Of a stretch of 64,000 nt of DNA, positions 1 to 64,000 are shown in pieces (positions within the stretch are counted from its first letter, which is position 1; each line of letters starts with the position of its first letter). Location: NCBI GenBank assembly GCA_003971905.1, contig RSEE01000007.1:496001-560000 (forward strand). The letters are read 5' to 3'. A program made the position numbers and the translations under genes. A model generated the notes under the pieces. That model made no database searches. It was not told the origin of the DNA and was given only the letters and a program-made list of their open reading frames with translations. This DNA is from Moniliella sp. 'wahieum' (Eukaryota).

Positions 1-1222
1 GTAAGCTCAGATGGTGCCAAGGAGACCGTGAGCATACTGAGAAACGGGCAACACCTGCCGCAGCAACACCCTCAATGCCATCAACAGTACATTATAGAGG
101 GAGGGGCTGATGATCGTTTCTCTGCAACCCCCGAGGATGATGCATGCCGCTTATGCTCAACAAACTCTCGGAAAAGAACGTCACATCCCTTCAAGTCCAG
201 CGGTTTGGAGGTATCAGCTACTGGGAAAGAAGCGCCACTCCCCTTTGTTGGTCTATCCACGGGCCTGTTTTCCGAAGGGGCCGAATCTTTGTTGGAGGAT
301 CTCAAAATCCAACCCGTTCTGTCATCTTCCGATGGAGAGTCCTCCCATCCTCCGGCCCTCAACCCCCTGTGGTTTTAAAGTACCCACCCTCTCATTCTTC
401 AGCTTCTTCTTTCAAGAGAGAGTATCAGGAGTAAGTGTAACCACGACGGTTGAACACAAGTACGTTGTTATATACTGCCTATGAATATAATCACTGCTAC
501 GTTTTGATTGTCATATGTTGAAAACTGTGTGTGTTTTCTCGATGGGTCGACCCCAGGAGAGCCCTACTATGCCTTCTCCCGGTCTTTGTGCCAGCCTGTT
601 GATACGTTGATAGACCATTCGATGTCAGAGATCAGCCAAATTGCAGCAATACTTACTGAAGTGGCAACAACATATCAGAGCAACTTGTGGAGAAGAAAAC
701 AAAAAAATAAAAATGACCCCTACCGACGATTTGAACGGATGACCTTGAGGATACCAAGAGCTGGAATCTCACGCGCTACCGCTGCGCCAAGAGGCCTTCA
801 CATCGATCGTTATTACAAAAAGAACTTGTCTCATTGCTGTCCATCTCGGCCCTTCCCTGAAATCGGGCGTCTGCTGGAGCCGCTTGAGCAACATGTCTGG
901 TGAGTAGGAAAAAATATCTGGCCCAGCTCTGCTATAGGGTGACGAGAAAGAGTGTTCCCACACAATTCGCCTCCCTTCTGTCTGCCTCCGCGTTCGAAAT
1001 CAAACCAATGTGTTACCGGCCGAGCGCTTTCCGTATTATGTACCTGAATCCTGCACGCTAGTAGGCCTGGCCGAAAGGGGGATTGGGGGGGGGGGCAAAG
1101 CGTCCACGCGTCGCAGAGACAAGCTACAACATGAGCAACGAGTGAGAGTTGAGATAAACAGCCACGGAGGGCGAGATGGCCCAAACGAGCAGGAAAAGGG
1201 GTGCTTTGTTTTGTCCCTCTGA

Positions 1223-4200
1223 TCAGACAATGGTACGATTGATGTGGGTGGTAGTAGCGAGGCAGAAACGCAGTCCAGCTTCATAGGTCCAGTCCGATGC
1301 TGGCCACATACGTTTCCTGTGCCCGCACGCTCTCACCACACCGGGCCCGTGTGGCCTGGAGGTAATCCAGCAATGCAGGCAAAGCTTCAGGCCGAAGGGC
1401 CAGGTCGGTGCTGGGTTCAACAGCGCCCAGGCTCAGATCCAATCCCAGGTCCAAGCTTGCTTCCAGCGCCGAGGCCGCTTTGGCTTCCTGCATGCCCGCC
1501 GCCCCGGCCCCGGCACCAGCTGGGGAGGACACCACACGACGATACATGGCCGCCGGCGGGCTGAGCGGGATGTTCCGTCGCTCTTCCTTCCTCTTGGGCA
1601 GCGCAGAGGGTGGACCCACTCCCCCGCTGGCGTGGAGACTGAACGCTGCATTACCATGGCACCATGGGTGGGCGGGACAGCCAGGACCCTTGGGCCAACA
1701 GGCGGGGATAGGGCTAAGGGTAGGTTCGAGGTGGAGGTGGAGGTGACGCTCAAGGTGCTGGCGGTAGTGCGGACCGAGCCGGTCCATGCGGGGTCGAGGT
1801 CCGGCTCTCGGGAGGGTGCACCCGTGACGCGAACTGATGCAGTGGTGGGCGTGCGGGAGAGTGAAAGGAGGAGTGAAGTGTGGTGTGGGCGAGATGCCGA
1901 AGCTGAGGGGGAGCGGGACTGACGCGAATGGGTCCGAACCAGTCCGGGATGAGAAGAAGAAGCGGGGTCGGGATGGTGCGAAGGAGACATGGCATGCATG
2001 AGAGCAAGCAATCGGCGGCGCGTACTGTGGCAGGCCGGCGTAAGGTCTGGGGTGAGGGTATGTTGGCGGACGGCGAGGCGAGCATCCCACTGGCCCCATC
2101 ACCGATTACGGTAGCAGAGGGGACGGGTGGTACGGCCGGCATGGACAGGGGGCCTTGCCCTTACTTTTCCCTCCCTTGACTTTACCGATCCACATGGATT
2201 CTTGCTCTTTCCCCCCTTCGCGAGGGTTAGGTCGGCGCAGTCGGGATAGTGGATTGGCTGGGGTTGAGGTCGACGTGTGGGTAAAGGAGAGGGAAAGACG
2301 AGCTTGGGCGCGACGTTTGTCCAATCCCTTGGCGCGCGGGGTGGCCATGTCCAACTCCATCTCCTTGTCCCGCGCTTCCCCTTCCTCCTGCTCCTCCTCA
2401 TGCTTCGGGCCCCAGTCATTGCTTGTGCTCGTGCCCGTCCGCGTGCTCGAGGGCCGGACCCCACTCATTGAAATGGATTCCCGGGCCAAATCGGCCGACT
2501 GAGCACGCATGTGCGGCCTCCTCCGTCGCGGCTTAGTCGGAGTCAGTTCCCCGGCAACCAATGCGACCGTACCGAGCTCCCACTTCCGCCCCATTCCATG
2601 CGGGTAGACGAGGTTGAGAGCACCCGTTGCCGCAGTGACGCCCACGAGGAAGGGCGAGGACGACGGCGGGTCACAGATGACGGTTCCGATTCCAGTTCCG
2701 GATGTGCAGGAAACGGAGGCCCAGCAGGTACAGGGGCAGGCGCCCACGGTTGTGTCGTCGTCCTCGTCGGCGAGGCTGGTGGAGGTAGGGGTAGCGATGC
2801 CATGGGGCGCCGGGGTGACGGAGTGGGGGAGGGCAGGGCGGAGCTGGATCCGCTACTGGCTGTTGGAGGGGGAGGGGCGGGGCCGACCCAGGGGGTAAAA
2901 AGCGGGTCCCCGGGTGTGCTTGCAGCGGGGGTAAAGTAATCCTTGTGGTCGTCCGAAGTGAGAACGGAGGAGACAGAAGGGGAAGCGACCGCGTGCCTAG
3001 TCTGGACACATGAGCTGCGACGCGTCCGCGTCTGCGGTTCAACTCGCTCTCCGCCTCCTGAGGTCATCGCCATTCCCAGGCCCAGGCCTGCCAGCGACCC
3101 ACGGCGGGGACCCGTACCACTCGACCCACGACGCGGATCGGTCCCATGACCGCTACCGCTAGCACTCCCGCTGCCACTCCCGCTTGCAGGATGGAAGAGG
3201 GAGCGTCGTGATCCACCTCGTCCTGTGCCAAGAGTGCGAAGACGAGGGGACGTGTGGTGGAGCGGGCTAGATTGGTGCCACGGACCGTTGGCATCGGTAT
3301 TGGACAGACGAAGGTCGGTGGCCGAGGCGGCTGAGGCGGTTGAGCCGCGGGTCAGGCTGGAAGTAGGCGTTGGGGCGGATGCCTTTTCTTCCGTTGCTGG
3401 CACAGCCGGCAATTTGCTCGCATCGTCACCGGTCCGATGAGCGGGCGAGTACCACTCTGGCGTCCAGAATTGCAAGCCAGCGTGCTTCCGTCCACCGGCT
3501 CTAGGCGTAGTAACGGCGGATCCCTTAGAAGGAGAAGGCTCCACCTGGGCCGAATCCCGCTCTCCCCTCCTTTCCCCTTGTCCTACTTCCATGCCCTCGA
3601 GGGGCGGCAAACTCGGGATAGGGGGGGCGTCGGTGGCGGTGTTGGGGATCCACGGCTTCCAACTTGGTGGTTCACTGGGCGCAGCGCCGTCCAATTTTTT
3701 TCATTCCGCGCCCGGGGTGGAGAGGTGTGCCGGTGGGACTGAGACTTGCTTCCAACTGGACCTGGGACGTGAAAGAGTGGGAGAGGCGTTGGGCATGAAG
3801 AGAGGGAGGGGTATTATGAGAGAGCAGACGGTTGCGGACCGCACTGGCCGTGTTAGGCATAACATGACGTGGTCCTGGCGAAAGGGAAAGCGTCTTGAAT
3901 GCTCTCCAAGCATTGACGAACGGGGTGGAGACGCTCGAACGGCGCCGACTAGGTGTTGTAGGCTCTGCCATCGCCCCGGGGAAGGATGGGGTGAGGCAGG
4001 CCCATGGCGTGCGGGGGCAGGCTGAGAGTAACGGGGGCGGCGTACTAGACCCGAACGAAGGGTCCACAGGTTCTTGTCCCTGGTTCCACGCTGGTAACAG
4101 TGGGTGGAGGAGGCGGGGGGGTAGTCTACGGGGTGAGGGGGGGGAGAGAGAGAGCGGGTGAGGTGGTAAGTGGGAGGGGTGATCCGTGCCTTGTGTAGCG

Positions 4201-6200
4201 GCAAACGCGACGAGGCTGTGGAGATGGCACGGGATCGGCGTCCTGAGGCGGTGGCGCGACGCTGGGCTGAAGTTGGTGGGGGAGCATTCGGGTCGGGGTG
4301 GACACCCGACAAGAGCGCACTGAGGATTGCTCGGGTCCTGACGCTGGACAACGTCGAATAAGAGCCAGCAAGATGCGTAGAAGAAAACTGTGCTCCCCGG
4401 TGAAGCAGGATGTTGCGGATCCCGTTCGCAATGGAGCTCAGCCGAGCCATTCGTGGCTCTAGGCCGTAACGAGTCTCGTCTAGGCGTCAATCCTTCTACC
4501 CGGGTCCCAGGACTCTCATTAAACATGCGCAACTTCACATTGCTGAACCCAGGGTATGAGATGTCGTTCCACGTGAGCCCTGCCCTTTCCCAGGTCAGAG
4601 ATGGAGCCGGACGAAGATGTGCGGAACGGGGTGGGTTCTAATGCGCAGAGTCCTGCCGGGGCTGTTCTGGACGAGATGATGGGCGCCGGAGGCAGTAAGG
4701 GCGAGGGTTGGCTCACATGAACTGGTACGGGTAAGGGGACTGATATGGGTGCACCAACTACAGCACTGTGGCTGCTGTTGCTGCTTCCCTGGGGTTCGGG
4801 GGCTCCATCGGCCAAAGCAAGAAGGACAGCGGCACATCCCACCAACCTTGTCATCAGGAGGTGCACCAGGAACGCCACTTCGGGTACAATGGCAGCCAAG
4901 CGTACGTGTTTGTCATGGAGCTTCCTAAGTTCTGGAGAGCAGGCAAGAAAAAAGTGTTAGGAGATAGCGTCCTAAGGGCGAACAGGTATATGAAGGGAGA
5001 GAACGCACCAACGATGCCCAGCAGCAAATTGCTTGAAACATATTGTCAGTGCGCAAGCCAACCTGGGCGGCGCGAATGTGAGCGGGTATTGCAAGTCCGA
5101 GCTGGTGTGAGAGGAGGACGATGACGAGGAAGAAGATGATGTCGAAGCATATAATGGGCTGGGAAGATGGACCGACGAGCGTGACTGGGAGCAAAGTGTG
5201 GCGGCCTCTGGGAGTTGTGTTGTGGAGGCGAGGTATGAGCAGCACAACCTGGATGAGGGTGGGATCGAGATGGCGGGCTGGAAGGGACGGACGAGTTGGG
5301 AGGTATTTGGTGGGTGGGGAAGGAGAGTGAGTGATGGCGACGGCAACGAGGGAGAGGGGGTAGGGTAGATGGCAAAGGGCAAAGGCAAGGGTAGAGGATA
5401 TGGCGATGACGATGGGCATGTAAGGCGGAGAGCTGGCACCGGCACGCGGCCGAGGCAGAGTGGAATCCGTATCAGCCAAGCACCGGGAAGGATGGGGGTG
5501 GCCGTGCGACCGAGGTCGAGTTGTAGGGGGCAGCCGCTGCCGCTGCCGCCGCCGCCGCCGCAGCGCTCGAGGCCGAGAGCCAGGAAAGTCGGACGAGGTG
5601 CGGTGGTGGGCGGCAGGGATGGCATCGGGGGAAGGGGTGGCAAGGACGAGGGGCCGAGCATCGAACTCAAAGTCGGCGTCCCACTCGTCAGGGGTGTCAT
5701 GGACCAGGTTCAGGTTGCCGAGGTCGATGGCGGAGGAGCTGGGGTTTGCTGGGGGGCGCCATGGCTGCATGACCAGGGCCTGGTTAGGGAGCCGCCCACC
5801 GGGCCGTCGAGGGGGGCGTGAGGAGGGGCGAGGGGGGTCTGGTGGTCTGGTGGAGGCGGAGGAGGCGGAGGAGGCGGCGGGGGAAGCGGCGCATCCGGCG
5901 ATCTTCGAGGCTCTTCCCGCCCTCGAGCGCCTGCCGTGCTCCCTGCGTCGGCCAGTACACTGCCGCCGCTCCGTCCTCGCGCGTCCAGATCATGTCGGTG
6001 GCGCAGCTGACGTAAGCATCCCCACGCCTCTGTCCCGTGCCCCTGGTCTGTCTCACTGCTGCCGCTGGTGCCGGTGCGGCCCGTCGCGTCGCATCCATCT
6101 CGTCTTCGGCTGCCTTCTCCCCCCAAGGTCGCGCCTCGCCACCAAGGCCCGTTGCTGGGGACATCACGGCTGTGGGCACGATGCCGCCACTCCGCCCGAC
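1223..6200 (-). CDS. Hypothetical large Ser/Pro-rich low-complexity protein; boundaries approximate, split by indels
   Basis: Chain of long minus-strand ORFs (5710-6126, 4925-5770, 4519-4899, 2543-3694, 2106-2747) with protein-like segments such as DTPDEWDADFEF and AAIVPEVAFLVHLLMTRLVGCAAVLLALADG; no domain recognised. Confidence 0.4.
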
Positions 6201-8089
6201 GTGGCCCCGAGCACGGCCGGTGTGGCTTGGCGACGAGAGGTCGTCGACTGCCATATATGTGGCGTTTTTAATTGAAAAAATATATAGGCGCCGCAGCTAT
6301 CCCCACTATTACTACACGAGACGATGACTATACTGGCCATCGACGGCAAAGTCACGAATCCCACAAATGGTCCCATCCACCCGACCAGATCAAGTGTCGG
6401 CGCCTAGACACTGGCAAACACGTTGTTTTCGTTAGCTGGTGATCCATGCCAAGACAGCGTTTATGTATCTGCGCCACAGCACCCATACCTGTGTGTTGCA
6501 TACTTTTTTGGTTATGATTGTTTGGGGTGTGTGGAACGTTTTGTTGACTATGCATCCCCACGGCAATTTGACCTTTCTCCGGGCGGCGAAGGGAAAGTCA
6601 TCCGAACAGCGTTCCCAGTTTGCCCCAGCGGATGTACTGGACACTGCGTCCGTCGATGCACTGGGTTCGAACACGGCTCATCTGGGGCGGGATAATGTTA
6701 GTCGATCTCAAAAGTTCGAAAGAATGTGGGACTCTCTTCCCTGTATACTGTGGAGAAGGGCAACCGAGTAGGATTCCCCATCGTATGCATCACACTCTTC
6801 TCCGCATGTCGCGGGGCGACCATTAAGTCGCCTTGCACAGCCATCTCTACTCCATTTTTACCGTCGCTCTCGCTTCTCGGCTTCTCTCCCTATATCATTA
6901 CTCGAGTTTTCTATGTTTCGCTGTCGTGACTCGGATTCTCGGTCTATCTACAAATCCCACAATCTTCTCTTCTTCGCTCGCGCTCGTCTAAAAATCCAAA
7001 ATACTGCCCATGGTTTCGACTCGGTTTCTCGCCTGGTCTGTCACCTCGTTCCTCTCGTGCTTTTGGTCCTTACTTCTTCCCCTTCATTCGTTTCCCTTTT
7101 TTGCTGTAGACCTGTTGATCTTTCCTTTGTTTCCCTTCTCTTCTATGAAACCTATCTGTTCTTAGATCCAATTGTGATGGCCCAAGCCACCCACCATTCT
7201 TTTCCCCTCACCCCCGTCTTCTATAGGCAAAAACTCCATTCTAGAAGAATTAACTGTTCGGCCAGTTCGCTTGCCCTACCTCGCCCATCGCAGCTCTCCG
7301 CCTTCTCACCCAGCCCCTAACGTGCAACCTCCTTGCAGACACTGCCTGGATCTGCCCGACGAACAGTAAGCACTAAAGCACTACTCGCGACCCTCCTACG
7401 TTCACACCAACAGTGTTCCTTGGAGTTTGTATATATGAAACGCGTTCAGTCCTCCGCGAGCATTGTCTTTGAGCCAGGGTGGGCTGTTAGCGCGGCATGC
7501 TCCACAGCACTTTGTCGCCCTGTCCGAGCTGCGCGCCTCCACAGTCACTAGTCACTCCAGACGGGCGTGCGGAATGTGTGTATGATGGTTCGTGCCGGCG
7601 GCGACGTTTTGGTTTTTAAACGCGTCGGTGCCGGTTGTGCCGATGATGCGGGTTGTTCCAGGGCAGGGTTCTGACAGGTTCTGATGGCAGGGGAGAGGAA
7701 AGCCTGGGCTCCCCACCATGCCGCCCGACTGTCGGGTTCCGATATGCTCTACGTTACACGGATCCTCCCGAGCCGCGCAAGTTCATTTTGTGATGGGAGG
7801 TGGCGGGCCGCATCACTGACAATACTACTCTTCAAGCTTCATCTTGCTTTATAGCATGAGGTTAGCGACCTGTGTGACCTGAACACATTGAGAATCTCGA
7901 TACCAAACAAGCTTGGATTGGCACTAGCTCCTCGATTATATTTAGTCCTATAGTTCAGAGCGTATTTGGCGCATGGTCTCCCTGTTGTGCCTCGATGCCT
8001 GTGGCATCCTCTTCACCATCAGGACGACCACTGCGTTTCCCCTTTCACGGTTTCTCTCGCCCGTTGCATCTAATCGCCCGGCTGGACTT

Positions 8090-10090
8090 TATTGCCTGAG
8101 CGTGCCTGAGGCCTCACCTGAGCGCCTAAGCGCTGAGGCTCAGCCGCTCACATCTCCACGTATTTCACTGTCACATGTCACACCGCTTGCTGTTTGGGTC
8201 ATTGTGGGTGTGCTTCTCAACGTTCAACACGTTCAACTGGCGAGTAAGGTATTGACGCGCGACGACCGCGAGCCTTGTTTGCTTGGTGATATATGTGAGA
8301 TAGACCGTAGTAACCGGTAACCTAGGAGGACTGTTGTCCCTTGGCTTCAACGCTGCAACTCTGGAACATCTAGTTGAGGCTGCTGAGGCGTTTGAGGCGC
8401 TGAGGCGAAAACATCTATTGCCACATGTTAACAGTACCTGAATGGCCTGGGTGGTGACCGGTGACCGGTGACCAGGGACATGTGAAATGCAGGTGGCAAC
8501 TTGGCGTGCGGCTACCGGTGAAACCACCGGTCATCGATTCATCGATCGTCGATCACCGATCGTCATGCGTCATGCGTCATGCATCAACGGCAATTCCAAG
8601 CACCGAATGTTGCATAGTCACCGGTCATTGATCTGATCGATGATCATATTGGATTTGGTCAACTACATAAGGCCCAAGGCCCTAAGCCTAAGGGCGTAAG
8701 GGGCCTCAGGCCTCAAGGCCTCAAGCCACCAACCCAGCTAGCTGCTACTGCTGCTACTGCAGGTTTTTCCGAAGATACTAATGGTCAGCTAGACACGAGC
8801 CACTGCTACTAGTCACTCAGTACTCACTATAGTCACTAGTCACTGTCATATGTCGCATGTCACTAGTCACTAGTCACTAGCCACTAGGTACTTTTAGTCA
8901 CTGACAAGTCGCTATATATAAAGACAGACCCCTATGCTATTACAGGTTGAACGTGTTAGGGCGATGCCCCAATCACGCCATCCTGCGTGATAGACATCAC
9001 CCTTCTTATCCGCCCGGACGCTTCCTCAGCTCCCGGTGCCCTCGACAACACCCTTCTCATATCATAGTCTCATGTACCTCTCCCTCAGAACCACATCTCC
9101 TCCATTCTCCTTCTCGTTCAACTTGAACAGAGCGTTGAACTTGAACATTGAACGTGAATGTTGAACGTGGAGCGGTCGAGGCCTATTAAAGCCTAACCGG
9201 TAACCTTAGGCTATGCAACTGGGCAGGGACATCAACTTGAGACGATTGGAAGCGGGTGAAGTGGTCGGAAGGGAGGAGGATGCCTCAGGCCTCATATCTG
9301 ATCTCAGAGATCTCAGCGTTCAACGCGTTCAACAGATGTCAGAATCTATATTGTAACCGTATCATTGACAGAGCTTAAGGCTGGGACAAAGAAACGCTGC
9401 GCCTGAACCGACCGTTCATCGGAACCTATATTGCGAAATGCTCGGATGCATGATCGATGGTCAATGATATAATATATATAATGATAGATGGTCGAGGCAC
9501 CAACGCCTCAATGGTCTCAGGCCCAAATGAGAGTGGCGCAGTGGGGCGCTGTTCGTGCGGCGGACGCAGCGCAGGGCTCCACTGTACGTAATTGAGAAAC
9601 GCCACAGCGCCTGTCGGCTAAATGGGCACGGCAGCCCACGGCACCATCCGTCTAAGATCTAATAAGCTCACGAGCTTAACGTTTAACACGTTTAACAACG
9701 ATGTGGCGGCCGATTGCGGCCTATTGCGGCCCGAACAACAGAGTAGCCAGTGCTCACCCAGTCGAGTCGCTAGCGCCTGGTCACTAGGTCACTAGCACTA
9801 GTCACTGGCTAGTCCCTGGGAGCTAGGAACCAGTACCGAGTAAGCTGGTTCAACTAGTAGCTAGTCACTTGCCACTGGTCACTGGCTCTCTGCTACTGGC
9901 TCGTCGCTATCATACCACCCGTCACCGTCACCAGCCAAACACGCCAGTCAATATCAATATCAACGCCAATATCAAGCCAGAGCCAGCCCTGGCTGACCGG
10001 TGGTCATCGATCACACATCTGCCCCTTGTACGTACCCAAGCCAACCTCAGGCTTCAGGCCGGCCTCATCCATTGTCATCGATCATCCCTT
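8090..10090. repeat. Intergenic cluster of 7-bp-period TSA+palindrome arrays
   Basis: tcacatgtca 8171; (tgaccgg)x2-tgacc 8455-8473; tcaggcctca 8706 and 9285; (tcactag)x3-ccactag 8860-8887; taaccggtaa twice; gttcaac/gttgaac runs. Lies between two apparently divergent genes. Confidence 0.8.
9352..9420 (+). repeat. About 70-bp dispersed repeat, probably a decayed LTR end, copy 1
   Basis: Shares ttgacaga..gagcttaaggctgggacaaagaaacgct..gcct.aac..ccgttcatc with 33072-33142; both copies begin with TG. Confidence 0.65.
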
Positions 10091-10611
10091 CCACGTGTGA
10101 CGGCGATATGTGCTTGTGCGACACTGATATCGGTTGTTCTTCCCCACCAGTCCAGCATCCCTCTTCCTTCCTCGTCCCCCTCGCCCTTCCCCGCTACCGC
10201 CCGGGCCTTCCATCTCATCGCGCAGCCTGAGCGCACCGCCTACCTTTCTTCATGTCGCCGTCCTCCACCAGTGTTGCCGCTCCGCCCCCTCCCCGCCCCG
10301 CACTCGGCCCATCCGCGCCTTCCAGCACACCGCTCCTCCATTACCATTGGCCTGCTCTCCTCTCACACCCGCCCCCGCCACCTCGCCCCAACAGACACAT
10401 GCGCTCCTCAGGCAGTCGTCGGACCATGGCCCGCTTCTGCCCGCCTCTCACCCCGCCCGGGCCCACGGCCAGCAACGGCAAGGAAGAGAAGAGGACAGTT
10501 TTGCCACCCATCTCCGATCCTGCCGCCCTTCCCATTCCCACACACACTGATCCGCCCGCTCTGCTGGGGGGTTTTGCAAGTCTGTGCCTCGCTCCGGACC
10601 GCGACATTGCG

Positions 10612-12406
10612 ATGCTCGACGTGAACATCATGGACGACGCCTTACCGGATAACCCACCAGTCTGCCCCCTCCCCCAGCTTGCCTTTCACGTGCCCTCCGC
10701 CACCGCCCAATCCCGAGGAAGAAGATGCCAGTCCTTGGGTAGCTGAACAGGGAAGTGTTGCCTCTCCTTTATCCCACCACACTCTCCGTGCACGCTGCCA
10801 CCGCCCTCGCCTCCGCCCTCACCTCCCATGTCGACACGTTGTCAAGCCTCGGTCTCCCCCTCGATCCAGATGGATGGTGCATCAGTTCCTGGTGCTGGAG
10901 TCGGGCTTGGCTGCCTGGATGGTGGCCCATCCGTCGGAAAACCAGGCCTGGACCCTTTGTTTCCCGCTCTGCGACCCAGACGTGGCCGCTGCCCCGGTGG
11001 TCCTTGTCCACGCTCCATGGCCACGGACATTGCACCCTTTCTGTCAGCCTCACATGGCCACCTTGCGGTGGCTGGGGGCGCAGCAACCTGATCAATCTGT
11101 GTGTTTGACCAATACCGCCGCCTCTCCGCGCCGCGTGTCCCTGCCCCCAGCTGGAGGAGCGGGTGGACTGTCAGGGACCAAGCGCGCATTGCGTCTTTTG
11201 ACATCCGTCAGCAACACCCTCTCTTCCTGCGCACTTACCCCTACCGCCAGTCTCCCCATCAGCCTCAGTCCCCGCTCCAGCCGCAGCTCCAGCTTCAGCG
11301 TCGGCACTCATAATGCTCGCAACCCTCGTACCTCATCCACTTCTACCTTTGACAGCTCATCCGTCGCGTGGCTCTTCCCATTTGCATCTTCTTCCACACC
11401 ACGGCTGCACCCTCCACTACCCCTCACGAACAGAAACCGCGCCGAGACAAACTCAAGTCACGCTTTGGCCTGCGCAGACCCACGCTGAATCAGGCATGGC
11501 TTCCGAACTCTGCCATGCTTCGTACAGAGAGGCTGCGGAGAGCGGGTCGATCGACGCTGCGTCACCAATGACCCCGACCAGTCCGCCCATGGTACACGCC
11601 TTTTCTGCCCCCTGGACCCAACCCACGCGCCTTACATGCCCGGGGTCCCTCGAAGATGGACTGAAGAGTGTGAATGCGGTGGACTCCTCCTTCACGACTG
11701 CATGCCCGATCCGGCTGCCTCTCTCAATCCAGGCCGAAGGTGAAAGGGAAGGCAAGACAGGACAGTACAGTTGCGACAGTTCTTCCTCCCTGGGGGTAGA
11801 TAAGGACAACAAGGCCAATCCATCAGGGAAACCAGCATCTTCTGCTCCAGCTGCAACACTAGCGACGCTCCCCCCCCCCTTTTCTTGCACTCGTCAGAAA
11901 GCAGCGGGTCCCTGAACCATGACGTGGAGACGGAGGCAGAGACCGAACCAAGAACTGCTGAGCCGCTCCTGAGCTATAAAACCTCTCCCTCTGACCTGAC
12001 ACTACTCTCCCCCTGTGTCAGCACCAGCGAGGACCAAGGCGCAAACGCAGACCTAAGCGCAAGTGTACCCATACTCCCAACGCCAAACTCGAACTTGGAC
12101 GATGCCCCGTTCCGCATGATCCTCCCCTCGCTGCTGGGGGACGGTAGGTCGGTGCACATCTGCTTTAGTCTATTTGGGTCGTTGGAGGAGGACAGCGACA
12201 AAGTCGCGTTCCGCATTACTGCGCGCGAGAAGAAGAAATGGCCTTTCCGTGGTGCTGGGGGTGGGCGAGCGCGGGAAGCGGATCGTACTAGAGTTGTACC
12301 CGATGGCTGGAGCGCATGGGGGGCAGTCTGCCCCCAACTCCCGGTGCCAGTGCCCTCTGGGCCACCACTATTGTGTCGGCTGCGATGGTGTTGCCTTGGT
12401 GCTTAA
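10612..12406 (+). CDS. Hypothetical protein, frameshifted in this assembly
   Basis: Consecutive plus-strand ORFs (MLDVNIMDDALPDNPP...; 11885-12406 ...DDAPFRMILPSLLGDGRSVHICFSLFGSLEEDSDKVAFRITAREKKKWPF); no family recognised. Confidence 0.4.
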
Positions 12407-13203
12407 CTATGTCGCATGATGTATTTGTATTTTCTCATCTGTCTTCCCTTTCCACACGTTCAACTCGCATCAAACAAACATGCAACAATCAGTCTTCTCA
12501 TGACAGAGTAGTTCGAGCAGCAGAGACGTCACTCGTCCTAGAGGCGAGAGCCCACATGCTACCTTTGCTCCCTCTTCCCTAGTAAGTCTCTTCGTCCATA
12601 CGGGCGGTCCCGCACATCAGGCGAAGAGAGGCAATTTTTAGCGTGCATCCGCAGTATAAAGAGGAGAACTAAAGAGGGAGGTACTAAGTAGTATATCAAA
12701 AGCAAACATTGTTCCTTCTTTCACAGTTTTGCTATAGTCCATAAAACCCTGGCATCAATGAGAGCAGAAGAGGGGGAGAGGAAGAGGTCTATCGCCGCAG
12801 GCAGAGTATAGCCCGATATAACAGAGGCAAGCATAGGCGGTATCATCCAGATCACAAGCCCGGCATACGGTAGAGGGGGGAACATGAACGATGGTACATT
12901 GAATGAACAAGAAGACAAACCATATTTAAACACGTAAGACAGAACAACAGAAAGGAGAAAAAGCAAAAAGATGGTGATGGTATAGAAGTAGGGAGGAGGG
13001 GAGGCGTGGTGGAAGAGTGTCCAGAGAGCAGGGAACAAGGCGCAGTTTGCTTCGCTATACGCCATCACTTTTGACGTTGAAGTTAGTTCACTGCTCGCGT
13101 CGCTCCGATTGAGCTGAGTTAAAACGCTTTGCCCACTCAGCTGCTACCGTCGCCGAAGGAGCGGTAAGGTAGAGTAAATCGTACGTGCGTCATGTAGGCG
13201 CAA

Positions 13204-16200
13204 CTATTTTCCCATCAACGGAGATCTGCTCCGGGTTTGAGCCTGTACGAGGAGCGAGGTCGATACGGTCTGAGTGCCCAAGTTGTCCCCCTCACGTTCT
13301 CCCATAGAGGGCGACGGTAGCCCAGTGCCCCCTGGGGAGAATGTGGGGGGATGGTGAAAAGGGTAGAGGAACGACGGCCGAGTCGGCGATGAGAGTCTTG
13401 GCAGGTTGTAACTTTCTGATACCGCGGTTACCTCCTCCTCCAGAAGTAGAAATGAGATCATTGCACAACAGCAACGTGGCCTTCTGGTTAGGCACCCACT
13501 CCTGTTTGCAACGTAGGCAGCTTACCGGTACCTGTCGTACTAGAGCCAGCCACTGCGGATTGGATCCCAGCCGATGTCTTGGGCACACCAACCTCAGCAG
13601 CAGGGAAGTGACCGATAGTAAAACTAGGTTTCACAATCCGCTTCAGAACCAGCGTGCCTTCCTTCAGCAGCCGGCGGCGGGGCTGAACCAAGGTGGACAA
13701 ACGCATGGATTGATACAGCCCATGCTGGAGAAAGTAAGTGTGCCAATCCCCCAACCGTTGCTCGTGTTCTGCCTGCCGTTTGGCCTCGTTCATCTCCTTG
13801 GCCACCGTCAACACAGAAACCAAGGCCGAGGAGAGGGTTTGACTAACGCAGCTCTCCGCTCCATCGGCCGAGCGGGTGTCACTTCAGTGCAACCGCACCA
13901 GGTCCTCCAGCATCAAACGGTAGCGTGGAATGCGCTGACTGGAAGTAAGAGATAACTCTCCAATCCTATGCCGACGATCGCGGGTCGGCAGCGGCCTTCT
14001 TGAGATACTTGTGCACCCGCTTCTGCTTGTTTACCGACAAGGGATCTGTTGCCGACAAGGTATCTGTCTTGTTGCTGCGGCTCGAACCAGGAAGTGCATT
14101 TCCTCGGTTCCACTGAGAGGATCCAAGATCGCCGACCGCCTACGCTTTACCGCGTCCCTTGGGGAATTGGGATGGATCGCCTCGCCCCAACTAATCACGA
14201 TTTGCTGGGCTAGGTCACAGTTGTTGGTGTACGTGATGTATGTACGGAGAAACGCGGTATGCTGAAGGAAGACCTGAGCAACCTGCTGCGTAGCAAGGAG
14301 GCACCGATCCTGGGCATCTTTGCTCTTCCACGTCTCATGCGAGGAGATCCGGGACAACAACTGCATGCCCGCCGAAGTGCCGGAAGGAAGGTATACTTGT
14401 GAAAGAACAGCAGTGCCTCCACATTGCCAAACACTGCCTTCTGTTGCCGAAGAGGGACGGGTGGCTTGTCCTTGAAAGTGCGGCAAGGTGCCACATACAC
14501 GTCAACAAGCGCCTGAAGCCCTTGAACATACGTTTCTTCCGATCCCACCAACTCTTCCAGCACCTTGCGCCTCCGCCCCGGATCATCGTGTGCGGTGGAT
14601 TGGAGATGCTCCACATGGTTGACAACCTTATACCGGTCCCCTGGCCACCCAGGAGCAAGGCTGGGAAGCCGGGCCGTGGACTGGGACGATGCGGATACGT
14701 GCCGGGAAACTGATTCAAAGGAGAAGACCGAAGGCGTGGCGACCGAACTGCTGGGCGAAGTAGGGAGTCCACCTCATTTCCCATCCGAGTGGAGTGGGTG
14801 GGGGTGACAGCGGGCAAGGGTGCTACTTTCTGCATGTTGGCTGAAACAGGGGAGGAGGCAGAAGGATGGAGGGCTTCCAAGTCTTGCAGGTACTGCAGCA
14901 ACGCCTTGACCCCGTACCCATGGACATCCTTCCGCTCTTCCTCCGCCTCGTGACTCCTCTTATCTGAGAACGAACGGGAAGGAAGCCGTAGCGGGCTTGG
15001 CTGAGCAGAGTTGTGTCGGCTTGGCTGGCCTGGCAGATCGTCTTGGCTGAGCCAGTGGGAGTGTCTGGTGAGGAAGACACAGGCGTTAAGACGGCTCCTG
15101 GGCCCGAGACTGCGCGGGTGCGGACGCCACTGGGGAACAGTTCGGTTCCTCCTACCGCGCGGGGAGCGACCGCATCTGGCGAGAAGGACAGAGGTCGGGA
15201 TGGGTTGGAGACGGTGCGTGATGGGGGTTTCGGCTTGTGCTTCAGCATGGCAGTCCAGGCCTGGGGGGTGGGGAGATGTTGAGGGATGAGAGCATCTTGC
15301 TTGGCGACTTCAAACTGATATGAGATGCTTTGGTAGGGGTCTTAGGGTGCAGATGGCTATCGGCCGACTTCCTCGGCAGTTGGGCGGAGAGGGAGGGATA
15401 TAGGAACTGGATGTCGAAATTGTTGAAGCCGAGGCGAGGAAAGGGTTGGAAAGGGGGAGAGTCGGGGCGACAGGTCCACAGGTGAATCAACCAGGGACCC
15501 ATCCGTGCTTAAGGAAGAAGAATGGCGAGGTGTGGTGGGAGCCAAAGATTGGTCATTTCGTCCCAAGGAGCTTCAAACGGATTGCCCTCTAGGCTCAATT
15601 CGCTTAAGTGCCGAAGACGGTGGAGCCAGGATGGAAGATGCGTCAACTCGTTGCGCGCCAAGCTTAGCGAGGTCAACTGCACCAGCCCTACCCATTCATC
15701 TGGTATGGAGGACAAGCCAGTATGATCAAGAGTGAGGCTGCGCAGCTTGGTAAAGTTACCGAGCCAATGGGGGGATCACGCAGAGGGTTGCCCGACAAGG
15801 TTAATTCTTCCAAGACGTGCACAGCCGGAGTGCTGCCGGTAAGTGGGATAGTGAACATTGGCTGAGATCGAGGGAGAGCAAGTGAGGCCCAACCGCAGGA
15901 GGACGTCGTCGAGCAGGCCGCTAACGTCCCCGCCCCACGTGCCCGGGATCCGCAGGTGTCGCACTGTGCCAAGAGCGGAAGTGGTGGCAATGGCTTTCGC
16001 AATGGTATGCGTCGACTTGCGCTCGAGGTGGATAGTGTGGGGAAGTGGGACGCGAGGGAAAGGGTCGCCGGGGGGACAGGCTGCGTTGGATGGGTATGGT
16101 GAGGGAATGGGACTGAGGAGTGGGACTGAGGCTGCGAGTGCGCTCGAGACGGGAGGCTCAGGAGAGATGGGGGACGAGGCCGGGAAGCCCCGCGCCGGGT

Positions 16201-16223
16201 ATGCGGACGATGGCAGTGGGCAT
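13204..16223 (-). CDS. Leucine-rich-repeat plus Dbl-homology (RhoGEF) protein with a PH-like region
   Basis: LRRs VLEELTLSGNPL and LVQLTSLSLARNELTHLPSWLHRLRHLSELSLEGNPF; DH start RRKVLEELVGSEETYVQGLQALVDVYVAP...VFGNVEALLFFH; DH end VAKEMNEAKRQAE; PH-like start LVQPRRRLLKEGTLVLKRIV. Start and end approximate. Confidence 0.85.
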
Positions 16224-16499
16224 GGCGGGGACCGGCTTTTGGAAGGGCAAGTAGAAAGGCAAGGTGGACAACAGCAACAAGAGAAAGCTCAGCGGCTGGA
16301 GATGGCGATGGGGATGTTGGTGCGCGAGGGTGAGCAAGAAGGGGAGAGGGCCGAGAGAAAAGCGCGCGAAGAGATGCTGGTGCACCACTGATGCTGCCCC
16401 CGTCTCGCACCGCCCCTGCTGATGCCATCGGATGCAGTCATAGCCAGCCGCCTGGCCCCTGCGCCTCTTCTAGAGCCTTTTCGACGTTCGACAGGCTCC

Positions 16500-17320
16500 G
16501 ACTCAGCGAGCGACTCAGCGAAACGGACTCAGGCGTATAATGCTCAGCCTCAGCTGAGGCGTGTTTTATTAGCGCTGAGTGCGCTGAGTACTTAGAGCGT
16601 TGCACTTTAAAGTATGGCGTCTACGAGAAAATGAATGCAGAACCTCTCCGTATAACCCCGCGGTCTGAGATCCAAGTTACTCTTCTTGATCTGAGTACTC
16701 AACCACTCAACGTTAAACGTTAACTCAACCTCAGTCGACCCACACATAATAGCCACTATCTCATTCGCCACATCATGCATCATGCATCACACGTCGTCCC
16801 TTCCCGCCCCTCCCAGACTGCCCCCCGTCCCGGCACAGGGACTGTCGATAGCCCCCCTCGTCTCTCTGCCGCTCCGCCCGCAGTTGCTTGCAGTCGCCCC
16901 ACATCCACAAGTCTGCTGTGACCAACCAACCACGTCTGAGTGTACTCAAACTGAGTGTTGTTACGTGAATCTTATATTCCCCCGCAGGAGTTCGCCCACC
17001 ACGAAACACCCTGTTGTGGCACTACCATTAGCTACTGCAGATGACTATATCCATGTCAGCCGCAGGTGAGGCCGGTGACCGGTGATCGGTGACATGCTGA
17101 CAGATGACCACATCAGTGACTGTGGCTAGTGGCTAGTGACTAGTGGCATAGTGCTGCGTAATGATGACGTCGATGACGCGTGACGCGCGCATGACGCGTG
17201 ACGACCGTGAACGCGTGATGAATGGATGATGCAAGATATGATGTCCATTTCTGGATGATCGTTGATCGATGATCTCGATGATCGGTGATAGTCGGATGAC
17301 GTCGATGGTATGACAAGTAT
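16500..17320. repeat. Intergenic cluster of 7-bp-period TSA+palindrome arrays
   Basis: tgagtactca 16692; (tcatgca)x2-tca 16773-16789; tgaccggtgatcggtgacatg near 17076; tggctagtggctagtgactagtgg near 17123; tgacgcgtga and tgatcgatga runs 17160-17300. Confidence 0.8.
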
Positions 17321-19219
17321 TTGTATAGTAAGGGCAGGCGAGGCGGGCCGTGAGACGATGACAATCCATAAGAGGAAGGCTGCCTGTCTCCTCTTCATCC
17401 TCTTCCTTCTCCCGGCACACTCGCCAGAGCAGGTGCGAGAGCTTGACGGTTCCTCCCTCACTTGCTGACCATCGCTCGGGAGCGTAGCCACTGGCTGTGA
17501 TTTTACTGAATATTTGCTGTCTCGCTCCGTTGCACCTACAAGCCATATTAGGCGCTTCAACGGCAGTTACCTCCATGCCAGAAGTTATCCCTGTCGTATG
17601 TCCTAACAATTAGTGGCCATTATACCCCCTGTTACATTGGAGCAACATGGGCAAAAATCCGCTGAACCTATAAAGAGGCTGGTCCATTGTCCGGCGTGTG
17701 CTCTGCTTTTGCTCGTTCCACAACCAGCTCAACAGGTAGCCCTGGTATCTCCTGCGCCTGTAGAGAACGACATGAGGTACCCGGACGGACAAGGAGGCCG
17801 GACCGCTCTACGTCACCAATGCGTGGCTCGGTCTCTTCCTCCTTTAATGGCTGCCCAAACACGAGGACCGAGAGGCGGAGCGACGACGCAACGGTTGTGG
17901 GGAGATAAGGCTGTGGTACATGCATCCGCTGTCCCTTCTTCTCATTCCTCCGTTCTTGTATCCAGCCCGTTGGGGGATTCACGTCCAATTTCTATTATCT
18001 GGCAAGATGAAGAAAGGGGGGGGTGGGGCAGAGGGGCCGCGTGCTGGACTTGGACGCTGAGCCTGCCAGCCGGACCGCCTCTCGACATGTGGGTGGGAAG
18101 CAACCGAGCCTGTTGCTGCATGCCACAACAGCACTGGCTTGGCTTGAGTATTGCCCATATATAGGTACTGAATCGTTTGAATGCTTTTCATTCCAGCATG
18201 TCGCGGGCCTTGAGGGCCCGCATCGTCGGAGGGTTCGACTTGATCACAACCGAGAGGTTGCTGGGGTAACAATAGTAGTCGGTTATAATAGGTGTTGGAT
18301 ATGGGTGCGGACTACAGGGATAGGGGCTAAGATTGGAGATGCTAAAGGTGGTGACATTGTCACTGGCACTACAGAGGGGGTGGGGGGGTGGAGGCATAGG
18401 AAGATGCAGAGCCCACTTGTTGACTGTATGAGCAAGTGGGGAATAATCTGGGGGGATGATGGCATTCTGCACTTACGACAGCATCTGACGCACCTGCACT
18501 TGAGGATCAGGAAAAATCATTGGCAATGATACACCAGATTGGTAAGAAGAAAACAGGGGTGCTAGGCGTAGGCTCTGCAGCCGTCCGCCCCAGGACTGGG
18601 AAGATCTGGACGGAATTCTAGATGCTGTGGGGTGTCGAACCTGTCTTCTGCACACTATTTGACGTCTTTGAGAAAAGACGGGCGACAACCGTGCAGACTT
18701 ATGCGGCGGAGAATCGGGTTTTCGCAAGTTGCTTTGCGGGGCTCTTTGGACAAAAGGACACTTCTCAATTATACAGAGGTGGATTTTCATGAGGATGGTA
18801 CAAAAGTGACGACGCGGGGAGGTGGGCTTGGATGAGGCGACAGCAGTGCTGCTGCGGCATGTGAGGCGTGGGACAATGTGATTGCACCATGGACGGCGCC
18901 CGAAGTGCAGGGTCCATCGTGGCCAAAAACCAGGGTTGGGGCAGAAGAGGGAAGATGGAGAGGTGGAAGCTGTCCATAGCTTTTAATCCACACAATGAGA
19001 ATACTCCGTGCCCACTGGCTGCTTGGGGCAGAGTGATGAAGTTCATCAGGATTATGGACCTCATGATCGACAGTCGTCCCTCCTCCACCCACAACCACAG
19101 GAATCTGGGAGAGCACCCTGTGGAAGTGAGACAGAAGGTTGTTTTCTCGTTCGTGAGACGAGCCCACTATAATATCGGTGTGCTACTATACCAACTAACT
19201 TCCGTTGTATTTCAGCTCG

Positions 19220-19850
19220 ACGTCAGGCGTCAGAGCGCGCCAAGCTCGTCAAGCCTGTGATCAGCGCTGACCCTCAGGAGCTCAAGGCATGGTGTTTGTG
19301 GCTTTTGCTGTGGGGTTTCCTCTACTAGGCTTTTACCTCACAAACACGTACTTATGCATTTGGGTGGCCATATCACCTGGGACGTGTGAAATGCGGCATG
19401 TGGCCCCCCTCCCAGTTGCTCGTCCACACTGGCCATTGTTCATTTTCTTCCCAGGGATGTTGACACCACGTCACCTTCCAATCCAGCCATGCCGAACGCT
19501 GGGGCGGGGAGCGCCACGGTGCTGCAAGCCGCAATTGGCGAGGGATCGGGCTCGGGTCCCAGCCTGGGGCAGGAGGGAGAAGCGCATGGAACGCACATGA
19601 GGTGCACACGAGATACACATGCGCCGCCAGCAGCCTGTTCGCACGCCCACCTCCGTCGCCACGTGGCAACGTACCACGTGGAAGCCAGCGATTCGGTCTT
19701 GCAACTTGCAGCCTCTTCTACCGGCTACCACACGCCAGGGGAGGCAGGCGACAATCACCGGTTATCCGGCACTAGTGGCCCACCGGTGACCGAGGACTGA
19801 AGACTGCCCGTGTGCGTGCCAAGTCAACATCATCGATCATCAATCATTGC
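19220..19850. repeat. TSA+palindrome units upstream of ERV29
   Basis: tcagcgctga 19261; tcaccggtta and ccaccggtga near 19755-19790; tcatcgatca 19830. Confidence 0.6.
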
Positions 19851-20004
19851 ATCCTAGATCCTGCCCAAGCTAGGAGGCGTGATCACACGTCCCGCGATCA
19901 CGGGCGTGCCAGCCGCAACTGGACATCGCAAACCTTGTGGGCATCGCCAATTCATCCGTCTCTCTACCACCCCTTCCACCACCACCTCCCCCCCTCCCCC
20001 ACCC

Positions 20005-21179
20005 ATGGCGTACCAACAGCCCTACGCTTCTCATCTCAACGCACGGGGCGCAGCTGCGGCCGGTGGAGCCTATGCCGCCCCACACAGTGCTGCTGCCCCC
20101 TCGAGCGGCGTGCACGCCTATGGGACCGCTCCTGCCCCAGGGTTTGTCCAGCAACAGCCTGCCTATGGCGGCGCAGCACCATATGCCCAGGCTCCCTCCT
20201 ATGGGGGAGGTGCTGCCTTCTCCTCCAACGGGTTTGGCCCCACTGGCGGTTTTGGTGGCGGGGGATACGCGCCTTCCCCTATGCCTCCCGCTCCACTGCG
20301 TCTTCCGCTCCTTCGGAAGGATTTCTGGCTCAACTCCAGTCTCATCCCTGGGTTGCCCGTCTGGAGGAAGTGTCGTCGACAGCCGAAGATTTCATCGACA
20401 CCTACACACATCCGCTCAAACCTTACCTGCCCGGCTTTGGACGCTTCCTGATTGTCGCTACGTTTCTGGAAGATGCGTTCCGGCTCGTGACCCATTGGAG
20501 CGACCAAGTCTACTTTCTCCAAAGGCACCGCCACATCCCTTGGGGAATTACGCACATCTTTCTCATTCTCAACATGATCATCATGGTTGCCGCGTCGCTT
20601 GCTGTCATTGCCCGGCGCTACCCCGAGGCGTCGGTAGGGGCCCTGTTGGGAATCCAGTTGATCCAAGGTGTCGCATACGGTATGCTTTGGGACTGGCACT
20701 TTGTCCTACGCACTTTCCATCACGGGTGGCCTGCTCATGTGCCTGTCCGACTCGCTTGCTGTGCAAAAGAAGAGCCAGCGGCTGTTCGCTGGCCTGCCCT
20801 CGCTCGGAGTGAGTGAAAGCGACAAAAACCTCTACCTTCAACTCGCTGGCCGTGTTCTGCTTATCTTCCTCTTCATTGGGTTTGCCTTTCATGGCGAGTG
20901 GAGCTTTTTGCGTGCATCACCATCGTGCTCGGCCTGGGTGCTTGCGCTATGGTTGCCGTCGGCTTCAAGGCGCGCTGGTCAGCCTCTTTTCTCGTCTTGC
21001 TCCTCTCCGTTTTCAACCTGGCAGTCAACAACTTTTGGTCGGTCAACAGGAAACACCCCAGCCATGACTTTTTGCGGTACGACTTTTTCCAAACTCTCTC
21101 CATTGTAGGTGGCCTGCTGCTTTTGGTCAACATGGGCCCTGGTTCCTACTCGATTGACGAGAGCAAAAAGGCGACCTGA
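20005..21179 (+). CDS. ERV29: SURF4/Erv29 ER cargo receptor
   Basis: EDFIDTYTHPLKPYLPGFGRFLIVATFLEDAFRL, YLQLAGRVLLIFLFIGF, DFLRYDFFQTLSIVGGLLLLVNMGPG and a C-terminal KKxx (ESKKAT*); split by indels. Confidence 0.93.
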
Positions 21180-21970
21180 GAAGACGTGGGCTTCGACGTT
21201 CGTTCCCCTTTGCTATCGATTATCACCCTTTGATTATAGCTCCTGTCTTGCCCCTTTGTCACGACCCAAGGTTCTAACTGTTCGGAGGGGGCTGAAGTAT
21301 CGAGCTGCCCACAGTTAGCGGATCGGAACTTGAATCATGCGTTGTGGCGATGCCTTCGACGCCACAACCCGCTTTTCTTCCTTTATTGTTTGTTTTACAA
21401 AGCGGCCACAGCCTCCCAGATCATGGTCGCCGATGTTTGACTGAGGAACACGTTGATGTTACGATTCCCGGAAGCAATTGCGTGCAGGGTAGCTCATACA
21501 GCTCATGACTTGCGGCACGGGGATACTAGGCTTTCTGCAAGTTTTTTAGGTCCATACAGGCCAGTCGACACATCCGCCTCTTCCCAGGCCATCCGTGTAG
21601 ATAGAACGATGCCCGTAGAACGGTAGGCTAAACGGTAGGCTATCAGTGGTTTCATCTAGTACTACTTCTACTATTCATGACAAACGGGTCCTTTTCCGAT
21701 TCCCTTAGGCGATGCGTTTCAACAGGTATGAGCTCAGGAGGGGTAGGTCTCTGCTAGAAACATGGTTACATTCGAAGAAGGCTTGGCCCAAAACTGAGGT
21801 GAAAGTGAGGCGTGCATAATGCGGTTGTGAGACCGCGGCTTGATGAAAGGTGGAAAAAGGTACAAGAACATAACGCGAGCCGAGCAATGCAGGAGGACAA
21901 ACACCAACCGGGTCCGTCCAAAGCGCAAACCCCACACCAATTCGGCCATGTTCTTGGCCCTCCCCCTCGC

Positions 21971-23913
21971 TCACAGCACAGTCACTTGGGGGGTATCGTC
22001 AACGATGCCCGTGTCCCCTAATTCGTCCGCAAGTTGTTCCAACGCGGCAGCTCGTTGCCGTTCCCGCCGCTCTCTCCGCTGCCTCCTCCTCATCCTCCGA
22101 CAAGAACACTGCATCGTCCTGCTGGGGCAATGTAAGCGGCGGTATGGCATGCCCTGGCACATGCACATGGGACAGATGCGGACGAGGCGAGACGGGACCA
22201 TAAGCAGGCGTGAGAGGGTGCAGGGTGGCGCCAAAGTGGGGACTGGGTAAAGTGCCGCGGCTGCTGCGTGCACTGCGTGGTGCCAAGTACGGCGAAGCGG
22301 GAGGTGGTGCGAGAATGGGCACGGGACGCCGTGGCAGCGCGTTGTTCACGCACCCAAGCTTGGTCTCGTTGGCGCCGACGCTGAAGCGGGTCCCAAAAGT
22401 GATGTGCCTTAGTTTGCATCCCATACGCTTGGGGCGTAATCTCAATCACATCGCCTTCGGGTACGTCAATGTGGGGGATCTCATGAGGAGAGCGACCTTG
22501 GAGGTAGCCAAGCAGGACCCGAAGCACGCTCGACTGTGCCACAATCAACAGATCCGAAGCGTTCCGTTCCAACTCCATAATCACCGGTTCAATTCGCACA
22601 CACAAGTCGTGGTACGACTCGGCACGCGGGTACCGCGCGCCATAGGGCTCGGTTTGCAACCGCTGGTACTCGACGGGTACATCGCTTTGATCTCTTCTTC
22701 GGGCATGCCGTCGACCATTCCCGGGTTGAGCTCGCACAACTGCGACTTTTCCACCACCTTGTCCCCCAACTCGGGGAAAAAGGAGCAGGTGTGGGCGGCC
22801 CGACGCCGGTTCGACGTCCAGACTTCGAGGCGCCGAGATGGCACATCGGACCCGGCCGAACTGACAGGCCGCGAGGGTAGGCCCGGAAGCGCCGAGGACG
22901 GCAGTTCCGCCTTGTCCCGCTTTGCAGCGTTAGCACTCTGCGACTCGGACGTGAGCCCGGTGAACCCGGCCCGACTGCCAACAGGCCTGGGGAAGCGGCA
23001 GTGGGGGACGAAGCAGCGGAACGTTCGCGCTCACGGCGCAATTTGTCCATAAACTCTGTCAGTTCTTCGGCGTACTGCCAGCCCAAGGAGGAGAGGTCAG
23101 CGTCGGCCTTGTACAGATGCTCGACCAAGGCCTCGCCAGCACGAGCAAGGTAGATGGTGCGATCGCGATTATGCACGTTCATGAGGAAGAAACAGATACG
23201 AGACTGGAGGTAGCCGCGAATGTTGTTGACAATGACCCGTTGGCCTACGTTGAGATCTTGACGTACGACAGCTGCGGGTTGGTGATCGTCTCATACTCGG
23301 ACTCACGCATGCGAATGCGCCTGTGAAAGTCCTTGAGCGCCTCGCCTTTCTTCCAGCCTGGTAGTCGGGGCTGCCGAGCTTGACGGCACGAATGTTGTTC
23401 TCAATGATGGCGGGGTCGTCACACACTGTTTCAAGAAACATCACGAGACGTGGAGGGGGGCAAACTTGGCCAGCAGTGCCTCGCGTGTGTGTTGTTGGCC
23501 ATTGTTGGGTCATAAATCACCACCTGGTTGCCCGCTTTGAAGTAGGCAGCGACTTGATCGTCAAATTCAAACAAGATGCGGCCGCGGAGCTGTTCCGTCG
23601 ACGCTGTCCCGCCTCCGACGGCAAAGTAGTCGCTGGGAAGATCATCCGGCTTGCCCAGCCGCGTGCGGCGGTAGTCGCCCAGGGAAAACACCTTGGCCTT
23701 GACGCCGAGCCAGAGCAGATAGCGCTCCAGGGCATGGCTCAGGTGCGTCTTGCCACGCGCGGGCAGGCCGACAGTGGCAATCAAGATCTGACCGGCATGG
23801 AAAGCTGGCCCGAGGCGGTCGCTGTGGCGAGAGAGAGAGGCGGGGGTGAGCATGGGGGGCGCAAAGGGGGCAGGGGGAGGGGCAGCGGACGGACTGTAGA
23901 GCGGGGCGGCCAT
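21971..23913 (-). CDS. 6-phosphofructo-2-kinase / fructose-2,6-bisphosphatase family protein, phosphatase domain degenerate
   Basis: P-loop [100 protein letters not shown]. Confidence 0.9.
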
Positions 23914-24029
23914 GGGAGCCGAGACGAAGGGCGGGCGGAGAAGAGCGGCGGCGGAGGTGGTGTGGTGGTTGGATGGCCGCACTTGCGCCGAGCGTTGCGG
24001 GAAGCGCCCCTGGAGGAAAAATGCAGTCA

Positions 24030-24490
24030 CGACTAGTCAGTGGTGGTTGACGCTGACGCTGACGCTGACGCTGACCGCTGAACTTGAGCGCCCAGGAGCG
24101 CGGCGGCGCACAGCAAGGCACTCCCACGCGCACTATGTAGAGGACGACGTCTGCCGCAGAGGCACCACACCGTTTACCCCACACGCCCAGCACGACCCAA
24201 GCCAAACAGGCGGCTGAACTTGCTTCCGTAATGCACCCGGGGTCGGTGTACCCCGGCCATCGCGGCACACAGGCACCCGAGCGCCCCGTTTCCCGCTTCG
24301 CCCTGCCGCGGCTGCCACGAGCATCTACGTCATCGATCCGCACCATCTCTCGCCGCAGCTGGCACCCCTCCACGCCAGCCATGGCCACCCCCCCATCGCC
24401 AGCAGCAGTCACTAGTCACGCGTCACGCCCTAGTCGATCTCCATTGCCTTCTTCATCAGCATCTGAGATCTGAGTCTCAGACCGGTCTCT
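24030..24490. repeat. TSA+palindrome units and a (tgacgc)n run upstream of the 6PF2K gene
   Basis: (tgacgc)x4 near 24048-24071; tca-ctag-tca-cgcg-tca 24409-24425; tgagatctgagtctcagacc 24464-24483. Confidence 0.7.
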
Positions 24491-24738
24491 GACCCCCTCG
24501 CGCCGACGCAGCCCTTTTTGTCCCACATCTCGCGCCCCGGTCGCCCCTTTTAATAATAGCTCCGCGCTTTCGCCGACTGGATTGGATTGTGGATTGAAAT
24601 CCGAACGTTTCTCTGGGCTTTCAGTTGAACCAGTCGCAGATTGCACGCGTCCTGAGAGGCCTGCAGCCTGATCGAGATCGACTTGGATCATCTCTTCCTC
24701 AGACGGCAGGGCGATGCCGGTGATGTGGCACAGGGGCT

Positions 24739-24799
24739 CAGGAGCACAGGAGCACAGGAGCACAGGAGCACAGGTAGGAGCACAGGTAGGAGCACAGGT
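24739..24799 (+). repeat. Short tandem repeat (CAGGAGCA)n with two 4-bp insertions
   Basis: caggagcacaggagcacaggagcacaggagcacaggtaggagcacaggtaggagcacaggt read directly. Confidence 0.85.
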
Positions 24800-25386
24800 G
24801 GCGCCCTCTGCCTGAGACCTGACATGTGGCATGCCGTCGGGATTTGGGCTCCTGCAGGAGCTCTTCCAATCGAGCAGCTTTCACCTTCTCTCGTCCTGGT
24901 GGAAGGCAACAACTACAGGCAGGCAGCAAAAAAAGAGGCACATACGCTCATCGTTTGCAAGTGGCAGACACAGGTAGTAGGTGTATCTGTCGCACTGCAC
25001 TATGAGCACGCCCCCTAGGCCCACATATCTCCAATCTATTCCCCGGCATGCTCTTTGCCACCTACATTACCCACACCTCTCCTCACACACGGGTGCCCCC
25101 TCTTTGCCTTGCGTCCACGGCAGATTCGTCGCCTTTTTGGTCCAGCTTCAATGCACGCCATGCTGAATCCGCATGGAGACACGTGGAGGCTTGAGCTGTG
25201 TGCCGGAGAGAGAGTATAATGGACAGCACACATCCAACCGCCCCATTGACGCAAAGCAGGGAAAGCATGCCAGCCTCGAAGTGGCAGACGCCCCGCATAG
25301 CCCTCGTTCTTGCTTACAAGGTAGGAGTCCACAGCGTTCGTTACAGGATGGTGTTTGATGCAAATCTCGGTCCGCAGCCTCAACCT

Positions 25387-25485
25387 GGGCTCATGGTGTA
25401 GTGGTATCATGCCTCTTTCGGGTCAATCCCGAGCTGGATACAGTTCGAATAGAGGTGGTCGTGGGTTCAATTCCCGCTGAGCCCC
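25387..25485 (+). tRNA. tRNA-Pro(CGG) with a 27-nt intron (about 25423-25449)
   Basis: Acceptor stem GGGCTCA/TGAGCCC; A box TGGTGTAGTGG; anticodon stem CCTCT/AGAGG with loop TT-CGG-G; intron contains CCCGA, complementary to the anticodon loop; T arm GTGGG-TTCAATT-CCCGC. Confidence 0.93.
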
Positions 25486-25486
25486 C

Positions 25487-25491
25487 TTTTT
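25487..25491 (+). terminator. RNA polymerase III T-run terminator of the tRNA
   Basis: TTTTT starting two bases after the discriminator base. Confidence 0.7.
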
Positions 25492-26764
25492 GCCCCCCCC
25501 CTTCAGGACATCCACGTCGATCTTCACCCATCTCTTCAATCCGCTAGCGCCCAACGAGGAAGCTTTTGACGTGAAAACACTGGCTTTTTCACGAAGTCCA
25601 CCGCGCTGGCCAGACACCCTGCGCCCAAGTGCTGAGTCCATGTCGGTATTTACTGCGTTACCAAGAATCAGAGTCGAACGACAGTAGGCCGAAGAGGAGG
25701 GAAGGTGCGACGCAATCCCTTTTACCACCCACACCCACCCGCCTGGGGCGATGTGTCCCCCCCTCGAACAGCTAGGCAGGCGTCTTCAACCTTGCCTTTC
25801 TCTCCTTCTCGTCGGCGCCCGCGATGCTGCCATCAGTGCCATATCCTCCTCCTGTTGCTCGTTGCAAGGTGCTCGATGCCTCCGACCGTCGGCTCGACGC
25901 AGCCAAAGCGGGGCGACTATATACGTAAATACTACTAGTGAGGCTTTGTCTTGCAGTGGTATGACGCGTCTTGTGACATGTGATCCCCCTGGCTTCCATC
26001 GTTCGCTTGGCTCGCCCATCGAACCTCGGACTAGGCCCCTCGCAGTGTTTGTTAGCTGATGTTTGTGAGGATGGGCATATGGAACAAATTAGCTGGATCC
26101 GGGTCCAGGCAGGGTGTGTGCTGAGTGCTGAGTACGGAGTATGGAGTGAGCTAGCTGCTCCCCCGTAGGGAACCCGAACTGGGATCGGCATGCGCGTCAC
26201 ACGCGTCCTCGATCGTCGCCCGACATGGGACAACCCGCACTCGCTCTTTCCTCTCGACAAACAACACCGTAGGGGCCACAAGAACAACAACAGCCGGCTA
26301 CTGGGGAGATGGGTTTACAGGGCTGAGGCAAAGAATACAGTAAAGAAAAAGACCGTGGGGACAATGCCAGGAAGAGGATGCCAAGTTGGGGCCAAGAAAA
26401 AGACACGGCACAACCTCAAGAAGCGCATGAAGCGCGAGAGCAAGGGGGGGGGCAAACAGGGCAAATGGAGGGAGTGGGAGGAAGAACACAAGAGAGAGGA
26501 GTTCAGCGGGGCCTAGCACAGTAAAAAGGAGGGAGGGGAGTTAGGAGGGAAAGTGGATAAGACGCAAGAAGGGCAATCTGAGACGGCGACGCAGGCAGGC
26601 AGACAGGCAGGCAGGCAGGTGCAAGCAAGTTTCCGTGTCCTTACCCTGTGCCAACGTACGCCAATCGGGCAGTCTCGCCGTTGCCCCGAAGCGCGCATCG
26701 TGGACGGCTGACAAACGACAATGCTCACTGGCCCCCCCCCGTGCGCGACGACGAGGGACCGAGG

Positions 26765-29700
26765 TTAACTGCAAATGACAATCTCCACCTTGCCAGAGTT
26801 GGTTTTGGCGCCTTCGAAGGCCAACGACACATCCTCATCGTTTTGCATTACCACCTTGTCGCCATCCTCGTCGACGTACTTGAGCCGAAGCCCCGACGGC
26901 GGCACCGCCTGTGGACCCACACACACGCGTACCTTCTCTGTCAACTTGGCGAGCAAGCCTTGGTACCCAATCGACGCCATCACCACTTGGGTCAACGCAG
27001 CCTCGCCCTCGGATTCGAATCGGATGCCAACAGTGACCACATACGAACGCTTCGAAGGCGATCCCGACACGGAGCCCGACACGGATCCCGACCCAGATTC
27101 CAGCCCGGGCCCGGGCCCCGGCCCATCCGAGCCCGAGTCCGCCGGACGGGGGTACGAGGCGAATGCGCCAACGACGGAGACGACTCTCGGCGGTCGAGCC
27201 CGTACTGAGCGGACGAGAATCCGGGACCAAGGGGGCGGCGAGGCCACCACTTGGGCTGCAATTACCGGGACCGGTTGTGCCGAGCTGGACAGCCGACTGG
27301 GCCGAGGAGGGTGCCCTTGCGATTGGCCACGCATGTGATGCGACGTGTGGTGCGGCGAGGGCGAGGGTGAGGGCGAGACGGTGGGTAAGGTGGCCCGCAC
27401 GGCAGAGAACTGCATGGGCGCAGGAAGGTGGTAGGCATGTTGCGGGTTGGACGCACTGCGCGTACGCAGCGCCAGCTCGTCGTCCGACTGGCCGGTAGCC
27501 CTGTAGGCCGAGGGGGGAACGACACGGCGGTCTCGAGCTAGGCCGGGCGGGGCGCACTGGGACGACGGTCGCTGGGTCGGTCGGCGCGAGTGGAACGAGG
27601 CGCAAGAAGGGGCAGCGTACTAACCCCCTGCGCGCGGGCTAACGCGAGCCGTGCATCTTCCGATGTTTCGGACGCTGCCGGACCCGCGCATCGGGCAGGC
27701 GTAGGTCCCCAGGGCCCATGCCTGGTATGGATGAGTGCCCCAACGGCGTCGAGCGCGACTGAAACGTAGGCGAAGAGACCGAGTCTTGACGCAGTCCTTC
27801 CACCCGATATCTAGTCTATCCACCGCCTGGCGTGGAAGGAGGCAAGGGGCTCGGACTCGGCCGAGAATCGGTCTGGCCAAGGCAAAGTAGCCTGGGTGGT
27901 CCGACACGGGTGGGCGGGAAGTGGGGTGGTCCCTGTGGTGGTAGAGGGCGCAGGGAGAGGAAATGGGTAGGAAACATGGAGCGTCCTGTTCCGCCCGGAG
28001 TAAACGGTGCGGGCGGGAGCACGGGAGGAGCCGAATTGGGCGGGCGCGCATGGGTCGCATCAGTCAAGTGAGGCGCGTAGGGCTTTTGCCGCCGCGACAA
28101 GGAGGCATCGTCCATCAAACGGTTGATGCTTGTCATCCACAGCCGCATCTTCCTCTTCGGACTTGCACTCGAGCACAAACGACTCCTGTTCCGTGTCGCC
28201 GCGCCAAAACACTTGCAGATTGTAACTGTCAGACGGGAAGGGCCGACCCACAAAAGGCATGGCAGCAGTGACATGTTGAGGAAAATGCGACCCTTGAGTT
28301 GCGGGGCCCTTATGTGACAGCTGCGCCGCGGCAGAGGCCTTTTGGGCTTTGGTCAGGAGCGGGTTGGGCTTCTTTTTAGATGCGTTCGCTGGCAGTTCTT
28401 GCAGCAGAGGAGGATCTTGCTGAAGAGGTAGACGATGTATTCTCGTCCTATCTCGCCCTTGTGGACAGTAAATGTGTCATAAGAGTAAGTGACCAAAAGT
28501 AGCGACATTGTGCCCTTTCCAGTCCTCCACCCGCATATCCAGATCTTTGATCGCTGGCTTGTTGTCCTGGATTCGTTGCAACTCGTTCACGTTCCACCAC
28601 ATTCTTGATGCTCGACAGCCAAGACGAAGCTCGTTTAGATTGGGTGCATCTAGGGGCGAACTGGATCAGTTGCTCGAGAATCAGTGGGTACTTGCAAATC
28701 CGCTGGACTGGCTTGATCAGGAACGATTGAGCCTCGTACATGGGATCAATGTAGCATTCGGCCGCCTCGGGCATCGACTTCATAGCCTGCACACCAAAAG
28801 TGTCAACCAGAGAATACGTCAGAAAACACACGAGGAGGAGGAAACCACGTACCATAATGTTGGCCGCCTCAAAACGGCAAATGTCAATCGCATGACGATA
28901 GTTGGCGCAGAAGGGCTCATAGACACCAAGTCTTCTCGAGCTGGGTGTGTGGAAACGGCGCCAAAGTGCTGGTCATCGATCGGTCGACGCGCGTTTCTTC
29001 AAAGCAGATGAGGAGGAGACGGCGTGCACATCCACCACGTGGTCCAAGTGCAAAAGATGGGTGGAGCGTGTCGGCGGAAAGAGTGGATTTTGGTAGAGGA
29101 GTTTGGCAAACGCCTGAAGCCTCTCAAGATGTGCACATACTGTCGCTCTGTTTCCAGCAGCTCTTTGACCACCGCTGCACGCTCGTGGTGGCGGGTAGGG
29201 CGTCTTGCGCATCACCTCGGCGGTCTCGCTCCCGCGCGGGTTCTGGCTTTCGGGAAGGAGCTTGCCCTTGGCCTCGAGAGCATCCAGCACGCTGCTTACC
29301 ATCTTGACGGCCGTGACAGGGCATGGGTGCTGTCGGAAAAGAGATGGGAGACGAAAAAGGTGTCGTCGCCGCTGATCTTGAGTTCCTGTTGGCACCCCAA
29401 TGACGAAGCGAGCAACGTATTTTGGCTTGTGGTGGGGTGCGCGGCATGACGTAGCCACTGGGAGAGGGAATGCCCTGTTCGGGGGTGAGCATGTCGGTCG
29501 GCACGGGCTTGGCTGGGTCCAGGTGGTTGAACAGCACACAGAGCGGCAGACCTAAGCGGAAGACTTGCCATAGCTGAGAGACGGGGTCACGGGGGGGGCC
29601 CTGGCGAGTCTGGGTGGAGGGGTCGGAGGGTGGAGAGTGGGAGGGTCGGAAGGGTCGGAGGCGTGGGGGGGGAGGGTGTGGGCGAGAAAAGCAGGGCCAA

Positions 29701-30004
29701 AGCCGTCGACGTGCCAGAGACGGTCACGGGTGCGAAGACAGGACTGGTAGAGAGAGGTGGCGCCGCCTTGCTTGGATGCAAGGGCTCCGGTGGGCATGCC
29801 AGAGATGAGGCATGCGCCAATGCCACGTCGGCATCGCTGGATGGGGGGAGGCGGGAGAGGGCCATGGGGGGGGCGGGGGTGGAGAGGGAGCCGGTGGCGG
29901 TGAGGGCGAGGGAGGTGTGCTGCTGGTGGCGGCGGTGGCGAAGGAGGACGTGGGGGTGCTGGGGGGGGGGGCGGGGAGGGCTGGACGGCGGCGAGGGGGG
30001 GCAT
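26765..30004 (-). CDS. CDC24: Cdc24/Scd1 GEF for Cdc42/Rac (CH-DH-PH-PB1)
   Basis: N-terminal SLYQSCLRTRDRL and DPVSQLWQVFRLGLPLCVLFNHL (CH); DH FLIKPVQRICKYPLILEQLI; PH NLQVFWRGDTEQESFVLECKSEE; PB1 LRLKYVDEDGDKVVMQNDEDVSLAFE; many indels. Confidence 0.92.
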
Positions 30005-30552
30005 GGTGGCGAGTGCGATGGCGGAGGCGGAGGGGGGGGCGGGGGCGAAGGGGGCGAGGTTGCGCGTGGGCCGGGGGGGCGGCGGGGCAGGGTCGATGGC
30101 GGGCGGGAGGGTGCCCTGCGGGGGGAAGAAAAGAGGTGGCCATGGCAGAAAACGGCGGCGCGAGTGCGCGCCCCCCAGTGTGTGGGGGCGGTGGGCTGGC
30201 GTGGGAGCAGCGGGCAGAAACAGAAAGCAGCACGAAACGCCGCCGACGACCGACACGGGCGAGTGGGCAGGCGGGCGGGCTGGCCCCCGGCCCAGCGGGC
30301 TGAGCGGTGACTAGTGACTGGTGACCGGTGACTATGCCAGGGGAAAGTGCCCCGTGCCAAGCGCTGGACGGATGCTAGTCTAGTCAGCAGCCGCCTGCCC
30401 CCAACCCCCGTCTCGGTCCAGCGTCTGCGTCAGATCTCAGATGCGTCTCGTCTCGGTCTGCGTCCCGTCCACACACCACATCCAGCGCCTCCCACGGCCA
30501 GCACAGGCATTGGCATGCCCCAGAAGCTTCAGGCCCGGCGTGACGCTGACGC

Positions 30553-30640
30553 TCCAAGCTCCAAGCTCCAAGCTCCAAACGCGAAGCTCCAAGCTCCAAA
30601 CGCGAAGCTCCAAGCTCCAAACGCGAAGCTCCAAGCTCCC
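30553..30640 (+). repeat. (CCAAGCT)n heptamer repeat with a 21-bp higher-order unit
   Basis: ccaagctccaagctccaagctccaaacgcgaagctccaagctccaaacgcgaagctccaagctccaaacgcgaagctccaagct. Confidence 0.85.
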
Positions 30641-33071
30641 CGCTAGCTTAGTCAGCGCTGCCGGCGCTGCCATCCACTGCTGCCCACTGCCCCTGGGCGA
30701 CAGGTTCCGGTGCATCATGCATCATGCATCATGCATCAACCATCCCCGGGCCAGGCGGCTGCCGTCTGCTGCCTCCTGCGGCCAGCTGCCAGATCCTTCG
30801 TTCAATTTCATATTTCATCCACCGCGGTCACATGCACCTGACCACACATGCCCACCCCACCAGCCGCCGCTTGCCCTTCTCAGAGTACCCGGTCCTCCGT
30901 CACGCGTCACGCGTCACGCATCATACTCACCTACTCAGCACCCCGTCCTACCCATTCACGGACTCAGGCGCAGAGCCACCAGCGCTCGTTTCAGGTGCTG
31001 AGCGCTGGCTGACTGGTGGTGACCCGGTGACGACGTGTGACTGGGGACTAGGGACGGAGGCACTGGCCCGCAACACCGAGTGCGCCCGAGCAGCCACCCG
31101 CACTGCGCCAGCTGCCTTGCGCATCAGCGCATGATGCGTCAGTGCTACGTCCTCGAGTACGTGAGTACTGAGTTACAGAGTAGGTCAGCGAACTCCCACC
31201 GGCAACTCAACTGCTCCTGCGCGCTTGGCCCTTCGATCTGGTGTGCGACGCGCTAGATCCGGGCAGCGGTGGCCGGTTAGACATTTGAAACATTCATGCA
31301 GGGCCAAGGGCCGAAGGCCTAACCGACCCACGGCCTAATCATTCAACCAAGCCACGCTTCCCCGGCGTGGGCCACTGATCCGTGACGCAGTGGCATGCGT
31401 GACGCGATAATAAGCGATCGATACTCCAAGCCCACGGTAGTCACCAAAATGCTGCGCGTCTTTGTACTGGAAGATGCCGGGTGGCTCCCATTTTCCCTGT
31501 CGAACGCCATCGCAGCACCGGCGTGTCTCGCCTCTCTGCGCTCAACATACTCACCCTACCTCAACCATCCGCCCCTGCTGCTGCTGCTTTTGCCTTGCCA
31601 AGGATGCAGCACGAGACTGGTGGCATGCCGGCGGCAGCTTTTGGCGACTCCGGATTCGCCTGTCGGTGGTGCGTAGACATGTGCTTGCCCCTAGCCCGTG
31701 ATGGGCTGCTGCATATACGCACGCCATGCGCGCTGCGCTGGCGTGGCACAAGCGGTCTTTGAGGCACTGCTTTTGACAAGCTTGATACGTGGGGTTCCTA
31801 ACCGTGGGGCCTCTCCACTTGGCGCTGGCCCCTTGTATACCTGCCGGCACACCAGTGCGAGGGCAGAATGCGGGATGGAGGATGGAAGAGGATGGTCGAT
31901 GGTCATTAATCATTAACTGAATTTGCCACTGGCCCCTTGCCAAGCAAACCCACCCCGAAAACCCCTCTAGCCTTCTCCCGCCTCTCCCCAAAAAAGGGTA
32001 AACACCACCGAGCGGTCGCGGGCCTATCCAGATTTCAGACTCCACATTGCGGCCACCCGGCGACAAAAGGCGGCGAAGGGGATTGTGCCCACCGATACGT
32101 CCGACACCCAGTACACCTTAGGCCACCCCAGATACCCTGGTTTCATTGACTTGCACCAGACTGAGTAACTGAGCCCTCATTTGGAGTACCCGGCTAGTGC
32201 CCATATAGATCTCAGAACCTTAACCTCATCTCTTGTTTTTCCAGCTCTTTCTAGCGTCTTTGGGATATCTCTTTTACCTCCTGCCTGCCCTTCCGTCTTG
32301 ACGTTTTACGTTAAGTTAAACGTTTAACCGTTTTGAGGCTTTGCATGTTACACGAGCTTATACACGCCTTGTGCTATATACCGTGGTTTTTGCAGTTACA
32401 AAACTTACTAGTTATACTTGGCATTGAAGTTTGAAGGCCCCTATACGTGACGCGTGACACCTCATCGGCATCACCGTGATACAGGATGTGCACCCTTCGA
32501 ATCGCCTCGGATCTCGCCAGGAGTCAATGAGATGGAGGTCGGAACCAAGTCTCCGTGAAAGATCATAAGATCAGAAGCTTGAAGCTTGAAGACCGAGATT
32601 TGGCTAGTTGACTGGCGCCCGGCCACTTGGAAATTTGAACATTGTCCAAGTCGCCAATTTTATTGCACGCTACTAAGCGTTGTTACATCTTACACGACGT
32701 TTTAACAATGCGGTTAATGCCCCCTTTCCAAAAAGGGGGGTCTCGTCTACTACTAGATGTCTGCCCAGCCCTGTCTGCCCCTGGCCTCGCATCAGTGTGA
32801 GGCTCACATGTTTGACTCTCTTTCTTTCCCTTTCCTCTTAGTTTTTTTCTTCCATCCTTCCTTCTTTCCTCTTCCTTAGCCGCTCCCAAAGGTGAGACCC
32901 CAACGGTGGTGCCACACACAGGGGCCGTGGCACCGTTAGTGCAAGCCCCGTTCACACGTTCACACTTTAATTCTCAGTTCTCAGTGCATTGCTTGCCATA
33001 TTCTTTCTTGGAGGGTACAGGAGAATGATTAATGAACGTTGAACGTACGTTGAACATGAACGTATGAATTC

Positions 33072-33142
33072 TGCATCCATGTCGTTGACAGAGAGCTTAA
33101 GGCTGGGACAAAGAAACGCTAAGCCTAAACGACCCGTTCATC
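33072..33142 (+). repeat. About 70-bp dispersed repeat, probably a decayed LTR end, copy 2
   Basis: Aligns with 9352-9420, including an exact gagcttaaggctgggacaaagaaacgct core. Confidence 0.65.
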
Positions 33143-34125
33143 TTGCGTGTGTGCTGCATGGTAGCACCAACCCCGCTTAGGGAACCAGGGGAATCGCCAG
33201 GAGATCAGGACCGTCTTTTGGTGCCCGCCATCCGTTCCCATAATACCCGAGGTAGCGCGCGTAGACACGGACGAACGTGATAGACATCCGAGCGAGGAAC
33301 CATTTCCATTGAGAGTCAGTACCCAGTAGTCAAATCCTTCCAGTGCCCGAGCATCTGTATACCCTCTGGCCTCTCGGTCGCCCTGGGATCAACATGTTGT
33401 GCAACGGACAATCATTAATCACCATCAACTAACTGCCTCCTGCTCTCTGGCCCTCGACATCATCAAACTGAGGCAGACGCGCCCGCGTTATGGTGACGGT
33501 GACGGGGGACGATTGAATAATGATGTTGATTGAAGCCCTGCGCGTTCGCATAGCCTTTCGCGCCTCTTCACTCCCTCTCCTCCCTCGATCGGCGGCGGAT
33601 CGATGGTCAGATCATAGAGGATCAATCAGATCGACCATCGACCATCGACCATCGATCACAAATCACATTTGAGCACCTTTGTTGCGGAGCATCACCCCGA
33701 CGCGCGCGATACAGGGAAGATTGCTGTGGGTTGTTGAGATCGAGGATAGAGGTTTAGGGGCGTGAAAATCCTAGCCACCGGTCGGCCATAGGCCGTACCT
33801 CCCGTGTCAGAAAGGTTGGCTTACGAGGGGCGCAACACTGCCGATGATATCGTAATGCCAGGGATTTTCTTCCTCCGTCGCAGGCAGCTATCCACAAGAG
33901 GGGGTTCTGAATGCGTGTACATCATGGAAATAACAATAAAAAACAAGTCAAGATGGATGGTGAGAGGTTGAGATGTGAGAAGGGAGCAGAATAAAAGAGA
34001 GCCAACTAGAAGAACAGGAAGCAAAGACAAGTAACATGCCTCAAGAAACGCCAGAGGGCCAGCGGCCAGGGTGGGCGAGAGTGCCAGCAACCGCGACTTG
34101 GCACGTACCGCGAAACGGCACGGGT

Positions 34126-37100
34126 TCAAGCGTTCCCTGCCTCGGAAGGCAACGGTGTCGTCGGGGAAGAGAAGGACCAGATGCGAACCGTATGATCGTC
34201 TGAGCCCGACACGATCTTATCGTCGCCCAACGCGACGGATGTCACGGGCGCCGTGTGGCCCACCAAGGTGGACTCGCACGCGCCCGTGTCCCGGTCCCAC
34301 ACCTTGACCGTCCGATCGTGCGAGGCCGAGACGATGCGCAGATTGTCCGAGTCCACCGCCCAGACGCCTTCGACGTGGCCAAAGATCGTCCGCACACACA
34401 AGCCCGTCAACACATCAAACACTTTGAGCGTGTTGTCCAGACTGCCACTGATCAACAGGGGCGTTGCGCCGCACAGCCCGCCTCGTCACTTGCATCCACC
34501 GGCGGTACCACACTAAACTTACTCGCCGTACCCAGATCCGAATCGGCTCCCTGGCCAAATAGTGCATAATAAAAATCGGGCAGTTCCCCATCCGCCGGCA
34601 AGGCCGGCGCCAGACCCGCGTCGGACAAGATGTGGTGCAAGCGGTCAAGGTGCTTGGGGAGCTTGGACCGCTTGCGGGGGGGTGCCAACCCAAGAGAGTG
34701 CAACCGATCATCCTCGTCCCGCCCTTCTTCTTGCCAGGCAAACTCGGGCGCATCGTCCCGTTGGAGCGGATGGAGAGGCTCAAACTGTGCCGGGCCCGTA
34801 CGCGCCCGTAGGGCTCGGTGTCGCCGAGCGCAGGCGCGGGGAGGCTCGGTAGGCGGCAGAGCGGCGTGGGCAAAGAACGGAGGAGGGAGGTCAGGCTGGT
34901 TGGTATTGGCTTGGCGGCCGCCAGGGACATTGGAAGGGTTGTAACCGCACCGTGTCCCGTCGTCAGGGCGGACCCACTGCCAACATCGGCATCAAACCGA
35001 GGCCGACGTCCTCGGGACCTCTCCGTGGTAGCAGTGGTACTTGCCTTGGAGTGCGACGAGGCGGTGGACAGGTGCCGCTGTCCCAGACGAAGCAGGGTGG
35101 CAGGGTCCATCATGGTAAATTTGATGCTCTGGACCTGGGTAACGTGTCCTTCATACGTCATCAGACACTCGCGCGTCCGCAAGTCCCACAACTTGATTGT
35201 CGTATCGTCCGAGGCGGAGAACAAAAAGGCGGGACGCTCCTTCGCTTCTCCGTCTCTGGCCTCGGACGACGGGGTGGGGCTTGGGTGGGGTCCAGAGGTG
35301 GACCGCATTGATCCAATCTTGGTGGCCCGAAGAGTAAAGCATTCTCCCGAACGAAAGTTCCATACTTTGATCTCCGAGTCGGCCGAGCCCGAAGCCAAGA
35401 TATCATCATTAAAGTGCAAGCACACAATGCCTGCCGTGTGGCCTTCCAAAGTACGGTACAGCGCGCCCGTGCGCCAGTTCCAGATCTTGAGCGTCCGATC
35501 CATCGAGCCCGTAATCAGCTTAAAATCGTCAAACTGAAGACAACGTACCCCACGGGTGTGGCCACGCAGCACACGCAACTCCTTCCCCGTCTCCATGTCC
35601 CAGACGCGGGCGGTACGATCATAGCTGCCCGTGATGACCACCGACGAGGGGAAGTGGTTGAGCGTTTCGCTAAACTTGAGGCACATGATGCCGTCAGTGT
35701 GGCCCCGAGTTCCTTGACACCATAGCGACCACGACGCCAGTTGCGCTCGATCACCAGGCGTTCGCAATACACACTCTTCCACGGCCGGGTCAAAACGGGG
35801 GCGGGTGGGGGCCAGACCATTGGACCCAGGAACGGGGATGGTACCGCAGCCAGGCACGGAACTCCCTTGGGACGGAGAGGAAGCCCGCGGTGCGCTCGAT
35901 GACAGTGGCACGCTCGCCGTCGGCACTACCTGTTGGCCCGCCTGAGAGTCACTGGCCATATTTTGCCGCGCACGTTTGGTCGCCCGACACGATTCTTGCT
36001 CCGTCGTGTCGTCCAAGCTACCACTCGACGGTCGAGCACGCTTCTCCAGTGCGGCCGCATTGGCCTTGGCGGTGATCGAACGCTTCAACCCTCCGGGCCC
36101 CTCCGAAGAGGGGGTAGAGGAGAGACTTGAAGTATGCGAAGGCTCAGATACAGACGGATGAGGGTCTGGTAGGGTGGTCCGTCCAAGCCTGTCGTGTGTT
36201 CAGTCCCCGGACGGGCGATTGAGCAGGAGATGACGAACTGGTAGCTGGAACGAGGTGAGACTGGGTAGGGACAGGGGCATTCGTACCTGTCGTGGAGAAT
36301 GCTCGTGGTAGCGGCCGCCGGCGAAGGAGCAGACTGAGCCACATAGGGGGCTCGGCGCCGCTTTTTGTCGCTTACAAAGGCAGACCCCACCCGCACTTTT
36401 CACATTTGCGCTCAATATGCTGGGCACACATGGACCGCCACAGAAGATCGTCGTCAGCCAAATCGCGCCAACGCCGACTCACTTGAGCAGCGCGGCCGAG
36501 GGTCATGGCGTCGGTATAGCCCAAGACCTTAAGGCTGATTTCCCGGGGAAAAGCTGATGCTGAATGGTCGAAACGGGTAGATTTGGTCAGCTCGGTGCTG
36601 AGGAGCGAGAGTTCGAGAAGCACACATGGTTAAAATGCCTTGGAGAATGAGAGCACGCCGGTGGTGAGACGAGGCACTAAAGATGGACCACACTGTATTG
36701 ACCCCCGCTGGTCAGTCAGCGGCAGCGACTCGATCGACTGGAGAGCAAGAAAAGGTACAGTAAGTACGCTGTGGTGCAGATACACGAACCCGAATGGAAC
36801 ACACATACTTTTTGGAGCTTGGCCGTGGTGCCTTCATCCGCCATGCGCTGGTGGCGAACACACAGTTTCCGCGACGGTGGAGGGACGAGCGGAGTGCTGG
36901 AGATGACCAGGCCATCAGCCGTGGGCGTCAGCCCGTGGCCAAGGTCAGCACCGGGAGGCAAAGGCGAGGCAGGAGATGATGAAGTGGCTTGCAGGTTGGG
37001 AGCGTCGATGCCGCTGGTGGCAGCGGAGGGGGAAGGGGCAGGAGATGTGGCGGCCGACATGGCAGAGACATGGGGGGGGTCGTCCAGGAGGCCAGGAGGG

Positions 37101-37300
37101 AGGAGCGGCTGGGCAGGGGGACGGATGGCGGGTGGCGAGATGGCTGTCGGGGCGGGCGTCATAGCGGGCGCACAAGCGAGGGAAACGGGGGCAGGGGAAG
37201 AGGAGGGGGAAGAGGAGGAGGTTACGTCGTGTTCGAGGCGCTTGCGCTTGACGTTGACATGAAGGGGCGAGCAATCGGACGCAGGGGGTGGCTGGCGCGG
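34126..37300 (-). CDS. MET30: F-box/WD40 sulfur-controller protein (Met30/SconB/SCON-2 family); start uncertain
   Basis: [16 protein letters not shown]-box [79 protein letters not shown]40 repeats [33 protein letters not shown] intron near 36738-36808. Confidence 0.9.
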
Positions 37301-37599
37301 TAGGGTGAACGGAGGAGGGGCAGCAGGGGAGCAAGCGTCGACGCTGTCAATGGGAGGGTGGCTGGAGAGTGGTCCATGCTGGCTGCTGGCGATGACACCC
37401 AACTCCCAATTTGGGGCTGGGATTAAGTGGGGCGGGGGATGGGAAGGCAGTGGCCAGCGAATGTGTGTTCGCTTGGAGGGGCGAAAGGAAGAGCAGGAAG
37501 AGGAAGAAAAGAGGAAGAGGACGGGTGGGTGAAGCGGGTGAGGGCGAAAAGACGCGATGGGCGGATGGCATGACGCCTGGGACGCCGTAGTACACGGCG

Positions 37600-37730
37600 T
37601 GCTCGTACTCATCGATCATCGAGCCTCATTCAACTCAGTGTGAGTACTGAGTAAGTGCTGAGGCTCCGAGTACAAGTCGGATAAACGCTATCATGATGCA
37701 AAAACTAATGATCGATGATCGATGATCGCA
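37600..37730. repeat. TSA+palindrome array upstream of MET30
   Basis: tcatcgatcatcga near 37609; tgagtactga 37641; (tgatcga)x2-tgatcg 37709-37728. Confidence 0.75.
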
Positions 37731-38206
37731 ATCCAACTCAAACGAAATCCTCCTCGGGCAAAGCAGCCAAGCACCCTTTGCCGACCTCCTTTGCTACCGT
37801 CGCCCATCCAGCGCGTCCAACGCCGGCTCCCCACCAGCAATTCACACCACTCGCGCTGCTTTTCTCCGATGGATTTTTATCATCCCCCTTTATTTACTAG
37901 CACGCCATCTGTCGTGCGGCCCCATAATGCAATCTTTCAGTACGAATGTGATATTTCAGTAGGCCATGGGATGAGCATGAGTCATCCACATCATCACACA
38001 GGCCTCCCTCCATCAAGCATTAAGCATCCTACATCCACCCCATCCCATAGCACGGTGTGGCGCAAACGCCTGTGCCCAGCGAACTGAGTCCGCCATCGCA
38101 ACCTTCCAGTGCACCTGCCGTCACCCGGTCAATGGATAACCCTTTTTTCTGAATCTGTCCTCGAGAACATCAAGATTGGTAACCGGTAAGGGGATGGTGC
38201 TAAAAG

Positions 38207-38443
38207 TGGTGAGACCTGGAGTCCAGATGGTCCTCGAGGGTGATGCAATCTCACTGGTGGTGGTGGTGGTCTAAGCGCCTAAGCCAAGCAGCAACGCCTA
38301 CAGAGGAACATCAAGCAGCGAATCGCCACCAGGGGCTAAGCTGCGGAACAAGGAAAAACAGGTGAGAAAACAACGGAACTCCCAGGCCTGAGGAGGAACT
38401 GAAGGGACATTGGCCAAAGCACGAGCCACCTGATGGCTCAACA
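38207..38443. mobile_element. Solo LTR, family B, copy 1, with 5-bp TSD AAAAG
   Basis: TG..CA termini (tggtgag...ctcaaca); AAAAG at 38202-38206 and 38444-38448; homologous over its full length to 56895-57125. Confidence 0.88.
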
Positions 38444-38712
38444 AAAAGGCACGCTCATCGGTTAATTGCAGTTTTCCGAGACCTTCCCTACTTTGTATGG
38501 CGTAGAGTTAGTTAGTTAAGCTTCTGTCTCGTCTAGTTTAAGCTCACGCATGACCCATGTACCCAGAGCGCAAAACGCACAGAGATATAAGGGAAACGTT
38601 AATTGCAGCAAGAGCCTGACGGCGAGTGCTGGAACCAATGGGAGAGAAGGAATGAACCCAATGGGGGAAATGAGGTAAGGGGAGCGAAGGAAGGAAGGAA
38701 CAAAGACGGTGA

Positions 38713-39769
38713 TCAGAAAATCACATCCTCGTCCTTGCCCAGCAAGTCCTTTCCGCCTTCCTCGACAGCCGGCTTGGCAGCCTTCTTGTTCTTCTTCTTG
38801 TTCTTCTTTTTCTTGCCCCCCTGCTTCGCCTCCGCCTCAGGTTCCTTCTCAGCCTCAGCTCCGGCGTCCGCATCGCCCGATACCTCGTCCTCATCCTCAT
38901 CCTCATCGGCCCCCGGCCTCCTGAACCTCGCTAGTGGCTGCCGCCGCCGCTTCGATGGGATCGCCCCCGGATTCGATCGCGGCAAACATGGCTGCTTCCT
39001 TCGCTTCCTGCACTGCCTTGAGCTTCTTCATTTCTCCTCCTCTCTCGGCATCACGCTTCTTCTTGCCCTGGACCTTCTTCAAGCGGAAAAAGTCCTCACG
39101 GTCCATCTCGTCCAACTCAGAGATAATATACTGCACGCACAGCCACACATACCACAATCAGTTTTTCGGCCTGGGCAAGAAGGAGGCAAGAGGAGGGGGG
39201 AGGACGGACCTGGATTGTGTTTTCCAACCGGGGGATGATGACATGTTCAATCGCGTTCACACGCCGGTTCGTCATCCGGATCACCTCGTCCAAGATAACA
39301 AAGGCAGTTTGAAGCGAGGCAAGTTCGACCAGAGCCGTGAGGGCCTTTGCATACACTTCCCGTGCCTTCTGTACCTGCTGTCCACCACGTGCGAGACCCG
39401 TCAGGGCAAACTCTTGTCCAGCGCCCTGCGGCGGAGGCACCGCCTCAAACGCCGGCAACAGCACGCCCGACACATTTCCTGCTTTGCCTGCACCCGGAAC
39501 GACGCAGCGCGCACCGACTGCTGCACACCATACCCGATATCACCTGTGCTGTATTGCACCTCGGCCAGACTAAATGCGGCGGCCTGCATGACCCGCCCCA
39601 TGCGACGCTTCGCCTCGTCAATCTTGCCAGTGATGGTGCGGAAACGCTTGCTGAGCGCATCCGCCTTGCGCTTCAGCAAGCTGTGGCCCGTCTGCGCGCC
39701 CTTCAGACGCCCCTTGGTCGTGTTGAGACTCATGCGCGTGGGGAAAACAGACTCGCGCGCGCCCGACAT
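38713..39769 (-). CDS. VMA8: V-type ATPase V1 subunit D
   Basis: MSGARESVFPTRMSL..KGRLKGAQTGHSLLKRKADAL; LVELASLQTAFVILDEVIRMTNRRVNAIEHVIIPRLENTI; YIISELDEMDREDFFRLKKVQ; ends KDEDVIF; intron 39131-39209 (GTCCGT..CTGAT..CAG). Confidence 0.96.
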
Positions 39770-41232
39770 GGTGCCGAGTGTGTGGGGGGGCAGCAAACGT
39801 GGTGGAGCCAGCGCAAGCGTCCGACTGGCCTGCTACGCTCTTGGGCGTCGCCGCTCGGCGCTCCTGGCCGGGGTGGGCAGCGCGGCGGGGGCGGGCACGG
39901 CTTATGTCAGCCAAAGTTCACACCCAGGCGGGCGACAACATGCACCGAACCAGCAGCAAGCAGCGAGCGGTGAGCCTCACCGGTCGCCCCCCGCTGGTGG
40001 CCGCACAGGAGTGCGTCAGCCATAAGGCTTAAGACCTACTTGTGCACACATGCAGCGCATCGATGGTCCAGGTCACATGACCTCACAGTTCCCAGCCAAC
40101 CAGGCGCTACACCACAACACAAGAATATAATCCTGCCCGTCTCATCATATGCTGTTGCTATTAGTGTGTGCCTTTTTGCCCGGCCCACCTCTCCCCGGCT
40201 TATTTTATTGGCTCTTTTGCTCCTCTCTTCCCCTGGACGTAAACTCCTGGTTGGAACTGGTTGGAAAACAGATCCACTTGATCAACTCTGTTTGGTCTTT
40301 TTTCACTTAGCGCGATTTCAGCAATAGTACTGGAACTGCCCCACACCCTCTCCTTGCGCGCGCAGTGCGTCCACCCCAGCACACAGTACACGCACGTGCC
40401 CCACAACACATCTCCACACTGGTTGCGACAGACTGATGTGGCAAATTCTCTAAAGTATGCATGAGACTATTTTGTATCATTGCTTCATCCGGATGTCAAA
40501 TGTGTCCATGCATCCTCCAACCAAACCCATCCACAGGCCAGCGAAGAGGGAAGGAAAAGGAAATGACTATGAATGGAAGCATGCGCCACCAAAAAGGGTG
40601 TATCCGTCAAACCCTAAGCCCTCCTCCGCAACAGATTGCGCCAAGAAAAGGAACCAGAGATCAAATGTCCAACAGAACTGACAGGAGACGGAGATGGAGG
40701 AAAGGACGATGAGGATCATGTTCATTGGGGGAAAGAAGGCGAGGTGTATGTACCTCGGAGAAGAAGAGAACATGCGAGCTAAGTGATACAAAGAAAGGGG
40801 AGCATAGTAGACAAAGAGGAAAGAGGGTCTAGAACAAATCAGGGTCCAACCAATCTGGTGACTGTGCGACCTCTGAGCCCGACAAAAACCTACCCAGCAA
40901 CAAGGTCTTTCAGATGCAATTGTTCTTCTGGCAGGGAAAATGCAAAAAGCCTACTTTGCTATACCGCCTCATCTCTATTACGAGATAAGGGGGAAGAGAC
41001 GAAAGAAGAGAGGCTGAAAGCAGTATGTGTAAAGGAAAGGATGGAGAGAAAAGCAGAAAGGAAACACGGCCATCATAAGATACTTTGGCGATACCTAATT
41101 GGGGGAAGAGGGAGAGAAGGAGAAGGAGAAGGAGAAGGAGGTAGGGAAATACGGACGCCAGAGGTAAAAAAAGAATGGAGGGAGAGGAGATGGGAAAAGA
41201 AGAAGAGCTCATATTTCAACAGGTCACCAAGG

Positions 41233-43355
41233 TCACCACGGACCCATAACAGCCGTGGCCATCAAGGCCCCCAGCCCGGCAGACCATCCGGGAAGCAACC
41301 CCCAAACGGAAGAGGAAGAGGAAGCGTGACTGCTTCCTCCGCTCGAGGGACGGCTGCTGGCAGAAGTAATTCCTCCTGCGCCTGAGGCCGATCCAGATGG
41401 CGAGGCGGAGGGGGAAGTGGAGGAAGCATTCAGAGGCGTGCCCGAAGGATAGCTCAAGCCCTTGCGCTTGTACTTGATGATGTCCGACGCGACTTCCCCC
41501 AGCCCATAAGTAAGAGTCATAAGGTGCATCGACATGCTCAGCGGCGGCACAGAGGCATCGGCAACGCGAAGGTTGGAGGTACCGTAGACGATAAGGTCTT
41601 CACTCCACCCACTCTACCCAGCCAGGCAACATCGAGCAGGTCGAAGATGGGTGGAATTCCGTGCCTCCATTTTGGGCAATGTACGTGTCCCATTCATCGT
41701 CCGACTGGACCGAGCTTCCGGGTGTGGTCTCTGAACCCAGCATCGCCTTGAGGGGGGCAGTGTTGCCAATGGTGCGCGCCACTTGGAAGCCAGAGCGAAG
41801 GATGAGCTGGTCCAGGCCCGAGGGGTCCGAAAGGTAGCCAGCATCAATGTTGGGCGAGTCAAACGGATTGTTGGACCCAATGAGTACACTTCCCCGAGAA
41901 ACAGGGTGCTGGAGCGCAACTTGCAGTTGGATGGCACCAAAAGAATTGGCCAGCAGCACTTCGATGGGCCCCACCGTAGGGAAAAGGTCTACTAGTTTGT
42001 TCAGGACTGCTTTGTATCCTTGTTGAACCGTTGCAGGCGCGTCATATCCCGACACAGCACGATTAATCTCCTTGCTGAGGGTGGAGGTGAAGTTGCTGGC
42101 GCCTGACCCGAGCAAAGTAGCCAAGGGCAAGTATGCAGTAGCGCTATTGACGTACGAATCGACCAAAGCATTGCCCGTCAAGGTTGAGGGGGGCACATTC
42201 ACTCCACTTGCGGGGCTGTAGGCAATGTCGGTGGAGATATGGTCTTGCAGGTTGTAGCCTACACCGGGGGGTAATTTTTTGGGCTACGCCGGCGGCACTA
42301 AGAACAGTCTTGTTGCCCACGCCGCTAAGCTGAAGCAGCTGTGGGCTGCCGATCGATCCGGCCGACAAAATCACCTCCCTTGTCGCATTGGTCGTGTAGC
42401 TCGTCTGCCCATCCCCAGAAGCGTAGGTAACGCCCGTTGCCACAGCCGATGAGGCGTTGGAAAGGTCAAAGTTGATGTTCGTCACCTGGTATCCTACTAG
42501 GACATGGAGATTGGGGCGGGCACCCAGCACAGGATCGAGGTACCCTGTACGAGAGAATGAGCGGGTCCAGTTGGACGGGTTGATCTCTGACGTAGAGATA
42601 AATGGCCCAGTGTTGTTTCCCGAATACGCATCCGGGTTGAGGGACCCCATGTTGTTCACGGCCTGGACGTAAGCACCAACATCTGCGTATTCCTGCCCAG
42701 GCCAAGTCACATGGATGGGCCCGTTCGTGCCACGGGCGCTAGCGTTAAACTGCATTACGTTGGCGCCTTGACCCGCTTGCGAATTGAGGAGAGTGGTGAC
42801 GTTGGACTTTGGCGGGCTGAACGACTCGCTCTTCTGCATCGCAGCAAAAAGGTTGTCCCACCCCCACTTGCTCTGGGCAGTGGTGGTGTTGACCAAGTCG
42901 GCCCAAGTGTTGACCTCGACCGCATTAGGCCGAATCATGTACAGCCCATTGATGGCAGAGGAACCACCGAGCACTTTGCCGCGCGGCCAGGTGGCTTGAC
43001 GTCCATTGAGCCCGGGCTGGGAGGTGGTCTTGTATTGCCAATCGAGATCAGTGCCCACAGACGAACCGTACAGGTTGGCAGCAGGCGTAGTCAAGTTGGC
43101 ATCGTTTTCGCCCGAAGGGCCGGCCTCAATGACCGCGACCTGGACATTGGCATCTTCGGACAGGCGGGAGGCAACCACCAGCCCGGCCAGACCACCGCCA
43201 ACAACGACATAGTCGACCTCACGAACAAAGTGTGCGCCCTGGGTGGTGATGGTGCCGTTGGAGGATGCGGCTTGGGGGGAAGGGGCAGCCAGGGCGCCTC
43301 CAGCGGTGGCCACCGCTGCCGCAGCGATGAGCGGCACAGCACAGAAGGTGCGCAT
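41233..43355 (-). CDS. Secreted GMC oxidoreductase (AA3_2-like, glucose oxidase/aryl-alcohol oxidase group)
   Basis: Signal-peptide-like N-terminus; FAD motif DYVVVGGGLAGLVVASRLSE; PRGKVLGGSSAING; EVILSAGSIGSPQLLQLSGVG; TEFHPSSTCSM; second His in SMHLMTLTYGLGE; Ser-rich linker and hydrophobic C-terminus. Confidence 0.93.
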
Positions 43356-43402
43356 GGCAGGGAGGAGGAGGGGGACATTGCCCCATCTGTGGGGGACGAG
43401 TG

Positions 43403-43477
43403 TGCCGATGTGGCGGTAGTATGCCGATTGTGGCGGTAGTATGCCGATTGTGGCGGTAAGGTGCCGATTGTGGCGGT
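43403..43477. repeat. 20-bp tandem repeat, about 4 copies, in the probable 5' UTR of the GMC gene
   Basis: tgccgattgtggcggtagta units read directly, between the TATA-like box and the ATG. Confidence 0.85.
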
Positions 43478-43682
43478 GGTGTTGTTGGGCGGGAGGACGG
43501 GTGTGTCTTGTGGGCTTGGCGGCTTAGCTTGGGCTTGTAGGCTTGGGGGTGGGCTTGCTTGAAGAGCGCTCCCCTTCCGGGGGGATCAGATTGTAGCTCT
43601 GTTGGCCTAGGGAGCCGGACGGGCAGAAGGATGAGGAGAAGGTGATGGATTGGAGCCAGAGTTGGGTCTGGGTACAGAGGCA

Positions 43683-43690
43683 TCTATATA
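43683..43690 (-). promoter_or_regulatory. Candidate TATA box of the GMC gene
   Basis: TATATAGA on the minus strand about 330 bp upstream of the ATG, in GC-rich context. Confidence 0.45.
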
Positions 43691-44139
43691 GGAGGCTGGA
43701 CTAGGCACAGGGACAGTGAGTCACACAGGAGAGAGTGCAGGGCACAGGGACAGTGACACGCAGGGACGTCAGCGTGGAAGCCGATGGAACCGAGGCGAAC
43801 CTGGTCTACCGACTGGGAGCCAGAGGATCACAGTCGGGAGATGGATGAGAGAAGCGGAAGCGAGGGGGGGTGGTGCGGGTGGATACAAAAGGGGGATGTC
43901 AACGCGGGTTGAAACAGGGGTGGCGACGTGTGGGTGGCGGCGATATATGTAGAGACGCCCTGCGCGCTGCACCGCACCCGGCACCAGCGAACACAGACCC
44001 AGCCGAGCGAGCTGGTGGATGATGCGCGATGCGTGATGTTTCGGTTACATACAGACAACAGGCTCGCCGACAGCCCAGGGAAGGCGGAGCAATCTGCAAG
44101 CTCGGCGCCGCGCCGCTCTGCCCGCCGACCGCTGAGTTC

Positions 44140-45200
44140 TGGTTGAGCGTTGATGTGCGTGACGCGTTGACGCTTCCTGCTTTGAGCGCTTAGCAAGCGC
44201 TTAGCGCTGGAGCGGCCCCCTGCGGCCCCACTGCGGCTCTCGCCGGGTGCAGCGCTGGGGCAGCAGCGCTGCAGGGCTGCAGCTCGACCCTTGCCGATCC
44301 GTAGCGATCAGCTGCATGCACCAGCGGAAGCGACGCGGGCACACTGCCCCCCGGCTCCGTCGCAGGTGCTCCGGGCTCGTCACTGGCTCGCCCGGACTCG
44401 CCCCCCCGCGTGTGTCCGCCACCCCGCACGAGGCGCGCCAGCTGCGGCCTGCAGGCAGTAGTCAGCCGGTCAGACGGAGGCCTATAGTATATAGGGGCAC
44501 ACCGCCAGTGCTGGAGAATGCCGCCACCGGCGGTTAAGCGGCTAAACGCCCAGGCTGAGCGCTCTGGGCTTCCGAGCGCTCAGCCCCTCCGTGCCAGCAG
44601 TGCCCCAGTGCCCGCGCCATGACATTTAATTATGGCATTGCGACTGCGAAAGTACACCTCCTACACCGCCACCCTACAGGCTACCGACCATTCCCGCCTA
44701 CCTGTCCCCTCCGGCCGCTGGGGAGGCTCTGCTTTGATTTATTACCTTGCCAGGGCCCACCGACAAACTTTTGCGCACCGCCAAATCCCATCTGTCCCCC
44801 TCTTCCGGTTGCAAGCTTCTTCTCATCGATCTTCGATAATCTGATCTTTTCAAGCTTCAGCTTCATCCATGACATCGAGGAGCAGAGGAAACGAACGCAT
44901 CACCGGCCCGAGGCCCCCGGTTCTCGCTCAGCGCTCAGCCGATGAGCCTCATCGCTCAGGCACTCAGGCCTCAGGCTGAATTCGCTCATCTGCTCATCGA
45001 TCCCGATCTCACATATTTCTTCGTTCTCATCGATCACCTCTTCGCGTTTGCAGCAGCAGCAGTTGTGCCCACTATCATATGCAGCCGCATGTGTGAGACC
45101 GAGGACAAGTAATGAATGATTAATGATTTGGCCTCCGTGGAGGCAGACCTTCGAATAGGCCGGTGGATGACATGTTGAACGTGTTGAACGTTGTGACACA
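44140..45200. repeat. TSA+palindrome arrays upstream of the GMC gene
   Basis: tgagcgcttagcaagcgcttagcgctgg near 44183; tcagcgctca 44928; tcaggcctca near 44964; tcatcgatca near 45027; tgattaatga near 45117; ttgaacgtgttgaacgtt near 45175. Confidence 0.75.
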
Positions 45201-46039
45201 TTGACTTCGGTGGATATGTTGCCGCCCCAAACAGATTCTACAGTCCCTCAAGCCATGGGGTGTGCAAAACGCATCTGGTGGAAACAAGACGCGACGCAGC
45301 GTGGGAGGAAGGCCGGCACATGAATTGCCGGTGAACTATAGTGACAGGGCCACAGGAACTTGCCGAGGATTGGGAAGAGGGGGGGACCACACCTTAGGGA
45401 TTCGGGCCGAGGCAATAATTGCCACGGAAAGGGGGTACTTTTGAGGAAACCGCAAAACTCCGGGGAACACCGGCGGGAGAAGGAGTTGCTCGGACTGTTT
45501 TGGAGCAAGCGGAATGTGACAAGAACGCTAAGTACTTCAGGAGCTGCTCTTCCCTTGATTATGACGACGGCGGGTATTATCGTGCCACCAAAAGACGGCC
45601 AGTAAGATGTTTGGGCATTGGCAAAATGCCTCTCTGCGGAGTCTCATTGGATATTATTCATCGCTTCTCCTCGTCTACCACACGTTCGTATCCTCTCGCG
45701 CTACATTCGGTTTGGATGCGAATGGTGGGAACCAGAGGGTTCCGATCTGCCGCGGTGACTCCGCTGGCTTCTTCATTGAGTTGGCACGAATTAGCAGCAG
45801 GCGCCGAATGAGCGAGCCTGGCATGCGAAGTGCTTCTCTACAGAAAAAAGTGGGAGCAGTGTTGATTCTGTAGACATCAGATACTATCGATATGCCATCT
45901 AATAAACTGATCCACTGCCTTCTTAAAATGCAACAGCATGCTGGCAGAAATAAAGGCATACTATCCTCATAGAGAACCGAATTCTCGCATAGTAGGCATA
46001 GTAGGCAAGCCCCCCATGTCAGACACAGTGGCTTGGCAT

Positions 46040-46992
46040 ATCAGGGAACGAGCCTGTGCTCCCCCACACTTCCTTCCCACCTGCTTGGCGCTCACCCTCC
46101 AGTGTCCATAATGATCGTTTCGCCCGGACAAGTCCAACACCGATACTTCGTACGGTGCCAATGCGACGAGAACAAAACTGTCCAACCGTCAGTATCCGCG
46201 CCTTGGCTGCAATACAAGTTTATACGTATGAGATCAGCTTGGTGGACAACTTCTTTTCTTCTTCTGTCGTAGCCTCTGGGGCTTTCTTAGAAAATGAGGG
46301 AAAGGGGTTAACCAAGTGTTTGAGGGCGGCGGGAGTGTCCTTCCCCGGACCGGGCTCATGTGCCTCAAACAGTTCTCTTTCATAGGGGTGGGGCTCGCCC
46401 CCTGTCGGGTTGGCAAAAGAAACCAGTAACCCCGGGGGCATGTTGTCAAACAATCTCTTTCGCTCGAGCTGCCAATCAAACGTAGCCTCTCCCTCTGTGG
46501 AAGGCGGCGTAAGCGTTCCATCGAGCAGCGAAGCTTGCGATTGATGAGGCAGCAATTGCACCACACAAGCCAGACGGAACATCAGGTTGCATCATTAAAC
46601 CACCAGCACACCTCGGCATACGCTTTGCCGGTTTTGGTGATCTGCTCGGTGAGCGCCTTGGCCTTGGGCGAGCGCCAATCGGTTGTGGTGACAAGCACAC
46701 TGTTGCCCTCAAACCCGCGTTGAACCAGGCTCACCTTATCTTCCCGTGCTTCGTTGAGAAAGGCACGGTGGACCACGATACGTGCTTTGGGCGTCGGAGG
46801 CGGACCGGCATCAATGGTGGAGAGCGTATAGTAATCTGCCCGCGTATTTCGTTAGCACCCAACCCTGGCGCAGATGAGGAGGCTGGGAAGTAGCTAGGCA
46901 TGCGCATACTCACTGGCAGAGGGACCCTGCACCCGAGTGCTGGCTGCAATCGTCTCTTGGAGCAATGTCTTCCACCCGGGCTGCGACGACAT
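46040..46992 (-). CDS. Pyridoxamine 5'-phosphate oxidase-like FMN-binding split-barrel protein; 3' end approximate
   Basis: MSSQPGWKTLL..; PKARIVVHRAFL; LVTTTDWRSPK; AEVCWWFN; DWQLERKRLFDNMPPGLLVSFANP; FVLVALAPYEVSVLDL, matching the pattern of fungal Alr4036-like PNPOx proteins. Confidence 0.72.
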
Positions 46993-47495
46993 TGGTGGTT
47001 CGAAGCTATCAAAACCGATGTATGATCTGGGGCAGGAAAAGGAGGTCTGTTGGGGCCTCAGCCCGAGGCCTGGGATTTGGCAGGTGTGAGTGTGAGTACA
47101 GTGCACGAGCCATGGCGGTTGCCTTAGGTAATAGCAATCCGAAATTGCAGTTCCTCTTGGCGCTCGGCTTTGTTTTTTTGTTAGACAGTCCTAGCCAACC
47201 TGTTCTGTTTCATGCGCTGATTCGGATCTCAACCGCTTCATCGTCAACGTTTTCATTGTCATCGGCCCTTGGGCCTTGACTCTGGACGCCCAGTCTCGAC
47301 CTTGTATAACAGCAGTAGCTCAAACTTCAAGGGTCTGTCCTGGAAAGATCGGCGTACTGTCCGTGCGTTGCACATGCCATTCCTCCCAGCCCACACAGAT
47401 TTCCCTCAATCCACCTCCTAAACTGCATTTCTTGCATTTTCCTCTGATCGGTCTGACCAGAGGCGAGCGTCAGTTGAGCATGACGGCAAACGTGA

Positions 47496-48228
47496 TTAAG
47501 AAGAGGAGTAGTAGCGGTCACCGAAGTCACCCAAGCCAGGGCGAATGTAGTTTTGGTCGTCCAAGCTCTCGTCGACCCAAGCGGAGATAACCTTGATCTG
47601 GGGGAAGCGCTTGTACACTGCCTGCAATCCTTCGGGGGAAGCCAGCCAGACGTTGAGGAACAGGATCCGGTCAGGACGCACGCCGTGGTCCAGAAGGACT
47701 TGAATGGCCTGCATCGCACTCCCGCCGGTAGCCAGCATGGGGTCGAGCAGCAGCACCCACCGGTCGGCCACATCGTTGGGCAACTTGGCATAAAACAGTT
47801 TAGGCTGTGCTGTCACTTCGTCCCGCTGGATCAAGATCTTGCCAATCCGCACCGAGCGGCAGCATTCCCTCAAGCCAGCCTCCATGGCTTCGCCGGCGCG
47901 AAGGATGGACACCCGCAGATATGACCCTCAAACGCGAGGCCATCGTACTTGCTACCGGTCGGGGTGTGACTTCCAGGGCGTGGGTGGGGAGGTGGTTGAG
48001 GCCCTCCTCGACAATGAGGCGAATGATGCGGTCCGAGTAAAAGATGAAATCAGCGCGGGGCGTATCCTGGTCGCGGATGATGGAGAGCAGCGCCTCTGAA
48101 AGCAAGGGCGGTCAGGCTTGAGATGCACCAAGGGAACAGAAGATGGGAGGGAGTGCGGGGGCATACTCACTCAGCTGCTGGGTGGGGGGAAGGCAAGTGG
48201 CGTTAGGGGGGAGCGCAGGGGAGGACAT
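47496..48228 (-). CDS. FUR1: Uracil phosphoribosyltransferase
   Basis: TPRADFIFYSDRIIRLIVEEGLNHLP; SILRAGEAMEAGLRECCRSVRIGKILIQRDE; PRPP motif VLLLDPMLATGGSA; YIRPGLGDFGDRYY; intron 48096-48170 (GTGAGT..CTGAC..CAG). Confidence 0.96.
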
Positions 48229-48405
48229 GGGTGGGAGTGGCAGGCAGGTGGCAAGGAGGTTGGCGGAAACAGCCCAGGAGAGGGATGGAGGGGAATTCGA
48301 CAAAAGCCCCCGCCTCCTTCCTGCTTCTATAAAACCTGAACAACCGAGGGGCGGAATCAGTGGGGTGGGCTGTGACCTGAAGGTCCTTCCAATATGGCCG
48401 AATGT

Positions 48406-48446
48406 TCAGATCTCAAATCCCAGGTCTCAGATCTGAGTCTCAGACC
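48406..48446. repeat. GATC-core TSA+palindrome array upstream of FUR1
   Basis: tcagatctca 48406; tcagatctgagtctcagacc 48427-48446. Confidence 0.7.
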
Positions 48447-49331
48447 TCTCGGCGCAAGTGCTGTGCCCTGTCGGCAGAGGCCACCGCTGGAGCATCCTCG
48501 TCTGCACCCGCGTCCAATCCAAGTATGGGGGGCGCATCATGAAGCAATCCCACACCGGCCCTTACACTGACACGTACCATTCAAGGCATGCACCTTCAAG
48601 ATATTTATCCAGTGTGGTGGAAGAGGAGTGCGGGGAGGGTCTTGCGGGCTGTGGCAGCACGACTAGGTCTTCGCATATAGGCACGGTACGCGGTACAGTT
48701 GAACTGATCGGCAATGGCGAAGGAATTGCCCCCTCTTTTTTACAGTGCTCTTAGCGGCGCTATCGTCAAACCCTGCGGATCAGAGCGAGCGTAGTGGATG
48801 TTTATATATTATGTCTTCTCTGCCGAGTTCAACGTTCATAGTAGAACTAATAGCGAGAAACTTAAACCTACTGCGCTCTCGCCACCTTGGTCTGTCGGAA
48901 GTTCGCGCACATCCATCCAATCAAGATGCCATCAAAAGGGCCTATAACGAGCGGATCAGAAAGGTCAAGTCCTCCATTCCATTCGAAGAACCGAATGAAG
49001 CGTGGGTGGATGGGGGTATGAGCGTGTGGCGAACATGTGTGCAATGACTATCATTTTCAATGAATAACCGGAACTATGTTACGTCAACGAAAGACGCAAA
49101 TTCCACTCCACAGCATGTACACCCATATTAATGAAGGGGTGATATACGAGGGTAGATGTAGCTATATTGCAAATGCGAAGCTTGAAGAGCGATCCACATG
49201 AGAACAAAGTGAACGATGCAGAACAGATATATCATCATCGAATGTGTATGTGGTATGGGGGGGAGTCCCGAAGGCATCCTTCGACTCTACCCGACAGTAA
49301 AGTACCAACAGCATCTGATGGTAAGGCGGCG

Positions 49332-51491
49332 TCAGATGGTAAACGTGTGGTTCATCAGGCCTTCAATAAAGTGGGAACAAGCCAAGTGGGGCTTTTGGCC
49401 ATGCTGCACCACAAGCTGGTCGCGAAGGTGGGTGAGCACGTGATAATACGTCGGGGAAGGGTTCTTCTGGAGAAGTTGAAGGAAGGAAGTGGTGAGCGCT
49501 CCCAAGCTTGCTTTCGGGGCCCCGACGGCCCTTGATCTGGCTGTCGAGCTTACTTCCAGAGAGGACGATCTGTGCCATATCATGATCATTTTGGGAGGTT
49601 CGTGTGTGAGCCAAAATAAAGAACATGGAAGAGAGGGATGTCTTGGACGTACCACCATGGCCTTGGACGTTCGGTTGCGTATGAGTTGGTCACGCGACTG
49701 TTGAACACTTGCTTGGGGCAAAATTTTCAACATATCTCGGGCAACACTGTCCATATCGTTGTTCTCGAAAGCGCGGAGTACCTTGGCCCACCGTTCATCC
49801 TCCCACCATTCAATCATTTTCGATTCCTTGAGGTTGCCCATGCCATTGTATACCCATGGCAAGGCCAGCATGTTTCTCCCTTGGCAACAATCAACACGGT
49901 AACCAACTTGGATTGAGCAGGCAACGGTGCCACCAGATGATGGTAGAGGTCTTCATCAGTGATGATTCCTTGCGTCGCATAATCAGCCGGTATAACACTC
50001 CGGTGTTTCATCCGCCCCCCCTCTGTCTTATGGGAAGGATGAAGATGGGTGCCGTGACCGCAATAGTAGAAAGAACGAATCGCCCGGCTGGGCGTCGCGT
50101 ACGAGCCAGTTCATCGCCGCCTCCATATTAGCCCGAGTGGGCTGGCTACGCAGGGACAGGTTGGGATCGTCCTTAAACACGACCACATTTTCGGGTTTGT
50201 ACCGCTCCGAATCGGGACTCTGCCACATGATCCAACGCAGCATTTCATCCACCTTGTTCCACGGCCCGTTCAGACCCAGTTTAGAATGGCCACATAGCTG
50301 ATCCCAATCAATAGGGCTCGCCGACGCGTATAACGAAGAAAGCCATGCGCTGAAGCAGAAGGGGCAGACGTGAATGAAGGCTGGGCCGAGCTATCCTCGT
50401 GCTGCTGCGTCTGACGTGGCATGAGGGTAGGTGAGAAGACAGTGGCTGTGGTGGGTACATCTGACGCATAGGTTCGGCCTTTGCGGAGGGCTTTCTCGGA
50501 ATTGGAGGCGCCGGATGGGAACCGTGGGTGCCAGGCTGAAGCTGAGGCTGACGTTGATACTGGAGCTGGGGTTGGAGTTGTGACACATGTGGTTTGGGTG
50601 GAACTTGCGGTACGGATTGAACTTGGGACCGGGGCTGCATCTGGGCTTGAGTTGGTTCGTGAAGCTGGACCTGGGACTCAGATCGCTTAGCGATAGGGTC
50701 AAATGTAGACGGTGTAAAACGGACTGTTTTGGACGGGCGGGTGCTGTCTTCATTCCTGTAACAAAAGGAAGAGAGATGAGAATGTCACAACTCAACAAAT
50801 AAGGAAATATGGAGAAAAGGTAGGGGCGCGGGATACGAACTGGTAAGAAACCGGCGGGTACGCACTGTGAGAACCCGTGGAAGCCTGGCTGAAGGGGTCG
50901 GTCCAGGAACGCACATGGATTGCACTGGGCTTTTGAGTAGGAAAGTGACGGCTTCCATAATCAATGCTGTGAGCCCGAGGACGAGTCGTGGTCAAGCTTC
51001 CTGCTGCCATCGAATGCGTAGCTGATGCAGCTCCTGTCGTGGTGGGACCGTAGTTGACCGGTGTGCTGGGGTATTTATAGTTTGATGTCGGCTGTTGGAG
51101 GGAGTCGGGGTAAGAGCCGGGCATACTGTAGGCTTCTTCGGTGTTGTATGCCTTTTGCTCTGCCGGAAACGTAGTGGGTGGTGTGGAGTGATAGGATGTG
51201 ATGCTCTGGGCGCGGTTCTTGTCCTTGGAATGGGCGCGTTGAAGAGGGAATGAGACGGAGTGTGGTTCGGTACGGGTGACTGTGTGATGAGGCTAGACGA
51301 TAAGAGACGGGGGTGGGCGTAGTCGCCATGATATGATGAGTGGACAAATGTTTGAGTTGTTGACCAAGATTAGAATGGGATGTGGAGTTCGGATCTGCTG
51401 GTGGGAGGCTTCCTCCCCAACCGTGGGATATGTTGATGAGCTCTTTGGACTGCGGCTGTTGATTCGAGTTGGTAGCAGCACTTATGCTCAT
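49332..51491 (-). CDS. Type I metacaspase-like protein with Pro/Gln/Ser-rich N-terminus, divergent; start approximate
   Basis: RALLIGISY; QPTRANMEAAMNWLVRDAQPGDSFF; YYCGHG (catalytic His); IPADYATQGIITDEDLYHHLVAPLP; D-C-C-Q-G (catalytic Cys); GALTTSFL..TYYHVLTHLRDQL..QKPHLACSH; introns near 49570-49652 and 50757-50839. Confidence 0.85.
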
Positions 51492-52499
51492 GTTACGGTA
51501 GTGTTCGGATATGTAACGAGACACTTTCTTCGCCTCGGGAGAAGGACAACTGGCTTGGGGGTAGGCATACGCCTGTGAGCAAAATGACACACATTCATAA
51601 AAGAGATGGATCACAGTTAGCAAGAACACAGCGCTTCCTGTTCGTCGTACTAGAGATAGTATGCTCTTGACGCTTGCGACTTACCAATCCTCGTTATGCC
51701 GTTGCGGCGGTGTTTCGGGGTGGAAAGCAGGTGGGTTTCCGTTCCAGGGGAGAGGAAAGTGGACGCGAGGCATGATGAATACTGGGATCAAAGGTGGAGG
51801 TGCGGGAGGGGGGGTGGGAGGCAATTGTTATGAGAGAGATATGCCGGGCGGGGGGTTGATATATGCAGCCCACCGTCATCTGCACGTTGGGAAGGACATG
51901 CCAGAGTCTCCTCGACCATTATTACCCCTTTAGAGTTTGAGATATGGTAGCCGGAGAGCGTCCATAGAAAGATATGGTTAGGGAAGAGAAACGATCATAC
52001 TGTGGGGCTAGGAACACGTGTAGTATTAGTGGTGATTATATACAGTTCTACTTGAAGCTTGATGTAAGATAGAGTTACTAATGGAGATGAGATGCCTTCG
52101 ATGACGTATATGTGCAACAGACATTATGTGCTTTAAGTGGTGTGTGTATGTGGCGCAGCTGATGGTGTGGCTTATGACATATCACGCTTGGATAGTGGCT
52201 GTTATGGACACCAGCGTCAACAGCTGCGAGCGTCGCCCCCCATACGAAAGGGAGAGACGATTGAGTGCTTCTGCCCCTAAAGACGAGCCAAGCTGTGACG
52301 GTGGTCACAGGCGTTAACTGGTATAATGGCGAGAGGCATTATGACCTGGATTTCTGAGAGAGGTTGTGCTGGTTTTGAGCGCCAAAACACATCAAATCTC
52401 GTGAATTATACAAGGATGGAATTCTGTTGCTTTTTGGCTCTCATAATAACCTCTCTTTGTTCTTTTTTACGGGATGTGGGCACTGATGTCGTGTGGCCT

Positions 52500-52635
52500 G
52501 TGTTGAACGTTGAACACGTTGAGGCGCGCGTAAAGGCGAGGCGGTGAATGATTAATGATCCTCTCGGACGTCGGCCATTTCCGGAACGCGGCTTATGCGC
52601 AGCGGAAGGGAGGCCGGGGCTGAGTACTGAGTTCA
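52500..52635. repeat. TSA+palindrome array between the metacaspase gene and the retroelement
   Basis: tgaacgttgaacacgttga near 52504; tgattaatga near 52549; tgagtactga 52621. Confidence 0.7.
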
Positions 52636-52913
52636 GAGAGTAGGGACCACAGCCTACGCTATACTGGCCTTATTCTTCCAAATCTCTCGTGTGTCACATT
52701 GCCCACTATATGTTGTCTTCGTAGTCTTCCACGCGGTGAAAATCAAACACAGATATAGCGTGGCACCAGCCTGCACCACAGCCCCCTGCTTTCCCGCAAT
52801 TAAGCATGCGCCACACGGAGAGCCACGCCAAATAATATGGCACCCACATGCCGCCAGCGTCGTTACAAGTATTATACTATATTACTGCACATTATTTATG
52901 CATTCATGGCCGG

Positions 52914-53093
52914 TGTCACAGTCGGGGCTAAGGCGAGGGAGACCAGGATCGGACTAGGCCAAGGGGTGTAGCAATCGTTCGTGGGGAAGAAGCAAGAAAG
53001 AGGACATGGTGCGAAGTGGAAGGAACAGGGAAGGAGCGAGACGCTCGAGACGAAGAAATTGGAAATGGGAGCGAGATCAGCCAAACTATGACA
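52914..53093 (-). repeat. 3' LTR of the gag-IN element
   Basis: tgtcacagtcgggg...ccaaactatgaca; direct repeat of 56365-56540. Confidence 0.95.
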
Positions 53094-53096
53094 TTG

Positions 53097-53105
53097 CCCC
53101 CTTTC
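53097..53105 (-). other. Polypurine tract
   Basis: GAAAGGGGG on the minus strand 3 nt before the 3' LTR, overlapping the integrase stop codon. Confidence 0.8.
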
Positions 53106-54683
53106 AGACCTCATCTCCCGGGCGGCGACGGAGGCGAGAGAGGGCGAGTCGGCGGGCATGGGAGACAGGCTTATCGGGGTAGAGGGCGTGGAAACGGACC
53201 ACTGGCTCGGCGTCATGAGACATGTCCGCAGCGGGTACCCACTCCCGCTCGTGGACAGGATAGCCCCGGAAGTGAACAAAGTACTCAATGCGGCCACCAC
53301 GACCCTTGCGGCGAGAGTCGAGGACATGTTCAACCTCGTGATGAACCGCACCATCATCAGCATACTCGGGGAGAGGAGGCGGGGGCTCAATCAAGCGGGC
53401 AGGGACCACGTCACCAGGGGTGTAGGCTCGCAAGCGGGACACATGGAACACGTCATGGAGGTGTAGGTAGTCGGGGAGGCGGACCTGGTATGCGGCGCGG
53501 CCCACGGCGCGGACAATGGGAAAGGGCCGAGGTAGCGATAGTCGAGGCCGTCAGAAGGCCGCTGGCTGGCCATAGCCGTCCCGACGGACCAAGACAGGCT
53601 GGCCAGCAGTGAAGGAAGCCGCCTCGGTGCGCTGCTGATCGGCATAATGCTTGTAGCGGTCTTGGGCCGCGGCGAGCGTGCGGCGGGCCACCGCCTGGGC
53701 CGAGCGCAAGTCCTCCAAATATGACGCAGCATCGGGCACGGGCGAAGTGGAGGGCTCCAACTCCCCCCGGGGAGAGTAACCATAGGTGAGGACAAAGGGG
53801 GACTGGTGGGTGCTCGAGTGGGAGGACGAGTTGTAGGCGAATTCGGCCGTGGGGAGGAGGTCGAACCAGTTGGACTGCTGCTCGTCGAGGTAGCAGCGGA
53901 GGTACTGTTCGAGGATCTGGTTGAGTCGCTCAGTCTGGCCGTCCGTCTGGGGGTGGACGCGGTGCTGAGGCTCGACTTGATGCCCAAGTCGGCACACAAG
54001 GCTTGCCAGAAGTGGCTTGTGAAGGTCGGTCCCCGATCACTCACCAGATCCCGGGGAAGGCCATGGTAGCGAAAGACATGGTGTACAAACTGGCGTGCGA
54101 GCTGGGGCGCAGTGTCCGTCGTGTGGGCGGGAATGAAGTGACCCATTTTGGTACAACGATCCACCACCACCAGAATCGCGTCGTAACCATTGGATCGGGG
54201 AAGCTGGGTAATGTGGTCCATCGTCAAGTGGGTCCACGGGCCTTGGGGAGGGGAAAGGGGCTGAAGGGGTCCGGCGGGTTGGTGGCAAGGCGCTTTGGTC
54301 CGTTGGCAGCGGTCGCACGAGCGCACGTAGGCCCACACGTCGGCTGACAGGCGGGGCCACCAATATTGAGCGCGGACACGGGCCAACGTCTTGTCGCGCC
54401 CTTCATGACCCGCCAATGCCGAGTCGTGGGCTTGGTGGAGAATGGCAGCGCGGATCGGCCGGTCGCCGGGGACGTAGACCTGGTTTCCGTGCCACAAAAG
54501 ACCGTCGCGGACCGTCAAAGCATGGGGAGGTGGGCTTGGAGCCGTAGCAAGGGACCAACGAGGGTCACGAGGCACGAGTTGGCGGATGCGCTGTCGAATC
54601 TCGTCGGCAGACGCTCGCTCCACCACCGGTGTATCGGGGTCCGCCGCCATGAGCTTGAGGGCGGCGGCAGAACGTTCGGACAT
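53104..54683 (-). CDS. Retrotransposon integrase with HHCC zinc finger, DDE core, GPF motif and chromodomain
   Basis: AHDSALAGHEGRDKT..YWWP..VRSCDRCQRTK; LTMDHIT; VSDRGPTF; HPQTDGQTERLNQ; YRYLGPF; chromodomain HEVEHVLDSRRKGRGGRIEYFVHFRGYPVHEREWVP; three frame segments joined by indels. Confidence 0.93.
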
Positions 54684-54777
54684 GGGCTCCGCCAGTACTT
54701 GAGGTGCCGCGCCAGCGGGCCGGGAGGGAACCGAGGAGGGAAAAGGAATCGAGTTGACAGAGGGGGGCGAGATGGGG

Positions 54778-56323
54778 TTAGATGAGAGGTGGACTTGGGC
54801 CGGGGCCCGGGCGAGTGCTGGTGCTGGTGCGTAGTCTTGGTCTTGGGCTGGTCTGGGTGCTGGGGCTGGTCTTGGGGCTGGGGCTGGTCTTGGTGCTTGG
54901 GCTGGTCTTGGGGCTGGGGCTGGTCTTGGGGCTGGGGCTGGGCTTGGGGCTTGGGCTGGGCTTGGGGCTTGGGGGGTTGGGGCTGTGGCCGGGGTACAGT
55001 CGTGGAAGGCATATGGTGATCACGGCACTGCGCCTTGAGCGCGGCGCTCGGTGCGCCGGGCCGCCGCTTCAGCGGTGGCGGTGACTGCGCTGAGGTCCAT
55101 GGGCTCCGCTTCGGGGCGACGAGGGCCGAAACCAATGATTGCCGCCCGATCCCGGGGAGATGGCGGTACCATGAGCGCCCAGCGATTGCGATTGGTCGAT
55201 GTCAATGGCCGCTGTGCGCAGTTGTTCGAAACTGATCCGTCCCAAGTGAGCCGACTCGCCGCGGGAGGCGATTGCGTCACGCACCCGCGGCTTCAAGCCG
55301 TACAGAAAGCAATAGTAGCGGTCCTCATCCGACGCGTTGGGGTTCCAGCGACGCAGCAGAACCGTGAACGTAGCGGAATAGTCCGCTGCAGATCCCGTCT
55401 GCCGAAGACGACGAAACTCCTCAAACGCCTTCAGCGCCGGGTTGCGCTCGCCCCACTGCTCCAGGAAAGCTGCGCGAAACGCAGGCCAAGACTGGAGGGC
55501 GGGTGTGGTGCGCGCCTCCAGGGGAAGGGCCACCTCCGAGCCGAACTGCTCGACCCAAGTGAGGGCCTCTCCCTGCAGCAGGCCCATGAGCGGTCGATCC
55601 ATGCCGCCGCGCCATATGCGTGAGGGCGACGCGCGCGTAAATCTCGAAGGAGGTGACGACGTGCTGGGCCTGGACCCGGTCACGAGAGTTGGGATTCGCA
55701 CCAGACGACGGGCGGAAACGAACGGGCTCGAACATCTTAGGCTCTTCCGACACCGTGTTCGGGATGGCAGTCAGATCACCATAAGGCCCAGGGCGGGAGC
55801 GGGGGCGGGGCCGAGGACACCACGCCAGTTTGAGCCTCCCGTACCGAGGCGGCCAACCGGGCCTCTTCCGCGGCAAGCGCCGCCTCCTCCCGCCGCTGAC
55901 GGAGGCGGTGCTCACGGCGCTTCGCCTCTTGCTCATCCTCGAAAGCGCGGCGCTTCGCCTCTTGCTCATCCTCGAAAGCGCGGCGCTGGTCCTCCTGGGC
56001 TGCAAGGTAGGCCTGATTTTCCCGGGCCTCCGTCAACAGAAGCTGGCGCATTCTGCGGGCCTCATCGACCCGACGCTGAGCGGCCTCGAGGCCCAGCCCG
56101 GACAGGTCGGAGGCAGGCAATGTATACCCCGGGGGCGCGGGCGCAACAGACGGAGCTGCATGGGGGGGCCAGAGGGGCCAGCCGGGTGGAACCACTCCGG
56201 GCCATCGTCGTCGAACGGAGCGTCAGAGGGGGGTCGGACGGGGTCGGATTGGGCCGCGCCGCGCGATGGGTTGCGGCGCGCTAGGGTTACTGGGGTCAGG
56301 GGGTTGTCGTGGATCGAGGACAT
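54778..56323 (-). CDS. Retrotransposon Gag with coiled-coil N-terminus and repetitive C-terminal tail
   Basis: LLQGEALTWVEQF..SWPAFRAAFLEQW..EEFRRLRQTGSAADYSATF..FLYGLKPRVRDAI; EPMDLSA motif; tandem duplication encoding RRAFEDEQEAK twice; split by indels. Confidence 0.85.
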
Positions 56324-56353
56324 CTCTGGTCGGGCTCGCCTGTTGACGGTTAG

Positions 56354-56362
56354 ACGAACGAT
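56354..56362 (-). other. Primer-binding site complementary to the element's own LTR (self-priming type)
   Basis: Sense ATCGTTCGT, 2 nt after the 5' LTR, is the exact reverse complement of sense ACGAACGAT inside the LTR (56424-56432). Confidence 0.75.
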
Positions 56363-56364
56363 AA

Positions 56365-56540
56365 TGTCACAGTCGGGGCTAAGGCGAGGGAGACCAGGAT
56401 CGGACTAGGCCAAGGGTGTAGCAATCGTTCGTGGGGAAGAAGCAAGAACAGAGGACATGGTGCGAAGTGGAAGGAACAGGGAAGGAGCGAGACGCTCGAG
56501 ACGAGAAATTGGAAATGGCGAGATCAGCCAAACTATGACA
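56365..56540 (-). repeat. 5' LTR of the gag-IN element
   Basis: Direct repeat of 52914-53093, flanked by TSD GCCGG. Confidence 0.95.
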
Positions 56541-56894
56541 GCCGGCACACCTGCGGCTGTGTACCTATCCCATACTGTTTCTCCAGTATATCAACTGATC
56601 GTGCTCGGCCTAGGGCGCGCTACAGTGATGCCGATGTGCACCTCCGCTGTTCAACTCTTCAACGGCTGGGCGCGCTGAGAGCTGGGAGCGCTGGGAGCGC
56701 TGGGAGTCTTTGCACATTTGTTGCAGTCCTCCTGAACGTTAGGTGTGAATAATATGGGACGCAGCCCCTGGCCGCCTTCATTGTATATGAATCGCAGCCG
56801 AAATGTGTTTGAGAGCAGACAAGAGGCACCGTGAAATGCGACATTATATGTATGACCTGGTGAGGCCGGTGATCGGAGAGAGAAGATAATATGA

Positions 56895-57125
56895 TGATGA
56901 GACCTGGAGTCCTGATGGTCCTCGAGGGTGATGCAATCGCACTGGTGGTGGTGGTCTAAGCCAACCAGCACCACCTACAGAGGAACAACAAGCAGTGAGT
57001 CGCCACCAGGGGCTAAGCTGCGAACAAGGAAAAACAGAGAGAGAAAACAATGGAACTCCCAGGCTTGAGGAGGAACTGAAGGGACATATTGGCCAAGAAA
57101 GCACGAGCCACCCGATGGCTCAACA
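56895..57125. mobile_element. Solo LTR, family B, copy 2, with 5-bp TSD TATGA
   Basis: tgatgag...ctcaaca termini; TATGA at 56890-56894 and 57126-57130; homologous to 38207-38443. Confidence 0.88.
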
Positions 57126-57750
57126 TATGACACTGCGCCCGCGTTTCACGCGCTAATATATGAGACACGCCAGAGTGTGGCGAGGGACCGGGCTGTGGGC
57201 AGCGGAGGCTCTCTCTCTTCGGGTCTATGTCGATTGCATATTTGCAAAAAACCGTGTCACTTCACAGCTTTAAGCAGGGACATTGTGGAGACGCCTCCCC
57301 CCAGGCAGGAATGATGCTGGCTTTCTATCCCAGGTGATGCGCGTGATGAGATGCAGTGATAGAGAGAATGCGGAAGTGGGGTCGTATCCGGACTGAGAAA
57401 AGAGAAATCATATACATGTGGGAAGAGAGGGAGGATCGATGATGTCAATGATGGACGAGAGAATTGAAGAGGATCTCATTAGGGGGTGACTTCTTTTTGG
57501 CCACACACACCACATCTATCTATGTATCGGAGTGCCTACCATATGGAAGACGGGGGGGGGGTCCTTTCTGCGCCTATGTGTCGTGAAGGGCCCGAGATGA
57601 GAAGAGGACCGCCTATTCAGGAGACATTTTGCCGGCAAGCCGGACGTGGCAGGTTTCGCGTACCCGATGTCGCATGCCATGTGTCATGCTGCACGCGAGC
57701 AAGGACGCGTCGATGTATTACGTAACAGGCACTGCGCTGGCCCAGGGTTG

Positions 57751-57780
57751 TCATCGACCATCGACCACCGATCATCGGCC
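57751..57780. repeat. TCGA-core heptamer array upstream of the bromodomain gene
   Basis: tca-tcga-cca-tcga-cca-ccga-tca-tcgg. Confidence 0.65.
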
Positions 57781-58059
57781 GTCGCGCAGCTGGACGTGTC
57801 CCGTCCCGTCCATCCCATCCCCACCGCCCCCCCCCACCTGCTCCCGCCGTCGTCGCGCACAGTCCACCCGTCGCCTCGCCCAACCCGTTTCGCCAGCGGT
57901 GCCGAATTGAGTGCGTGGGCATTTTCCGCCCTGCCTCGTTTCTTTTATCACTCGACGCGTTCTACTTGCCCGCGCCCCGTCACCGCTGCTTGCACGCGGC
58001 GCTTCCCCCCGCCTTCCTTCTGCCCTGGCTGCCTCCCACGCACCTCATCCACTCCCACC

Positions 58060-60389
58060 ATGTCGCAGCAGACCGCCACACAGCCCCCACGAGATGATGG
58101 GGCTCTCCGCCGACAACATCATCTCTGGCTCCCGACCCGCAGCACCCGCTGCTGCCGCCCTCCCCGCTACGCCCGAGCCAAGCGGGTCCCCGGCTCCCCG
58201 CCGCCACCGAGGCGATCTTCACCGCGTCGTAGTATCCAGGTGGCCAAGCCACGTGCCATTACTGACCCAAGCGAGATGTCCGTCTTGGACACGACTTGCT
58301 TTCTCTGCTCAACACACTGGCGTACGTCTCCTTCCCGCATCCTCGTGCCCAGCTGACCCTTGCCCCTCTTACGCACAGCGAGGATGGTACACACATGCCG
58401 AGCCCTTCACCTTTTACCAGCCGAAAGCTCTATCCAAGCTACTATACCTTCATCAAACATCCCATCTTTTCAGCGAGGTCATCGCCGTTGGCGAGCAAGG
58501 GCGCGTCCAGCCGCAAGCGTAGTGCGGGCACGAGGAATGAGGTCCAACTGGCTGAGCCGTACGAGTCGTTCGAGCAGCTTCGTAAGGACTGCGATCTCAT
58601 TGGCCTCAATGCCAAGCGGTTTTTAACGAGAAAGGATCACCGATCCGAGCGAGCGCGTGAGCTTACCAGCCTGATCCGCGATACGTACCCTGAATTGGTC
58701 ATCTCGGGTACCATTCTGATGGATCTGGCCCCCAGAGATTGATTTTGAGCCAACGACTCCCACGTGACAAGCAAATTTGCCGGCGCCGACGAGTCGGATG
58801 AATCCTCTTTGACGAGGAGGAGGAGAATCTGAGCTGGAAAGGAAGAAGGACAAATGGTCAAGGGATTGTGGCCGAGGTCGAACAAGAGCAACGGTCGCCC
58901 ACTAAGGCTGGTTCCCAGGCAGCTACGACACACGTCCCAACGAAGGGGACGCAAGCGTGCTCGCACTCAGGATGTGGAAGGCGATCTTGACTGGGATGCC
59001 ACCCAAGAGCGTTGCCGGGGGACTCTCACCTAGGCGGGGTATGTCCCAAGATGCCAGCGGAGGGCTCGGTACCTGCGGAGCGCACTCAAGTATTTTTGTT
59101 CGTCATCTCCACGAGGGTCGTCGGCCTGATGGCACCATGGCCACTCAATTTTTTGAGCATCTTCCGCCCAAGAGCGACGTGGATTACTATCAAACGCGTT
59201 TCGGACCCTATCTCTCTGGAGGAAATTGACGACAAGATTAGCAACAAAGGGTACACTCAAGGGTGGCTTTGCTTCACGACCTAGAACGTATGTTGAGTAA
59301 TGCGCTGGCCTACATCCCGCCGGCTCCCTCCTTGGTTTGTGCCCATTGGATCCGGTACCTGATCCAGCCCGTGCCATCCCCTTTTTCCTGCGCGAAGGGT
59401 TTTACGCTTGATAAGGGCGACGAACGCAGATGGCACTGCTGAGCATCGGACGATGGAAACGAGCTACTACCTTAAAAAGGAGACCTTGCCCGCCGCCCCC
59501 GCCTGAACAATGGCTCCCGAGCGAAGCTCGTCTCTTACCGTTACCGGAGCCATACGTTACCTCGGCCACCGACCGCGAGCGTCGACCATCCGGAAGGACT
59601 TCGACGACGGCACGCCCTTCAAACCCTTCCTCTCCTTGGGGCCAGGCGTACCGGCCACCGGGACCAGTGCCTATCCACTTCCGGTGCCCTCGCGCGCCCT
59701 GCTCCGGGACCTCTGTCCAGCACGCACTCCGTCGGGGGGGCAGCTACACGGGTCTCGGTAGTCTATCGGGAATGGCAGCTGGGCCGGCGGATCTCCTCGG
59801 CCTCGGCGGTGCTCTCCTTGCCCTTCCAGCCCCAATCGGATCGGAGCGGTGCCCATGAGCATGCCTTATCAACCTGCTCGTCAGGGTGGGGGTGCACACC
59901 GACCTGTCTCGTGCTCCTGCTCCTGCTCCCAGCCCCCGGTCTCTGCCCCCGACGACCCTCAATCCCACATCCTCAGTACTGTCCTCCTCCCGCTCTGGAA
60001 GGCGAGGATCGGAAGCGGTCCGAGTGGTGGTTAGGACACTCAATCCGTTTGCCAAGTGGGACGAGCAGCTCACCTTCGCCTTGAACCAGGGCACGGGGCC
60101 AGGCGGGTTGCCACCTGGGGGGTCGTCCGACCAAGCAGACCGGTTGGAAAATGTGATTCCGTACTTGGTTCTAGACCTGGTTTGGCGTCCAGCCGCTGCT
60201 GCATCCGGCGATGCACCTGGTGGTGCCGCGGGCTCGCGCCCGGGGTGGCCTTGCCTAAGCACTGGACAAGGCAACAACTCGTCCTCGCACGGCCGCCACA
60301 CGTCAACATCTTGTCCAGCTCGGGCGGCCGAGTACCTCGGCCCACCCCCAGATCCTGGCTTCTGTTCAGCTCAGTTTCTTCTTGCGTGA
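58060..60389 (+). CDS. Tandem-bromodomain chromatin protein (RSC/polybromo-like, possibly Rsc4-type)
   Basis: Bromodomain 1 pieces AEPF..LP..PSYYTFIKHPI and YESFEQLRKDCDLIGLNAKRF; bromodomain 2 FFEHLPPKSDVDYYQ..DPISLEEIDDKISNKGY; intron near 58322-58378 (GTACGT..CTGAC..CAG); many indels, end approximate. Confidence 0.8.
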
Positions 60390-63300
60390 CTTGGTTGTCC
60401 GTGCTGGTGCTGGTGCCGGTACCAGTTCAAAGTCCGGGGTTGGGGCCGGGACGGGGGGAAGGGCAAGGGAAGCAAGCCAGCCAAGCGGTTGGCAAGCGGG
60501 ACCGCCGGACTGGCCCCGAGGCCGCGGCGGTGCCCGACACGCCGCCGAGAAGCCGTCGGAGCCGTACACCGTCCAAGCGTTTTGGCGCGGCACCCCACTG
60601 ACCGCTGTAGAGACCACCTTGACTGCTTCCGATGCCGGTGCTGATGCCGACGCCGACGCCGAGGAGGAGGAAGAGGGGAAGGCAGGGGCAAGCAAACGGC
60701 CTGGAAGGCGTATACACTCGAGCTGCCTGTACCTTTCACCAAGGGTGTGCACACGCTCGAAGTCGAGGTGAGCAATGTGCCCCGGCTCTTACCGCCTGCA
60801 TCCGATTCCGACTTGGCGCCCGGCTTGGCCGAAGAGGCGAGACGCATGCTGGCGCTCTTGCCGGAACGGTACCGTGTTTTTCTGCAACTGTGACCGATCG
60901 GGGTTGAACGTTGATGGTCTAACTACGTTAGGCGATCCCCACCTCAGCTGTATGTCAAGCAAGGGGCCACACGTTTGCAGAAGCGCGGGGAGGATGCGAG
61001 ATGAGAAATTCAGATGTACGTTCAAGCTGAGACTAGTGAAGGCGAAGGAGGGCAATACAGTGCAGGAAAGAGCGAGGCAGGATGGCACGATACATGAATG
61101 TGAATGGGCAGGATAGACGGCGGATGTGGAAGGTAAAGGGGGGGTGAAGAGCAAAACATCGACGTGTGCGCGACAAAAAAAGGGAGACAGAGACCAAAGA
61201 TGCATGTCACGCTCGCGACGAGCGACGCGCATCGTCCCAGGTGGACCATTGGGCACGAATGAAGGCGCGCTGTTGTTCTTGGTCAAAGCCAACGCCGGCT
61301 CCCGGTTGGCCTGCCGTCGCGGCCGAGGCAAGCGGACGACGGGAGGGATTAACATGGACTTGCGTTGGGCCCGATGCGACCGACGACGAGCCCGAGGACG
61401 AGACGGGAACCAAGACGGGTTGCGACACGTAGCGGCGATGCTTGGGCCCGGACGCCGTAGCTAGGGACGAAGCCGAGGCAGAGGTGGTGGTGGAAGCAGA
61501 GGGACCACGACGCGTGTTCCTCCGCCGCAACAAATCCAACCCTTTCTTCTTGGGTCCCGCCGCAACCCCCGATCCGGCGCCTGAGCCAGCGCCCGAGCCC
61601 AAGCCCACACCGGACCCACGAGTCGATCGCGGCAACAGATCCCCGACCAGGTCCCCATGCGCCGTCGTTGTACTTGCCCTCGTCGCTGCGGTTGTACCGC
61701 CATGGCTTGCCCCGCCCGACGCGGAGCCCAACCCGGAGGCCGAGCCACTTGCACACCTTCCAAACGCAGTTGGTCGGCCTCTGCCTGGCGCGCACGTTCA
61801 CGTTGCAAGTCACGCTGGAGCGCGGCATACCGCGGCGTGACCTGCTTGGGCTCCTTGGTCTTTAGGCTCATGGGTCTCGCGCCGGCTTTTGCGCCGCCGC
61901 GTAGGCCATTTGCGTTCCGCATCGGCCTCGGTCGCGACCGGGCTGGGAGTGGAACCCGGATGGGAAGGAGCAGCGGGTTCGGCAAGGGAGCCAGGCGAGC
62001 CGTGCTTGGTGATGGAATCATCGCTTTCCCCTTCGTGGTCGGGCTTGCCAGTGCCGGGCGAAGCGAGGGCTGTTGGGATCTGCTCGTCCTGGCCCGACTC
62101 TTGTTGCGTAATGGCCGTGGTGGGGGGTTGGACAGACGGCGATCCCGCCCCGGCTTCTCCGCCGGACCAGGCGCGACATATCTTGCGCATCCGCATACCA
62201 TTCGCCCACGGATCCCGTTTCTTGGGATCCTAGTTGCCGGCTTAAGACCACTGGAGATTCGGCTCCCGGTTCGTCCGGATCGAGCTTGGCCTCCCCCATT
62301 GCTTTTGCGCCGGATGAGGCTTGGGTCGGCAAAGGGGATTCGTCGAACAATGGTTCGCCCGAGCGTTTTTTCGTAAATCGGTGTTGGCACTACCTCCGGC
62401 ACCACTTGGACCACCTTCTCGGCAGGCTGGGAATTTTTCCGGCGCAGGCCAGGCATGGGCGAAGTCAAAAGGGACAATGGGTTCTTGCCCTTGCCCGTCT
62501 TGGTTGACGCCTTATGAGAGGGACACGCTCCGGCTTACGACAGGAGCACGAGCTGGATTCTGATCATTCTCCTGCTTCCTTCTCCTTCCTTCTCCTTTCC
62601 CTTTCCCTTTCCCTTTTCTTTTCTGTTTCCTTCTCCTGGGGTGACTCTGCTTCTTCGGGCATCGACGCCAACGGTTCCTCCCTACCGGGAGAAGAGACGT
62701 GCATGGTGCCTTGGCTTAAGGAGCGACGAGAAATCCGTACCCCCCATGACGAGTGGTGCGGTGGCAAATCGGACTTTTCTGTCGGACCCAGGGAGCGGTG
62801 GGCTGACGCCGATCCAACGCTGGCATTGGACCCAAACGAATGGGACATGCGCGTCGGTTGGCCCATCAAGTTGGTTGACGTTAAGGCGCTAAACAGGCTA
62901 CCCAAGGATTTCCCATTGCCCGTGGACACGGGAGTACCAGAACCCGTGCCACTGCCAGCCCCACCGGACCGACTGCGACTCATTCCATCCTCTAGAAGGG
63001 GCGGGTCGGGGGCGCTCGAGGCCGAACCACCCGCCCGCCCAAGGGGCGGCCGACGCGGAGGCTTACTGAGCGGAGTGGTGAGCGCCGACAACCCGCGGGG
63101 GGTCCGGACGGGCTCCGCCTCCCAGCCTCGTACCGCCTCCGTCGGGGGTGGAACGGGGGTACGACAGTAGGCGCCGTGCTTTCGGACGAGGCGGGCGGAC
63201 CAGCATTGAGCACGGGGTTATTCCGTCCGAGGGGAAAGCGCTTGGGCTTACCGGTAGCGGTGGCTGTGGGGGTGGATGAGGAGGGGGATGTGGCTAGAGG

Positions 63301-64000
63301 AGTCGGAGGGGAGGGGTGGGAAGAAGAGGGCCGAGGCGGGGAGGGGCGGGGGCGCGCCTGATGCCGGCGGGGAGGCAGCGGGGGAGGAGGCACAGCCGCC
63401 GCGGGGCTTGCATGGGCGGCGGCGCGATTGGTACGGCAGCCATTGTAGGGGGCATCCAGGGCGAAGAGGAACTGCTGCCAGGGAGGGGGCCGGATGCGGA
63501 GCGCCGCGTGGCGGCTGTCAGTGCTGCCGCACGCGCCTTGTACCCTGCTTCGGCCGAGGACGGCATGCCCGGCAAGACACGGGGGTGAGAGTGGGAGTGC
63601 GCCTGGGCCTGGGCCTGGGCTGGGCCTGCTGGGCAAGGCGCGTCTGTCGGTGCGTGCCGAGCGCGGGCTGGGCCGGAAGGAGCGTTTGGGACGGCATGGC
63701 CGGGCCGCCTGCGGCTGGGTGGCAGCCAGGGCAGCGGCGGTCAACGGACCGGCCGCTGGCGATGGCTGGGACAGGACGCGCGGCTTGGTAGGCTGCGTGC
63801 GGCGGTAGTTGAACTGGTGGTAGTTCGCTCCCGGGTTGGCTGCAATCGACGACGAGTGGGACGACGGCTCCCTTGCCGGCTGGAGAACATAGTTGAGGCC
63901 GAGTTGCTCGCGTTGAAGTTTGGCGGAGCGGGCGGATTTGGTACCGGACGACCGTGGCGGTGGCGGGGAGGGAAGGGGCGGGGACTGGAAGACGTGGCCC
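60366..64000 (-). CDS. Hypothetical low-complexity Ser/Gly/Pro/Arg-rich protein, 5' end outside the window
   Basis: Chain of long minus-strand ORFs (62564-63091, 61461-62477, 61207-61731, 60366-60752); no domain recognised. Confidence 0.4.

Follow-up and report, generated by a model that had tools for sequence, protein, structure and literature searches.

The window (the whole 64-kb stretch of DNA, from a smut-related fungus, that was analysed) holds 243 open reading frames (ORFs) of at least 110 codons and an LTR retroelement, and its non-coding stretches, several of them 5' of recognizable genes, carry short elements in which T-S-A (TSA; S, C or G) recurs every 7 bp around palindromic 4-bp cores (Table 1). 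We call such a run a chain, and a same-S chain if its middle base is constant. The largest element-rich stretch is flanked by the 3' end of a pair of plus-strand ORFs (6436-7317) and by the start of a plus-strand gene (about 10.1-11.9 kb). Tandem repeats also occur: (TGACGC)4.7 at 24048-24081, 5' of the 6-phosphofructo-2-kinase gene; (TGCATCA)4 at 30711-30738 and, at 30551-30639, a CCA-variant array that has a super-period of 21 bp, both 5' of the CDC24-like gene; and (ATGATCG)3 at 37708-37728, among the chains upstream of the ORF at 36716-37612. No ORF of at least 110 codons lies between 32117 and 33824.

Table 1. Elements, element-rich stretches and their surroundings in the 64-kb window
Feature	Position	Strand	Details
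Palindromic cores	8171, 8455, 8706, 8860, 16692		CATG, CCGG, GGCC, CTAG, GTAC
Palindromic cores	16773, 19261, 19830, 30900, 31903		TGCA, GCGC, TCGA, CGCG, TTAA
Palindromic cores	32580, 33033, 48406		AGCT, ACGT, GATC
Largest element-rich non-coding stretch	7318-10100		15 same-S chains, 13 with TCA on the plus strand
Exact triple repeat	8453-8473		GGTGACC x3; NN-TSA-NN unit with complementary arms
Stretch 5' of RhoGEF-domain gene (minus strand)	16438-17400		5 chains
Diagnostic element	17163-17178		GATGACG x2, 9 bp apart; spacer TC
Stretch upstream of SURF4-family gene (plus strand)	19183-19870		Elements at 19261, 19830
Stretch 5' of 6-phosphofructo-2-kinase gene (minus strand)	24037-24650		Chains at 24409, 24464
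Hybrid chain	24407-24428		TCA-CTAG-TCA-CGCG-TCA; middle heptamer AGTCACG, arms non-complementary
Stretch 5' of CDC24-like gene (minus strand)	30300-31200		6 chains
Low-GC stretch	31201-33700		5 chains; may be 3' of WD40 gene
Diagnostic element	33038-33055		GTTGAAC x2, 11 bp apart; spacer GTAC
Chains directly upstream of first ATG of ORF 36716-37612 (minus strand)	37609-37728		3 chains
Stretch 5' of GMC oxidoreductase gene (minus strand)	44030-45250		5 chains
Stretch 5' of uracil phosphoribosyltransferase gene (minus strand)	48310-48900		Elements at 48406, 48427, 48829
Stretch between probable minus-strand gene and LTR element	51900-52910		4 chains, all TGA on the plus strand
LTR retroelement (gag, integrase, chromodomain)	52914-56549	-	5-bp target duplication GCCGG; context, without elements
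CCA-variant array	57752-57777		CATCGAC (CCA + TCGA), about 3.7 copies

The string T[CG]A-N4-T[CG]A occurs 123 times in the whole window, with a palindromic core in 63 cases. In 200 dinucleotide-preserving shuffles the total was 59.7 +/- 7.4, and palindromic cores numbered 3.4 +/- 1.6 and never more than 9. Non-palindromic cores, 60 in all, stand close to expectation (about 56), and the enrichment lies in the palindromic ones, as a preliminary description of this DNA, made by eye, had proposed. The TSA-palindrome-TSA pattern is confirmed as real and far above chance. When spacings from 3 to 15 bp were scanned, palindromic same-S pairs were in excess at 7 bp only (59 vs. 1.5 expected). Thirteen of the 16 possible cores are used, roughly evenly, each of those the preliminary description had named being present where it placed them, and the three it had not clearly seen (AATT, ATAT and TATA) score zero each between T[CG]A pairs in the window. 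As a control in real DNA we took 45 metagenome loci (460 kb), each with one such array, and found other-core matches at 27 vs. 18.6 expected.

The middle base is identical in both TSA of 59 of the 63 palindromic-core pairs (1.6 expected) and differs in four (1.7 expected). Since the two TSA nearly always share their middle base, the element is a direct 7-bp repeat and not a palindrome; symmetric dimer binding sites, for which a lattice had been suggested, fit poorly and were rejected, the whole-site dyad TCA-core-TGA accounting for just those four pairs, without enrichment, and the asymmetric direct form for the 59. The period extends exactly 2 nt beyond the TSA pair, with 61-70% matches at the first two positions on either side (+/-1 and +/-2) and background values at +/-3 and beyond. 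The repeated unit is NN-TSA-NN, and each 4-bp core consists of a dinucleotide from one copy together with its reverse complement. The preliminary description was correct in holding that symmetry and period are conserved and not sequence, but it did not go far enough: what is conserved is a duplication of the heptamer NN-TSA-NN in which the joint repeats a neighbouring dinucleotide as its reverse complement.

Of the 50 same-S chains, 42 contain two TSA and just eight contain three or more. One flank dinucleotide is fully in register in 36 of the 42 two-TSA chains and both in only seven, while the register classes (0,0) and (1,1) are empty. Flanks of these chains mismatch at about 35% per site alongside a perfect 10-mer, which cannot be decay, so the mismatched flank is the arm that the heptamer had before its duplication, non-complementary from the start. 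In both hybrid chains (24409 and 33026) the middle heptamer has non-complementary arms, and the core on either side of it is the palindrome of the arm next to it. Roughly even use of 13 of 16 cores is what copying of the palindrome, as opposed to its recognition, would produce. In the element-rich stretches, which were chosen post hoc, 23% of all TSA heptamers have complementary arms, vs. 5.7% elsewhere.

Exact NN-TSA-NN repeats at offsets of 7, 8, 9 and 11 bp number 20, 6, 7 and 1, with at most 0.15 expected at each (about 0.05 at each of offsets 8, 9 and 11). The spacer reverse-complements the repeat ends beside it in four of six cases at offset 8, six of seven at offset 9 and the single case at offset 11. 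At offset 9 chance is about 3/16, and 7-mers with other centres give 13 of 86. In the 9-bp diagnostic element, whose unit has non-complementary arms, the spacer TC reverse-complements the two bases with which the right copy begins. In the 11-bp element GTAC consists of 2 nt that reverse-complement the end of the left copy followed by 2 nt that reverse-complement the start of the right copy. Over all same-S TSA pairs the junction rule holds in 21 vs. 4.9 expected at a distance (d) of 9 and in 2 vs. 0.1 at d = 11, and different-S pairs show no excess. At d = 7, TSAxy..TSAxy pairs have exactly y'x' at the joint in 69 of 90 cases, about three quarters. Same-S pairs as a whole stand at 55 vs. 29 expected for d = 6, 98 vs. 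30 for d = 7, 46 vs. 30 for d = 8 and 59 vs. 31 for d = 9. All of this anatomy, with its statistics, is directly observed.

The elements are unevenly placed. None of the 50 same-S chains falls in the 10.4 kb of Pfam-supported ORFs (about 10 expected from the number of TSA sites), which upholds the earlier impression of rarity in coding sequence. The LTR element, 3.6 kb long, has none either, with about 3.3 expected. The same impression for convergent spacers is compatible with the data, two such spacers (1.7 kb) having no same-S chain, but with about two expected the difference is not significant. Density reaches about one element per 250 bp over 12.5 kb of non-coding DNA, in stretches chosen post hoc.

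Our preferred reading takes the elements as scars of promoter-targeted transposon insertion and excision, mutational in origin and not a designed grammar, and we put its probability at about 0.5. The basic element would be a 7-bp target-site duplication of NN-T-S-A-NN (S mostly C or G, sometimes A or T), with two bases replaced or added at the joint as the reverse complement of the adjoining bases. A cut-and-paste transposon would insert by 7-bp staggered cuts centred on TSA and, upon excision, leave hairpin-capped flanks, each of which the host would open about 2 nt off the tip before joining the ends. One 4-nt overhang (xy + y'x') spanning two TSA would yield TSA, a 4-bp palindrome and TSA at period 7; retention of extra bases would yield periods 8, 9 and 11; and longer arrays would build up through further hits on a target already duplicated, and through subsequent slippage. 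Confinement to non-coding DNA may come from an insertion preference for accessible DNA near gene starts combined with selection against 7-bp frameshifts. Among the three options of the preliminary description, a hairpin mutational process on open non-coding DNA comes closest, with the difference that the hairpin would cap a double-strand end and leave P-nucleotides, not be a fold-back of the array strand.

Two marks of hairpin-transposon footprints are present in the window, namely a direct target duplication of fixed length and P-nucleotides complementary to the adjoining flank. No cognate element with terminal inverted repeats and a matching TNA-centred 7-bp duplication was found within the 64 kb (shuffles gave 0-2 false matches), nor any transposase among the ORFs except the integrase of the LTR element. 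Since the window holds no such transposon we can only infer the agent, along with its hairpin chemistry and chromatin preference. That absence counts against the scar model, as do the very high density of complementary-arm TSA heptamers and the arrays of three or more copies, which require a second process.

We know of no characterized hairpin-forming superfamily with a 7-bp nnTSAnn duplication, a further point against the scar model. The hAT superfamily proper was rejected, since its duplication has 8 bp and the unit here 7 bp, with T in third and A in fifth place; the hAT target consensus is nTnnnnAn, and the Transib/RAG duplication is 5 bp. Galileo, of the P superfamily, duplicates 7 bp and Tn10 duplicates 9 bp with T-N-A at the centre, both with an odd-palindromic target consensus. 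They thus share with the window an odd-length duplication and a symmetric target preference, the T-N-A centre of Tn10 being literally identical, but their target arms are sequence-specific, whereas in the window T-S-A alone is fixed and the arm symmetry would be created afterwards; neither is, to our knowledge, known for hairpin-type flank scars. A 3-bp TNA duplication of PIF/Harbinger or IS5-like type with terminal remnants was rejected on the extension of the duplication 2 nt past TSA, on one side at least, in 36 of 42 chains and on the use of 13 different cores, where fixed element termini would supply the inner bases.

Flanking DNA is left with hairpin ends by MULE, hAT, Transib and RAG1 alike, target duplications are 8 bp for hAT and 8-10 bp for MULE, and Muta1 excision in yeast is more than 90% precise (PMC5499845). 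V(D)J coding joints, Transib and MULE resemble the window in that a hairpin flank opened a couple of bases off its tip gives a 4-bp palindrome, composed of two bases of the flank and their complement, the MULE duplication of 8-10 bp differing from 7 bp (PMC5499845). Ac/Ds excision footprints in haploid yeast are described as palindromic P-nucleotide insertions centred on transposon-adjacent bases, with a few predominant products, and in C. albicans 28 types of footprint came from 128 Ac/Ds excisions (PMC5873905). As in the footprints described there, both target-duplication copies are kept in the window and P-nucleotides are palindromic at the joint; unlike them, the duplication has 7 bp, as against 8, and is centred on T-S-A, the joints vary far less, and the dominance of the d = 7 form is well above that in those published experiments (PMC5873905). 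Such uniformity, relative to experimental hAT footprints, also counts against the scar model. Short direct repeats in rDNA intergenic spacers have been interpreted as transposon remnants (Bendich and Rogers 2023, PMC10319768), a likeness in that spacers fill with short direct repeats through insertion and imprecise excision; the abstract of that work gives no defined target, period or palindromic joint, whereas the window anatomy is specific enough to deduce the cut geometry. Our full-text literature search found no report of heptameric TCACGA/TCGTGA arrays in Ustilago maydis intergenic DNA, to which a relation had been suggested.

Hairpin-aided replication slippage or template switching could act without a transposon if TSA odd-palindrome heptamers misalign or fold while accessible DNA is replicated or repaired, duplicate and expand like microsatellites, and the longer arrays bear on this. 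Exact period-7 arrays of at least two copies number 43 (4.2 in shuffles), and like heptanucleotide microsatellites their copies lie head-to-tail; unlike ordinary microsatellites, the unit is TSA-centred, 23 of the 43 have an odd-palindrome rotation (9 of 84 in shuffle arrays) with T-S-A at the centre in 22 of the 23, and most elements have less than two full copies. Slippage agrees with a general excess of short tandem repeats of periods 6 to 9, with arrays that reach 3 to 8 copies with point-change variation, and with 3- to 4-copy arrays, among them CCA variants that expanded despite the loss of the T-A pair (30551-30639 and 33630-33655); (TCATGCA)3 alone, moreover, is common in unrelated DNA, in at least 118 stretches from metagenomes, of which one is bacterial. 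Three of the eight longest arrays, all GC-rich, fold better than shuffles (z -2.1, -3.0 and -3.6), but the other five do not (z between -0.1 and -1.2), and with 42 of 50 chains limited to two TSA the strand hairpin of the preliminary description is weak. Periodic runs mostly span 10 to 14 bases and fall abruptly at 15, most chains having 12-13 periodic bases, too few for slippage, which in its simple form cannot write non-complementary arms plus a reverse-complement dinucleotide at the joint and gives no reason for the TSA centre or the fixed 7 bp; arms of four or more are not favoured. Pure slippage microsatellites, which would have at least 2-3 full copies irrespective of symmetry, were rejected, three or more TSA occurring in only 8 of 50 chains. 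We therefore regard slippage as an unlikely origin of the elements and as a likely secondary process behind the long arrays.

The choice of middle base is blocked. At 7.3-10.1 kb it is C in 13 elements vs. G in two, where other TCA and TGA stand at 63:47, and in the stretch 5' of the CDC24-like gene it switches from G (30308, 30322) to C (30430, 30715, 30900); it tracks local C-G skew (p = 0.001), and does so to a greater degree than expected from composition alone. This blocking is no prediction of the insertion-excision scar model and counts against it. Relative to the nearest downstream gene, the sense strand reads TCA in about 27 cases vs. 7, a rough assignment given uncertain gene models. 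Such a strand bias would suit selected cis-regulatory or chromatin elements (initiator-like sense TCA, many dimeric-factor sites or nucleosome-excluding DNA), as would the position of elements beside gene starts, several being 30-200 bp from the first ATG (10075, 19830, 30308, 37609), and some of the 6-bp palindromes made here, e.g. ACGCGT and ATCGAT, resemble known factor sites. Yet thirteen unrelated cores are used about equally, so that no single factor fits, and sites of full symmetry show no enrichment. Neither the flank rule, which holds on one side, nor the reverse-complement bases between repeats at offsets 9 and 11 have a functional rationale. Some elements are as far as 2.5 kb from the gene start that follows, and they extend up to about 230 bp beyond the stop that precedes them (7545); selection as the origin seems to us distinctly improbable. 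Very improbable is an endogenous non-mobile enzyme (e.g. a domesticated transposase or site-specific nuclease) that breaks TSA in open chromatin while repair writes the duplication: its sequence signature would be identical, the window holds no transposon and joint uniformity would suit a dedicated pathway, but a 7-bp duplication requires a heptamer copy kept on both broken ends, and no candidate gene is at hand. In DDE transposition the target copies at both ends arise through integration. A plain hairpin-forming break yields P-nucleotides without duplication (PMC5499845).

Returning to the reading of the elements as insertion and excision scars, we suggest tentatively, and at less than even odds, that a hairpin-forming transposase, mobile or domesticated, with a 7-bp stagger at T-S-A in open promoter DNA leaves scars in this fungal lineage at a per-site rate similar to that of point mutation, with at least one fifth of promoter TSA sites scarred. 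If so, promoter turnover would stem chiefly from scarring, as would new 6-bp palindromic sites and promoter microsatellites, and the strand-blocked choice of C or G would hint at a coupling to the direction of transcription.

The element T[CG]A-N4-T[CG]A, in which we write TSA for the outer triplets (S being C or G) and core for the four bases between them, occurs 123 times in the window, against 59.7 ± 7.4 in 200 dinucleotide-preserving shuffles; palindromic cores make up 63 of the 123, against 3.4 ± 1.6 in the shuffles, and non-palindromic cores match expectation. The preliminary description had proposed a heptamer grammar of TSA plus any 4-bp palindrome upstream of genes, and the enrichment of palindromic over non-palindromic cores bears it out on this point; each of the 13 cores that it reported was recovered in position, and AATT, ATAT and TATA, which it had not clearly seen, are absent as cores. 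Across spacings of 3 to 15 bp, 7 bp alone stands out (59 against 1.5 expected), and among all 64 centre triplets TCA (34 against 0.75) and TGA (25 against 0.85) predominate, with TAA, TTA and CCA/TGG as minor variants. Exact period-7 arrays are about ten times commoner than in shuffles; 23 of the 43 have a unit that, suitably rotated, is an odd palindrome, and in 22 of these its centre is TSA. In 45 metagenome control loci (460 kb), each picked for holding one (TCATGCA)3-type array, further cores were not enriched (27 against 18.6 expected); the pattern therefore belongs to this genome and not to DNA generally.

The middle base is identical in both TSAs in 59 of the 63 palindromic-core cases. 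Complementary middle bases, which would make the whole element palindromic, occur about as often as expected by chance (4 against 1.7). What we have is therefore a direct repeat. Its 7-bp period extends exactly 2 bases beyond the TSA pair and then ends. When TSAs with the same S were joined through palindromic cores into chains (50 in the window), one flank dinucleotide was fully in register in 36 of the 42 two-TSA chains, neither was in none, and both were in only 7. Mismatch of about 35% per flank site beside a perfect 10-mer cannot have come from decay, so the mismatching flank is what stood there originally. Most simply described, the element is a duplicated heptamer NN-TSA-NN with arbitrary arms, the core consisting of two bases from one heptamer copy followed by their reverse complement. 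This structure is directly visible in two hybrid chains (see table), whose neighbouring cores differ, whose middle heptamer has non-complementary arms, and in which each core is the palindrome of the arm beside it.

Exact repeats of the NN-TSA-NN 7-mer also occur six times at offset 8, seven times at offset 9 and once at offset 11, where chance would give about 0.05 each. Their spacers reverse-complement the adjoining repeat end or ends in 4 of 6, 6 of 7 and 1 of 1, respectively. At offset 9 the spacer rule would be obeyed by chance in about 3/16 of cases, and 13 of 86 7-mer windows with other centres obey it. Over all same-S TSA pairs the junction rule holds in 21 cases against 4.9 at 9 bp and in 2 against 0.1 at 11 bp, and different-S pairs give no excess. 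A 3-bp TSA duplication with 2+2 nt of transposon termini, in mariner or Harbinger style, was rejected because the period extends 2 nt past TSA and 13 cores occur. A 5-bp duplication TSAxy (x and y being the two bases next to TSA) with two P-nucleotides is, at a distance of 7, identical in sequence to a 7-bp duplication in which 2 nt have been replaced; we favour 7 bp because the offset-9 and offset-11 cases repeat the entire 7-mer. Fold-back copying was dropped since it would make the two middle bases complementary, and few elements are of that kind. No longer palindrome extends past the 14-mer, and membership of a dispersed repeat family was set aside, with only five off-diagonal matches in self-BLAST of the window.

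A fixed-length direct duplication with reverse-complement bases at the joint is the textbook excision footprint of transposons that leave hairpin flanks, and we give about even odds (probability roughly 0.5) to the elements being footprints of this kind. Insertion would create a 7-bp target duplication, and excision would leave hairpin-capped flanks, opened about 2 bases off the tip, from which a 4-nt overhang (xy y'x', the second pair being the reverse complement of the first) would be joined to the opposite end. Were both duplex ends to stop at TSA, with a single overhang bridging them, TSA + 4-bp palindrome + TSA with period 7 would result; retaining the other arm as well would give 9, retaining both overhangs 11, and shorter or longer openings 6 and 8. 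Each of the predicted spacings 6, 8, 9 and 11 was observed. One cycle would yield one copy forming a perfect odd palindrome, and a second cycle, or slippage, the clean arrays first noticed. By rough reckoning, tens of thousands of neutral scars could come from one active element at ordinary transposition rates.

In haploid Candida albicans, according to excerpts of PMC5873905, P-nucleotide palindromes are centred on the bases adjoining Ac/Ds and two products predominate; excerpts of PMC5499845 describe flank hairpins formed by hAT, Transib, RAG1 and a MULE. The window elements share P-nucleotide palindromes at the joint with the Ac/Ds footprints of those excerpts, but their joints are far more uniform than the experimental ones. 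No matching transposon or transposase was found within the 64-kb window, where the search for terminal inverted repeats with duplications gave nothing convincing (one match, not TSA-centred) and a second search of this kind gave none; in the metagenome loci, the terminal inverted repeat search returned only trivial self-matches within arrays. To our knowledge, a 7-bp nnTSAnn duplication is the mark of no hairpin-forming superfamily. It is on account of the missing transposon in the window, the uniform joints, this unmatched duplication and the strand blocks described below that we go no higher than even odds.

Hairpin-aided slippage would account for the long arrays and for CCA variants that went on expanding, but it leaves the one-sided flank rule and the spacer rule unexplained, and folding is better than in shuffles in only three of eight long arrays; we consider it unlikely as the source of the elements.

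None of the 50 chains lies in the 10.4 kb of Pfam-supported ORFs, where TSA sites would predict about 10, so the rarity by eye in coding sequence was real. The LTR element, 3.6 kb long with about 3.3 expected, likewise has none; the rarity also perceived in convergent spacers agrees with zero chains in two spacers totalling 1.7 kb, but with about 2 expected is not significant. The 28.6 kb without long ORFs hold 39 of the 50, and the other 11 are in other long ORFs, mainly at their 5' ends. Placement in promoters stands in part: several elements are 30-200 bp from a first ATG, but strict confinement is unsupported because five chains are in the stretch at 31.2-33.7 kb, perhaps on the 3' side of the WD40 gene, and elements are found up to 2.5 kb away from the start of the following gene. 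Gene models here are Pfam-anchored ORFs, and the 5' or 3' side of genes without a Pfam match is rough; two self-trained codon-usage segmentations were dropped as too noisy (GC3 only 0.66). The middle base of TSA runs in strand blocks, tracking the C-G skew of its local flanking sequence (p = 0.001) beyond what composition predicts, and is predicted by none of the explanations considered. Selection for cis-elements agrees with element position and with these blocks, but is at odds with 13 cores being used evenly, with a symmetric form that is not enriched and with the spacer rule, and we judge it rather improbable. A non-mobile nuclease, which would require some unknown means of duplicating the heptamer, we think very improbable.

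Features of the window and of two metagenome contigs
Feature	Position	Detail
Pfam-supported genes		RhoGEF gene, SURF4, 6-phosphofructo-2-kinase, CDC24-like gene
Pfam-supported genes, further		WD40 protein, V-ATPase subunit D, GMC oxidoreductase, uracil phosphoribosyltransferase
TSA middle-base block	7545-10084	13 C, 2 G
TSA middle-base block	17076-17272	4 G
TSA middle-base block	30308-30916	2 G, then 3 C
TSA middle-base block	52053-52630	4 G
GATGACG-TC-GATGACG	17163	offset-9 reverse-complement spacer
GTTGAAC-GTAC-GTTGAAC	33038	offset-11 reverse-complement spacer
Hybrid chains	24409; 33026	
59-61-nt non-coding element	9362-9420; 33082-33142	85% identity, 29-nt identical core
tRNA	25387-25485 (+)	Rfam 49.3 bits; span 99 nt
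CCA + AGCT heptamer array	30551-30639	broken every 21 bp by ACGCGAAGCT-containing unit; 21-bp super-period, 95% match
243-bp dispersed repeat	38207-38443; 56895-57125	87% identity
LTR retroelement	52914-56549 (-)	181-bp LTRs 96.7% identical; 5-bp target duplication GCCGG
Repeats in retroelement interior	54815-54985; 55915-55980	18/54-bp G-rich repeat (about 8 copies of 18-mer); perfect 33-bp tandem duplication
Further TSA-centred heptamer duplications, L053	595-610; 1956-1967; 5371-5387; 8701-8730	
Further TSA-centred heptamer duplications, L045	4906-4917; 5008-5017	

The window is eukaryotic, about 58% G+C, with split genes and one LTR retroelement. Its best named protein matches are to Tilletia species (oxidoreductase 56-59%, phosphoribosyltransferase 80%), followed by other Ustilaginomycotina, and the host is therefore a smut-related basidiomycete. 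Given its span, the tRNA is probably interrupted by an intron; ARAGORN, run with bacterial settings, reported no tRNA. Pfam matches in the retroelement are confined to gag, the integrase zinc-binding and core domains and a chromodomain; with no reverse transcriptase or protease found by Pfam in its roughly 3.3 kb of internal sequence, it looks internally deleted. The dispersed repeat, one copy of which is just past the right LTR of the retroelement, may be a solo LTR or other element. The CCA + AGCT array shows a higher-order expansion of a variant without the T of TSA. Both copies of the 59-61-nt element, which has no Rfam match and may be a conserved cis-element or RNA of small size, are directly downstream of GTTSAAC-type arrays.

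A metagenome scan found (TCATGCA)3 in at least 118 stretches, so that this array alone is not diagnostic, and most of the loci carrying it have no other cores. One seemingly element-rich locus (L064) carries genes for pilin and O-antigen ligase and is bacterial. Three loci (L053, L045 and L048) have two to three further elements apiece; L053 and L045, eukaryote-like contigs taken only for their (TCATGCA)3, carry heptamers with other cores (GGTCACC, GATCATC, GTTGAAC, GCTCAGC), a weak hint that the process occurs beyond one species, in other fungi or eukaryotes.

Full-text literature searches found no description of a TSA-palindrome heptamer grammar. Excerpts of PMC3152781 hold nothing relevant on Ustilago maydis, palindromes or 7 bp, and the nearest published idea is that of PMC10319768, in which rDNA spacers are full of short direct repeats left by transposons. 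What we put forward as new is a set of excision scars of the hairpin type, whose 7-bp target centred on T-S-A has not been reported before and which are dense enough to reshape non-coding DNA near gene starts. If this is true, the raw sequence of the window discloses three features of a transposition system never directly observed, namely its 7-bp stagger, its T-S-A target and the opening of its hairpins about 2 nt from the tip, and motif finders would mistake its scars for regulatory grammar. Should the elements not be footprints but be kept by selection, they would amount to a promoter code based on symmetry and not on sequence, which would be still more surprising. As footprints, they would show a system able to remodel a large part of promoter DNA, a source of new promoter microsatellites and palindromic factor sites, and a concrete, testable origin of fast cis-regulatory change in a plant-associated fungal group.
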